A stretch of DNA of 64,000 nucleotides from Alphaproteobacteria bacterium (GTDB lineage: Bacteria; Pseudomonadota; Alphaproteobacteria; GCA-2731375). The notes under the pieces are model-generated. The model did not search any database and was not told where the DNA came from. It was given only the letters and a program-made list of their open reading frames with translations. The position numbers and the translations under genes are program-made. Positions 1 through 64,000 of this stretch are shown piece by piece; position 1 is the first letter of the stretch; each line of letters opens with the position of its first letter. The stretch spans positions 7,008,001 through 7,072,000 of the forward strand of contig CBDDPY010000002.1 in assembly GCA_965232515.1 (NCBI GenBank), read 5' to 3'.

Positions 1-336
1 CAGGGATGGCCGCCCTCCCGCTGCGCCGCGCGTCGCCCGCCAAGCGGGGGCGAGCGAGCGACGGCGGCTCCGCGGGGATGGCTTTGCGAAGCCCGGTGTT
101 TTCTTTCAGAAATCAGAGCGTGGAGATTGGATCCCGTTCGCCATTAACCGAGGATGCCGGAAACGCCCGTCCGCCTCAACGATCGGCGGTCCCCCCAATT
201 TTTCCCTCCGCTAGCGCTCCAGAAAAAATCGGCACCCCCGCCGACCCTCCGGGCGCGCGTGCCGCGCGTCGTTGACCCGGCCGACCGTTTCCGACCGCCA
301 GGCGGTGTCGAAACGTTGATCAAAGGAGACACCGAA

Positions 337-549
337 ATGACTCGTCAAACCGACACTGCCTTTCCGTTCGATATCGATGAAGAAATCGCCATCCGTCGCA
401 AGGAACTCGACCGCGAGATCGCACACGTCAGAGGAGCAGAAGCCGACTTCGACGACTACGGGGTGGAAGGGACGCCGCATCTGAAAGAAATGGCGGACCT
501 GCTGGATGCGCTGATCGCGGCGCGGCAACAGGAGCTGGGGGGCGCTTAA
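337..549 (+). CDS. small acidic hypothetical protein (70 aa)
   Basis: AAGGAG RBS before ATG337; followed by a terminator hairpin. Confidence 0.7.
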   Translation: MTRQTDTAFPFDIDEEIAIRRKELDREIAHVRGAEADFDDYGVEGTPHLKEMADLLDALIAARQQELGGA

Positions 550-561
550 GCCCCCTTTTTT
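538..561 (+). terminator. rho-independent terminator
   Basis: GGGGGC-GCTTAA-GCCCCC followed by TTTTTT. Confidence 0.7.
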
Positions 562-732
562 GCTTCGGCGCCTCGGCGCAAACTGAGAGTATGTGCTCTT
601 CTGTACAATCCAGAGTTTACAAATCATAAATGTATATAGACGAGAATGATAAGTTGCGGCGCACTTCCTCAAAGAACGCTTGAACCTGTATTTGAGGTGC
701 TGACACCGCCAACTGAACGGAAGGTGGAGGGC

Positions 733-969
733 ATGGTCGGCAGAGTTTTGGCAGTTGAAGACGTATTGGCGGCGCCGCGCATCGGCAGGCTTTCAAATGC
801 CGCATGGGCATGGGAATTCCTGCGGCGCAACCCGGATTATCAGCGGGCCTACCGTGCCAATCGTCCAGGGATGATGAAGCCGATCACACTCAAGTCGCGG
901 ACGCGCCTGATCCGTTTGCGCAAGCGGTTCCCGGAGGCAGAGAACTGGGGGTTGCTCTTTTTTCGCTGA
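733..969 (+). CDS. DUF6499 / Msi172-like N-terminal half of an FseA-type activator
   Basis: AWEFLRRNPDY motif; ends WGLLFFR*; GGAGGG RBS before ATG733. Confidence 0.85.
   Translation: MVGRVLAVEDVLAAPRIGRLSNAAWAWEFLRRNPDYQRAYRANRPGMMKPITLKSRTRLIRLRKRFPEAENWGLLFFR
946..969 (+). promoter_or_regulatory. +1 programmed ribosomal frameshift site
   Basis: TGG GGG TTG CTC TTT TTT CGC TGA; the +1 frame continues TTC GCT GAT CCG (FADP) into the DUF2285 ORF; resembles the msi172-msi171 slippery motif. Confidence 0.85.
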
Positions 970-1546
970 TCCGGCCCTAAGCGCCGGAGAGGCCGACGTG
1001 TTCTGGCGGCCCGATCTTTTTCCTGCGACGCTGGGCGTGCGCGTCGATCCGGTCGACGAAAGAACGAACGGCGATGTCATAACGCTGGACCGGATTCACA
1101 GCCGGCGCACCATCGCCGAGGTGCCGGGCTGGGGTCAATTCGCCGTGCTGGATTGCGACCGGTATTGGGTTCAACTCGCATATCAGGGCGAGGCGCCGGT
1201 CGGCGACCGAGGGGCCGTCAGGGTACAGATCGATGGCGTTGAACATGGCCATCGGCATATCAAATCGGCTGCGCAATTGCTCGCGCTCTACCGGGAAACG
1301 GACCGCCCTTTGAGCTCAATCGGGGTTCGCCGCAACGGCAAGAGGCTTGGGGATGCGCTGCTGGCGCACGACATAAAGTCGGTGGGCGGCAGCCTGCGCG
1401 ACATCGCAACGGGCCTATATGGCGCACAGATTGTAGAGCGCGATTGGAGCGGCGAAAGCCGTTACCTGAAAGAAAGAGCGCGTCGTGCGCTCGAACGCGC
1501 CAAGAAAACCATCGACGGCGCCTATCTGAATCTATTAGAAGAATAG
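962..1546 (+). CDS. fseA: DUF2285 / Msi171-like C-terminal half of FseA-type transcriptional activator
   Basis: FADP..VFWRPD start; C-terminal HTH 'GGSLRDIATGLYG...RARRAL...GAY' typical of DUF2285; lies upstream of rdfS. Confidence 0.8.
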   Translation, partial: FADPALSAGEADVFWRPDLFPATLGVRVDPVDERTNGDVITLDRIHSRRTIAEVPGWGQFAVLDCDRYWVQLAYQGEAPVGDRGAVRVQIDGVEHGHRHIKSAAQLLALYRETDRPLSSIGVRRNGKRLGDALLAHDIKSVGGSLRDIATGLYGAQIVERDWSGESRYLKERARRALERAKKTIDGAYLNLLEE

Positions 1547-1583
1547 TCAGGCGCACACAGAACGCCACGGTCGCGCCCAAGGG

Positions 1584-1615
1584 GTGTCGTTTCTGAAGTA
1601 GTTTGAAAACGACAC
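1584..1615. promoter_or_regulatory. inverted repeat upstream of rdfS, candidate FseA binding site
   Basis: GTGTCGTTT-N14-AAACGACAC perfect 9-bp inverted repeat. Confidence 0.55.
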
Positions 1616-1706
1616 TACCGAAACCCTCGAACAGGTCACACTATTCCTTTAGAGCCCCCCAAAAGGCTCCGTGACGTACTGTCTGTGTATTGTGGGGTAT
1701 CTAGAG

Positions 1707-1919
1707 ATGGCGAATGATGATGACATCAATGAAAGCCCGTTCAAAACGACCGTAGAAGCCGCGCGATTCCTGCGTCTGAAGAAGCGGACGCTCGATAATA
1801 TGCGTTGGCGTGGCGTCGGTCCCAAGTACCGCAAACATGGCGGTCGCATCTGTTACCACGTTGAAGACCTGACGGCATGGTCGAATGCGCATGAGAGCAC
1901 TCATGCCGCAGAAAGATGA
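1707..1919 (+). CDS. rdfS: HTH excisionase / recombination directionality factor (RdfS-like)
   Basis: TTVEAARFLRLKKRTLDNMRWRGVGPKYRKHGGRICYHVEDL is an HTH_17/RdfS signature. Confidence 0.85.
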   Translation: MANDDDINESPFKTTVEAARFLRLKKRTLDNMRWRGVGPKYRKHGGRICYHVEDLTAWSNAHESTHAAER

Positions 1920-2379
1920 CCATCTAACCCGCGTCGATCTCGCGTTTTATCCGGACACGGTCAATGACTGGCTGCGGTTTGGCGCGCCCTTGCGCCTCGA
2001 TCATCTAGACCGCCGACGAAGCCGAGCTTGGTTCCGGCCGCACTCTACCTTTAGCTATATACGCTGGCGCGCAAACGAATACGGCACGCAGTCTTGGCGA
2101 TGCTTCGTGTTGCGAGCGGCAGCGCCCGGGGAGATCGCAACGCGCGTGCCGGGCGTTTATCCCGGCGCCCATGTGCTCGTCAATGTGTCGGGTGTCACCT
2201 ATTCAAAGCGGCTTCTATCCATGTTCGATGACCTTGAAATCATCGTCAATGACCTGAGTGACGTGTCGCCTGCTTATTGGCGTCAGGCACAGCTTCGCGT
2301 TCCCTTGAAGCTGGAGCCGCACGCCTATGCCGCCGAACAATCGGTCGGCGCGGCAATGCTGGCGGGAATTGCTTCGTGA
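1903..2379 (+). CDS. DUF2840 domain protein
   Basis: WLRFG, RWRANEYGT and VPGVYPG motifs; position before traF. Confidence 0.85.
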   Translation: MPQKDDHLTRVDLAFYPDTVNDWLRFGAPLRLDHLDRRRSRAWFRPHSTFSYIRWRANEYGTQSWRCFVLRAAAPGEIATRVPGVYPGAHVLVNVSGVTYSKRLLSMFDDLEIIVNDLSDVSPAYWRQAQLRVPLKLEPHAYAAEQSVGAAMLAGIAS

Positions 2380-2882
2380 GGCGCGGGGCGGCGACATTCG
2401 CTTGCGGTTCGGCCGCCATCGCCGCGATTTTGGCAGCGAGCTTCAATGCGTTCAGCCCGCGTCTCATTTACAATCCGAGCCCCAGCGCGCCGCTGGGTTT
2501 CTATCTGATCGACCGAAAAACGCCCTTCAAAACCGGCGACCGCGTGGCCGCATTCGCGCCGGAATGGGCGCGCGAACTGGCCGATGAACGCGGCTATCTG
2601 CCTGGCGATTTGCCGGTGATCAAGCAAGTTTGGGCGATGGCCGGAGATGAAATCTGCGCCGAAAACAGACTGCTTTTTGCGCCCAGTCAGCCTCCGATTC
2701 ATGCAAGAGACAGCGATAGTTTAGGCCGTGAAATGCCGGTCTGGACAGGCTGCCGAACCCTTCAGCAAGGGGAATACCTGCTCATTTCCAACGATGTGCA
2801 GGGCTCGTTCGACGGCCGCTATTTCGGGCCGGTGACGGATGAGGAAATCCTTGGCCGCGCCCGCCTGGTGTGGCGGCACTAA
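2376..2882 (+). CDS. traF: conjugal transfer S26 peptidase TraF
   Basis: YNPSPSAPLGFY, IKQV and SFDGRYFGP motifs; GTG start overlaps the DUF2840 stop. Confidence 0.9.
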   Translation: MRRGAATFACGSAAIAAILAASFNAFSPRLIYNPSPSAPLGFYLIDRKTPFKTGDRVAAFAPEWARELADERGYLPGDLPVIKQVWAMAGDEICAENRLLFAPSQPPIHARDSDSLGREMPVWTGCRTLQQGEYLLISNDVQGSFDGRYFGPVTDEEILGRARLVWRH

Positions 2883-2939
2883 AGCACGGACTGATCATAT
2901 GGAGCGGATGAGAGACGGTGTGCGGGGAGAGTCGGAGGT

Positions 2940-3035
2940 AGGGCAAGATAAAAGGGACCTGCGCACAGTGCGCTGCGAGGCCAGCCTGCACATCACTTTT
3001 GCATGCGCACGGACGAAACGTCCATGCGCATGCCT
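2940..3035. promoter_or_regulatory. candidate oriT region
   Basis: Intergenic before the relaxase; GCAAGATAAAAGGG, GCGCAC-A-GTGCGC inverted repeat, and a 15-bp-stem hairpin at 3001-3033 with one mismatch. Confidence 0.45.
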
Positions 3036-3130
3036 TTGACGGCAACGCCTTGATCACCTTGCGGTTTTCAATGCGCATGCTCTGAAAAATCCCGGAAACA
3101 CAACGCCTTAGCGGAGGCGAAGATCGTGAC

Positions 3131-5065
3131 ATGACGACAAAGGAGGAAAACCCGTTTCGCCCCAAGCTCGGCCGCATTCGCTCGCAGGGTTCCGCCAAAA
3201 AGGCGAAGAGCTATCTCTCCCGCGTTGTCAGGTCGGCGTCGCGGGCCGGCGGCGGGATCTCCCGGACGGCGCGGCCCAGACGATCGGCGGGAGCGGCGCG
3301 CACCTTCTCTCGGCGCGTCGTCATCAAGGCGCGTTTCGTCAAGCTCGCCGGGAGTGGCGCCAAGGCCCAGGCGCTGCATCTGCGCTACATTCAACGGGAC
3401 GGCGTGACCCGCGAAGGTGAGAAAGGTCGGCTCTACAACGCCACCAGCGACGACGTGGACGGTGATGCGTTTCTCAAGCGCAATGAGACCGACCGCCATC
3501 AATTTCGTTTCATCGTATCGCCGGAGGACGGCGAGCAGCTCAATGACCTGAAGCCGTTCATCCGCGATCTCATGGACGCCGCGGAACGCGACCTCGGCAC
3601 TAAGCTCGATTGGGTCGCCGCCGATCATTTCAACACGGAGCACCCCCACACCCATATCGTGCTGTCGAGCAAGCGCGACGATGGACGCGACCTGGTAATC
3701 CCCCGCGACTATATCCGCCATGGCTTTCGCACACGGGCCGCCGAACTCCTGACCATCGAGCTCGGCCCCCAGACCGAATTGGAGATGCGCACCAGGCTGG
3801 CGGCGGAGGTCCGGCACGAACGCTTCACGAGGCTCGATCGGGATCTGGTCGCGACCGCGACGGACGAGACCATCGATCTTTCGACGGACGGCCCCACCCG
3901 TTGGCGCGAGCGGCTGCGCATGATGCGGCTTAAAAAACTGGAGGAGTTGGGGCTCGCCGAGAAGGCCGGCGCGCGGCGGTGGCGTCTGTCGTCCGAGCTG
4001 GAACCAACCTTACGGCGTATGGGCGAGCGCGGCGACATCATCAAGACCATGCACCGCGAGCTGGCGGCAAACGGAACTGAAAGGACGATCGGCGCCGATG
4101 CGATCTACGATCCGGGCGACCCCCGCGCCAAGCCCGTCGAAGGCCAGATCATCGCCAAGGGTCTTTCGGACGAACTCAACAGCCGCGCCTATGCGATCAT
4201 CGATGCAACAGACGGGCGCGCGGTCTATGTGGAGATCGGCGCGGTTTCCAAGTCGGAGGATTTGAAGCCCGGCATGTTGGTGCGCATTGAACCGCCCGAC
4301 ATTCGCCCCAAACCTTCCGATGTCACCATCGACGAGATCGCCCAAGCCAATGGCGGCCGGTACAGCCCGGCGCTGCATATGATCCACGATGACAAGGCGC
4401 GGCCGGAATTTGTCGAAGCCCATGTGCGCCGGCTGGAGGCGGTCCGCCGCGCAGGTCACGCGGAGCGTTTCGAAGACGGATCCTGGGCGGTGCCGCAGGA
4501 TTATCTCGACCGCGCCGTTCAGTACGAACGGGAACGCGCGAAGGATGCGCCCGTCAAGGCGCATGTCCTTTCGACGCTGACGATCGATGCGCAGGTGACC
4601 GCCGAGGGCGCGACCTGGCTCGACCGGAGACTGGCGAGCGATCTTGAAGCCGATTTGGCCGGCACGGGATTCGGCGCCGAAGCGCGCGGCGCCGCTCAAG
4701 CGCGCAAGCGGTTCCTGATGCGAACCGGCCGGATCACCAAGGATCAGGCGCATAAACGGCTCGCGCAGAAAGTCCTGCGGGAGCTGGAACGCAAGGATCT
4801 GGCCGACGCGGCGCGCACCTTGTCGAAGGAACTCGGCAAGCCCTACAGCGAGATCGCCGAACGCGGAACCGTCGATGGAACCTATCTGAGGCCGGTTGAT
4901 CGCGTGAGTGGGCGCTACGCCCTCATTGAGCGTTCGAAGGATTTTACGCTGGCACCCTGGCGCGACGTGCTCGAACGCAACCGCGGCAAGTTCGTTTCCG
5001 GAGTTATCCGCGGCGAGACGATCACTTGGATGTTGACGCGGCCGCGCGGGCGGAACCTCGGCTGA
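3131..5065 (+). CDS. rlxS: VirD2/RlxS-type MOBP relaxase (DUF3363)
   Basis: HLRYIQRDG, FRFIVSPEDG and HFNTEHPHTHIV HUH motifs; GATWLDR motif. Confidence 0.93.
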   Translation: MTTKEENPFRPKLGRIRSQGSAKKAKSYLSRVVRSASRAGGGISRTARPRRSAGAARTFSRRVVIKARFVKLAGSGAKAQALHLRYIQRDGVTREGEKGRLYNATSDDVDGDAFLKRNETDRHQFRFIVSPEDGEQLNDLKPFIRDLMDAAERDLGTKLDWVAADHFNTEHPHTHIVLSSKRDDGRDLVIPRDYIRHGFRTRAAELLTIELGPQTELEMRTRLAAEVRHERFTRLDRDLVATATDETIDLSTDGPTRWRERLRMMRLKKLEELGLAEKAGARRWRLSSELEPTLRRMGERGDIIKTMHRELAANGTERTIGADAIYDPGDPRAKPVEGQIIAKGLSDELNSRAYAIIDATDGRAVYVEIGAVSKSEDLKPGMLVRIEPPDIRPKPSDVTIDEIAQANGGRYSPALHMIHDDKARPEFVEAHVRRLEAVRRAGHAERFEDGSWAVPQDYLDRAVQYERERAKDAPVKAHVLSTLTIDAQVTAEGATWLDRRLASDLEADLAGTGFGAEARGAAQARKRFLMRTGRITKDQAHKRLAQKVLRELERKDLADAARTLSKELGKPYSEIAERGTVDGTYLRPVDRVSGRYALIERSKDFTLAPWRDVLERNRGKFVSGVIRGETITWMLTRPRGRNLG

Positions 5066-5086
5066 ATCATCATCGATGAAACTGAG

Positions 5087-6121
5087 CTAGCTTTGCCGGC
5101 GGCGCGCGAGCGCCGACTCGAAAAAGAAACCGACGGCGAATCCGAACAGGCCGGAGAAAACAAACAGGAGATACTCCTGCCACTTCGCCCAGACCGTATC
5201 CTGCAATACCGCATGGAGGCTCACCCAGTGACCGAGATTCGCGTCGTTGCCGAGCAGGCTTTCAAAAAGAAGAAATTCGTACCTCGGGCCGCGGTTCGTC
5301 GCGAGCACGTTGGTCGGTCCCGGAATGGATAAATTCTGAACGAGCCGGTAATCGGCCGGAATGGCCAGCGAAGCCCCGATGGAGACGGGTGCGTTCTCGC
5401 CCGGTGAAGGCGACGGCAGCAAAACGCTCATCGAAAAGGTCGAGATCGATACATCCTTCTGCTCCAGGATGTTGCCGAGTTCGAAGATCAGCACGCCCGC
5501 AAAACCATCCAGTTGATCGCCAGCTAGGTGAATGCGCCATCCCCAGCGGTTGGGGTCTTCGATGGCTTTCACCGGCTTGGCATCAAAGCCGCGCATGGGA
5601 TCGACATAAAACCAGAGCGGCGGCAAGGTTGCCGGATCGCCACCCCCAATGATGATTTGAGGGCTGAGCATCTCGATGTTCGAAAACAGCTCGACCTCGG
5701 AGCAGGCCGGAACGCTGCCGTCGCCCAGCGTATCGAGCAATTGAAACGCGAGCCGCATGTCGCTGCGGCCGGAAACGAGGTCTCGCGACCTGTGCTGATC
5801 GTCAGGGATCTGGATATGGACAACCGGGTCAATTCCATCCCGGCAACTCGCCCGTATGGAAAAATTGGCGAACTCGGGCGTTTTGTCGCCCGGCAGCCCC
5901 GCGATCCAGATAACCCCGAACAGCGGGAGGACCATCAGCATCACGCCGCCGATGATCCCAGCGTGCCCCCACAGCCAGCGGACGAGATTTGCGCAAACCG
6001 TCCGACAACCGTCGATCATTCTTCCGCCAAACCTGACGACATTCCTGAGCTGTCGGCGCAATCGCCAGGCCGCGACACGAAGGTGTCGTGCCAGTCTGGG
6101 TCTTGGTTTGCCAACGTTCAT
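5087..6121 (-). CDS. hypothetical membrane protein (cargo)
   Basis: 344-aa ORF with N- and C-terminal hydrophobic helices around a beta-rich domain; start uncertain. Confidence 0.6.
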   Translation of the reverse strand: MNVGKPRPRLARHLRVAAWRLRRQLRNVVRFGGRMIDGCRTVCANLVRWLWGHAGIIGGVMLMVLPLFGVIWIAGLPGDKTPEFANFSIRASCRDGIDPVVHIQIPDDQHRSRDLVSGRSDMRLAFQLLDTLGDGSVPACSEVELFSNIEMLSPQIIIGGGDPATLPPLWFYVDPMRGFDAKPVKAIEDPNRWGWRIHLAGDQLDGFAGVLIFELGNILEQKDVSISTFSMSVLLPSPSPGENAPVSIGASLAIPADYRLVQNLSIPGPTNVLATNRGPRYEFLLFESLLGNDANLGHWVSLHAVLQDTVWAKWQEYLLFVFSGLFGFAVGFFFESALARRRQS

Positions 6122-6335
6122 GCCACGAAACGCCTTTCAAGCGGCATAGCCCGATAGAAATCGAAACAAAAAACAATTCATCGAATATCACCGAAGACGC
6201 TCGCAAGTACAGCGGAAACCCCTCCAACGTCACTTTAAGTCATTGATAACACTCTCTTTTCCGTCTTGACGGTTTTGCAATTCCGACCGCATCCTCGCCG
6301 GCAGATTTAATCTCTTGTTAACCGGATAGGTTGCG

Positions 6336-8372
6336 ATGACGCCCACCAAGATTCTGATCGGCCAAATTTGCATCGTCTTCGCTGTCGTCATTGCGGCGGT
6401 GTGGCTGGCGACGCAGTGGGCGGCCGGTCAGTTCGGGCACGATCCGGCCCTGGGCGCGCCGTGGTTCCGCATCGCAGGTCTGAATGTCTATTACCCCTGG
6501 CGGCTCTTCGAATGGTGGTATGCGTATGAAGCTTACGCCCCCGGCGTCTTCAACCGGGCCGGCGCCATCGCAGCCGGCGGCGGCTTTCTCGGCGCCGCCG
6601 TCGCCATCGCCGGTTCGGTGTGGCGCGCGCGGCAGTCCCGGAACGTAACGACCTATGGCTCCTCCCGCTGGGCGAAGCCGAAAGAGATCGCTAGCGCCAA
6701 GCTGTTCGAGCCAGCCGGTGTTTTCCTAGGGCGTCTCAAAGACCGCTACCTGCGCCATGACGGCCCAGAGCATGTGATCGCCTTCGCACCGACGCGCTCA
6801 GGTAAAGGCGTCGGCCTCGTCATTCCGACCTTGCTGTCGTGGCCGCACTCGGCAGTGATCCACGACATCAAGGGCGAGAACTGGACGCTTACAGCGAACT
6901 GGCGTTCAAGTTTCTCACACTGCTTGTTGTTCGATCCGACCAATCCTCTAAGCGCCAAATACAATCCGCTGCTCGAAGTGCGCAAAGGACCGCACGAGGT
7001 CCGCGACGTTCAGAACATCGCCGACATCCTGGTCGATCCGGAGGGCGCGCTCGAACGCCGAAATCACTGGGAAAAAACCAGCCACGCGCTTCTCGTCGGC
7101 GTGATCCTCCATGTTCTCTATGCGGAGGAAGAAAAGACGTTGGCGCGCGTCGCCACGTTCCTTTCCGATCCGGGCCGATCCTTCGAGCGCACGCTCTGGA
7201 TCATGATGACCACCAACCATCTGGGCGACGAGGCCACCCCAAGCGTCCATCCCGTCGTCGCGAGCGCCGCACGCGAGCTTCTGAACAAATCGGAGAACGA
7301 ACGGTCGGGCGTCCTGTCCACCGCCATGTCGTTCCTCGGGCTTTACCGCGATCCGACCGTGGCGCGCGTTACATCGGCTTGTGACTGGCGCATCGCCGAT
7401 CTTGTGGACGCGGCCCGTCCGGTATCGCTCTATCTCGTTATTCCGCCTTCGGACATATCGCGCACCAAGCCGCTGGTGCGCCTGATCCTCAACCAGATCG
7501 GCCGGCGACTGACCGAGAAACTCGAAGGCGATCATACGCTCGCGGGCCGCCGGCGGCTGTTGTTCATGCTGGACGAGTTTCCCGCGCTCGGACGGCTCGA
7601 TTTCTTCGAAAGCGCGCTCGCCTTCATGGCGGGCTACGGTGTGCGCTCCTATTTGATCGCGCAGTCCCTCAATCAGATCGAAAAGGCCTACGGCGCCAAC
7701 AACTCGATCCTCGACAACTGCCATGTGCGGATCGCGTTTGCGTCAAACGACGAACGCACGGCAAAGCGCATCAGCGACATGCTGGGCGCGACGACCGAGC
7801 TGCGCGCCATGCGCAACTATGCGGGCCACCGTCTCGCGCCGTGGCTTGCGCATGTGATGGTGTCGCGGCAGGAAACCCAGCGTCAGCTTCTCACCCCCGG
7901 CGAGGTGATGCAGCTTCCGCCCGACGATGAGCTGGTGCTGGTCTCCGGCATGGCGCCGATCCGCGCCACCAAGTTGCGTTACTTCGAGGACCGGAATTTC
8001 ACCGAGCGCCTTGGCGACGCGCCGGCTCTCTCCGAGAACGCCTACGAGGACTGCCCACCGGCGCGGGGAGACGATTGGGGCGGCCATGTGCGCGACGTCC
8101 ATGAGGAACTCGCGCGTCCGTGGTTCGAACTCGTCTCGGGCGGCGAGGACGAGGGAGGCTTGCGCAAGCAGCTGGAACTCGATCCTCAAGGCGAGGACCA
8201 GCCTCAAAAAACACCGGATACGGAGGAACGGCCTCGAGACGACGATGCGCCCGATATCGCCGCCAGGCGCATGGCGGAGATGGGCCGTCGGTCGGACGTC
8301 TTGCGCCGTGCTCACGGAATCAACCTCGGCGCCAATCCGGGCGACGACCAAGACATCCTGAAAGGCTTCTGA
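6336..8372 (+). CDS. traG: type IV coupling protein TraG/VirD4
   Basis: APTRSGKGVG Walker A, MLDEF Walker B, N-terminal TM segments. Confidence 0.96.
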   Translation: MTPTKILIGQICIVFAVVIAAVWLATQWAAGQFGHDPALGAPWFRIAGLNVYYPWRLFEWWYAYEAYAPGVFNRAGAIAAGGGFLGAAVAIAGSVWRARQSRNVTTYGSSRWAKPKEIASAKLFEPAGVFLGRLKDRYLRHDGPEHVIAFAPTRSGKGVGLVIPTLLSWPHSAVIHDIKGENWTLTANWRSSFSHCLLFDPTNPLSAKYNPLLEVRKGPHEVRDVQNIADILVDPEGALERRNHWEKTSHALLVGVILHVLYAEEEKTLARVATFLSDPGRSFERTLWIMMTTNHLGDEATPSVHPVVASAARELLNKSENERSGVLSTAMSFLGLYRDPTVARVTSACDWRIADLVDAARPVSLYLVIPPSDISRTKPLVRLILNQIGRRLTEKLEGDHTLAGRRRLLFMLDEFPALGRLDFFESALAFMAGYGVRSYLIAQSLNQIEKAYGANNSILDNCHVRIAFASNDERTAKRISDMLGATTELRAMRNYAGHRLAPWLAHVMVSRQETQRQLLTPGEVMQLPPDDELVLVSGMAPIRATKLRYFEDRNFTERLGDAPALSENAYEDCPPARGDDWGGHVRDVHEELARPWFELVSGGEDEGGLRKQLELDPQGEDQPQKTPDTEERPRDDDAPDIAARRMAEMGRRSDVLRRAHGINLGANPGDDQDILKGF

Positions 8373-8373
8373 C

Positions 8374-8850
8374 ATGGCTGCGTCACGCAAACCCAGGATC
8401 AACACGCATGTTTCGCACGAGCTCCATGCCCGCTTGATGGCGGCGTCAAAACGCCCCGGTCTCACCCAGACGGAGATCGTCGAGGCGGCGCTGGCGGCGT
8501 TTCTGTCCCCCGAACGCGACGACCAGCGCGACGCCGCGATCATTCGCCGTCTGGACCGTATGACCCGACAGTTCGGGCGCATGGAGCGGGACCAATTGAT
8601 CCTGGCCGAGACCATGGCGCTGTTCATCCGCCTGTTCCTGACACTGACGCCGCCGGTGCCGGAAGCGGACAAGGACGCGGCTCGGGCCACGGGCAAGGAG
8701 CGTTTCGATTACTTCATCGATCAACTCGGTCGCCAGTTCGCCAGTGGACGCCGGGTTCTCGAAGAAGCGCTTGAGGAATTCACCGCCGAGACCGACGACT
8801 TCTTCTCGCTGCGGGATCTCGAAGAAAAGCGGGAGAACGGCCATGCTTGA
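8374..8850 (+). CDS. CopG/ribbon-helix-helix protein
   Basis: IVEAALAAFLSP..RRLDR motif; position between traG and trbB. Confidence 0.85.
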   Translation: MAASRKPRINTHVSHELHARLMAASKRPGLTQTEIVEAALAAFLSPERDDQRDAAIIRRLDRMTRQFGRMERDQLILAETMALFIRLFLTLTPPVPEADKDAARATGKERFDYFIDQLGRQFASGRRVLEEALEEFTAETDDFFSLRDLEEKRENGHA

Positions 8851-9817
8851 CCGCTTGAGCCCCGAAACCCGGTCCCGCCAGCGGGCCATGCTGAAAACGG
8901 CCATGGGGCCGGTGATCGGCGCGGCCTTGGAAGATCCCGCCGTCATTGAAGTGATGGTCAATCCCGACGGGTGTCTGTGGCTCGACCGGCACGGCGACGG
9001 CCGGGTCGCCACGGGCGATGTGATTGCACCCCAGGAAACGGAACGGGTAATCCGGCTCGTCGCCAGTCACATCCGCCAGGAATGCGACGCCCAGCGGCCG
9101 ATCGTCAGCGCAGAGCTGCCCGAAACGGGCGAACGCTTCGAAGGCGTCTTGCCGCCGGTCGCGACGGCTCCATGCTTCTCCATCCGTAAATCGGCCGGCC
9201 GCGTTTTCTCCCTGCAGGACTATGTGGACGCGCGGGTGATGACGGCGCATCAGGCCGCGATCCTCCGCAAGGCCGTCCGGGAACGGAAGAACCTGCTCAT
9301 CGTCGGCGGCACCTCATCGGGAAAGACCACGCTCGCAAATACGCTGCTCGGAGAGATCGCCGAGAGTGGTGACCGCATCATCATCATCGAAGATACACGC
9401 GAGCTTGTCTGCCATGGCGATGACGCCGTCGCGCTGAGAACCAAGCCGGGCGTCGTCACGCTCGCCGACCTGGTTCGCTCCACCATGCGTCTTCGGCCCG
9501 ACCGCATCATCGTTGGTGAAGTGCGCGGCGCCGAAGCCCTTGAGATGCTGAAAAGCTGGAACACCGGTCATCCGGGCGGCATCGCCACGCTCCACGCCAA
9601 TTCGGCGCGCGCGGGCCTTTATCGCCTGGAGCAGCTCATTCAAGAGGCCGTCGTCACGGTGCCGCGCGACCTGATCGCCGAGGCGATCGACGTGGTCGTG
9701 TTCATTCAAGGCCGAAATGCAGGACGCCGTGTCGAGGCCATTGCCTCAGTCGAAGGATTGGAAAGCGGTGACTACGCCTTGCGTGAAGAGGCGGCCGCCA
9801 AACTCGACGCCGCGTGA
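8843..9817 (+). CDS. trbB: P-type conjugative transfer ATPase TrbB
   Basis: GGTSSGKTT, RLRPDRIIVGEVRG and WNTGHPGG motifs. Confidence 0.95.
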   Translation: MLDRLSPETRSRQRAMLKTAMGPVIGAALEDPAVIEVMVNPDGCLWLDRHGDGRVATGDVIAPQETERVIRLVASHIRQECDAQRPIVSAELPETGERFEGVLPPVATAPCFSIRKSAGRVFSLQDYVDARVMTAHQAAILRKAVRERKNLLIVGGTSSGKTTLANTLLGEIAESGDRIIIIEDTRELVCHGDDAVALRTKPGVVTLADLVRSTMRLRPDRIIVGEVRGAEALEMLKSWNTGHPGGIATLHANSARAGLYRLEQLIQEAVVTVPRDLIAEAIDVVVFIQGRNAGRRVEAIASVEGLESGDYALREEAAAKLDAA

Positions 9818-9835
9818 TTATTGGAGGAGACCACC

Positions 9836-10144
9836 ATGACCAAACACTTTCTTCGACTGAACCTCGTCTTGATCCTGATCTTCTATGCCGGCACGGCACA
9901 TGCGGCGGGCTCGGGCATGCCCTGGGAGGCGCCGCTACAGCAGATCCTCGACTCCATCGAAGGGCCGGTGGCGCGGATCGTTGCCGTGATCATCATCATC
10001 ATCACCGGTCTGACCCTCGCATTCGGAGGGACCGATGGCGGCTTTCGCCGTCTCGTGCAGATCGTGTTCGGGCTCTCCATCGCCTTCGCCGCGACGTCGT
10101 TCTTTCTGGCGTTCTTCTCGTTCGGCGGCGGCGCGGTGATTTGA
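9836..10144 (+). CDS. trbC: pilin TrbC/VirB2
   Basis: GSGMPWEAPLQQIL..IEGPVA motif, hydrophobic. Confidence 0.93.
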   Translation: MTKHFLRLNLVLILIFYAGTAHAAGSGMPWEAPLQQILDSIEGPVARIVAVIIIIITGLTLAFGGTDGGFRRLVQIVFGLSIAFAATSFFLAFFSFGGGAVI

Positions 10145-10157
10145 GGGTGACGGCGAT

Positions 10158-10424
10158 ATGATCCCACAGGCTCCAGAAGGCTACGCCATACCGCTTCACC
10201 GCTCGCTGACCGAGCCCATCCTGATGGCGGGCGCGCCGCGCGCAGTCACGATCCTCAACGGCACGATCGCCGCGGCACTCGGCCTCGGTCTCCAGCTCTG
10301 GCTCGCCGGCATCGTCTTTTGGTTTGTGGCGCACTCAGCCTGTGTCTATGCGGCCAAGAAGGACCCCAAGTTCATGGAGGTCCTTATCCGGCACATCCGC
10401 CACAAGCCATTCCTGGCGTCATGA
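10158..10424 (+). CDS. trbD: TrbD/VirB3
   Basis: LHRSLTEPILMAGAPR motif. Confidence 0.93.
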   Translation: MIPQAPEGYAIPLHRSLTEPILMAGAPRAVTILNGTIAAALGLGLQLWLAGIVFWFVAHSACVYAAKKDPKFMEVLIRHIRHKPFLAS

Positions 10425-10660
10425 GGCGCGCCATGGATCTGATACTCCGACTTCGTACTTTCTCAGCCCAACGCAAAGGCGCATTCGACGGCAACGAAGC
10501 TTCCGATATTGCCTGGGAGGCAGCCCGCGAAATCGAGCGGCTGCGCGAAGCAAACCAGATCATGCAAGAGACGCTCGAAGCCTACGGCATGGCTCAGGCG
10601 ATCAGTCGGCCGCAAACGGACAGAACTCGGTTCAGCGAACGGGAGGGAAGCCCATGCTGA
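10421..10660 (+). CDS. small hypothetical coiled-coil protein between trbD and trbE
   Basis: ATG overlaps the trbD stop (alternative ATG at 10433); stop lies just past the trbE start. Confidence 0.6.
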   Translation: MRRAMDLILRLRTFSAQRKGAFDGNEASDIAWEAAREIERLREANQIMQETLEAYGMAQAISRPQTDRTRFSEREGSPC

Positions 10661-13113
10661 ATCTGTCCGAGTACCGCACAAAACCCGCCATGCTCGCCGA
10701 CTACTTGCCCTGGGCAGCGTTGGCGGCGCCAGGTGTGGTTCTGAACAAGGATGGCAGTTTCCAGCGCACCATCATGTATCGGGGGCCGGACCTGGAATCC
10801 TCGACGCCCGAGGAGCTGGTCGCCATTTGCGCCCGCCTTAACAATGTCCTGCGGCGGTTTGGCTCCTACTGGGCGCTGTTCTTTGAAGCCGAACGCAAAC
10901 CTGCGCTCGATTATCCAAAAACCGAATGGCGCGACCCGGTGGCCTGGCTCGTGGACGAGGAACGCCGAGGCGCGTTCGAAGAAATCGGCTCGCATTTCGA
11001 GAGCGCCTATTACCTGACGCTGGTCTATCTGCCGCCGGCCGATACGACGGCACGCGCCGAAAAGCTGCTTCTCGAAACCCCGCCGGAAAACCGAAGTCTA
11101 TCCTACAAGGACTATCTCGATAGTTTCATCGTCGAGACAGACCGCGCCATCGACCTTCTAACGGCCGTCATGCCCGAGGTGCGCGCCCTCGACGACGGCG
11201 AAACGCTGACTTACCTGCACGCGACCATCTCACCCAAACGGCATCCCGTTCGCCCACCCGAAACACCTGTCTATCTCGACGCGGTCCTGACGGATTCAAG
11301 TCTTGTCGGAGGCCTCGACCCCACGCTTGGGGAGAACGCACTACGCACTCTGACGATCCAAGGCTATCCGAACATGACCGAGCCGGGACTGCTCGATGAT
11401 CTCAATCATCTCGGCTTCGAATATCGCTGGACCACGCGCTTTCTGCCGCTCGACAAACCCGAAGCCAACCGCGTTCTTTCCCGATACCGCCGCCAATGGT
11501 TCGCCAAGCGCAAGTCGATCGGAGCCATTCTCAAGGAGATTCTGTTCAATCAGGAAAGCGTCCTTGTCGACACCGACGCCGACAATAAGACGGCGGACGC
11601 CGACGAGGCGTTGCAAGAGCTGGGTTCGGACGACGTCTCCTACGGCTACGTGACGACTACCGTCACGGTCATGGACCGCGACCCACGCATCGCGGACGAA
11701 AGAGCCCGCGCCGTCGAACGGGTCATCAATGGCCGCGGCTTCGCGACAATCCGCGAGTCGATCAACGCGGTTGACGCCTGGCTTGGAAGCTTGCCGGGCC
11801 ATTGCTACGCGAACGTTCGCCAGCCCTTAGTCCATACGCTGAACCTAGCGCATATGATCCCGATGTCGTCGGTGTGGGCGGGGCCGGAACGCAACGAACA
11901 TTTGGACGGACCGCCGTTGCTCTACGCGACGACGCAAGGCTACACGCCGTTCCGTCTTGTGCCTCACATGGGCGACGTCGGCCACACCCTCATTGTCGGA
12001 CCGACGGGCGCTGGCAAGTCAGTGCTTCTGTCGTTAATGGCGCTGCAATTCCGCCGTTACCCGGAGGCACAAGTTTACATTTTCGACAAGGGCGGCTCGG
12101 CGCGCTGCGCCGTCGCAGGACTTGGAGGAGATTTCTATGACCTCGGCGCGGATGCAAGCCTCGGGTTCCAGCCTCTAAAGACGATCGATCAGGCGCCCCA
12201 ACGGTCATGGGCGCTGGAATGGATCACAGCGCTCATTGCTCATGAACAGGTCACGATCACGCCGGAAGTGAAGGATGCGGTCTGGTCCGCCCTCAACAAT
12301 TTGGCGGCGGCCCCGCTCCAGGAGCGGACGCTCACCGGGCTCTCGGTGCTCATCCAGTCGAACTCTCTTCGACAGGCCCTCCAGCCTTACACCCTAGATG
12401 GCCCGTACGGACGGCTGTTGGACGCCGCGGAAGACCGGCTCAAGCTCGCCGACGTCCAGTGCTTCGAAATGGAAGAACTGATGCACGAAGAAGGCCTCGT
12501 TCTTCCTGTCCTCACCTATCTGTTTCACCGGCTGGAGGCGCGGTTCGACGGACGGCCGAGCGTGCTCGTCTTGGACGAGGCATGGGTGTTCCTCGACAAT
12601 CCGTTGTTCTCCGGCCGCATCCGGGAATGGCTGAAGACACTCCGTAAGCGGAACGTATCGGTGGTCTTCTCCACCCAGTCTCTGGCCGATATCGCGACCA
12701 GCGACATTGCCGCCGCCATTATCGAAAGCTGCCCAAGCCGTATCTTCCTGCCCAACGCAGCCGCCATCGAACCGCAATCTCGAACGATCTACGAAGCGTT
12801 CGGACTAAACGCGCGCCAAATCGAAATCATCGCGCACGCCACGCCCAAGCGCGACTACTACTTCCAGTCTCGCCAAGGCAACCGGCTGTTCGATCTGGGT
12901 CTAGGCCCCGTCGGGCTGGCCTTCTGCGGCGCCTCCTCAAAGCAGGATCAGACGCGCATCAGCCAGCTTCTCAAGGAACACGGCCCGCTGGAGTTTGCGC
13001 GTGCGCATCTGCGCGAGCGGGGGATCGATTGGGCGGCCGAACTAATAGCCGCCAATGCAGACGGCTACACCAAAGAAGGAGAAACGTCATGCGTCGCAAG
13101 ATCTACGCTTTAA
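10654..13113 (+). CDS. trbE: TrbE/VirB4 ATPase
   Basis: MLNLSEYR..LADYLPWA start, GPTGAGKS Walker A, LDEAW Walker B. Confidence 0.96.
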   Translation: MLNLSEYRTKPAMLADYLPWAALAAPGVVLNKDGSFQRTIMYRGPDLESSTPEELVAICARLNNVLRRFGSYWALFFEAERKPALDYPKTEWRDPVAWLVDEERRGAFEEIGSHFESAYYLTLVYLPPADTTARAEKLLLETPPENRSLSYKDYLDSFIVETDRAIDLLTAVMPEVRALDDGETLTYLHATISPKRHPVRPPETPVYLDAVLTDSSLVGGLDPTLGENALRTLTIQGYPNMTEPGLLDDLNHLGFEYRWTTRFLPLDKPEANRVLSRYRRQWFAKRKSIGAILKEILFNQESVLVDTDADNKTADADEALQELGSDDVSYGYVTTTVTVMDRDPRIADERARAVERVINGRGFATIRESINAVDAWLGSLPGHCYANVRQPLVHTLNLAHMIPMSSVWAGPERNEHLDGPPLLYATTQGYTPFRLVPHMGDVGHTLIVGPTGAGKSVLLSLMALQFRRYPEAQVYIFDKGGSARCAVAGLGGDFYDLGADASLGFQPLKTIDQAPQRSWALEWITALIAHEQVTITPEVKDAVWSALNNLAAAPLQERTLTGLSVLIQSNSLRQALQPYTLDGPYGRLLDAAEDRLKLADVQCFEMEELMHEEGLVLPVLTYLFHRLEARFDGRPSVLVLDEAWVFLDNPLFSGRIREWLKTLRKRNVSVVFSTQSLADIATSDIAAAIIESCPSRIFLPNAAAIEPQSRTIYEAFGLNARQIEIIAHATPKRDYYFQSRQGNRLFDLGLGPVGLAFCGASSKQDQTRISQLLKEHGPLEFARAHLRERGIDWAAELIAANADGYTKEGETSCVARSTL

Positions 13114-13808
13114 CGCTATCGCTATTTGTCGCCCTCGCGCCGCTGCGCCCAGCCTACGCCATCTTCGGCTTCGGCGACATCGTGTTCGACCCGTCGAACT
13201 ACGCGCAGAACCTGCTGACGGCGGCGCGGACCTTGCAGCAGATCAACAACCAGATCCGCCAGCTTCAGAATGAAGCCCAGATGCTGATCAACCAGGCGAA
13301 CAATCTCGCCAATCTCCCTTATTCGGCGTCGGCGCAGATTCAGGCACGGCTTTACCAAATCCAAACACTGATCCGAAGCGCCGAGGGCATAGCCTTCACG
13401 ATCGCCCAGACCGAAGCGGCGTTCGCCGCCTACTACCCGGAGAACTACGAGACGTTCAGCAATCTTGAGATGGTCACGCATGCGCGGGTGCGCTGGGAGC
13501 AAACCCGTCATGCTCTTCATGACGCGCTGGTCATGCATGCCCAGATCGCGAACGTGGTCGAGGCGGACACCGCGACGCTAGGCACCCTGATGAGCGAAAG
13601 CCAGAGCGCGGTCGGCAATCTCCAAGTGACCCAGGCGGGCAACCAGCTCGTCGCCCTCAATGTCAAGCAGGGTCTTCAGACCCAGCAGCTCTTGGCTGCC
13701 CAGTACCGGGCCGAAGCGATCGACCGCGCCCGCACCGTCGCGATCGAGGAACAGGCGCGAGTCTACACAGCGCGTTTTCTGGGAGACGGCAACGCCTATT
13801 CGCGATGA
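13089..13808 (+). CDS. trbJ: TrbJ/VirB5
   Basis: Signal peptide; VFDPSNYAQNLLTAARTLQQINNQI motif. Confidence 0.94.
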   Translation: MRRKIYALTLSLFVALAPLRPAYAIFGFGDIVFDPSNYAQNLLTAARTLQQINNQIRQLQNEAQMLINQANNLANLPYSASAQIQARLYQIQTLIRSAEGIAFTIAQTEAAFAAYYPENYETFSNLEMVTHARVRWEQTRHALHDALVMHAQIANVVEADTATLGTLMSESQSAVGNLQVTQAGNQLVALNVKQGLQTQQLLAAQYRAEAIDRARTVAIEEQARVYTARFLGDGNAYSR

Positions 13809-13837
13809 ACGCAGCAGGAAGATAGGAGGAAGAACCC

Positions 13838-15175
13838 GTGAACGACCTGAACGTCATCGATAGTTTTGTTGCGACGTTCACGTCCTACATCGACAGCGGC
13901 TTCGGCCTGCTGGGACCCGATGTCGCGTTCCTGACCGCCATACTCATCGGGATCGATATCACGCTGGCCGGTTTGTTCTGGGCGCTCAACCGCGAAGACA
14001 ACGTCCTCGGCCAGTTCCTCAAGAAGGTGCTCTATGTGGGCGCCTTCGCCTTCATCCTGAACAACTTCTCGCTGCTCGCCAACATCATCTTCAACAGCTT
14101 CGCCCAATTGGGCCTCAACGCCACGGGCAGCACTATCACCGCCGCCGACTTGCTGCGCCCCGGCTTCGTCGCCGACACGGGCTGGACAGCTTCTTATCCT
14201 TTGCTCACCGAGATTCAGAGCCTTCTGGGGCCGATCGCCTTCTTTCACAACTTCCTGACCATTGCGGTCCTGTTGCTCGCGTGGCTCATTACGCTGCTGG
14301 CGTTTTTCATTCTCGCGATCCAGCTCTTCATTACGATCATAGAGTTCAAGCTCACCACGTTGGCGGGCTTCGTGCTTGTACCTTTCGCGCTCTGGGCAAA
14401 AACATCGTTCCTCGCCGAACGGGTTCTCGGCAATGTCATCTCTTCGGGCATCAAGCTCATGGTGCTCGCCGTCATCGTCGGCATTGGGTCGACCATTTTC
14501 GGAACCATCACGGCGACTTTTACGCCCGGAGCCGTGACCCTGGAACAGGCCGCCGCGGTCATCCTGGCATCGCTTGCTCTACTAGGGCTCGGCGTCTTCG
14601 GTCCCGGTATCGCGGCCGGCCTCGTCTCCGGTGCGCCGCAGCTTGGCGCCGGCGCCGCCATTGGAACAGCCGCCGGCGTTGGCGCGGGCGTCGTTGCCGG
14701 AGGCGCGCTCGCAGGCGCCGGAGGACGCGCGCTTATCTCCGGCGGCCAGGGTGCGGTGCGGGCCGGCGCGGCTCTTACGGGTGGCGCGCAAACGTCATAC
14801 GCACTCGGCCAAGCCGCCTCTGGCGCCAGCGGCGTGCGCGGCGCGGCCGCTGGCGTCGCCGGTGTCGCGCGGGCCGGCGCAGCCTCCGTCGGACAAGGAG
14901 TTCGTCAGTTTGCGGATCGTGCCCTCGGACGCCCCGGGGAAGCGTATGCGAGCGGCGCGCAAAGCGCATTTACAGCGACTGGTGGCCGGGCACCGGCATC
15001 GGCGGCCGGTGGCCCAGCCACAACGGCCGCTGCGGGCGGCGCGCCGCAATGGGCGCAACGTCTGCGTAGAGAGCAATTCGTGCGCGACGCCGGACTCGCG
15101 GGAGCCCAAGCCGTTCGCGAAGGGGACCGCCCCGTTGCGGGGGAGAGTCCGCGGCTTACGAGAGACGATGAGTGA
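13838..15175 (+). CDS. trbL: TrbL/VirB6
   Basis: YIDSGFGLL and EFKLTTLAGFVLVPF motifs; Gly/Ala-rich tail. Confidence 0.95.
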   Translation: MNDLNVIDSFVATFTSYIDSGFGLLGPDVAFLTAILIGIDITLAGLFWALNREDNVLGQFLKKVLYVGAFAFILNNFSLLANIIFNSFAQLGLNATGSTITAADLLRPGFVADTGWTASYPLLTEIQSLLGPIAFFHNFLTIAVLLLAWLITLLAFFILAIQLFITIIEFKLTTLAGFVLVPFALWAKTSFLAERVLGNVISSGIKLMVLAVIVGIGSTIFGTITATFTPGAVTLEQAAAVILASLALLGLGVFGPGIAAGLVSGAPQLGAGAAIGTAAGVGAGVVAGGALAGAGGRALISGGQGAVRAGAALTGGAQTSYALGQAASGASGVRGAAAGVAGVARAGAASVGQGVRQFADRALGRPGEAYASGAQSAFTATGGRAPASAAGGPATTAAAGGAPQWAQRLRREQFVRDAGLAGAQAVREGDRPVAGESPRLTRDDE

Positions 15176-15873
15176 GGCTGATGTTCAAACGCCAAACAGA
15201 TAAATATGGAGCTACGGACGCGCCGACGACGCCGTACCAGCGGGCAGCGCAGGCATGGGACGACCGCATGGGATCGGCGCGGGTCCAGGCGCACAATTGG
15301 CGCCTTGCCGCCTTTGGATCGCTGGCGCTGGCTCTTGTCCTGGCCGGCGGTCTGATTTGGCAATCGGCGCGGAGCATTATCACGCCCTACGTCGTCGAGG
15401 TGGATAGTCAGGGCGCCGTGCGTGCCGTCGGCCCGGCCCTGCAGAACTATGAGCCGACTGATGCGCAGATCGCTTTTCACTTGGCGAACTTCATCCGCAA
15501 CGTCCGATCCATTTCGATAGATCCGATCATCGTGCGCCAGAATTGGCTTGAGGCTTACGACTACACGACTGACCGGGCGGCGCTTACCCTTAATGACTAC
15601 GCACGCGAGAACGACCCTTTCGCGCAGATCGGTCGACGCAGCGTCGCCGTTGAGATCACCAGCGTCGTGCGCTCTTCCGATGACTCGTTCGATGTTCGCT
15701 GGCGGGAAAACACCTATCGGAACGGTCAGCCCGCCGGTGCGGAAACCTACACCGCCGTATTGAGCATCGTACTCGAAACGCCCGACACGGCTGAACTCAT
15801 CCACAAAAACCCATTGGGCGTCTACGTACATGGCATCAATTGGTCGAAGGACCTCACGGCAGGAGGCCAGTAA
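15172..15873 (+). CDS. trbF: TrbF/VirB8
   Basis: TPYQRAAQAWDDRMGSARVQA and NPLGVYV motifs. Confidence 0.95.
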   Translation: MRLMFKRQTDKYGATDAPTTPYQRAAQAWDDRMGSARVQAHNWRLAAFGSLALALVLAGGLIWQSARSIITPYVVEVDSQGAVRAVGPALQNYEPTDAQIAFHLANFIRNVRSISIDPIIVRQNWLEAYDYTTDRAALTLNDYARENDPFAQIGRRSVAVEITSVVRSSDDSFDVRWRENTYRNGQPAGAETYTAVLSIVLETPDTAELIHKNPLGVYVHGINWSKDLTAGGQ

Positions 15874-16856
15874 TGAAACCGTATGTATACCCCTTTATTG
15901 TTTTGGCTCTTGCCGCCTGTTCGCACAACAGGACACCGGACATCGTGCTCGACGGTGAGGAATTCGGGCCCGCCGTGCTTCAGGCGGAAACGCCCGATCC
16001 GGTGGAGATCGTCGAGAACTTCCGGCCCTATCCTTTGCCGGGACAGCTCAAGGTGAACCCAGCCGCCTCTGGGGAGACGGTGACTCCCCTGAAGCCACAT
16101 GAGCACATCGACCGGGCGAATGACGCCGCCGCCATTGAGCCCGACCTCGAGAACTATGTGAACGCGATCCAGATTTACCCCTACATGCCCGGTGCGCTCT
16201 ACCAGCTTTACGCCGCGCCCGAACAGGTAACCGACGTTGCTTTGCAGCCGGGTGAAGAGCTCTTGTCCGTCTCCGCCGGAGACACGGTCCGTTGGGTGGT
16301 TGGGGACACGCAAAGCGGCGCCGGTGGCAATGAGCGGGCGCACATCCTCGTCAAGCCGATCGCGCCCAACCTCACCACCAATCTCGTCATTACGACGGAT
16401 CGACGCGCCTACCATCTGGAGATGCGCAGCTTCAACGAGACCTACATGGCGGCGATTTCCTGGCGCTATCCCCACGACGAACTCACCACACGCCGCGCGG
16501 AAAACGAGCAAGCTAGACGCACCCGAGAGAGAACTGTCGAAAGCGGGTTGTCCGTAGACCGGCTTAAGTTCCGCTACGAGGTTTCGGGTGATAGGCCCCA
16601 TTGGCGCCCGCTTCGCGCCTTTGACGATGGACGCAAGGTTTACATTCAGTTTCCGTCGCGCATCGCTCAGGGCGAGGCGCCGCCGCTCTTTATCCTCGGC
16701 GCAGACGGCGAAACCGAGCTCGTCAATTATCGGGTCCGGGGGTCCTATTACATCGTCGACCGCCTCTTTGCGATCGCCGAACTACGGTTGGGCGAGGAGC
16801 CACAACAGATCGTCCGTATCTCACGGATCGATCTCAATGTGTTGAGAGGGTCGTAG
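15873..16856 (+). CDS. trbG: TrbG/VirB9
   Basis: LAAC lipobox; AGDTVRW, FDDGRKVYI and VNYRV motifs. Confidence 0.94.
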   Translation: MKPYVYPFIVLALAACSHNRTPDIVLDGEEFGPAVLQAETPDPVEIVENFRPYPLPGQLKVNPAASGETVTPLKPHEHIDRANDAAAIEPDLENYVNAIQIYPYMPGALYQLYAAPEQVTDVALQPGEELLSVSAGDTVRWVVGDTQSGAGGNERAHILVKPIAPNLTTNLVITTDRRAYHLEMRSFNETYMAAISWRYPHDELTTRRAENEQARRTRERTVESGLSVDRLKFRYEVSGDRPHWRPLRAFDDGRKVYIQFPSRIAQGEAPPLFILGADGETELVNYRVRGSYYIVDRLFAIAELRLGEEPQQIVRISRIDLNVLRGS

Positions 16857-16859
16857 GCG

Positions 16860-18104
16860 ATGACGAGCCCGGCCGCACAAGCCGATGCCCCGGAGGCGAT
16901 CTCGCTGCGAGCCCGGCCGAGGCCCGTCACACGCCTGAACCGCACCGCGCTCATAGTCATCCTGGGCGGGGTTATGATCGTCATCTTCGGCGCTTTGCTG
17001 ATCGCGCTTCAACCACCGTCGATCACGGGAGACGGCGAGCGGACCGAACTCTACAACACGCGCAACAAGCCCCATGCGGAGGGGCTCGCCGCTCTGCCTC
17101 AAAGTTATGAAGGCATGCAGTCCACCCTCGGCCCACCCATGCCGGGCGATTTGGGCGCCGCGATCTTGCGCGCCCAGAACGAGTTGGGCGTTCAACCGGC
17201 GCCGCCGGCCTTGCCGTCGGAGACGCCGTTCCGCCCCAGCGCTGAGGACGAAGCCGCCCGAAATGAAGCGCTGCGCCAGGCGAAGATGGCCGTTGAAGCT
17301 CGCGAAAGTCAGGTGTTCTTCAAATTGAACAATCGGCCTGCTACGGGAGCGCGCACCGCAGCGGAAGGAACGATGCCGACGGCGGCCGGTCCAGCGACGA
17401 TCGATCTCGTCACGCGCGATGAAACCGCACTCGGACCCACGCTCGCTGAGGATCCCAATCGGCAAGCGCGCAAGCTTTCTTTCCTTGACGAAACCGTAGA
17501 CGCGGACATCTACAATCCGCACGCCCTTCAAGACCCGGTGTCGCCTTATCAAGTTCTCGCGGGAACGATCATTCCGGCGAGCCTTATGACCGGCATCAAC
17601 TCCGATTTGCCGGGCCAGGTGATCGCGCAGGTAACCCAGCCGGTCTACGACACGGTGACGGGGCAGCATATGTTGATCCCGCAGGGCTCCCGCGTCATCG
17701 GCAGATATGACAGCGTCGTCGCGTTCGGCCAATCCCGGGCGCTTGTCGTTTGGGACCGGATCATCATGCCGGACGGCTCATCGATCGTGATCGAGAACCT
17801 TCCGGCTACGGATACACGCGGCTATGCCGGCCTCGAGGACGAGGTCGACTTCCATACTTGGCGCCTGCTGAAAGGAATCGTCTTATCGACCCTGCTGGGC
17901 GTCAGCACGGAACTGACCTTCGATGAAGCCGAGAGCGAGATCGTCGCGGCGCTCCGAGAGTCGGCGCAAAGCTCGGCAAACCAAGCCGGCCAGCGCATCG
18001 TCAACCGCGCGCTCAACATCCAGCCCACGATCACCGTAAGGCCCGGCTGGCCGCTCCGGATCATCGTCAACAAGGATCTGGTCCTTCGACCCTATCAAGG
18101 ATGA
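16860..18104 (+). CDS. trbI: TrbI/VirB10
   Basis: AGTIIPASLMTGINSDLPG and IQPTITVRPG motifs. Confidence 0.95.
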   Translation: MTSPAAQADAPEAISLRARPRPVTRLNRTALIVILGGVMIVIFGALLIALQPPSITGDGERTELYNTRNKPHAEGLAALPQSYEGMQSTLGPPMPGDLGAAILRAQNELGVQPAPPALPSETPFRPSAEDEAARNEALRQAKMAVEARESQVFFKLNNRPATGARTAAEGTMPTAAGPATIDLVTRDETALGPTLAEDPNRQARKLSFLDETVDADIYNPHALQDPVSPYQVLAGTIIPASLMTGINSDLPGQVIAQVTQPVYDTVTGQHMLIPQGSRVIGRYDSVVAFGQSRALVVWDRIIMPDGSSIVIENLPATDTRGYAGLEDEVDFHTWRLLKGIVLSTLLGVSTELTFDEAESEIVAALRESAQSSANQAGQRIVNRALNIQPTITVRPGWPLRIIVNKDLVLRPYQG

Positions 18105-18391
18105 CGTCTATGAGCTCACACAATGTAAAGCTGGACCGGCTGCCCGACCGCACGCCTGTGAAACTCAATGTCACGGTCTCCCCGGAGCTGCATCGGGATC
18201 TGCAAGATTACGCACGCGCCTACGCCCACACCCACGGCGAGGATGAGAGCATACCCGCATTGATTCCATACATGCTCGAAGCCTTCATGGGCGCGGACGC
18301 CGGTTTCAAGCGCCTTCAGAAAAAATGGCTCAATGGCGAGGCGTCCCCGCCCGCGAGCCGTTCCCGATCATCAGCGGACGCAAATGCATAG
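18101..18391 (+). CDS. DUF2274 protein
   Basis: KLDRLPDRTPVKL..LIPYMLEAF..D motif after trbI. Confidence 0.88.
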   Translation: MTSMSSHNVKLDRLPDRTPVKLNVTVSPELHRDLQDYARAYAHTHGEDESIPALIPYMLEAFMGADAGFKRLQKKWLNGEASPPASRSRSSADANA

Positions 18392-18400
18392 GAGAGAGCC

Positions 18401-18718
18401 ATGGCTCGTATAGGAAAGTTCAAGCCCGCCAAGGATGGCTATGAAGGAGCCATCCGGACACTGACCATGAACACGAAGGCCCGCATTGTCGCGGTCGACG
18501 AGAAGCCCAATGACAACGCGCCGGACTTTCGAGTCTTCGGGGGAGATGCCGAACTGGGAGCGGCCTGGAAAGCACGCTCGAACGGTGATGACGCAATCGA
18601 TTATCTGCGCGTCACGCTGGACGATCCGAGCTTTGTTGAACCTGTTTATGCGGCGCTGTTCGAGAAGGATGGGTCCGCCGATCTGGTCTGGAACCGTAAG
18701 AAAAACGGCGCCGCTTGA
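18401..18718 (+). CDS. DUF736 protein
   Basis: IGKF..GAIRTL, APDFRV, ELGAAW, LDDPSF and LVWNR motifs. Confidence 0.9.
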   Translation: MARIGKFKPAKDGYEGAIRTLTMNTKARIVAVDEKPNDNAPDFRVFGGDAELGAAWKARSNGDDAIDYLRVTLDDPSFVEPVYAALFEKDGSADLVWNRKKNGAA

Positions 18719-18753
18719 CGACGGTCGGTGAGGGCCTGTCACCGTCTGGAGGT

Positions 18754-19395
18754 TCAGTTTCGAGCGGCTTCCGCAATGGCGGCCCGGGAGTCTTTCACCG
18801 CCGTTGGATGCTTCAGAGTGAGCATGCCAAGGGCGGCCGGGCCGAAACCGGCCGGAGGCTCAGTATCGAATTCGAGATAAGGTTCGGTCCGGAGGTATCT
18901 GGCGCGTGTATCGCCCCAAACCAAAAGGCTGCCTTGTTCTTCATCCGGCGCACCGTATTTGTCGAGAACCTCTGCTTGGAAGTCCGCGGCAGTCTTGCCG
19001 GCAAGAAGTCTATAGGTAACCGTGGCGACCTTTGCGCCATCAGGAGACTGAGCGTAAATGACCTCGACGGTCTCCTGTTCATTGGAAAAAGAGAGGCGTT
19101 GCACGCTTTCGAAGTCCGTGAACTGAATGGCCTTCCCGCGCGCGATGGCAACGGCCTGATCGAAAGACGGTGCGGCATTGCGTGCTGTTTCGGCGAGCAA
19201 CCGCGTTGAAGCGATGGCGGCCACTTCCTCGATCGACATGCCGAGCTCTATGCTGATTACATCGAGAACGTTTGTGTCCGCCGCACGTGACGGAACGCTG
19301 ACAACGATGAACATGACGGTGACAGCCAGTATGAGAGGTATGCGCCGCGCAAGCACAACAAGACTTACGCAATTAAAACACCCATGACCGATCAT
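18754..19395 (-). CDS. putative exported protein
   Basis: Signal-peptide-like N-terminus ending SRA|AD; ELGMS and KYGAPD motifs; ATG overlaps the lmuB stop. Confidence 0.65.
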   Translation of the reverse strand: MIGHGCFNCVSLVVLARRIPLILAVTVMFIVVSVPSRAADTNVLDVISIELGMSIEEVAAIASTRLLAETARNAAPSFDQAVAIARGKAIQFTDFESVQRLSFSNEQETVEVIYAQSPDGAKVATVTYRLLAGKTAADFQAEVLDKYGAPDEEQGSLLVWGDTRARYLRTEPYLEFDTEPPAGFGPAALGMLTLKHPTAVKDSRAAIAEAARN

Positions 19396-21329
19396 AACTC
19401 AATCCACTCCTCGGGAACCAAGGCTGGTGGCTTGGTCCAAGGTGCTTCCACTAGCGCGGATTGAAACCAATCATCTCGGAGGTTTGCGTGTTCGGTGACA
19501 ATGATTTGAAAGCCCGGAACATGCTCCTGCGTATATTCGTATAACAACCGGAAGAGCTTTCGGACGGTCTCCATATCAGCATCGCTCTCCGTCTTTTCAA
19601 TCGAACCACCGACGGATTTGTAGACCTCTTCGCTCGGAAAATAGACCTGTGAAGGTTGGTCGATCATCAGGAAGCGCGGAATAGGATGATTACCCTTCGC
19701 CGCGTAGCGATGCAGTGCGAGGAGAGCGCCAAGATGATAGGCAAGATGGTTTTCACCACCACCGGTCCGTTCCATGTACGTCGGACGGTCGGGACGGTCG
19801 AACACGATGGTTAGACTGCGGAGATCAAGTCTTGCGGGGAACTGTCCGAACTCGCCTCCAAGCTCGCTGACATATCCGGAAATCATCGACGAAATTCCAT
19901 TGAGCACGGAGAGCAACCGGTCTTGAGCATCGTCGCGCCCAACTTGTTTTTCTAGAGCCGCAATCCTGTTATCCAAGCGCGTTTGCGTGCGCTCAAGGCG
20001 AAGTAATTCTTCATCGGTTACGAAGTTCTCTAGAAATAGGCTAATACGCCCGACGACCCGAGCGGCTGCAGTGTTACGGTTGCCCAATTCGGCAATTTGT
20101 TCGTTGGCCGAAATCGCGGCCGCAAGTTCTTCCTCCCTTGTCCGGATCGCCTGACTTAATTGATCAATCTCAGCCTCTTTTTCAATCACATAGGCCTCGA
20201 GCTGCGGCTTCTCGGTCTCGATAATCTTCATTTCTTCATCAAGAGACGCCAACTCTTCGATTAAGGCCTGCGCAATTGGCGTGTCCAATCCCAGGTCTCC
20301 ACTGGTAAATGGCCATTGCCAGCCCCCATCACCGTTGCGAGGCAGCGAATTGATAGAAGCCAGCCGGTCTCTTTGTTCGTTGGCTTCGAACTCGAAATCC
20401 GAAGCGCGTAAGGAAAACTTCTTCGCGCTATCGATCTGCCTGCGGACACTCTGCCTTTCTTCACGAAGTCGAACCAACTCCTGCTCTAGGGCGGTAATAC
20501 GACTGCCATCTTCCTCCGGTACAGGAGTCGGTCGCCATTCTGAAGCACGTTGTAGAACGTTAATAACCGTCGATTCATCGACCGCCTCGTCTCGCAATAC
20601 ACCGACGGTTCTCGCTTCCGATAAAAGGCTGAGGCTCCGGTCGGTTGATTGCTCCACATCCAATCTGGCCTGATCCAAGCTTTTCTGATTTATCCTGAGC
20701 TGTCTTTGGAGAGACCGCAGCTCGGCCGTCAGCTTGAACTTTTCTGCCGACGCAGCACCGAACAGGATTGGGAATGTGTCTCTGATCGCTTGCGGCTGAT
20801 GATCCTCATTCTGCCGGTAGAGCAATTGGTCTTTGCTCGCGACAAATCCCTGCTTTTGGAACAGATAATAGTAAGTATGTTTCACATTCGCGTCGAAGCT
20901 TTCGCGAGAGTGCTCCATTGCAACGTCAGTCGTGTTTTCAGGAATACCCAGCAACCGTGACAGGAGAGCTTCAACGCCGGCGTCATTATCATTGATCTGC
21001 AGCTCTTCGAATTGGGGAGGCTCGATGCTCTTGCCACGTTTAACCATGGCAGTACTGCACTCGGTCGCCCCTGATTTAGGTGCAGGTTTTGCGATCAACA
21101 CTTGCTCACCGACAAACTGATAGATCACCGCATACCATGAGACGTTCTCTTCAATAACGCCATCCGGAACGTTGAAGGTCGAGCGACCCATGCAGTATTC
21201 AATAATCTCGGAAAGTGCTGATTTGCCCGTTGAGGATCGGCCCGTGATAATGTTGAGACCGTGCGCATTGAAAATTAGATCCCGCCTTTCACCAGCTAGG
21301 CTGAAGATATGGATGGAAGCAATTTTCAA
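19392..21329 (-). CDS. lmuB: Lamassu/ABC-3C SMC-like ATPase (DUF3732, LmuB/DdmC-like)
   Basis: ITGRSSTGKS Walker A, coiled coil, GGGEN signature, FLMIDQPSQVYF Walker B; 645 aa. Confidence 0.9.
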   Translation of the reverse strand: MKIASIHIFSLAGERRDLIFNAHGLNIITGRSSTGKSALSEIIEYCMGRSTFNVPDGVIEENVSWYAVIYQFVGEQVLIAKPAPKSGATECSTAMVKRGKSIEPPQFEELQINDNDAGVEALLSRLLGIPENTTDVAMEHSRESFDANVKHTYYYLFQKQGFVASKDQLLYRQNEDHQPQAIRDTFPILFGAASAEKFKLTAELRSLQRQLRINQKSLDQARLDVEQSTDRSLSLLSEARTVGVLRDEAVDESTVINVLQRASEWRPTPVPEEDGSRITALEQELVRLREERQSVRRQIDSAKKFSLRASDFEFEANEQRDRLASINSLPRNGDGGWQWPFTSGDLGLDTPIAQALIEELASLDEEMKIIETEKPQLEAYVIEKEAEIDQLSQAIRTREEELAAAISANEQIAELGNRNTAAARVVGRISLFLENFVTDEELLRLERTQTRLDNRIAALEKQVGRDDAQDRLLSVLNGISSMISGYVSELGGEFGQFPARLDLRSLTIVFDRPDRPTYMERTGGGENHLAYHLGALLALHRYAAKGNHPIPRFLMIDQPSQVYFPSEEVYKSVGGSIEKTESDADMETVRKLFRLLYEYTQEHVPGFQIIVTEHANLRDDWFQSALVEAPWTKPPALVPEEWIEL

Positions 21330-21814
21330 GGCCGCACTCCCAAAGAAGCGTAGACTGTGACCCGGTCAGAAATCCGTGCAAATTGACGGCCGAGATATTT
21401 GGCAACTAGCTGGCATTCGCGGTTTTCATCCGTGCCACTTATTGCCTTTTTTACGGTCTTTGGACGTATAGAAAGGGCACCTTTGTCGCTCACGTCTAAG
21501 CAGCCCATGTCTGCGAGGAGCGACAGACCTTCCTGACAGAACGGAAACATGCTGGTGGCACGATCAGGAAAATCGATGAGCAGTTGAGGGTAATCCTCGA
21601 CAACCTTGAGGAAGTAGCTTTTGTTGGATTTGGCTAAGATCGATCGCGTGTCCTTGTGCAAACACAGAGGGAGTACGAGCAACGAAAGCGAGTACGGCAT
21701 CGCTCTTTCAGATGTAAGCTGATGCTCGTCAATTGCCCTCGCTAACAACAGCCCGCAAAATGCTGGATTGAAGAGATTTCTGATCTCGAAAGGGCGCTTA
21801 TTCCAGGCCTTCAA
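21326..21814 (-). CDS. lmuC: Lamassu/ABC-3C middle component (LmuC/DdmB-like)
   Basis: NLFNPAFCG, LVLPLCLH and terminal LGVRP motifs. Confidence 0.87.
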   Translation of the reverse strand: MKAWNKRPFEIRNLFNPAFCGLLLARAIDEHQLTSERAMPYSLSLLVLPLCLHKDTRSILAKSNKSYFLKVVEDYPQLLIDFPDRATSMFPFCQEGLSLLADMGCLDVSDKGALSIRPKTVKKAISGTDENRECQLVAKYLGRQFARISDRVTVYASLGVRP

Positions 21815-23013
21815 GTCGTGCCCTCCAAAATCCCCTCAATTCTCTCCAAGAATTTCGGGTGCCAGTGCACTCTGGGTAGAGGTCGACCGTTTGCCAGAAT
21901 ATGAAACGCCCCGCGTACAACATATGGTTCGGTCACACGCTCCCGAATACGGAGGTTTTCGGTTTCAAACTCAGCCCATCTGAAAAGCTCCTTGCCGGCG
22001 GCCACCAATTTCTCTTCCGACTCATCCGTCCCCAAAGCTTCGACAACTAAATTCTTATACCGCCTCCATTCCTCAACCAGACGATCTTCATATTCCTCCA
22101 TCTCTCCAGGTACCAAAAGATCTTCTCGCGCCCAACTTGATCGCTGTTCGAATGCTCGATAGTAATCAATGATCGCAGATTGGATCCGGTCGGTAGATGT
22201 ACCCAGGATCCGCAACTGCCGTACAAACAGCCGCTCATCGGCATCCGGATTAATCCCATCCGGTTGCTTGCCCCGAAAAGTGATTGGCAAATTGTCAGAT
22301 CGATATTCCTCGGCAATTGATGATAATTTGTCTGAGACCTCTGCCCCGTAAATTGGCTCCGTTTTGCCTCCAGCAATCTGCCGTACTGCGATGTCGTTCC
22401 ACCATCCCTCGAGGCGCTCCAGAACGGCTTGGCGGTATTCCCGTCTTACTGTCCGCAACAGCCGATCCGATAAGAGATCAGCGATATCCGTGATGCGAGG
22501 GCTCGCGTCGAAAATTGAAACTCTGCCGAGGAAGTCACGACGTTCCTCTTCACTCAGGTCTGAGTAGGAGGCCCTGATCTCGCCGATAAGCTGGGCCTCA
22601 CTTCTTTCCATCGCAGCGCCAAATTCTTCAGGAAGAGCGTCTGTGGAAGCGGAAGTGTCCATCAAAAACGCACTCAGGAAGGACGTGTCTGCAACTGTTG
22701 CGGTCGTGAACATGAAGAACTGCAGCTGACTCGTAGACCTGCCGGCCGACTTGTAACGATCGAGCCATATCCTAATGGATTTCCAAAAGTCCGTGCTCAA
22801 GTCGGTTAGTGTGCTGCCGGGCGCTCTATGCTTGAGGGACGCAAGTGAACGAGTTCCACCTTCGCCAACAAATTCCAGGTCATCTTGGCCTTCGATTAAG
22901 ACGCCTGTTCGCTCCGGTTGTTCGACTAGCTTGAACAGTGCCAGCCTCGGCTGGTAGATGTATCCTAGGCCTTGCGGCCCTGCGGAAAACTTATCACCAG
23001 ATCCGATGCTCAC
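21811..23013 (-). CDS. lmuA: Lamassu effector with Cap4-like nuclease domain and ABC-3C CTD (LmuA/DdmA-like)
   Basis: GYIYQ..EGQDD..SLKH..LTD.STDFWKSIRIW; C-terminal RGAFHILAN..VHWHP. Confidence 0.83.
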   Translation of the reverse strand: MSIGSGDKFSAGPQGLGYIYQPRLALFKLVEQPERTGVLIEGQDDLEFVGEGGTRSLASLKHRAPGSTLTDLSTDFWKSIRIWLDRYKSAGRSTSQLQFFMFTTATVADTSFLSAFLMDTSASTDALPEEFGAAMERSEAQLIGEIRASYSDLSEEERRDFLGRVSIFDASPRITDIADLLSDRLLRTVRREYRQAVLERLEGWWNDIAVRQIAGGKTEPIYGAEVSDKLSSIAEEYRSDNLPITFRGKQPDGINPDADERLFVRQLRILGTSTDRIQSAIIDYYRAFEQRSSWAREDLLVPGEMEEYEDRLVEEWRRYKNLVVEALGTDESEEKLVAAGKELFRWAEFETENLRIRERVTEPYVVRGAFHILANGRPLPRVHWHPKFLERIEGILEGTT

Positions 23014-23741
23014 ACTGTCTTCCTAGTCATATATTCAATTAGATGTACGATCACTATTCGTATTTTTGCTGCTCTAGAGTGTATCTGCAAGATTTCAAAG
23101 TAGTGATCAGAGAAGCCGCCGTGCAGATTTGAGCTCTCATAGGTGTTCTCGGTTCGTTCCGGCCGATGTCCAGTTCGACGAACCGCGCCGCAGAAGTGGT
23201 TAGTGACGGTCCGGATCTCGACATTTTGTGCGAACCTGAACGACCGCTTCGGAGCCACTGCTAGCAAGGACACTATTGTCGAAACAGCCTCCTAGCCGGA
23301 AGAGGGACTCTAGTCTGCTCCCTTGTGTCCTATTAGACGAAGAAATTCAGCGCTGATCAATTTCTGATCGCTGAGCAGTTTGTCGAACAACGCCTTCTCA
23401 TGGACCTAGACCACGTCGATGCCTTGTACAGTCTGGTCGAGCAGCAGCCGTCTGTTAATCGGATCGACCATTAATTGTTGCGCTTCTATTCAATACGTAT
23501 AGACGAGAAGCTCCCGTCTCACTCGGTAGTGTCCGCTCTTTCCACACCTTTGTTGCGATCATTTTATCAATCTTGGTGCAGCGTGAAGTGAACGGTCATC
23601 TGGCGTCCGGATACATCATGTTGGCAAGTTCAAGGGGCCGCTTCACTGTACTGAACATATGTAATGAAAGCTGCAGAGCAAAAGACCGATCTGCTTTCAT
23701 TCTCGGGATAAGAGCGGCGCGCTGTTTCATTCAGTGAGCTC

Positions 23742-24947
23742 TTAATGATCCAACTCAGCCACGCTCTCATCGTAACCGGCAGTCTTAGTTTGTGGCTTTC
23801 GCCCAAACAGAACATCGCCGATTGCCGTTGAAACCATCGCATTGGCCGCCCGTACGGGATCGTCAGCCAAGTGAGCATATCGGGCCGTGGTTTGAGCCTG
23901 CGTGTGGCCAAGGAGTTTTCCGAGGATCGGCAGACTTTGGCCAAGTCCGACACCATAAGATGCGAAGGTATGGCGCAGATCATGGATACGGATGTCCTCG
24001 AGGCCGGCGCGCTTGCGAATACGGCGCCACGGCTTTTGCAGATCGGTGAGATACTCGCCGTCCTTCTTGCCCGTAATCACATACGGATTGCCCTCAATCC
24101 GCTTGATCGCTTTCAGGACAGCAATCGTGTCTTCGCTCAGATAGACAGTCTTTTCGCCTGTTTTGGAGTCAGGCAGACGGAGCACCTTGTCCTTGAGGTC
24201 AACGAAGTCCCATTTCAGTGTTTGAATTTCTCCGAGCCGACAGCCGGTTAGAATCAAGAGCCGATATGCCGCCACGGCGGAGGGGGAGTCCGCTTCCTCA
24301 GCGTCCAACGCGTCACTCAGAGCAGTCAATTCGTCAGCCGAGAGAAAGCGCTCTCGTTTTTCCTCTTTGTACTTCTTGACGCGCAGGCAAGGGTTGCTTC
24401 CTTCCTCGCGCAAACCCCAGACTTCGGCTTGGCTCATCATTTTGGAAAGAACACCGAGCGCTCTGTTGGCCTGATAGGGAATGTCCTGCAGCTTGTGATG
24501 AAAGTCGGCAACGGTCGACCGGTCTAGGTCGGCGACTTTTCGGCTTCCGATTTTCGGTTTGATGAACAGTTTGACCGCCCGGCCGTACTCGGCCTGCGTC
24601 GACGGCTTTAGATGAACCGGGACGTATTCCTTTAGAAATCGATCGCCAAGTTGGGCGACAGTCTGTCCCTTTCGGGCTTTCTTCTCCTCGCTGGCCGTGT
24701 CTATCCCTTCCACGGCGTTTGAGATGTGCCTGAATGCGAGGCGCCGGGCTTGCTCGGTTTTCATTTTACCGTGCTTGCCTAGCGTGACGAGCCGCTGTCT
24801 GCCGCTGACCCGATAGTAGGCGATGAAGGCTTTCGAGCCGCCGGCGTTAACCCGGATGCCAAAGCCTGCCAGTTCAGAATCCCAGACGGTGAACTGTTTG
24901 CCAGTGGGGGCAATGGCGTCGACTGTGCGTTGTGTGAGTTTGGGCAT
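23742..24947 (-). CDS. tyrosine integrase of the ICE
   Basis: Arm-binding N-terminus (WDSELAGFG); TGCR, HDLRH and LLGH..TARY catalytic motifs; next to the att site. Confidence 0.95.
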   Translation of the reverse strand: MPKLTQRTVDAIAPTGKQFTVWDSELAGFGIRVNAGGSKAFIAYYRVSGRQRLVTLGKHGKMKTEQARRLAFRHISNAVEGIDTASEEKKARKGQTVAQLGDRFLKEYVPVHLKPSTQAEYGRAVKLFIKPKIGSRKVADLDRSTVADFHHKLQDIPYQANRALGVLSKMMSQAEVWGLREEGSNPCLRVKKYKEEKRERFLSADELTALSDALDAEEADSPSAVAAYRLLILTGCRLGEIQTLKWDFVDLKDKVLRLPDSKTGEKTVYLSEDTIAVLKAIKRIEGNPYVITGKKDGEYLTDLQKPWRRIRKRAGLEDIRIHDLRHTFASYGVGLGQSLPILGKLLGHTQAQTTARYAHLADDPVRAANAMVSTAIGDVLFGRKPQTKTAGYDESVAELDH

Positions 24948-24993
24948 CTTTAGACAAAATCTCTTGAGGCTAGCAGAACCTGAGATCCAAAAC

Positions 24994-25015
24994 TTATAGC
25001 ATATTTATAGCAGAT
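24994..25015 (+). repeat. 11-bp direct repeat, candidate arm site of the ICE integrase
   Basis: TTATAGCATAT TTATAGCAGAT between the integrase start and att core. Confidence 0.5.
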
Positions 25016-25136
25016 TTTGGAGATTCGCAGTGCACTAAAATGTGCTTAAGGGTATCATCTTAAGTATTTTTGTAAATATAATCAGTACCTTGGTGAAAGA
25101 TCGTGAGAACTTGAGAACCAGCGTGAAATTCAAAAA

Positions 25137-25187
<51 letters not shown>

Positions 25188-25250
25188 ATCATCAACAATC
25201 GCAACACGCGACACCACTGGCCCGATGCCATGTCAGGCCAACGCACGGCC

Positions 25251-25271
25251 GTGTCCGCATAGTGTCCGAAA
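25251..25271 (+). repeat. candidate integrase arm sites, left end of element 2
   Basis: GTGTCCGCATAGTGTCCGAAA, matching 62514-62534. Confidence 0.65.
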
Positions 25272-25332
25272 TCCACCCGGCGGCGAATGGCCGCGTCGTC
25301 ATGGTCATGAACGTGATTGGGTGGCGACATTG

Positions 25333-28300
25333 CTACTGCGATGGCTGCCAGTTCGCTGAAATGACCGGGATCAGATCATCCTCGTAACTTTGCGGCAATG
25401 CTGTTTGCCCTGCCGATGGCGGTGAGAATGCAGCCATGGCATTGACAAGATTCTGCACTTGGCTATTCAGCAGCGTGTCACCATCGCTGGTTTCGAACAC
25501 TTCGATCTGGTGAGCCGCGTTGTCGAACCAATTCTGGATTGTTATCCGATCGTCGGTGCCAATCACGCTGACAGAAAGATCGAGACCGTCCTGTGCAAAC
25601 CAGATCTGATCATTTGTAATCGCGGCATCGAACAGAACACTATCACTGCCGGACGAAGCCGCAGATTCGATGATCGAATCATGGCCGTCGCCACGACCGA
25701 ACAAATAGATATCGCCGTCGTTACCACCGGTCAGCGTGTCGTTGCCGGCACCGCCGTCCAGCGTATCTGCGCCGACGCCGCCATCCAGGCTGTCGACTCC
25801 CAAACCACCCGACAGCACATCATCCCCGCCATTGCCGGATAACACGTCGTCGCCCGAATAGCCTCTCAGTGTGTTCGCGCTGAGATCGCCATGAAGCACA
25901 TCGGCGTAGGCCGAACCATCGACATTCTCGATCTCGAACAACAGATCACCTTCTGCGTCACCACCGGTGCCGGATCCGTTCAATAAGTCGACAGTCACGC
26001 CTGCACTCGCGTTCGTATAGTCGGCGGTGTCAGTGCCAGCCTGTTCGCTATCGCCGTAGTCAGTAACGTTGAACAATGCCAATGGCGTGTTTCCGACCAA
26101 GTCTTCGACAACACCACCCGCAGCGGCATCAAACCGATAATAGTTGGTCAAGCCGGCGGGTAGCCGATTGAGCTGCAAGGGCACGTCAAGGTCGCCCTGG
26201 ATCTCCATCGCCGTTCTGACCGCGTCGAAGAACCGAAGCTCATCAATCTCGCCCGAAAAGACCTGATTGGGATCGAAGCCGCCGCCAAGGCTATCCTGCT
26301 CTTGACCGAGTATCAGGACTCCGTTGGTTGACAGACTCGCGCCTTGCTGGAGCGTCGATGTGCCTTGAGAAGCGCCGTCAATGAAGACCTCGACTAGACC
26401 ACTTGTACTGTCCCACGTGACGGCCAGGTCGTGGGACGTTCCATCAAAGAGCGTTGTCGCGGCGTTAACGGCGAAGGTTGCCGACTGAGACTTGATGAAA
26501 ACACGCAGATCACCGGTGGCGGCAACGAACAGCAGGAGTTCATTGTCAGATCCGGCCACGGCGTAAGAGACCAGTGGGCTGCCGCTGGTGGAAATTCCGT
26601 TTGACGTGAACCGCATCTCGATGGTGAAGGCTGAGGTCGGCAATTCCGTTACGTTATTGGCTTGGGCGCGCTGATTTGTCTGGCCACCGGTGTTCAGAAC
26701 AAGCGTCCGGTCTGTATAGCGGCTGCCGCCATGCAACAAATCGGCACCTGCGCCACCAACTAGTCGGTCATCGCCTTCGTCGCCAAATAACCGATCGGCA
26801 CCATCGTTACCGATCAACGTGTCATTGCCAGCGCCGCCGGCCAAATCGTCGTCTCCGAGACCGCCAGAAAGCCTATTTTCGCCGGTGTCGCCGATTATCT
26901 GATCGTTGTGATCCGTACCGACAACATCCTCGACGTTTGTCAGCGTATCTCCTTCAGCATCACCGCCATGACCCGTACCGGCCGCAAGATCTATGTCTAC
27001 CGCAGCGCTGGAGGCGGCATAGTCGATGACGTCGACATCGGCACCGCCATCGATTGCGTCTGCTCCGGCGCCGCCGCGAAGAATGTCGGCGCCTTCATCG
27101 CCAGACAGCGTGTCGTTCCCGGCGCCACCTTCGAGTGTATCGTTTCCTTCTCGACCGGACAGTGAATCGTTCCCGCCGGCGCCTGAAAGCGTGTTGTCGA
27201 ATTCGCCGCCGACCAGGTTGTCCGCGGTATTCGATCCGACAACGTTCTCGACGTTCAGGAACGTGTCGCCCTCGGCATCGCCACCGGCGCCCGTGCTGTT
27301 GGCGAGATTGACCGTGACGCCCAAGGCCGACTCGGCGTACCAGGCCGTGTCGATGCCGTCGCCGCCGCTCAGGTGGTCGCTGCCGGCGTCGCCGATCAGA
27401 CGGTCGTCGCCGGCGTCGCCCTTGAGAATGTCGTCTCCGTCATTGCCGCGCAGGATGTCGTTGCCGGCATCGCCGGCCAGGATGTCATCGCCCGCGCCGC
27501 CGGCGAGGCTGTCGTGGCCGGCACCTCCGGTCGCGATACGATCGGGTCCGGCGAAGATTTTCGCATAGATACCCTCGAGCGAGGCGTCCTGGGCGTGCGA
27601 CGACCAGGTGACGACGAAGCCACCATCGGGACGGGCAGCGACAACCGGCATCGATTGATGGCTATAGGTCTCGTCGTTGATCTGAAACTCGCCGCCGACG
27701 GTCGCGCCAGTGGCGTCATAGCGTTGGCCGTAGATGCCATAGCCGTTGCCGTCCTGGTTCTTCGATTGCCAGACAACGACGAACCCGCCGTCAGTCAGCG
27801 CCGTTACCGAGGCGTTGTCCTGCCAGTCGGCCGTCGTCGTGTTGACCGGGAACTCGGCGCCAGCCGCATTCCCGGCGCTATCGTAGCGTTGGCCGTAGAT
27901 GCCCAAGCGGTCGCCGTCCTGGCCGTCGGACTGCCAGACGATGACAAGGCTGTTGTCTGACTGCACGGCCGCTGACGCCTCGCGTTGATCGCCGATTGTT
28001 GTGGTGTTAACGGGGAACTCGGATCCGACTTCCGTGCCATTCGCATCGTAGCGCTGTCCGTAAATACCGCGGCCGCTGCCGTCCTGGTCCACCGACTCCC
28101 AGACGACCAGGAAGCCGTCGCCCGACAACGGCACGACCCAGGGATAAGCCTGCGTGCTTGTGGTGTGAGTGTTGACCTGGAATTCGCCGTCGACCGCCGT
28201 ACCGCTGGCGTCGTAGCGCTGACCGAAGATGTCGAAGTAGTTGTTGACGTCCAGATGCGCCGTGTCCCAGATCGCAACGAATCCGCCGCCGTCCAAGGCC

Positions 28301-31300
28301 GCGAGCGATGGACGGGATTGTCCCCGCGTCGTACTGGTATGGATCTGGAATTCGTTGCCGGCTGCGGCGCCAGTGGCGTCGTAGCGCTGGCCATAGACCC
28401 CGGCGCCGTCGCCGTCCTGGTTCAAGGACTCCCAGGCAACCACGAAGCCGTGATCGGCCAGCACGGTGACGGTCGGCGCCGTCTGCTGGTTGGCTGTGGT
28501 TGTGTTGACCAGGAATTCTGACCCGACGGTATGGCCATCGGCGTCGTAGCGCTGGCCATAGATACCGTCGCTCGAGCCATCCTGGCCATCCGAGACCCAG
28601 ACGATGACAAACCCGCCGTCGCTGAACACGGCGGCAGATGGCTCGTTCTGCGCATTGGGCGTATGGCTGTTGACCGCAAACTCCGGTTCCGACGGACCCA
28701 CCACATCGATTGTGATCGTGGCGACGGAGACGTTGCCGTCGGCGTCGGTGACCTTGTAGTCGAAGCTGTCGGCGCCGGCGTAGCCCGCCGCCGGCGTATA
28801 GGACCAGGAGCCGTTGGCATTCAGCGTCAGCGTGCCGTGCGCCGGGCCCCTGGCCTGGGCATAGGTCAGCAGCTCCGGCGACGTTGCGTCATCGATCGCC
28901 CAGAGCTGGCCGGCGACCGTGCCATCCATGCTGACCGATGCAACGCCGTCCATCGCCTCGGGCAGTGCCGCAACAACGACATCGCCGTCGGCAAAGCGTA
29001 GCTTTTCGATACCGGTCAGACGATCCGTGCCGTCGGCCGGTGCCGCCCGTCGGTCTTCGACGATCGTCTCGACGCCATTCCGTCGCACCCAATAGTCGGC
29101 GATGTTGCCGCCATAGGCTGCGACGTCGGTGCCCGCACCGCCATCGAGAACATCATCGCCGCCATTGCCGCGAAGGACATCGTCGCCCGCGCCGCCGATC
29201 AGCGTGTCGCCGACAGCGCCGCCAGCCAGCCCATCGTTGCCGTCACTGCCGGAAAGATCTTGACCTTGCCCTTCGTAGACCTTGGCGAACACGCCATAGT
29301 CGCTGCCGTCCTGGCCTAGTGACGACCAGGCAACGGAAAACCCACCGTCAGGCCGGGACCAAACCGCTGGATTGGATTGGGCACCGGCGCTGTAGTCGCT
29401 AATTCGGAACTCGTCGCCGATACTGTTGCCTGCCGAGTTATAGCGTCGGCCATAAACGCCGTTGTCCGACCCATCTTGGCCAAAGGAACGCCAGCTGACG
29501 ATAAAACCGCCATCCGCAAGTCCGGCTGCGACCGGCACGTGCTGACTATCCGTCGTGTAGCTGTTGACCTGGAACTCACCGCCGATCGTGTTGCCGGCAT
29601 TGTCATATCGCTGCCCGAAGATGCCAAAGCTCGAACCATCTTGGCCGTCCGAGGGCCAGACAACCACGAAGCCACCACCCGACATTGCTGCTACGGACGG
29701 GACGTTCTGCACGCCTGTGGTGTAGACATTGTTGACACGGAACTCGGTGCTCAGCGCCGTACCGTTGGCATCGAAACGCTGGCCATAGATGCTGCTGGCG
29801 CTCCCATCCTGGCCTTCCGACTGCCAGACCACAACAAGACTGCCGTCCGATAGTTCGGCAGCGGACGGGTTGGCTTGCTCTCCGATCGTATGGCTATTGA
29901 TGCCGAATTCACCACCGACCTTCATGCCGGTTGCGTCATAGCGTTGCCCATATACTCCTGCCAGATCGCCGTCTTGGCCCCGACTGCTCCAAGCCACGAC
30001 AAAGCCTCCGTTGGACAAGGATGCAATCCAAGGTTCGGTTTGGTCGCCTGTCGTGTAGGTGTTGATCTGAAACTCATTACCGGTTTTGTTGCCGGCCGCG
30101 TCGAAACGCTGGCCAAAGACGCCGAGTGCACTTCCGTCCTGGCCGTAGGAGCGCCAGGCCGACACGAATCCGCCATCCGCCAGGGCGGCGACAAATGGGC
30201 GCGACTGATCGCTCGTTGCGTACGAGTTTATCTGAAACTCTTGACCAAGCTTCGCGCCATTCGCATCGAACCGCTGACCGAAAACGCTACTGGAACTGCC
30301 ATCCTGCACGTCTGAGCGCCAGATAACCACAATGCTGCCGTCCGATAGGGTTGCGATCGACGGCTCGCGCTGAATGCCGCTCGTATAGCTGTTGACCTGG
30401 AATTCGGTGTCGCCGAAGACCTTGGTGTAGATGCCATAGTCGCTGCCGTCCTGGCCGAACGAATGCCAGGCCGCAACAAAGCCGCCGTCCGGGCGGCCGG
30501 CGACAACCGAAAAGCTCTGGTCGCCGGCCGTGTAATCGTTCAACCGGAACTCTTTGCCGACCCGGTTGCCGGCCGCGTCGTAACGCTGGGCATAGGCGCC
30601 GCTGCCGCTAACGCCGCCGTCCTGGAGGTCGGACGACCAACTGACGAGGAAGCCGCCGTCTGCCATGGCGGTAATCGTTGGTACGGACTGCGCGCCCGTC
30701 GTATAGGTATTGACCTGGAACTCGCCACCTACCGTCGCGCCGATGCCATCGTAGCGCTGGCCATAAATGCCGTAGCTGCTGCCGTCCTGGCCCAGCGACT
30801 GCCAGATGGCAACGAAACCGCCGTCCGCCAGCGCCGCGGCGGCAGGATAGGACTGGATGTCGTTCGAATACGTGTTGATCTCGAACTCGCCGCCGACAGC
30901 GACTCCCGTCACATCAAAGCGTTGGCCGGTAATGCCCTGAATGCTGCCGTCCTGCGACGACGCCCAGATCACGGCAAAGCCGCCGCCCGCCAGACCGACA
31001 ACCGCCGGGTCGCGCTGATCGCCAACCGTCGTGGTGTTGATCCGGAACTCGCCGCCGACGGTGGCACCGCTGGCATCGTAACGCTGCCCATAGACGCCAT
31101 AGCTATCGCCGTCCTGAAGGTTTGACCGCCAGGCGACGACGAAACCGCCGTCCGCCAACGCGCCGACCGCCGAAACGTTCTGAACGTCGGCAGTATGGGT
31201 ATTGACGCGGAACTCATTGCCGACGGCCATGCCGCTGGCGTCGTAGCGCCGCCCGTAGATACCGAGATTGCTGCCGTCCTGTTCGGACGAGTGCCAGACA

Positions 31301-34300
31301 ACGACGAAGCCGCCACCCGAGAGTGCGGTTATTCGCGGATCATATTGACCATCGACGTTGTATGTATTGACGCGGAACTCGGCATCGATCGCGTTGCCAA
31401 TGGCATCGAACCGCTGGCCGTAGACGCCGTATCCCGATCCATCCTGGCCGTCCGAGCGCCAAACCACCACATGGCCGCCGTCGGGCAGGACCGCAATCGA
31501 TGGCGTCGACTGTATGCCCGCCGTATAGCTGTTGACCTCGACTTCTTCGCCCAACGCAATGCCGCTTTCCGTCGGCCTCACGTCGATGGCGACGCGGGCA
31601 ACCGAGACGTTGCCGTCGCCGTCGGTGACCTTGTAGTCGAAGCTGTCGGCGCCGGTGTAGCCAGGATTCGGGGTGTAGGACCACGAGCCATCGGCATTGA
31701 GGGTCAGTGTGCCGTTTGCCGGGCCCTTTGCCTGGGCGTAGGTCAGCAGTTCCGGAGACGTCGCCTCGTCGATCGCACCCAGCTGGCCGTTGACCGTGGC
31801 GTCCTTGCCGACCGCTGCAACGCCATCCACCGCTTCCGGCAGCAATGCCACATCGACGTCGCCGTTAGCAAAGCGCAGCGTTTCAATAGCGGTCAAACGA
31901 TCCGTGCCGTCCGCCGGCGATACCCGCCGGTCCTCGACGACCGTCTCAAGGCCATTCCGCCGTACCCAATAATCCGCGATGTTGCCGCCATAGACCGCGA
32001 CATCGATGCCGGCGCCGCCGTCGAGAACATCATCGCCGCCGTTGCCACGAAGGACGTCGTCGCCCGAAGCACCGCTCAAGCTGTCGCTGACGGCACTGCC
32101 GGCCAACGCATCGTTGCCGTCGCCGCCGCTCAGGCTCTGGCCGTCGCCCTCATAGACCTTCGCATAAACGCCGTAGCCACTGCCGTCCTGGTCTTGCGAT
32201 TTCCAGGCCGTGACAAAGCCGCCGTCGGCCCGGCCTGCCACGACCGCGAAGCTCTGGTCCCCCGCCGTGTAGTCGTTCAGCCGGAACTCGCCGCCAACCG
32301 CGTTCCCCGTCGCGTCGTAACGTTGCGCGTAGGCGCCCATACCGGTCGCGCCGCCGTCCTGCAATTCCGACGACCAACTGACCAGGAAGCCGCCATCGGC
32401 CAGCGCCGTCACCGCGGCGACCGACTGCGCCCCCGTCACATGGCTGTTGACCTGGAACTCGCCGCCGACGGTTACGCCGGAAGCGTCATACCGCTGCCCA
32501 TAAATGCCGTAGCCCGAACCGTCCTGACCAAGCGACTGCCACACCACCACGAACCCGCCATCCAACAGCGCCGCCGCCACCGGATAGGCCTGGATGTCAC
32601 TGGTGTGCGTGTTGACCTCGAACTCGCCGCCCAACGCCACGCCCGCCGCGTCGTAACGCTGACCGGTAATGCCCTGAATGCTGCCGTCCTGCGACGACGT
32701 CCAGACCACCGCGAAGCCGCCCCCCGACAGCCCGATGACCCAAGGATCGCGCTGGTCGCCAACCGTTGTCGTGTTAATCCGGAACTCGCCGCCGACAGCC
32801 GTCCCGGTCGCGTCGTAACGCTGGCCATAGACGCCTAGCGTGTCACCGTCCTGGCCGCTCGATCGCCAGGCGATCACATAGCCGCCGTCCAATAGTCCGG
32901 CCACCGACGGCACCCATTGGTGATCCGTCGTGTAACTGTTCGCCCGAAACTCGCCGCCAACCGCTGTGCCGGCCGCGTCATACCGTTGCCCGTAGATGCC
33001 GAGACCGCCGCCGTCCTGACCGTCCGACGGCCAGACAACAACAAAACCGCCGTCCGACAACGCCGCCACCCGCGGTTCGTATTGATCGCCGACCGTATGG
33101 CTGTTCACCCGGAACTCACCGCCAACCGCTGTACCGGAAGCGTCATAGCGTTGGCCATAGGCGCCATAGCCAGAACCGTCCTGCAGGCTCGAACGCCACA
33201 CAACCACATGCCCGCCGTCCGACAACACCGCAACCGACGGCGTCGACTGCTCGCCCGTGGTGTAGCTGTTCACCTGGAACTCGGTGTCCCCATAGACCTT
33301 GGCGAACACACCATAGTCGCTGCCGTCCTGGCCGAAGGACTGCCAGCTGATGACAAAGCCGCCGTCTGGACGGGCGTCGATGGCCTGAAGGCGCTGTTCG
33401 GCCGGCGTACCGGGCGTGTAGTCGCTGACCTGGAACTCGTCGCCGAGCGGATTGCCGCCGGTATCATAGCGCCGCGCAAAGACCTTGTTCTCGGGCGCGT
33501 TGACACTGTCATGTGACATCCAGGCGATGACAAAGCCGCCGTCAGCCAGGGCCGTCACGCGGGCATATGCCTGGTTGTTCGCTGTTTGCGTATTGACCTG
33601 AAACTCCGGACCGACAACACCGCCGGTGGCGTCGTAACGTTGGGCGTAGACGCCATAGCCGGAGCCATCCTGCCCGTTCGACACCCAGACGACGATGAAG
33701 CCGCCGTCATGCAACGCACCGATTGCCGACGACAGCTGGTCGCCGGTGGTGTGGCTGTTGACCTGGAACTCCACACCCATCCGGCTGCCGTTGGCGGCAA
33801 ACCGCTGACCGTGGACGCCGTAGCCGTTACCGTCCTGGCCGTCCGACCGCCAGGTCACGACAAACCCACCGTCTAGCAGTGCCGTGACGACGGCTGCAGA
33901 TTGCATGCCTGCCGTGTGGGTGTTGATCTGGAACTCACCGCCGACGACCTTGCCTTCGGCATCGTAGCGTTGGCCATAGATGCCGCGCTCGCTGCCATCC
34001 TGGCCCTCCGCCGACCAGGTCACGACGAAGCCATCATCTGGCAGCACGGCGATATCCGAGCCGCGTTGGGCGCCGGCGGTGGTGGTGTTTACCTGGAACT
34101 CACCGCCGACCGGCGTGCCGCTGGCGTTGTAGCGCTGGCCGAAGATACCGGTGCTACTGCCGTCCTGGCCATCGGACCACCAGACGACGATGAACGCGCC
34201 GTTCGAGAAGCTGGCGACCCGGGGGTTTTCCTGATGGCTGGTGGTATAGCTGTTGACCCGGAACTCCGGCCCGACGGCGTCGCCGGTCGCGTCGAAGCGC

Positions 34301-37300
34301 TGCGCGTAGACGTTGCTGGTGGCGCCTTCCTGATTGTCTGACCGCCAGGCGACCACGAAGCCGCCGTCGGGGAGGGTGGCCATATGACCCTTAGCTTGAA
34401 AGCCCGTCGTAAAGGTGTTGGCCCGGCGCTCCTCGCTCGTCGCGACGTTGGCCAATTGGTCGGCGACGTCGATGGTGATCTGCCCGACGGCGACATTGCC
34501 GCCGGCATCGGTGACCTTGTAGTCGAAGCTGTCGGCGCCGGTGTAGCCGGACGACGCGGTGTAGGTCCAGGAACCGCTGGCATTCAGCGTCAGCTGTCCG
34601 TGGGTCGCATCCTGTGCCAAGGCGTAGGTCAACAGCTCCGGCGCCGTCGCGTCGTCCGTCGCGCCCAATTGGCCGTTGATGGTGCCGTTCCTGCCGACCG
34701 AGGCAATGCCGCCCACCGGGGTCGGTAGCGTCGCGAGGTCGACATCGCCGTCGGCAAAGCGCAGGGTCTCGATGCCGGTCAGCGTGTCGGTGCCGTCCGC
34801 CGGCGTCGCCCGGCGGTCCTCGACGACCGTCTCAACGCCATTGCGACGGATCCAATAGTCCGCGATGTTGCCGCCGTAGATCGCGACATCGCTCCCGGCG
34901 CCGCCGTCCAGAACGTCATCACCGCCATCGCCACGCAATACATCATCGCCAGAGGCGCCGGAAATCAGGTCGCTGCCGCCATCGCCCAACAACGTATCGT
35001 GGCCGATGCCGCCGCTAATGACCAATCCGGCCGGGTCGTCATGGACGTCAATCACGACCTGACCAATCGAAACATTGCCGTCGGTGTCGGTAACTCGATA
35101 GTCAAAGCTGTCGACGCCGGCATAGCCCGGGTCCGGGGAATAGGACCAAGAACCGTCGGCGGCTAGCGTTAGCGTCCCGTTGGCCACGTCTTGGGCAATG
35201 GCATAGGTCAGCAAATTTGATGCCGTGACGTCGTCGACCGCGCTCAGCTGCCCTGCGACCGAACCGTCCTTCTCGACTGACGCTGAACTGTCGACGGTCT
35301 CCGGCGATGCCGCGACATCGACATCGCCATCGGCGAAGCGCAGCGTCTCGACGCCGGTCAGCGTGTCGGTGCCGTCCGCCGGCGTCGCCCGGCGGTCCTC
35401 GACGACCGTCTCCGAGCCATTGCGCCGGATCCAGTAGTCCGAAGCATTGCCGCCGTAGACCGCGACATCGCTCCCGGCGCCGCCATCCAGAACGTCATCA
35501 CCGCCATTACCCTGCAGGACGTCGTCACCCAACCCACCGCTCAGAACATCACCGCCAAGCCCGCCGGCCAACGCATCGGGACCGTCGGTAGAGGTCGACA
35601 TGCTGCCGGAAAGGTCGAGCCGGTACATCCGGGCATAGGCGGTGCCCTGAATCACGCCGACTTGCGTGTCCGACCACCAGCTGAACAACACCCGTCCATC
35701 CGACGCCGTTGCGACGGACGAGTTGCGCGGCCCCTCCTGAGCGGCGGTCTCCGAAACCAGAAACTCGCCCCCGATGGCCTGCCCGGCACTGTCGTAGCGC
35801 CGTGCATAGGCGCCCAGGCCGCTGTCGTAGTGGAGCCCCGAGGTGATCGCCGAGTGATACCAGGTGACGACAAAGCCGCCGTCCGGCAACGCCGCCACGT
35901 TCGAGCCGGATTGATTGCCCGATGTCGTCTCGTTGACCCGGAACTCGTCGCCAACGCTGTTGCCGTCGGCATCAAAGCGTTGACCGTAAACCCCGCCGGA
36001 ATCACCATCCTGGCCGTCGGTCTGCCAGATCACAACAAAACCGCCGTCGGCAAGGCCGGCTACCGTCGCGGCTCCTTGATAGCCCGCCGTCGTGCTGTTG
36101 ATCTGGAACTCACTGCCGACGGTTGTGCCGGTGGCATCATAACGCTGGCCGAAAACCCCGCCGCCGTCGCCGTCCTGGCCGTCCGAACGCCAGGTGACGA
36201 CAAAGCCGCCACCGGACAGACGGCTTATATTGACGTCCGACTGCGTGCCGGCAGTGGCCGTGTTGACCCGGAACTCCGCCGTGCCAACGGCCGCACCGTT
36301 CGCATCATAGCGCTGGCCATAGACGCCCCATTCGCTCCCGTCCTGGAGGTTCGAGATCCAGACGGCGACAAAGCCACCATCGGCAAGGGCCTCGACACGC
36401 GGATTGAGTTGATAGTCCGCCGTCGTCGTGTTGATCCGGAACTCCGCGCCAACGGCCGTGCCTGAGGCGTCGTAGCGTTGCCCGTAGGCGCCCGACTGCG
36501 ATCCGTCGTGATAGGAATACCAGGTGACGACAAAGCCGCCGTCGATCAGCGCGGTGACATTCGCGCCTTCCTGAATGCCGGTCGTATGGGAGTTGACCTG
36601 GAATGCGGAGCCAATTGGCGTACCGTCGTCGTTGAATCGGCGGCCAAAGACGCCCCAACTGTCGCCATCGGCGGCATGCGACATCCACACCAATACATAA
36701 CCGCCGCCAGACAACAGCGCGCCCACCGGGTGATGCTCGGTGTGCGGCGACTGGTCGCTGACAACGAACTTGTCGCCCAGCACGGACCAGGCAGATGGCT
36801 CGGCGGACACATCGACCCCGACGGTCGTCACATCGCGCAAACCGCCGGCGTCCGTCGCCGTGATCTCAAAACTGTCGGCCCCGGTAAAGTCGGCCGCCGC
36901 CTCATACTCATAGTCGCCCGTCGCGGCATTCGTTATCCGTACCCGGCTACCTGAGGACAACGTAACCCAGCCATTCGCGTCCGGTGTGCCGGGGATGCCG
37001 AAGGTCAGGTTCTCCACCCCGCCGTCGTCCGTCGCGCCGACCGAACCCGATGCCAGACCGCCTGACGTCACCGAGACCACGCCCGCCGTCACATCCGGCG
37101 ATGCCGCGACATCGACATCGCCATCGGCGAAGCGCAGCGTCTCGACGCCGGTCAGCGTGTCGGTGCCGTCCGCCGGCGTCGCCCGGCGGTCCTCGACGAC
37201 CGTCTCCGAGCCATTGCGCCGGATCCAGTAGTCCGAAGCATTGCCGCCGTAGACCGCGACATCGCTCCCGGCGCCGCCATCCAGAACGTCATCACCGCCA

Positions 37301-40300
37301 TTACCCTGCAGGACGTCGTCACCCAACCCACCGCTCAGAACATCACCGCCAAGCCCGCCGGCCAACGCATCGGGACCGTCGGTAGAGGTCGACATGCTGC
37401 CGGAAAGGTCGAGCCGGTACATCCGGGCATAGGCGGTGCCCTGAATCACGCCGACTTGCGTGTCCGACCACCAGCTGAACAACACCCGTCCATCCGACGC
37501 CGTTGCGACGGACGAGTTGCGCGGCCCCTCCTGAGCGGCGGTCTCCGAAACCAGAAACTCGCCCCCGATGGCCTGCCCGGCACTGTCGTAGCGCCGTGCA
37601 TAGGCGCCCAGGCCGCTGTCGTAGTGGAGCCCCGAGGTGATCGCCGAGTGATACCAGGTGACGACAAAGCCGCCGTCCGGCAACGCCGCCACGTTCGAGC
37701 CGGATTGATTGCCCGATGTCGTCTCGTTGACCCGGAACTCGTCGCCAACGCTGTTGCCGTCGGCATCAAAGCGTTGACCGTAAACCCCGCCGGAATCACC
37801 ATCCTGGCCGTCGGTCTGCCAGATCACAACAAAACCGCCGTCGGCAAGGCCGGCTACCGTCGCGGCTCCTTGATAGCCCGCCGTCGTGCTGTTGATCTGG
37901 AACTCACTGCCGACGGTTGTGCCGGTGGCATCATAACGCTGGCCGAAAACCCCGCCGCCGTCGCCGTCCTGGCCGTCCGAACGCCAGGTGACGACAAAGC
38001 CGCCACCGGACAGACGGCTTATATTGACGTCCGACTGCGTGCCGGCAGTGGCCGTGTTGACCCGGAACTCCGCCGTGCCAACGGCCGCACCGTTCGCATC
38101 ATAGCGCTGGCCATAGACGCCCCATTCGCTCCCGTCCTGGAGGTTCGAGATCCAGACGGCGACAAAGCCACCATCGGCAAGGGCCTCGACACGCGGATTG
38201 AGTTGATAGTCCGCCGTCGTCGTGTTGATCCGGAACTCCGCGCCAACGGCCGTGCCTGAGGCGTCGTAGCGTTGCCCGTAGGCGCCCGACTGCGATCCGT
38301 CGTGATAGGAATACCAGGTGACGACAAAGCCGCCGTCGATCAGCGCGGTGACATTCGCGCCTTCCTGAATGCCGGTCGTATGGGAGTTGACCTGGAATGC
38401 GGAGCCAATTGGCGTACCGTCGTCGTTGAATCGGCGGCCAAAGACGCCCCAACTGTCGCCATCGGCGGCATGCGACATCCACACCAATACATAACCGCCG
38501 CCAGACAACAGCGCGCCCACCGGGTGATGCTCGGTGTGCGGCGACTGGTCGCTGACAACGAACTTGTCGCCCAGCACGGACCAGGCAGATGGCTCGGCGG
38601 ACACATCGACCCCGACGGTCGTCACATCGCGCAAACCGCCGGCGTCCGTCGCCGTGATCTCAAAACTGTCGGCCCCGGTAAAGTCGGCCGCCGCCTCATA
38701 CTCATAGTCGCCCGTCGCGGCATTCGTTATCCGTACCCGGCTACCTGAGGACAACGTAACCCAGCCATTCGCGTCCGGTGTGCCGGGGATGCCGAAGGTC
38801 AGGTTCTCCACCCCGCCGTCGTCCGTCGCGCCGACCGAACCCGATGCCAGACCGCCTGACGTCACCGAGACCACGCCCGCCGTCACATCCGGCGATGCCG
38901 CGACATCGACATCGCCATCGGCGAAGCGCAGCGTCTCGACGCCGGTCAGCGTGTCGGTGCCGTCCGCCGGCGTCGCCCGGCGGTCCTCGACGACCGTCTC
39001 CGAGCCATTGCGCCGGATCCAGTAGTCCGAAGCATTGCCGCCGTAGACCGCGACATCGCTCCCGGCGCCGCCATCCAGAACGTCATCACCGCCATTACCC
39101 TGCAGGACGTCGTCACCCAACCCACCGCTCAGCATGTCGGAGCCGGCGCTGCCGGCAAGGCCGTCATCGCCGCCGCTGCCGACCGCTGTCTGACCATTGT
39201 TGCCGCCAGCTCCGGCATAGATCTTCGTGACGATGCCTTCCTCGCTGCCGTCCTGGCCGACCGACGCCCAGCTCACAACAAAGCCACCGTCGGCTCGCGC
39301 CGCCACGCTCGGGCGGATCTGCCGGTCGAGCGTCGTGTCGTTGATCCGGAACTCACTGCCGACTGGCCGGCTCAGCGCGTCATAGCGCTGGCCGTAAACC
39401 CCATCCGCCGAACCGTCCTGAAGGTTCGAGTACCAGACCACGACGAAGCCGCCGTCCGTCAGTCCGGCCAGCACCGGGTGGAACTGAATGTCGGTGACAT
39501 GCGTGTTGATCTGGAATTCGTCGCCGACCGTATTGCCACTGGCATCATAGCGCTGGCCGTAAACACCCCATTCGCTGCCGTCCTGATAGCGCGAGTGCCA
39601 GGCAACGACGAAGCCGCCGTCGGCGAGCTCGGCTATCACGGACTCGTCCTGTGCGCCCGCGGTATAGCTGTTGACGCGGAATTCGCCGCCCAGCGCCGTT
39701 CCGTTCACGTCGTAGCGTTGGCCGTAGACGCCAAAGCCGTCGCCGTCCTGGCCGTCCGAGCTCCAGGTAACCACAAAGCTGTCGTTCGACAGGACCGCCA
39801 CCGAGGCAGCGTGTTGATTGCCCGTCGTGAAAGTATTGATCTGGAATTCGGGCCCGGTGGCGACGCCAGCCGCGGTGTAGCGCTGGCCGACGATTGCCGT
39901 CTGGGAGCCGTCGATGTTGTCCGAGTACCAGACCACGACAAACCCGCCGCCGGAAAATGCCGACACCGATGGCGTGTATTGGTGATTGGTGGTGGACGTG
40001 TTGACACGGAACTCGCTGCCGACTGCGGCGCCCGCGCCATCGTAGCGCTGCGCGTAGATGCCCCGACCGCTGCCGTCTTGGCCGTCCGACTGCCAGCTCA
40101 CCACAAAGCCGCCGCCGGACAGCGCCGCCACCTGCGGCGTGAACTGGTCGCCGGTGGTGTGGCTGTTGACCCGGAACTCACCGCCCAGCGCCGTGCCGGC
40201 GGCGTTGAAGCGCTGGCCGTAAACCCCCAGACCGCCGCCGTCCTGGCCGGTCGAATGCCAAACCGTGACAAGACTGCCGTCTGATAGCACTGCGACCGAC

Positions 40301-43300
40301 GGATAGTTCTGGCCCAGCGCCGTGTGCGCATTAACCTGAAGCTCGCTGCCGGCCGTCACCGCCGTCGTCGCGGGCACCACGTCGACGTTGATCGTCGCCA
40401 CCGAGACATTGCCGTCGGCATCGGTGACCTTGTAATCGAAGCGGTCGGCGCCGACATAGCCCGCCGTCGGGGTATAGGACCAGGAACCGGCGGCATTGAG
40501 CGTCAGCGCGCCGTGTGCCGGGCTCTGCGCCACCGCATAGCTCAGTAGCTCCGGCGCAGTGGTGTCGTCGGTCATGCTGAGCTGACCGGTGACGCTGCCG
40601 TCCTTGCCGACGGACGCAAGACCGTCAGCCGCCTCAGGCGATGCCGCGACATCGACATCGCCATCGGCAAAGCGCAGGGTCTCGACGCCGGTCAGCGTGT
40701 CGGTGCCGTCCGCCGGCGTCGCCCGACGGTCTTCCACGACCGTCTCCGAGCCATTGCGCCGGATCCAGTAGTCCGAAGCATTGCCGCCGTAGACCGCGAC
40801 ATCGCTCCCGGCGCCGCCATCCAGAACGTCATCACCGCCATTACCCTGCAGGACGTCATCACCTGACCCACCGCTCAGCATGTCGGAGCCGGCGCTGCCG
40901 GCAAGGCCGTCATCGCCGCCGCTGCCGACCGCTGTCTGACCATTGTTGCCGCCAGCTCCGGCATAGATCTTCGTGACGATGCCTTCCTCGCTGCCGTCCT
41001 GGCCGACCGACGCCCAGCTCACAACAAAGCCACCGTCGGCTCGCGCCGCCACGCTCGGGCGGATCTGCCGGTCGAGCGTCGTGTCGTTGATCCGGAACTC
41101 ACTGCCGACTGGCCGGCTCAGCGCGTCATAGCGCTGGCCGTAAACCCCATCCGCCGAACCGTCCTGAAGGTTCGAGTACCAGACCACGACGAAGCCGCCG
41201 TCCGTCAGTCCGGCCAGCACCGGGTGGAACTGAATGTCGGTGACATGCGTGTTGACCCGAAACTCGCCGCCGACCGTATTGCCGCTGGCATCGTAGCGCT
41301 GGCCGTAAACACCCCATTCGCTTCCGTCCTGATATCGCGAGTGCCAGGCAACGACGAAGCCGCCGTCGGCGAGCTCGGCGATCATGGGCTCGTCCTGTGC
41401 GCCCGCGGTGTAGCTGTTGACGCGGAATTCGCCGCCCAGCGCCGTCCCGTTCACGTCGTAGCGTTGGCCGTAGACGCCAAAGCCGTCGCCGTCCTGGCCT
41501 TCCGAGCCCCAGGTGATGACGAAGCTGTCGTCGGACAGGACACGAACGCGCGGGAAATACTGCTTGTCCGCCGTATGGGTGTTGATCTGGAATTCGGGCC
41601 CGGTCGCAACGCCGGCGGCCGTGTAGCGCTGGCCGACGATCGCCGTCTGGGAGCCGTCGATGTTGTCCGAGTACCAGACCACGACAAACCCGCCGCCCGA
41701 AAACGCCGATACAGATGGCCGGCGCTGATGGTTGGTGGTCGAGGCGTTGGCCCGGAACTCGCCGCCGACCTTGTTGCCGGCGGCGTCATGGCGTTGCCCG
41801 TAAACACCAAACCCGCTGCCGTCCTGGCTGTCAGATTCCCAAACGACGACAAAGCCGCCGCCGGACAGCGCCGAAACACGAGGATGGCGTTGATCGTTGG
41901 TGGTGTGGGTGTTGATGAGGAATTCAGTGCCGAGCGCGGAGCCCGCGGCATCGAAACGCTGGCCGTAGGCGCCCATACCGCCGCCATCCTGGCCATCCGA
42001 ATACCAGACCGTGACAAAGCTGCCGTCGGCGAGCACCGCCACCGATGGAATTGATTGGGCGAGCGCGGTGTGGGTATTGACCTGGATTTCGGTGCCGGCG
42101 GTGACGGCGGTCGTCGGCGGCACGACCTCGACGGTGATCGTGGCGACCGAGACATTACCGTCTGCGTCAGTGACGCGGTAGTCGAAGCTGTCGGCGCCGG
42201 TGTAGCCGGCGTTGGGGGTGTAGGTCCAGGAGCCGTCGGCATTCAGCGTCAGCGTGCCGTGCGCTGTGTCCTGCGCTTTTGCGTAGGTCAGCAGCTCCGG
42301 CGCGGTGGCGTCGTCGGCCACGCTGAGCTGGCCGGTGACGTTGCCGTCCTTGCCGACCGACGCAAGGCCGTCGGTGGCGAAGGGCAGGGTGGAGACGAGG
42401 ACGGCCTGATCCGCGAACTGGAGGCGTTCGATGCCGGTCAGCGTATCGGTGCCGTCGTCGCCGTTGGTGGTGCCGTTGAGGTCGCGGACGGTGAGGCCGC
42501 CGGCTGTGCCGATGATCTCGTAGTCGGCGCGGTTGCCACGATAGACCGCGGTGTCGAAACCGCTGCCGCCGATCAGCGTATCGTCGCCGCTGCCGCCGGT
42601 CAGGCGGTCGCTGCCGCCGCCGCCGTCGATCACGTTGGCGTCAGCGCTGCCGAACACGGTGTCGGCCCAGGCCGAGGCGACGACGTTCTCGACGCTGCGC
42701 AGCCGGTCGCCCTCAGCCTCGCCACCTTCCGACGCATCGCGGCCGAGATGGACCGCGACCTCGTCGCCGGAGTGGGCGTAGGAGGCGGTGTCGATGCCGG
42801 CGCCGCCATCGAGCCAGTCGGCGCCGCTGCCGCCGTGCAGCGCGTCGTCGTCGTCGCCGCCCAGCAGCCGGTCGTCGCCGGCCTCGCCGTAGAGGAGGTC
42901 GGCGCCGGCCTTGCCGCGTACGCGGTCATCGCCCGTGCCGCCGGAGAGGTAGTCGTCGCCGGCCTCGCCGGAGATATGGTCGTCCCCGCCGGCGCCGGCC
43001 AGGAAGTCGGTGCCGGCCGTGCCGGTCAACACCTCGTCCCTCGCGTCGCCCTCGATGACCGAGGCCTCGGAGAGTGTGACGACGCTGCCGTCGCTGAACT
43101 GCAGCTTCTCGATGCGGCTGTCGGCGTTGGCCCAGTCGACCAGGCGCACGCGGTCGCTCAATGCGAGCACGGGCATGTCCGGGCTCAACGGGCTGCGCAG
43201 GCCGAACAGCAGGTCGTGCGGATCGTCCGGGTTGGCGCCGATGCGGTCGAAGCCGAAGACCAGATCGGCGAGCGTGATACCGGCCCCGAATTTCAGCGTA

Positions 43301-48784: not shown

Positions 48785-49477
48785 TTAATCTGCTAATCTG
48801 GGAATGAGTATATTTGTGAGTTTTTTTCGATTCATGTTTATTTTGTCAATATTTTTGCATTTTGTTAAAATATATCTATTTATATCTAGTGAATACGTGT
48901 ATTCATTGTGCAAATATATATTTTGATTTATTCTTCTATTCATAACAATATGAGAGGTCTTGTTTAATATTTCACCATTGTTCCTTAAGGCACTTCGTTT
49001 TTCTACAAACTCATACTCAGCAGTTATCTGCTTTATTGGTTTGGCTGTGATGCAGACCTGTCCAGAGTCCAGTGGCATCGCGCATAGTGGATGATCAGCA
49101 CTAGCGAGTTCAAAGCGATACATGCCCGGGCGCAACTTGCTTATGCTATTTCGGCGGGAACTAGTGACCTCTGCTTCAACGAAGGCGTATCCGGCAACTC
49201 GAAGAAACTCAGACATTTGATGCCTGCAAATATTGCTGCAACCACCAAAGCGATACTGCGAAGTCCGCTCGGCGATGATGTGAATTTCAACAATGCCTGC
49301 GTGGAAAAATCCTTCCACGTCTCTAGTCGGTCTATAGATCTGTAAACCAGCATCGCGTTCGCAGATTTGATCGAATTTTGCAGTCGAAGGTGATGTTCCT
49401 TCAAACCGTAAGGAACACCCCGCTGTAGTCGTTGCGATGATAATAAAAATAACCCACGATATTTTATAGTTCATCAT
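48785..49477 (-). CDS. AT-rich Cys-containing lipoprotein (candidate immunity protein or FrpD-like partner)
   Basis: Signal peptide with TAG|C lipobox; several Cys; immediately upstream of the giant gene. Confidence 0.8.
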   Translation of the reverse strand: MMNYKISWVIFIIIATTTAGCSLRFEGTSPSTAKFDQICERDAGLQIYRPTRDVEGFFHAGIVEIHIIAERTSQYRFGGCSNICRHQMSEFLRVAGYAFVEAEVTSSRRNSISKLRPGMYRFELASADHPLCAMPLDSGQVCITAKPIKQITAEYEFVEKRSALRNNGEILNKTSHIVMNRRINQNIYLHNEYTYSLDINRYILTKCKNIDKINMNRKKLTNILIPRLAD

Positions 49478-49673
49478 TTTCCAAGAACCTACCTAATGTA
49501 ATATTCTGTTTAACAACATCATCGTCGGAAAGCCAATGTTCCTGTATTGAAATTCATTATTTTCACTTGCAGATCCTGTTACCTTGTTTTCCATATCCAC
49601 CATCTGTCCGTGTCTGAAAACTGCTCAGTCGATCCGCAATACCAAACAGGCTGACAGGAACTTCACCGAGGTT

Positions 49674-50288
49674 TCACCACTCCACGACACTCACGCCCTG
49701 CCCACCGGGTGCGGGCTGCAGGGACTTCACCTTGCGGCCCTTGAAGGTTTCTTCTTTTAGTTGGCGCATGGCTTCTTCGGTGCCGCCGAAGGGACAGACG
49801 AGGTCGATGAGCCAGAGCTGGTCGCCGGAGCGCCATTCGGCGGGCGCGAGGCGACGGACTCCGGAAGCGAGACGGGCGGCGGCCTCGTCGTTGAGGAACG
49901 CCCAGGAGGCGAAGGCGACGGGCAGGTTGTCGCGGCGCCAGAGCCGGAACTGCTTCAGGCCGATCGGCGGCATCAGCAGCCATTCCAGGTCCTGCACGAA
50001 CATGTGCTTGTGCAGCGGCGAATGCATCATCACCCAGGCCGCCTGGCCGAGGATGCTCGAGAGGTCAGGCGTGATGTTCGGGCGCTGGGGGGCGGCGCCG
50101 GCCTGGTCCGCCGGGCCAGCCTCGGCGGCGGCTTGCGGCTCGGCGGCCGGCGGTTCGCCTGCTTGCGGCGCCGTGGCCGGGGGCGGCGTGGCGGCGGCGC
50201 CGTTGCCGGCCTCCGCGCCGCTGCTGTCGTCGTCGCTGTTCGAGGCGGTGGTGGGGTCGGTCTCGTTGCCGGCGGTGATGTCGGTCAT
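49674..50288 (-). CDS. hlyC: RTX toxin-activating lysine acyltransferase (HlyC/RtxC family)
   Basis: WVMMHSPLH (catalytic His), ASWAFL, EWRSGDQLWLIDLVCPFGG; Ala/Pro-rich N-terminal extension. Confidence 0.92.
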   Translation of the reverse strand: MTDITAGNETDPTTASNSDDDSSGAEAGNGAAATPPPATAPQAGEPPAAEPQAAAEAGPADQAGAAPQRPNITPDLSSILGQAAWVMMHSPLHKHMFVQDLEWLLMPPIGLKQFRLWRRDNLPVAFASWAFLNDEAAARLASGVRRLAPAEWRSGDQLWLIDLVCPFGGTEEAMRQLKEETFKGRKVKSLQPAPGGQGVSVVEW

Positions 50289-50479
50289 GTCCGTGCTCCG
50301 TTGCTGGTGCGCCGTGCCGCGATGCAGGCGTGGCGCCAACGGCGCGCGGTCTGTCGCGCGCCTGTCGAAGTGTGGCACGGATCGGGGCGGGTCAGGATTT
50401 GATCTGCGGTCGTGCCAGTGGGGCGGTGGCGGTCGTGTCGGTGTGCCGGGACTTGCGCGACCGGTACCGGTGGCGACGG

Positions 50480-50980
50480 CGCATGGATGCCGGCCTGCGC
50501 CGTTATGACGGGGGAGGGGGCGAACGCACGTCTGCGTAACCGCGACAGCCTCACATTGTCATGCCCGGGCTTGACCCGGGCATCCAGAGCGGCATTCGCG
50601 CGTTGTCGCGGCTCGTCCAGCTTCCTGCCTGTCGCAACCGTTTGTCTGGATCCCTGGATCAAGTCTGGGGATGACCAAAAGTGACTCGGGAGTGACCAAA
50701 AGCGACTCGTGGATGACCATGGGTGAAGCATGGACGAGGGGTGGGCGGCGGTTGGAGACCGTCGTGACGTCGGCTTCATCGTCATGCCGGCGGCGGCCGG
50801 CGTCCGGGGCTTGCGTTCACCGCTGAACGGTTCAGAGAGGTACGGATCATCGGCGCCGATTGGCGTCGGCGCGATGACCTGTCGGCGGTTGGCATGCGTC
50901 GCGGGCGGCAATGACGCGTGGCCGTGACGTGTGTCGGAAACGGCAAGCCCGGATGCCGGCCGGCGGCGGCATGACGGTGT
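50480..50980. repeat. cluster of REP/MITE-like palindromes
   Basis: GTCATGCCCGGGCTTGACCCGGGCATCCA paired with TGGATCCCTGGATCAAGTCTGGGGATGAC; second pair near 50781 and 50945; 21-bp tandem at 50672-50719. Confidence 0.7.
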
Positions 50981-51217
50981 TGCGATGAGATTGTGCGGGT
51001 GAGTTGCCGTCGTCCGAATTGCGGTGACGGTTTGGTCGCGGTACGTCAGATACGGAGACTCAGCGAGACTCGGATACGTCACATCGACCCCCAACTTCAC
51101 AACCGCAAATGACTCGACAGATCGACCATCGATTGCGGCTACGACCCGAACACAATCTTCGACCGGAATCGGTTCTGAACGCAAGGGTTGAGTCGCGGAC
51201 TGGGCGAAAAAAGTTGC

Positions 51218-52618
51218 TCAGCGCTCGCGAATGGCCTCGTCGCGGTAGCGCAACAGCGGCGTCAGCACGTATTCGATGACCCGGCGCTGGCCGGTCTTGA
51301 TGTCGACCGTCACCGCCATGCCCGGCGTCAGGCGCATGTCGTTGCCGTCGGCGCGGATGGTCTCGCGCGACATGGCGACGCGGATCGGGAACACGAGGCC
51401 CATACCTTCGCGCTCGATCGCGTCGTCGGAAACGTGCAGAACGTCGCCCGAAATGGTGCCGTACTTGGTGAACGGAAACGACTCGACCTTGATCTCGACG
51501 GCCTCGCCCGCGGCGACGAAACCCTTATCCTTGTTGAGCATCATCGCTTCGACCTCGAGCCGCTCGTCGTCCGGCACGATGATCATCAGCTGCTCGTCGG
51601 TGGTGACGACGCTGCCGACGGTATGCACGGCGAGCTGGTGCACCATGCCGTCGACCGGCGCGACGAGCTGGTTGCGCTCGTCGCGGCGCACGGCCTTCTT
51701 CAGCTCCTCGGCCAGCCCCGCGATTTCTTTCCGCAGGTCCTCGCGTTCGGCTACGGCGTTGGCGAGGAATTCGGCCTGGGTCTCGGCCGCCTGCCGGCGC
51801 AACGCCTCGATCGCGGCCTCGGCGGCGCGGTAGCTGCCCTCTGCGCGGGCCAGGTTGGCCTCCTCCTCATGCAACTGCTGCGCGACCTCGAGATAGGCGG
51901 CCCGGCTGCCGAAGCCTTTCTCGGCGAGACGCACGCGCTGATCGACGCGCTCGCGGATCACGGCGACCATCTGGCGTTGGCGGATGCGGGTGTCGTCGGC
52001 GCTGGCGAGCTCGGCGTGGCGCTGGCTGATCTGGCCGTCGATGGCCGCGAGCTCGGCCCGGTGCGCGGCGACGGCGGTCAGGAACAGTTGCCGCTGGCCC
52101 TCGACCAGCACGGGATCGCCGTCGGCCGGCGGCTCGAAGGCGGCGTCGGGCGGGTCGAGTTTGAACCGCGTGACGGTGATCAGCGCGTCGAGCCGGGCAG
52201 CCTCGACGCGCGCGGTCATCAGTTCCTGCGTCAGGCGCTGGCGGTCGGCGGCGGCATCGGTCGGATCCATCTCGAACAGGATGTCGCCGGCGCGCACGTG
52301 GCTGCCGTCGCGCACGTGGATGGCGGCGACGGTGCCGGTCTCCAGCGGCTCGATGACCTTGACTCGGCCAGACGGCACGATCTTGCCCTGGGCGGTAGCG
52401 TGGATGTCGATCTTGCCGAAGGTGGCCCAGGCGAGCGCCGCCGTGAAGAAGGCGATGATCAACCACAGCGTCAGGCGGCCGGCGGGCGAGGCGGGGCTGT
52501 CCATGATCTCGATCGCCGCCGGCAGGAAGGCGCGCTCGGCGGCGTTGCGGTCGGGCTTCTTCGGCTCCGCCTTCTCGGCAGCGATCGACGCCTTCAGTAC
52601 CTGCATCACGCGGCCCAT
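51218..52618 (-). CDS. hlyD: T1SS membrane fusion protein HlyD
   Basis: AFLPAAIEI, APVDGMV, FPFTKYG and PGMAVTVDIKTGQRRVIEYVL motifs. Confidence 0.95.
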   Translation of the reverse strand: MGRVMQVLKASIAAEKAEPKKPDRNAAERAFLPAAIEIMDSPASPAGRLTLWLIIAFFTAALAWATFGKIDIHATAQGKIVPSGRVKVIEPLETGTVAAIHVRDGSHVRAGDILFEMDPTDAAADRQRLTQELMTARVEAARLDALITVTRFKLDPPDAAFEPPADGDPVLVEGQRQLFLTAVAAHRAELAAIDGQISQRHAELASADDTRIRQRQMVAVIRERVDQRVRLAEKGFGSRAAYLEVAQQLHEEEANLARAEGSYRAAEAAIEALRRQAAETQAEFLANAVAEREDLRKEIAGLAEELKKAVRRDERNQLVAPVDGMVHQLAVHTVGSVVTTDEQLMIIVPDDERLEVEAMMLNKDKGFVAAGEAVEIKVESFPFTKYGTISGDVLHVSDDAIEREGMGLVFPIRVAMSRETIRADGNDMRLTPGMAVTVDIKTGQRRVIEYVLTPLLRYRDEAIRER

Positions 52619-54864
52619 CAGTCGGCGGCTCCGGCATCCGGTTGCCCGCCGACGTCGCCGACCTGGTGGCGGTAGAGCGTCGCGTAGCGGCCGCCCTGGC
52701 GCAGCAGCTCGTCATGCGTACCCATCTCGACGACGCGGCCGGCCTCGATGGTGATGATGCGGTGGCATTGACGCACGGCGGCGAGACGGTGGGCGATGAT
52801 GAAGACGGTGCGGCCCTTCGTGATTTGGCGCATGTTCTGTTGGATGGCGTATTCGGATTCGTAATCCAGCGCCGAGGTCGCCTCGTCGAAGATCAGGATG
52901 CGCGGGTCGGTGACCAGCGCCCGGGCGATGGCGATACGCTGACGCTGGCCGCCGGACAGATTGCTGCCGCGCTCGCCGATGGCGGTGTCGTAGCCCTGCT
53001 CGAGCTCGAGAATGAAGTCGTGCGCGCCGGCGAGCTGGGCGGCGCGGACCACGCGGTCCATGGGCATGCCGGGGTCGGCGAGCGCGATGTTCTCGCGCAC
53101 GGATCTGTTGAACAGCACGTTCTCCTGCAGCACGACGCCGATCTGCCGGCGCAGCCAGGCCGGGTCGACCATGGCCAGGTCAACGCCGTCGATCAGCACG
53201 CGGCCGCTTTCCGGCACGTAGAGGCGCTGCAGCAGCTTGGTCAGCGTGCTCTTGCCCGAGCCCGAGGGGCCGACGATGCCGACGACCTCGCCGGGCGAGA
53301 AGTCGAGCGTGATGTCCTTCAGGATCTCCGGCCCGCCCGGACGGTAGCGGAAGGTGATGTGGTCGAAGGCGATGCGGCCGCGGATCTGCGGCAGGGCGCT
53401 GCGGGCGCCGCCGCCCTCGAGTTCGGTGGGCGCGTTCAGGATGTCGCCGAGGCGGGCAAGCGAGATCCGCACCTGCTGGAATTCCTGCCAGAGCTGGGCC
53501 AGGCGCAGGATCGGCGCGCTGACCCGGCCGGCCAGCATGTTGAAGGCGACGAACTGGCCGACCGTGAGGTCGCCCGACATCACCAGCTTGGCGCCGAACC
53601 AGAGCGTCAGCGCGATGACGACCTTGTTGATGAGCTGGGTGATCTGACCGGCGACGTTGCCGAGGTTGGTGGCCTTGAAGCTGGCGCTCACGTAAGCCGC
53701 GAGCTGGTCTTCCCAGCGGCGCTGCATCTGCGGCTCGACCGCCATGGCCTTGAGCGTCTCGACGCCGGTGACGGCCTCGACCAGGAAGGCCTGGTTCTCG
53801 GCGCCGCGGTTGAACTTCTCCTCCAGGCGATGTCGCAGGATGGGCGTCACGAACACGGCGAGCGCGACATAGAACGGGATCGAGGCCAGCACGATCAGCG
53901 TCAGCGTCGGGCTGAACACCCACATCACGGCGAAGAAGACGAAGGTGAAGAACAGGTCGATGACGAGCGTCAGCGCCGAGCCGGTGAGGAACGAGCGGAT
54001 GGTTTCGAGCTCGCGCACGCGAGCCACTGAATGGCCGGCCTGGCGCGCTTCGAAATAAGCGATCGGCAGCGACACCAGATGCCGGAAGATGCGGGCGCCC
54101 AGCTCAACGTCGACGCGGCTGGTGGTGTGCGCGAAGACGTAGTGGCGCAGCGCGCCGAGCACGACCTCGAACAGCGAGACCGCGATCAGGCCGGCGACCA
54201 GCACGTCGAGCGTGGTCAGGCCGCGGTGCACCAGCACCTTGTCGATCACCACCTGGAAGAACAGCGGCGTGATCAGCGCGAAGAGCTGCAGGAAGAACGA
54301 GGCGACCAGCACCTCGCCGAAGAGGCGCCGGTAGCGCACAATCGAGGGGATGAACCAGGTGAAGTCGAACTTGCGCAAGGCGCCGGCGAGGCTCGCCCGC
54401 GTCGTCAGCAGGATCAGCGCGCCGGTCCAGGTGGCTTGAAATTCTTCGAGGCCGAGCTCGCGCGGGCCCCGGTCGCGCGGGTCCTGGATCAGCACCTTGT
54501 CGTCGGCGGCCTTTGCGAGCACGCAGAAGGCGCCGTCGGCGAGCTCGGCGATCGCCGGCAGCTCGACGCGGCCGAGGCGGTCGACGGACGACTTCACGCG
54601 CTTTGCTTTCAGGCCGACGCGCTTCGCCGCGCGCAGCAGATCGTCGGCGCCGAACAGAGCGCCCTGCAGGCCGAGGTCATGCTGCACCTGGGCCGGCTCC
54701 ACCGCGATGCGGAAGAACCGCGCCATCAGCATCAAACAGGCCAAGCCGGTGTCGACTCGCGGCTCTGCGCCGGCCTTTCCGTCGCCGTCCGTGCTGGTGT
54801 CTACGCCACGCTCAACGGATTCCGTCGGCGCAGCCGGTGTTGGCTGTGTCGTCTCGCCATCCAT
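52618..54864 (-). CDS. hlyB: T1SS ABC transporter HlyB with inactive C39-like domain
   Basis: FDFTWFIP, GPSGSGKST, LSGGQRQR and FDEATSALD motifs; DTGLACL lacks the catalytic Cys. Confidence 0.96.
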   Translation of the reverse strand: MDGETTQPTPAAPTESVERGVDTSTDGDGKAGAEPRVDTGLACLMLMARFFRIAVEPAQVQHDLGLQGALFGADDLLRAAKRVGLKAKRVKSSVDRLGRVELPAIAELADGAFCVLAKAADDKVLIQDPRDRGPRELGLEEFQATWTGALILLTTRASLAGALRKFDFTWFIPSIVRYRRLFGEVLVASFFLQLFALITPLFFQVVIDKVLVHRGLTTLDVLVAGLIAVSLFEVVLGALRHYVFAHTTSRVDVELGARIFRHLVSLPIAYFEARQAGHSVARVRELETIRSFLTGSALTLVIDLFFTFVFFAVMWVFSPTLTLIVLASIPFYVALAVFVTPILRHRLEEKFNRGAENQAFLVEAVTGVETLKAMAVEPQMQRRWEDQLAAYVSASFKATNLGNVAGQITQLINKVVIALTLWFGAKLVMSGDLTVGQFVAFNMLAGRVSAPILRLAQLWQEFQQVRISLARLGDILNAPTELEGGGARSALPQIRGRIAFDHITFRYRPGGPEILKDITLDFSPGEVVGIVGPSGSGKSTLTKLLQRLYVPESGRVLIDGVDLAMVDPAWLRRQIGVVLQENVLFNRSVRENIALADPGMPMDRVVRAAQLAGAHDFILELEQGYDTAIGERGSNLSGGQRQRIAIARALVTDPRILIFDEATSALDYESEYAIQQNMRQITKGRTVFIIAHRLAAVRQCHRIITIEAGRVVEMGTHDELLRQGGRYATLYRHQVGDVGGQPDAGAAD

Positions 54865-55111
54865 CTCTTCACAGAGCTGCCGGCGGACGAACGGCGTCTT
54901 ACCCGCGCCGTTTGACCCCCACCTAAGCGGCCCCCCACAACTCGACCACTACGGTAGATGGAATTCGGCGGCGGATAAAGTTATCAATTGCACCGGCGCC
55001 GATCTGCGACATCGCGCCGCGCAAGCCAGCATGCATCAGCAAATGTTGTTGGGTGTGTGCGTGTCGAGGGGCGACGAAGCCCTTGCTAAGACTGTGATTG
55101 AGAGGGGGGAT

Positions 55112-56662
55112 GTGGTGACGCAAGCGGGCAATCGTCAGCAACGCCGTCGCGCCCGGCGCAGCGCCGGCGCGCCGCCGGCCAAAGCGCAACGGTTGAGCGC
55201 CGAGGCCGCGGCGATGCTGGCGGCCGGCGACCTTGAGGGCGCGGTCGCCGCCTTCGAGGCGGCGCTCCGGCTGGCGCCGGAGAACGCCGACCTTCTGAGC
55301 AATCTAGGTTTGGCCCTGAAGCAGGCTGACCGTGACGACGAGGCGATCGCCGTGCTGCGGCGCGCGTTGACGCGTTCGCCGCACCATGTTCCGGCGCTTA
55401 AGGGCCTGCACAACCTGCTGCAGGGGCGCGAGGACGACGACGGCCTGCTGCCGGTGCTGCGGGCGCTGGTCGCCGCCGCGCCGGACGAGACGATCCATCA
55501 CGCCAACCTGGCGAACGTGCTGTTGAAGCTGGACCGGCGTGATGAATCCGAAGCCGCGTTCCGTGCCGTGCTCGACCGTAATGCCGACGATCTGAATGCG
55601 CTGGTCAATCTCGCCAGCCTGCGGCAGGCCGCCGGCGCGGCGGCGGAAGCGGAGACCTTGCTGCGCCGTGCCTTGACGCTATCGCCTGACGATCCGGCCG
55701 CGAACTACAATCTCTCGCGCTTGCGTCTTCTCGCCGGCGATTTTGACGAGGGCTGGCGGCGACACGAGTACCGCTGGCAGTGCGAGGACTTTCAAGGCTG
55801 GCTGCGGCCGTTCCGGGTTCCGCGCTGGGACGGCTCGGTGTTCGCGGGTCGGACCTTGCTGGTGCACGCCGAGCAGGGCATCGGCGATACACTGCAGTTC
55901 CTACGCTATCTGCCGCTGGCGAAGGCGCGGGGCGGCCGTGTGCTGCTGGAGGTGCAGCGTGGCCTCGGTCGGTTGCTGGCGGGTTTCAGTGGTGCCGATC
56001 AGATCGTGGAGCGCGCGCCGCTCTGGCCGGCCGACGACAAGCTGCCGCCCTATGATCTGCATTGCCCGTTGATGAGCCTACCGTTCGTGCTGGGTCTCGA
56101 GCGTCGCGAGCTCACCGGACCCGGCCCGTATCTCCACGCCGATGGACATCGCGTGAACGCCTGGGCCGAGCATCTGGCGGCCCACCCTCGGCCCCGCGTC
56201 GGCCTGGTCTGGGCCGGCAATCCCCGCAACCGCATCGATGCGCAACGCTCGTTCGGATTTGACGCGCTGTCCGAGGTGCTCGCCGCAGCGGGACCAAGCT
56301 GGTTCAGCCTGCAGGTGCCAACTCAATCGGATCGCGCCGCGTCTCTGGCGGCGGCGGGCGTGAGCGATCTCGGAGCCGAACTCACCGACTTCGCCGAAAC
56401 CGCGGCCGTGCTCGCCAACCTCGATCTATTGATCTCTGCCGACAGCGCACCTGCCCACCTCGCCGGCGCGCTCGGCTATCCTGTTTGGGTGCCGACCTAC
56501 GAGCCGCCGGAATGGCGCTGGCTGACACAGGGAACCGCCACGCACTGGTATCCGACCATGCGCCTCTTCCGGCAACCAGCGCCGGGCCAGTGGACGCCCG
56601 TCTTCACTGCCATCGCCGCTGCACTCACCCAAGCCGTCGCTGCTAGCCGTAAGGCTGGGTGA
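55112..56662 (+). CDS. TPR-repeat glycosyltransferase (GT9/heptosyltransferase-like C-terminus)
   Basis: TPR helices, then EQGIGDTLQFLRY, VGLVWAGNP and DSAPAHLAGALG; G-rich RBS before GTG55112. Confidence 0.87.
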   Translation: MVTQAGNRQQRRRARRSAGAPPAKAQRLSAEAAAMLAAGDLEGAVAAFEAALRLAPENADLLSNLGLALKQADRDDEAIAVLRRALTRSPHHVPALKGLHNLLQGREDDDGLLPVLRALVAAAPDETIHHANLANVLLKLDRRDESEAAFRAVLDRNADDLNALVNLASLRQAAGAAAEAETLLRRALTLSPDDPAANYNLSRLRLLAGDFDEGWRRHEYRWQCEDFQGWLRPFRVPRWDGSVFAGRTLLVHAEQGIGDTLQFLRYLPLAKARGGRVLLEVQRGLGRLLAGFSGADQIVERAPLWPADDKLPPYDLHCPLMSLPFVLGLERRELTGPGPYLHADGHRVNAWAEHLAAHPRPRVGLVWAGNPRNRIDAQRSFGFDALSEVLAAAGPSWFSLQVPTQSDRAASLAAAGVSDLGAELTDFAETAAVLANLDLLISADSAPAHLAGALGYPVWVPTYEPPEWRWLTQGTATHWYPTMRLFRQPAPGQWTPVFTAIAAALTQAVAASRKAG

Positions 56663-57385
56663 GCTGCCATCGCGACACACGAGAACACGATGCGGGGCAA
56701 ACACCTGAAAGGGGATTGCAGGTCATTTTTGTCGAGAACACTGACCGACGGCGGCAGTATTGATTCGGCGTCCTTCGTCACGGCCAAGCTATTTTCTCAA
56801 AGGCCCTAAGCTCTCCATGCCCAGCAAAGATGGCGGCTGACGAAAAATGTCTTTCATTTCGCGACCACGCGTGTGGTCTTGGCCATCGGTCGTCAAGATC
56901 TCAGGTCTCAGAGATTTTGACCCCCCTCCCTCAATTTGGCGGGAATTCGAGTGTCGCTGGAGCCCGGTCTACATTTGACGAGGCTGTAGAGATCAGATAC
57001 CCCCTACCCACTGAATATGACGCCTCCTCCTCCTTGTACTGGTTAATGGACGGTAAGAACCATCAAATCCACCACCTTCCACGAACCCGGAAGAATCGCG
57101 CACGCGTTGCGCTCGACGACCGTTATCGATCGCTCGCCGAGGAAGGACCCGTACGTTTGATCGAGTCGTGGCGCGGCGTCGATGCGTTGACCTCCTCGAT
57201 TTTCCCGACGGCATGCAGCGGAGTCGTTTCAGCGGCGCCCATAGGATTCCGCGCTGCTCGGTTTGGATCGGGCTCGATTTGAACCTGCCGACCAAGATGA
57301 TTTCGAATGGCGTCGTACGAAGTCTTCCCGCCATAACAACATCTCAGTGCGACCGTGTTAGCGGCGCCGTTGAGTTGGCCCCATC

Positions 57386-57489
57386 AATGACGGAATGACG
57401 CACAGTGACGCACCTTCGGTGAACGCCGATAACGAGATCACTCCTCAGCAACTCCTGAATTTGTCCGTCATGTCGGTCATTGCGTCATT
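57386..57489. repeat. convergent TGAC repeat arrays, candidate replication origin
   Basis: Three (A/G)TGACG units on + (57386-57413) and three ATGAC units on - (57465-57489) at the 3' end of the primase-helicase gene. Confidence 0.5.

Positions 57490-64000: not shown

Follow-up and report, generated by a model that had tools for sequence, protein, structure and literature searches.

The window, by which we mean the whole 64-kb stretch of DNA analysed, carries on its minus strand a co-oriented run of hlyB, hlyD, hlyC, a gene for a 230-aa lipoprotein-like protein and an RTX gene of 7,816 codons (Table 1). ORF coordinates and Pfam matches confirm this run as it had been described in an earlier note on the same DNA. 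The exporter gave matches to ABC_membrane (E 4e-57), ABC_tran (E 4e-36) and Peptidase_C39 (E 2e-21), and no ORF with a Pfam match was found in the 840-bp gap between hlyD and hlyC (50379-51217). The locus sits within an integrative conjugative element, and the mobile setting proposed earlier is borne out by integrases, a primase, a relaxase, a coupling protein and Trb/VirB genes; no tRNA gene was found in the 64-kb window. In Pfam, the divergent glycosyltransferase ORF matches TPR families and also Glyco_transf_9 (E 1.9e-5; 24.5 bits, where the cut-off is 22). It had been counted as a member of the system but probably lies outside it, since no homologue was seen at any of five related loci within the stretches fetched.

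Table 1 Features of the locus, in window coordinates.
Feature	Position	Strand	Basis or remark
Relaxase, coupling protein, Trb/VirB genes	3131-18104		
Tyrosine integrase	23742..24947	-	Phage_integrase E 6.7e-23; adjoins 3' end of giant gene
Giant RTX ORF	25333..48783	-	7,816 codons
C-terminal region: RTX blocks, lectin-like domain, HCBP_related, presumed T1SS signal	25333..27543	-	Pfam
Repeated stalk modules	27544..42363	-	Pfam Big_9, Cadherin_5, Cadherin_4
RTX nonapeptide blocks and linkers, aa ~1270-2140	42364..44976	-	HemolysinCabind E 4.7e-51, HCBP_related
FrpC-type self-processing module, aa 1108-1269	44977..45462	-	phmmer against PDB 6sjw/6sjx (FrpC), E 6e-20
Chassis part 2, conserved alpha/beta domain, aa 834-1107	45463..46284	-	motif IEGGDIYxKRAL
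Chassis part 1, Gly/Ala-rich hydrophobic segment, aa 591-830	46294..47013	-	conserved in 7 proteins
Variable N-terminal region, aa 1-590	47014..48783	-	GxSxG hydrolase-like domain in aa ~1-300
Low-GC cassette: small gene and variable N-terminal coding region	47100..49670		GC break
230-aa lipoprotein-like ORF, candidate immunity protein	48785..49477	-	signal/lipobox-like start
HlyC-family lysine acyltransferase	49674..50378	-	Pfam PF02794 E 2.7e-39 over aa 109-234
HlyD-type membrane fusion protein (MFP)	51218..52618	-	Pfam HlyD_3 E 3e-18
HlyB-type ABC exporter, N-terminal C39-like domain	52618..54864	-	Pfam
TPR and GT9-like glycosyltransferase, divergent	54497..56662	+	Pfam
VapE-like primase	57477..59483	-	VapE-like_dom E 1.2e-73
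414-aa ORF	59923..61167	-	no Pfam match
Second tyrosine integrase	61318..62499	-	Phage_integrase E 5.8e-29

The giant protein contains no cysteines. HemolysinCabind was matched in all three pieces of it that were scanned, and a regular expression located 19 clusters of RTX-like motifs. Its C-terminal region matches HemolysinCabind (E 8.9e-61) and HCBP_related (E 5.7e-10) and includes a pentaxin/LamG-like lectin domain at 26197-26679 (Pentaxin E 4.6e-28, Laminin_G_3 E 2.4e-19). Each module of the stalk consists of a short RTX block, a Big_9/cadherin-like domain and six to seven propeller-like repeats of ~55 aa, and these domains and repeats together make up about 5,000 aa. We counted 59 motifs of the ~55-aa repeat, spaced mostly 54-60 aa apart and arranged in blocks of mostly 6-7, with one of 14; the repeats have no sequence match in Pfam or PDB. 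A tandem duplication of 1794 nt lies in the stalk at 35296-39139, with 8 mismatches over 2,050 nt.

N-terminal to the RTX blocks lies a rare conserved chassis (aa ~591-1107), in which Gly/Ala-rich hydrophobic helices are followed by a new alpha/beta domain. The first part is 34% Gly+Ala and 10% charged residues, and its Kyte-Doolittle hydrophobicity peaks at 2.02 at aa 797-819. It was modelled as helices with low confidence, and its top structural matches are membrane helical hairpins at Z <= 7.5, which is not significant. The alpha/beta domain was modelled with a pLDDT of 70-95 across much of its length, but Foldseek gave no PDB match at E <= 0.001 and a language-model search gave no usable neighbour. 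Lys946 (codon 45946-45948) is the sole invariant Lys in an alignment of seven chassis sequences. The domain order claimed earlier (enzyme-like, hydrophobic, conserved segment, RTX) is seen in the protein.

The composition of the DNA changes sharply at the 5' end of the giant gene. A low-GC island of 2.5 kb (GC 0.29-0.49, against 0.65-0.75 on either side) covers exactly the small gene and the first ~590 codons of the giant gene, and its downstream edge is the point at which homology to relatives starts. The same break is found in all six loci for which context was available, the cassette being in each case the stretch of low GC that separates hlyC from the chassis; GC is 0.61-0.69 in hlyC, 0.35-0.46 in the small gene, 0.38-0.54 in the N-terminus and 0.58-0.65 in the chassis. 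One reading of this break is that foreign DNA was recently inserted into a large RTX adhesin locus, giving it its 5' end and its upstream gene, that these two parts do not work together, and that the N-terminal extension is inert or untranslated. The public gene call (P0006, 7,213 aa) does start at aa 604, which is the chassis start, and the head lacks a clear homologue: among 1.84 billion representatives there was one marginal match, over a 22-residue stretch (E 3e-4), and none at E <= 1e-10. We nevertheless regard this reading as very unlikely. Across 590 codons of AT-rich DNA the head frame has no stop, against 24-52 in the other five, and a fused layout recurs in five other loci, each with a different head. 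The likely start of the gene is GTG 48768, five codons downstream of TTG 48783, because GGAGGG lies 8 nt 5' of this GTG, which again argues for a translated head.

Ser162 (codon 48298-48300), found where the earlier note placed it, falls in a GxSxG motif, here GDSSG. It aligns with AHSLG in the head of a relative, G021, with the GxSxG serines matched, although the alignment is weak (E 0.011, 19% identity) and no catalytic His is conserved between the two sequences. The ten nearest language-model clusters listed for the head are all Lipase_3, Phospholipase-like or Mbeg1-like (score 0.94-0.95). The lipase proposed earlier rests on the motif and these neighbours, and we treat a putative lipase-like GxSxG hydrolase as a lead, but the head has no match to enzyme-family HMMs in Pfam at E <= 5 or NCBIfam at E <= 1, and the N-terminal fold model is unusable (pLDDT 38.7).

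The 230-aa protein has a hydrophobic, signal/lipobox-like N-terminus that ends T-A-G-C. Searches of Pfam, NCBIfam and PDB were without match, and a set of 5.8 billion proteins held no relative except itself. Its single distant homologue, encoded 5' of the G021 gene, is 23% identical to it (E 3e-12), with six Cys conserved, and has a plain TM anchor with no lipobox Cys. The window genome has no second copy of the head, the chassis or the small gene.

Very large searches returned six chassis relatives besides the window protein. Because five of the six are known from MAGs or metagenome-derived records, errors of assembly may lie behind some of the gene orders. By BLASTP the N-termini of the seven proteins are mutually unrelated, and homology (E <= 0.01) starts only at the chassis in 21 of 21 reported pairs; the only similarity upstream of it is a Hint domain common to the separate toxin ORF of G033 and L016. 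In all six loci with context, hlyC is followed by a low-GC gene for a small exported protein and then by the low-GC N-terminus, and all six small proteins begin with a hydrophobic signal or anchor and contain 3-7 Cys. A single pair of small proteins out of 15 is related, that of the window and G021. This is also the pair whose heads align weakly, indicating that head and small protein co-vary. The variable domain is thus N-terminal, as predicted, and the finding that homologues share neither their N-termini nor, in 14 of 15 pairs, their upstream genes supports a T1SS polymorphic toxin with an N-terminal cassette.

Three of the seven heads can be interpreted, two as lipase-like by motif only and one as a cell-wall hydrolase. 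The latter, in G033, matches Hydrolase_2 (PF07486) at E 7e-8, with 33.4 bits where the cut-off is 27, and is followed by a Hint domain; judged by this family match, it would point to a bacterial target in that relative. In a genome of the same genus, G001, we also see an hlyC of 95% identity together with part of another, its 3' end. Both are followed by a small low-GC ORF with several TM segments, and the 9.5-kb contig has no giant gene. By analogy, these ORFs resemble orphan immunity genes known from other polymorphic toxin systems.

The export and modification genes are constant partners of the chassis. An hlyC gene adjoins the chassis gene in all five related loci, and also in G172; HlyB homologues (62-78% identity) stand beside it in five of five, and HlyD homologues in four of five within the stretches fetched. 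HlyC, which is single-copy in the genome, has an Ala/Pro-rich N-terminal extension of ~108 aa and matches ApxC (PDB 4whn, E 2.2e-17); its SPLH and ID..PFG motifs are retained. The operon is in this respect like those of HlyA, CyaA and ApxA, which also share the order of hydrophobic segment, Lys-bearing conserved segment and RTX repeats, and in CyaA an enzyme (putative here) is likewise N-terminal. The label 'CyaA-like' holds as an analogy of layout but goes too far as homology: aa 1-1300 contain no Pfam family at E <= 0.01, and hence no RTX-cytolysin domain model, no clear match to a solved fold was obtained, and the hydrophobic and conserved segments showed no detectable homology to HlyA, CyaA or ApxA in Pfam and structure searches. 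The window protein further differs in being about five times larger and in that its head is variable and has a partner gene. An RTX cytolysin or lipase toxin like CyaA or MARTX, aimed at eukaryotes such as protist grazers or a host, would deliver its lipase through an HlyC-activated pore segment; the small gene would then encode an accessory factor or be cargo unrelated to the toxin. It would fit the CyaA-like order with its invariant Lys, the HlyC-family gene, which looks catalytically intact, and the LamG/pentaxin domain, which could bind eukaryotic glycans. Such a target is, however, unlikely, as it predicts neither the co-varying small exported protein, nor the GC break, nor a relative's peptidoglycan hydrolase head, and Pfam scans showed no CPD or MARTX-type domains.

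The self-processing module following the chassis was absent from the earlier note. It is homologous to that of FrpC from Neisseria meningitidis and of ApxIVA-type 'clip-and-link' RTX proteins. As in FrpC/FrpD, an N-terminal domain precedes the module and a lipoprotein gene lies directly 5' of the RTX gene. The function of frpD-frpC is not known to be antibacterial. In the window protein, the scissile site is Leu-Pro in place of Asp-Pro; before the Pro, L016 and L017 also have Leu and G021 has Pro, and only Magnetospirillum aberrantis has the canonical Asp. According to PMC7078468, the FrpC-type mechanism requires the Asp side chain, and release by the known chemistry is therefore not expected in the window protein. 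The main rival to a toxin is an anchor pair of this type, in which the lipoprotein docks the head at the surface or in the periplasm and holds a giant RTX adhesin on the producer for adhesion or biofilm formation, not killing; head and partner would then co-vary because they bind each other. Besides the module and the lipoprotein-like gene, adhesin-type repeats (Big_9, cadherin-like, LamG) form most of the giant protein, and the sister loci G009:C42 and G033:C38 comprise hlyC, one or more small low-GC genes and a giant RTX gene bearing the self-processing module, without the chassis. Nevertheless, we consider an anchor pair rather unlikely. The small protein has no similarity to PDB chains at E <= 0.1, and therefore none to FrpD provided that FrpD chains are in the PDB copy searched; its G021 homologue is anchored without a lipobox. 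The hydrophobic chassis, the universal HlyC and the ~5,000-aa stalk are additions relative to FrpC/FrpD, and docking leaves the first two unexplained, as it does the GxSxG head, the G033 cell-wall hydrolase head and the small genes retained in G001 without a giant gene.

The explanation that we favour, with modest confidence, is a putative T1SS polymorphic toxin with an N-terminal variable toxin/immunity cassette, in the opposite orientation to CDI/Rhs. Weighing against it are the small size of the family, the heads that mostly resist interpretation, the Leu-Pro site, the upstream position of the small gene and the absence of spare cassettes from the genome. In common with CDI/Rhs, the system would have a giant filamentous protein for delivery, whose body is conserved and whose toxin domain, here putative, is exchangeable; further shared features are an adjacent co-varying small gene whose role may be protective, a cassette of lower GC and possible orphan immunity genes. 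VENN and PxxxxDPxGL-type motifs belong to CDI/Rhs systems, and none was seen at the cassette boundary; the cassette is instead bounded by the hlyC 3' end and a Gly-rich junction. CDI/Rhs immunity genes lie downstream of the toxin, whereas here the small gene is upstream and the variable domain N-terminal, not C-terminal. Export is predicted to be by T1SS, not T5SS or T6SS. In the excerpted text of Zhang et al. 2012 (PMC3482391), T1SS appears only as the route of large RTX toxins, and no such system is described. An acyltransferase paired with a giant effector, predicted here from the gene, has a parallel in class IV CdiA, a polymorphic toxin acylated by the HlyC homologue CdiC according to PMC8510554; the claim that HlyC acts on 1,000-1,700-aa cytolysins only was accordingly too narrow.

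Interbacterial killing by T1SS in an alphaproteobacterium, as we infer it here, also recalls Cdz of Caulobacter crescentus. The Cdz proteins are small. As summarised in PMC5380434, Cdz is a T1SS contact-dependent bacteriocin made up of hydrophobic, Gly-rich proteins associated with the cell surface, and it has an immunity protein of its own; the window system would correspond in its Gly-rich hydrophobic segment and candidate immunity protein. That summary does not present Cdz as RTX or HlyC-linked, nor does it describe a modular enzyme head or a stalk.

In the proposed polymorphic toxin, the HlyB/HlyD exporter, the HlyC acyltransferase and the body of the giant protein (hydrophobic helical segment, alpha/beta domain, FrpC-type Ca-dependent module, RTX blocks and long stalk) would be the constant parts. 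The variable part would be a horizontally exchanged low-GC cassette, running from the hlyC 3' end to the chassis junction and encoding a small exported or membrane-anchored protein followed by the first ~350-600 aa of the giant one. The cysteine-free giant protein would be exported unfolded with its C-terminus leading, and extracellular Ca2+ would fold the RTX blocks and stalk, allowing them to bind a neighbouring cell. The HlyC-acylated chassis may then put its hydrophobic helices into the outer membrane of the target, whereby the N-terminal enzyme would reach the periplasm and attack membrane lipids, or, for the equivalent domain of one relative, peptidoglycan. The small periplasm-facing protein would neutralise the cognate head in the producer and its siblings. 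By its architecture, this would be a bacterial weapon with its parts in reverse order compared with the known ones.

The genes for a type I exporter, a HlyC-family acyltransferase, a small lipoprotein-like protein and a giant RTX protein lie in the order that the earlier note had described, and the giant gene was likewise confirmed (see table). HlyC matches ApxC (PDB 4whn; E 2.2e-17) and retains the SPLH and ID..PFG motifs, which we take to be the sites of the catalytic His and Asp; its gene is the only copy in the 7.39-Mb genome. Between hlyD and hlyC, the sole long ORF (299 aa) has no Pfam match and is non-coding in appearance. Classical HlyC proteins comprise about 170 aa; window positions 50055-50378, and the hlyC genes of fetched loci L011, L016 and L017, encode an Ala/Pro/Gly-rich N-terminal extension of ~80-110 aa ahead of the PF02794 domain. 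An integrative conjugative element probably carries the toxin locus as cargo; a tRNA-borne island was rejected, as the window holds no tRNA gene. Fragments in a second DNA sample, X3, are identical to the window, so X3 is not a variant strain.

Features of the locus (window coordinates) and regions of the giant protein (residues)
Feature	Position	Strand	Remarks
Conjugative transfer module	3131-18104		Relaxase with DUF3363, T4SS coupling protein, VirB11-like ATPase, TrbE, TrbL, VirB8-like, CagX/TrbG-like, TrbI
ABC-3C defence-type operon	19392-23013		Three genes (DUF3732, MC3, CTD7); lower GC, 0.51; adjoins integrase
Integrase	23742..24947
Giant ORF	25333..48783	(-)	7,816 codons, uninterrupted; one base past small ORF
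Near-exact tandem duplication inside giant gene	35296-39139		Period 1794 nt (598 aa); 8 mismatches/2,050 nt
Small ORF, 230 aa	48785..49477	(-)	N-terminus signal/lipobox-like
HlyC-family acyltransferase	49674..50378	(-)	PF02794, E 2.7e-39
Gap, hlyD to hlyC	50379-51217		840 bp; GC 0.60-0.70; no recognisable gene
HlyD-type membrane fusion protein	51218..52618	(-)
HlyB-type ABC exporter with C39-like domain	52618..54864	(-)	First in transcription order
TPR + GT9 ORF	54497..56662		Divergent from operon
VapE-like primase	57477..59483
Integrase	61318..62499
Adenylate/guanylate cyclase catalytic-domain gene	63168-63980		At window edge, outside second integrase
Head	aa 1-~590		No Pfam, NCBIfam or PDB match; GDSSG motif, Ser162
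Chassis, Gly/Ala-rich segment	aa 591-830		34% Gly+Ala, 10% charged; hydrophobic peak 797-819; helices in low-confidence model
Chassis, alpha/beta domain	aa 834-1107		pLDDT 70-95 across much of domain (7-row alignment); no clear solved-structure match
Self-processing module	aa 1108-1269		FrpC homologue, E 6.1e-20 vs PDB 6sjw
RTX blocks and linkers	aa ~1270-2140
Stalk	aa ~2140-7080		Repeated modules
C-terminal region	aa ~7081-7816		RTX blocks, pentaxin/LamG domain, HCBP_related

Residues of the giant protein are numbered from the TTG at 48783; the GTG at 48768, which lies behind GGAGGG, is likely the actual start. The Gly/Asp-rich nonapeptide repeats match Pfam HemolysinCabind in the three pieces scanned (E 4.7e-51, 4.5e-25 and 8.9e-61), with 80 RTX-like motif matches in 19 clusters, and the HCBP_related domain near the C-terminus lies in the region of the presumed T1SS signal. 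Within a stalk module, a short RTX block is followed by one domain of the Big_9/cadherin-like type and then by 6-7 repeats, each of ~55 aa. We counted 59 such repeat motifs, which look propeller-like and which matched no Pfam family or PDB sequence. The tandem duplication within the gene is either recent or an assembly-sensitive repeat. There are no cysteines in the entire giant protein.

The chassis, comprising the Gly/Ala-rich segment and the adjoining alpha/beta domain (aa 591-1107), defines a very small family. It was matched in 2/60 relatives, in three loci when 185,579 species genomes were scanned by pattern and in two loci among 241 million metagenome records. A search of a 5.8-billion protein set returned one relative (P0004) among proteins of 906-2,585 aa, and only the window protein itself among those of 4,298-13,678 aa. 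The seven chassis proteins are those of the window, G021 (a MAG from the same family, Rhodospirillaceae), Magnetospirillum aberrantis SpK, G033 (a Sneathiellales MAG), metagenome contigs L016 and L017, and P0004; all except P0004, which has no genomic context, provide a locus for comparison. Structural searches with the chassis model gave nothing at E <= 0.001 with Foldseek against the PDB, and in the VIA wide fold search the best hits (Z 7.5) were generic membrane helical hairpins; a language-model search with the conserved alpha/beta domain gave no usable match. Profile A5 also matches large alphaproteobacterial proteins in the genomes G370 (E 1e-38), G264 (in two places), G331 and G241 (loci L026-L030). 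These were rejected as chassis members, as they contain the conserved alpha/beta domain only, and neither hlyB nor hlyC lies in the ~18 kb fetched. Since the alpha/beta domain occurs alone elsewhere, the chassis may have recruited it as an older module. In related loci, and within the stretches fetched, HlyB (5/5), HlyD (4/5) and HlyC (5/5) are encoded beside the chassis gene. The divergent TPR-glycosyltransferase gene, which the earlier note had counted as part of the system, accompanies the chassis in 0/5 of these stretches and is probably not a component.

Between ~49670 and 47100 the GC content falls from 0.65-0.75 to 0.29-0.49, and the drop spans exactly the small gene and the giant gene's first ~590 codons. 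The same partition is seen in 6/6 loci with context, where hlyC has a GC of 0.61-0.69, the small gene 0.35-0.46, the head 0.38-0.54 and the chassis 0.58-0.65. Public gene call P0006 (7,213 aa) begins at residue 604, leaving the entire low-GC head (window 46975-48783) unannotated. The head frame is nevertheless free of stops over 590 codons, compared to 24-52 stops in each of the other five frames. One could read such a stretch as an inert foreign 5' end; we rate this as very improbable.

Among the outcomes that would speak against its reading, the earlier note had named homologues that all share one N-terminus and upstream gene; this is not what we see. In all-against-all BLASTP of the seven chassis proteins, homology starts only at the chassis in 21/21 pairs, such that the variable end is the N-terminal one. 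The window and G021 heads give a weak alignment (19% identity, E 0.011) with their GxSxG serines in register. Between hlyC and the giant gene, the six loci with context carry a small ORF whose product starts with a signal or anchor segment and contains 3-7 Cys residues, with a differing layout in G033. The small proteins are unrelated in 14/15 pairs. The exception (E 1.7e-11, six conserved Cys) involves window and G021, the very two loci with weakly similar heads. Across six small exported proteins, the small gene thus co-varies with the head, as in polymorphic toxin systems. The small protein found only itself in the 5.8-billion protein set and no sequence match among PDB chains at E <= 0.1. 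Complex prediction for head (aa 1-300) and small protein (aa 22-230) gave no verdict on binding, with a score of 0.00 against a mark of 0.32. No orphan cassette modules were found in the window's own genome. On balance, and with modest confidence, we favour a T1SS polymorphic toxin with an exchangeable N-terminal toxin and an upstream immunity gene. The central inference of the earlier note survives the sharing test; its CyaA homology, lipase assignment and glycosyltransferase were not supported.

The likeness to CyaA is one of layout: aa 1-1300 match no Pfam family at E <= 0.01 and no PDB sequence besides FrpC at E <= 1, and there is no clear match to a solved fold. As for the head, its GxSxG motif (G160-D-S162-S-G164) aligns with AHSLG of the G021 protein, and the best 10 language-model clusters listed are all lipase or phospholipase families (scores 0.94-0.95). 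However, the head has no HMM match, with nothing in Pfam at E <= 5, its structure model (2-row alignment) reaches a pLDDT of 38.7, and a search of 1.84 billion representatives gave 1 marginal match over a 22-residue stretch. We keep a lipase-like head (class 3 lipase / alpha-beta hydrolase) as a lead. In G033, the equivalent region forms an ORF of its own (446 aa) with a Hydrolase_2 cell-wall hydrolase domain (E 7e-8, above the curated cut-off) and an N-terminal Hint part, and these were the only Pfam and NCBIfam matches among the relatives' heads and small proteins. As no relatives of the heads and small proteins could be detected, their folds may be new.

The peptidoglycan hydrolase head in G033 suggests that the target is bacterial. 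The two activities that can be interpreted, one on lipid and one on the cell wall, would both act from the periplasm, which fits with partner proteins that are all exported or membrane-anchored. A eukaryote-directed toxin resembling CyaA or MARTX is in our view improbable. As far as the Pfam library covers MARTX families, scans of the whole protein found neither an internal effector array with a cysteine protease domain nor MARTX-type repeats.

Release modules vary among the chassis proteins: L016 and G033 have a Hint domain immediately behind the head, and M. aberrantis has a self-processing module with Asp-Pro. In the published mechanism (PMC7078468), the Asp that precedes Pro supplies the nucleophile with its side chain. 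Around the first Pro of the window module the residues are ..GGGAL-PLVLDLDGDG.., so that Leu and not Asp precedes the first Pro, and canonical clip-and-link processing is therefore not expected. The residue pair at this point is Leu-Pro in the window, L016 and L017, Pro-Pro in G021 and Asp-Pro in M. aberrantis. In L016, a 355-aa head precedes a complete Hint domain, which in turn precedes the chassis. In G033 (contig C35, L012, 6216-9459) the Hint domain is divided over two ORFs: its N-terminal part (Cys start, TPGH block) closes the cell-wall-hydrolase ORF, next comes hlyC, and the chassis ORF opens with ~77 aa and the Hint C-terminal ..HTY..VHN motif, then Ser. A contig of genome G172 (C52, L031, 3031-5166) similarly has hlyC and then a chassis ORF opening with the Hint C-terminal motif. 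Such a layout could represent either a Hint/BIL domain that is split by nature and acts in trans, or a scar left by recombination.

Further loci resemble parts of this arrangement. Contig C645 of G001, a genome of the same genus as the window (L033, 9.5 kb), carries at 5100-7800 an hlyC 95% identical to that of the window, with a partial hlyC 3' end upstream of it. Behind each copy lies a multi-TM ORF of low GC and ~115-146 aa (GC 0.30 for the 146-aa ORF), and unrelated high-GC genes follow the small ORFs. No chassis or giant gene is present on this contig, although the assembly is fragmented and 81% complete and one could lie elsewhere in the genome. By analogy, the layout resembles an orphan immunity array, and is what immunity genes retained beside a recombination flank would look like. 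Two sister loci, in G009 (C42, L034, 5697-16000) and G033 (C38, L035, 6405-14000), comprise hlyC, one or two small low-GC ORFs and a giant RTX ORF whose 5' part is low in GC and which encodes a self-processing module of the FrpC type. Neither has a chassis match, so the cassette principle may be wider than the chassis family.

It is at this point that the serious rival, which we nonetheless consider unlikely, has to be weighed, namely that head and small protein form an anchor pair of the FrpD/FrpC type. FrpD is described as a lipoprotein encoded upstream of frpC that binds the FrpC N-terminal domain with a Kd of ~0.2 nM (PMC5233953). An anchor pair would account for the co-variation of head and small gene, and the lipoprotein-like gene upstream of the giant gene recalls frpD in its position, but enzyme heads, the hydrophobic chassis, the constant HlyC and the G001 arrangement would all be left unexplained.

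For the polymorphic toxin that we favour, the following mechanism can be proposed. HlyC would acylate the chassis, in whose seven-sequence alignment Lys946 is the sole invariant Lys. Outside the cell, Ca2+ would fold the RTX blocks and stalk, and the stalk would bind a neighbouring cell. The acylated hydrophobic segment would then enter the target envelope and bring the head into the periplasm. In the producer and its siblings, the small protein would neutralise the head.

To our knowledge, the polymorphic toxins described so far (CDI, Rhs, MafB, LXG and others) have a C-terminal variable toxin and travel by T5, T6, T7 or similar pathways. For a T1SS substrate, the secretion signal has to stay at the C-terminus. 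The proposed working is similar to that of CDI and Rhs, but with reversed polarity. HlyC-activated cytolysins share the acyltransferase and are alike in layout, without homology, and FrpC/ApxIVA share the self-processing module, although that of the window lacks the scissile Asp. There is precedent for acylation of a giant polymorphic effector (class IV CdiA) by a HlyC homologue, CdiC (PMC8510554), and for T1SS-dependent contact killing by the Gly-rich Cdz proteins (PMC5380434). We found no description of T1SS/RTX polymorphic toxins with N-terminal toxin cassettes in the open literature (Creative Commons PMC papers and bioRxiv), and the part of the main text available from the 2012 polymorphic-toxin survey (PMC3482391) describes no such T1SS system. 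There is a fair chance that the polymorphic toxin system variant proposed here would define a new class. More specifically, we tentatively propose, at somewhat less than even confidence, an undescribed alphaproteobacterial class of T1SS-delivered polymorphic toxins. In these, an exchangeable cassette (periplasmic immunity protein, then N-terminal toxin head) would sit between hlyC and a conserved acylated membrane-insertion chassis, with release modules taken from two origins (Hint/BIL immediately behind the head, or a FrpC module after the chassis).

If this is true, moving toxin and immunity gene to the 5' end adds a secretion system to interbacterial warfare, cassette logic is independent of polarity, and the role of HlyC extends beyond cytolysins and CdiA. 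As the public gene call omits the head, such systems would be invisible to annotation-based surveys. A testable hypothesis is also offered for the FrpC self-processing module and for FrpC/FrpD function: FrpC/FrpD and proteins of the ApxIVA type, for which an explanation has long been lacking, as well as the sister loci of G009 and G033, may follow the same toxin-immunity logic rather than being adhesins.
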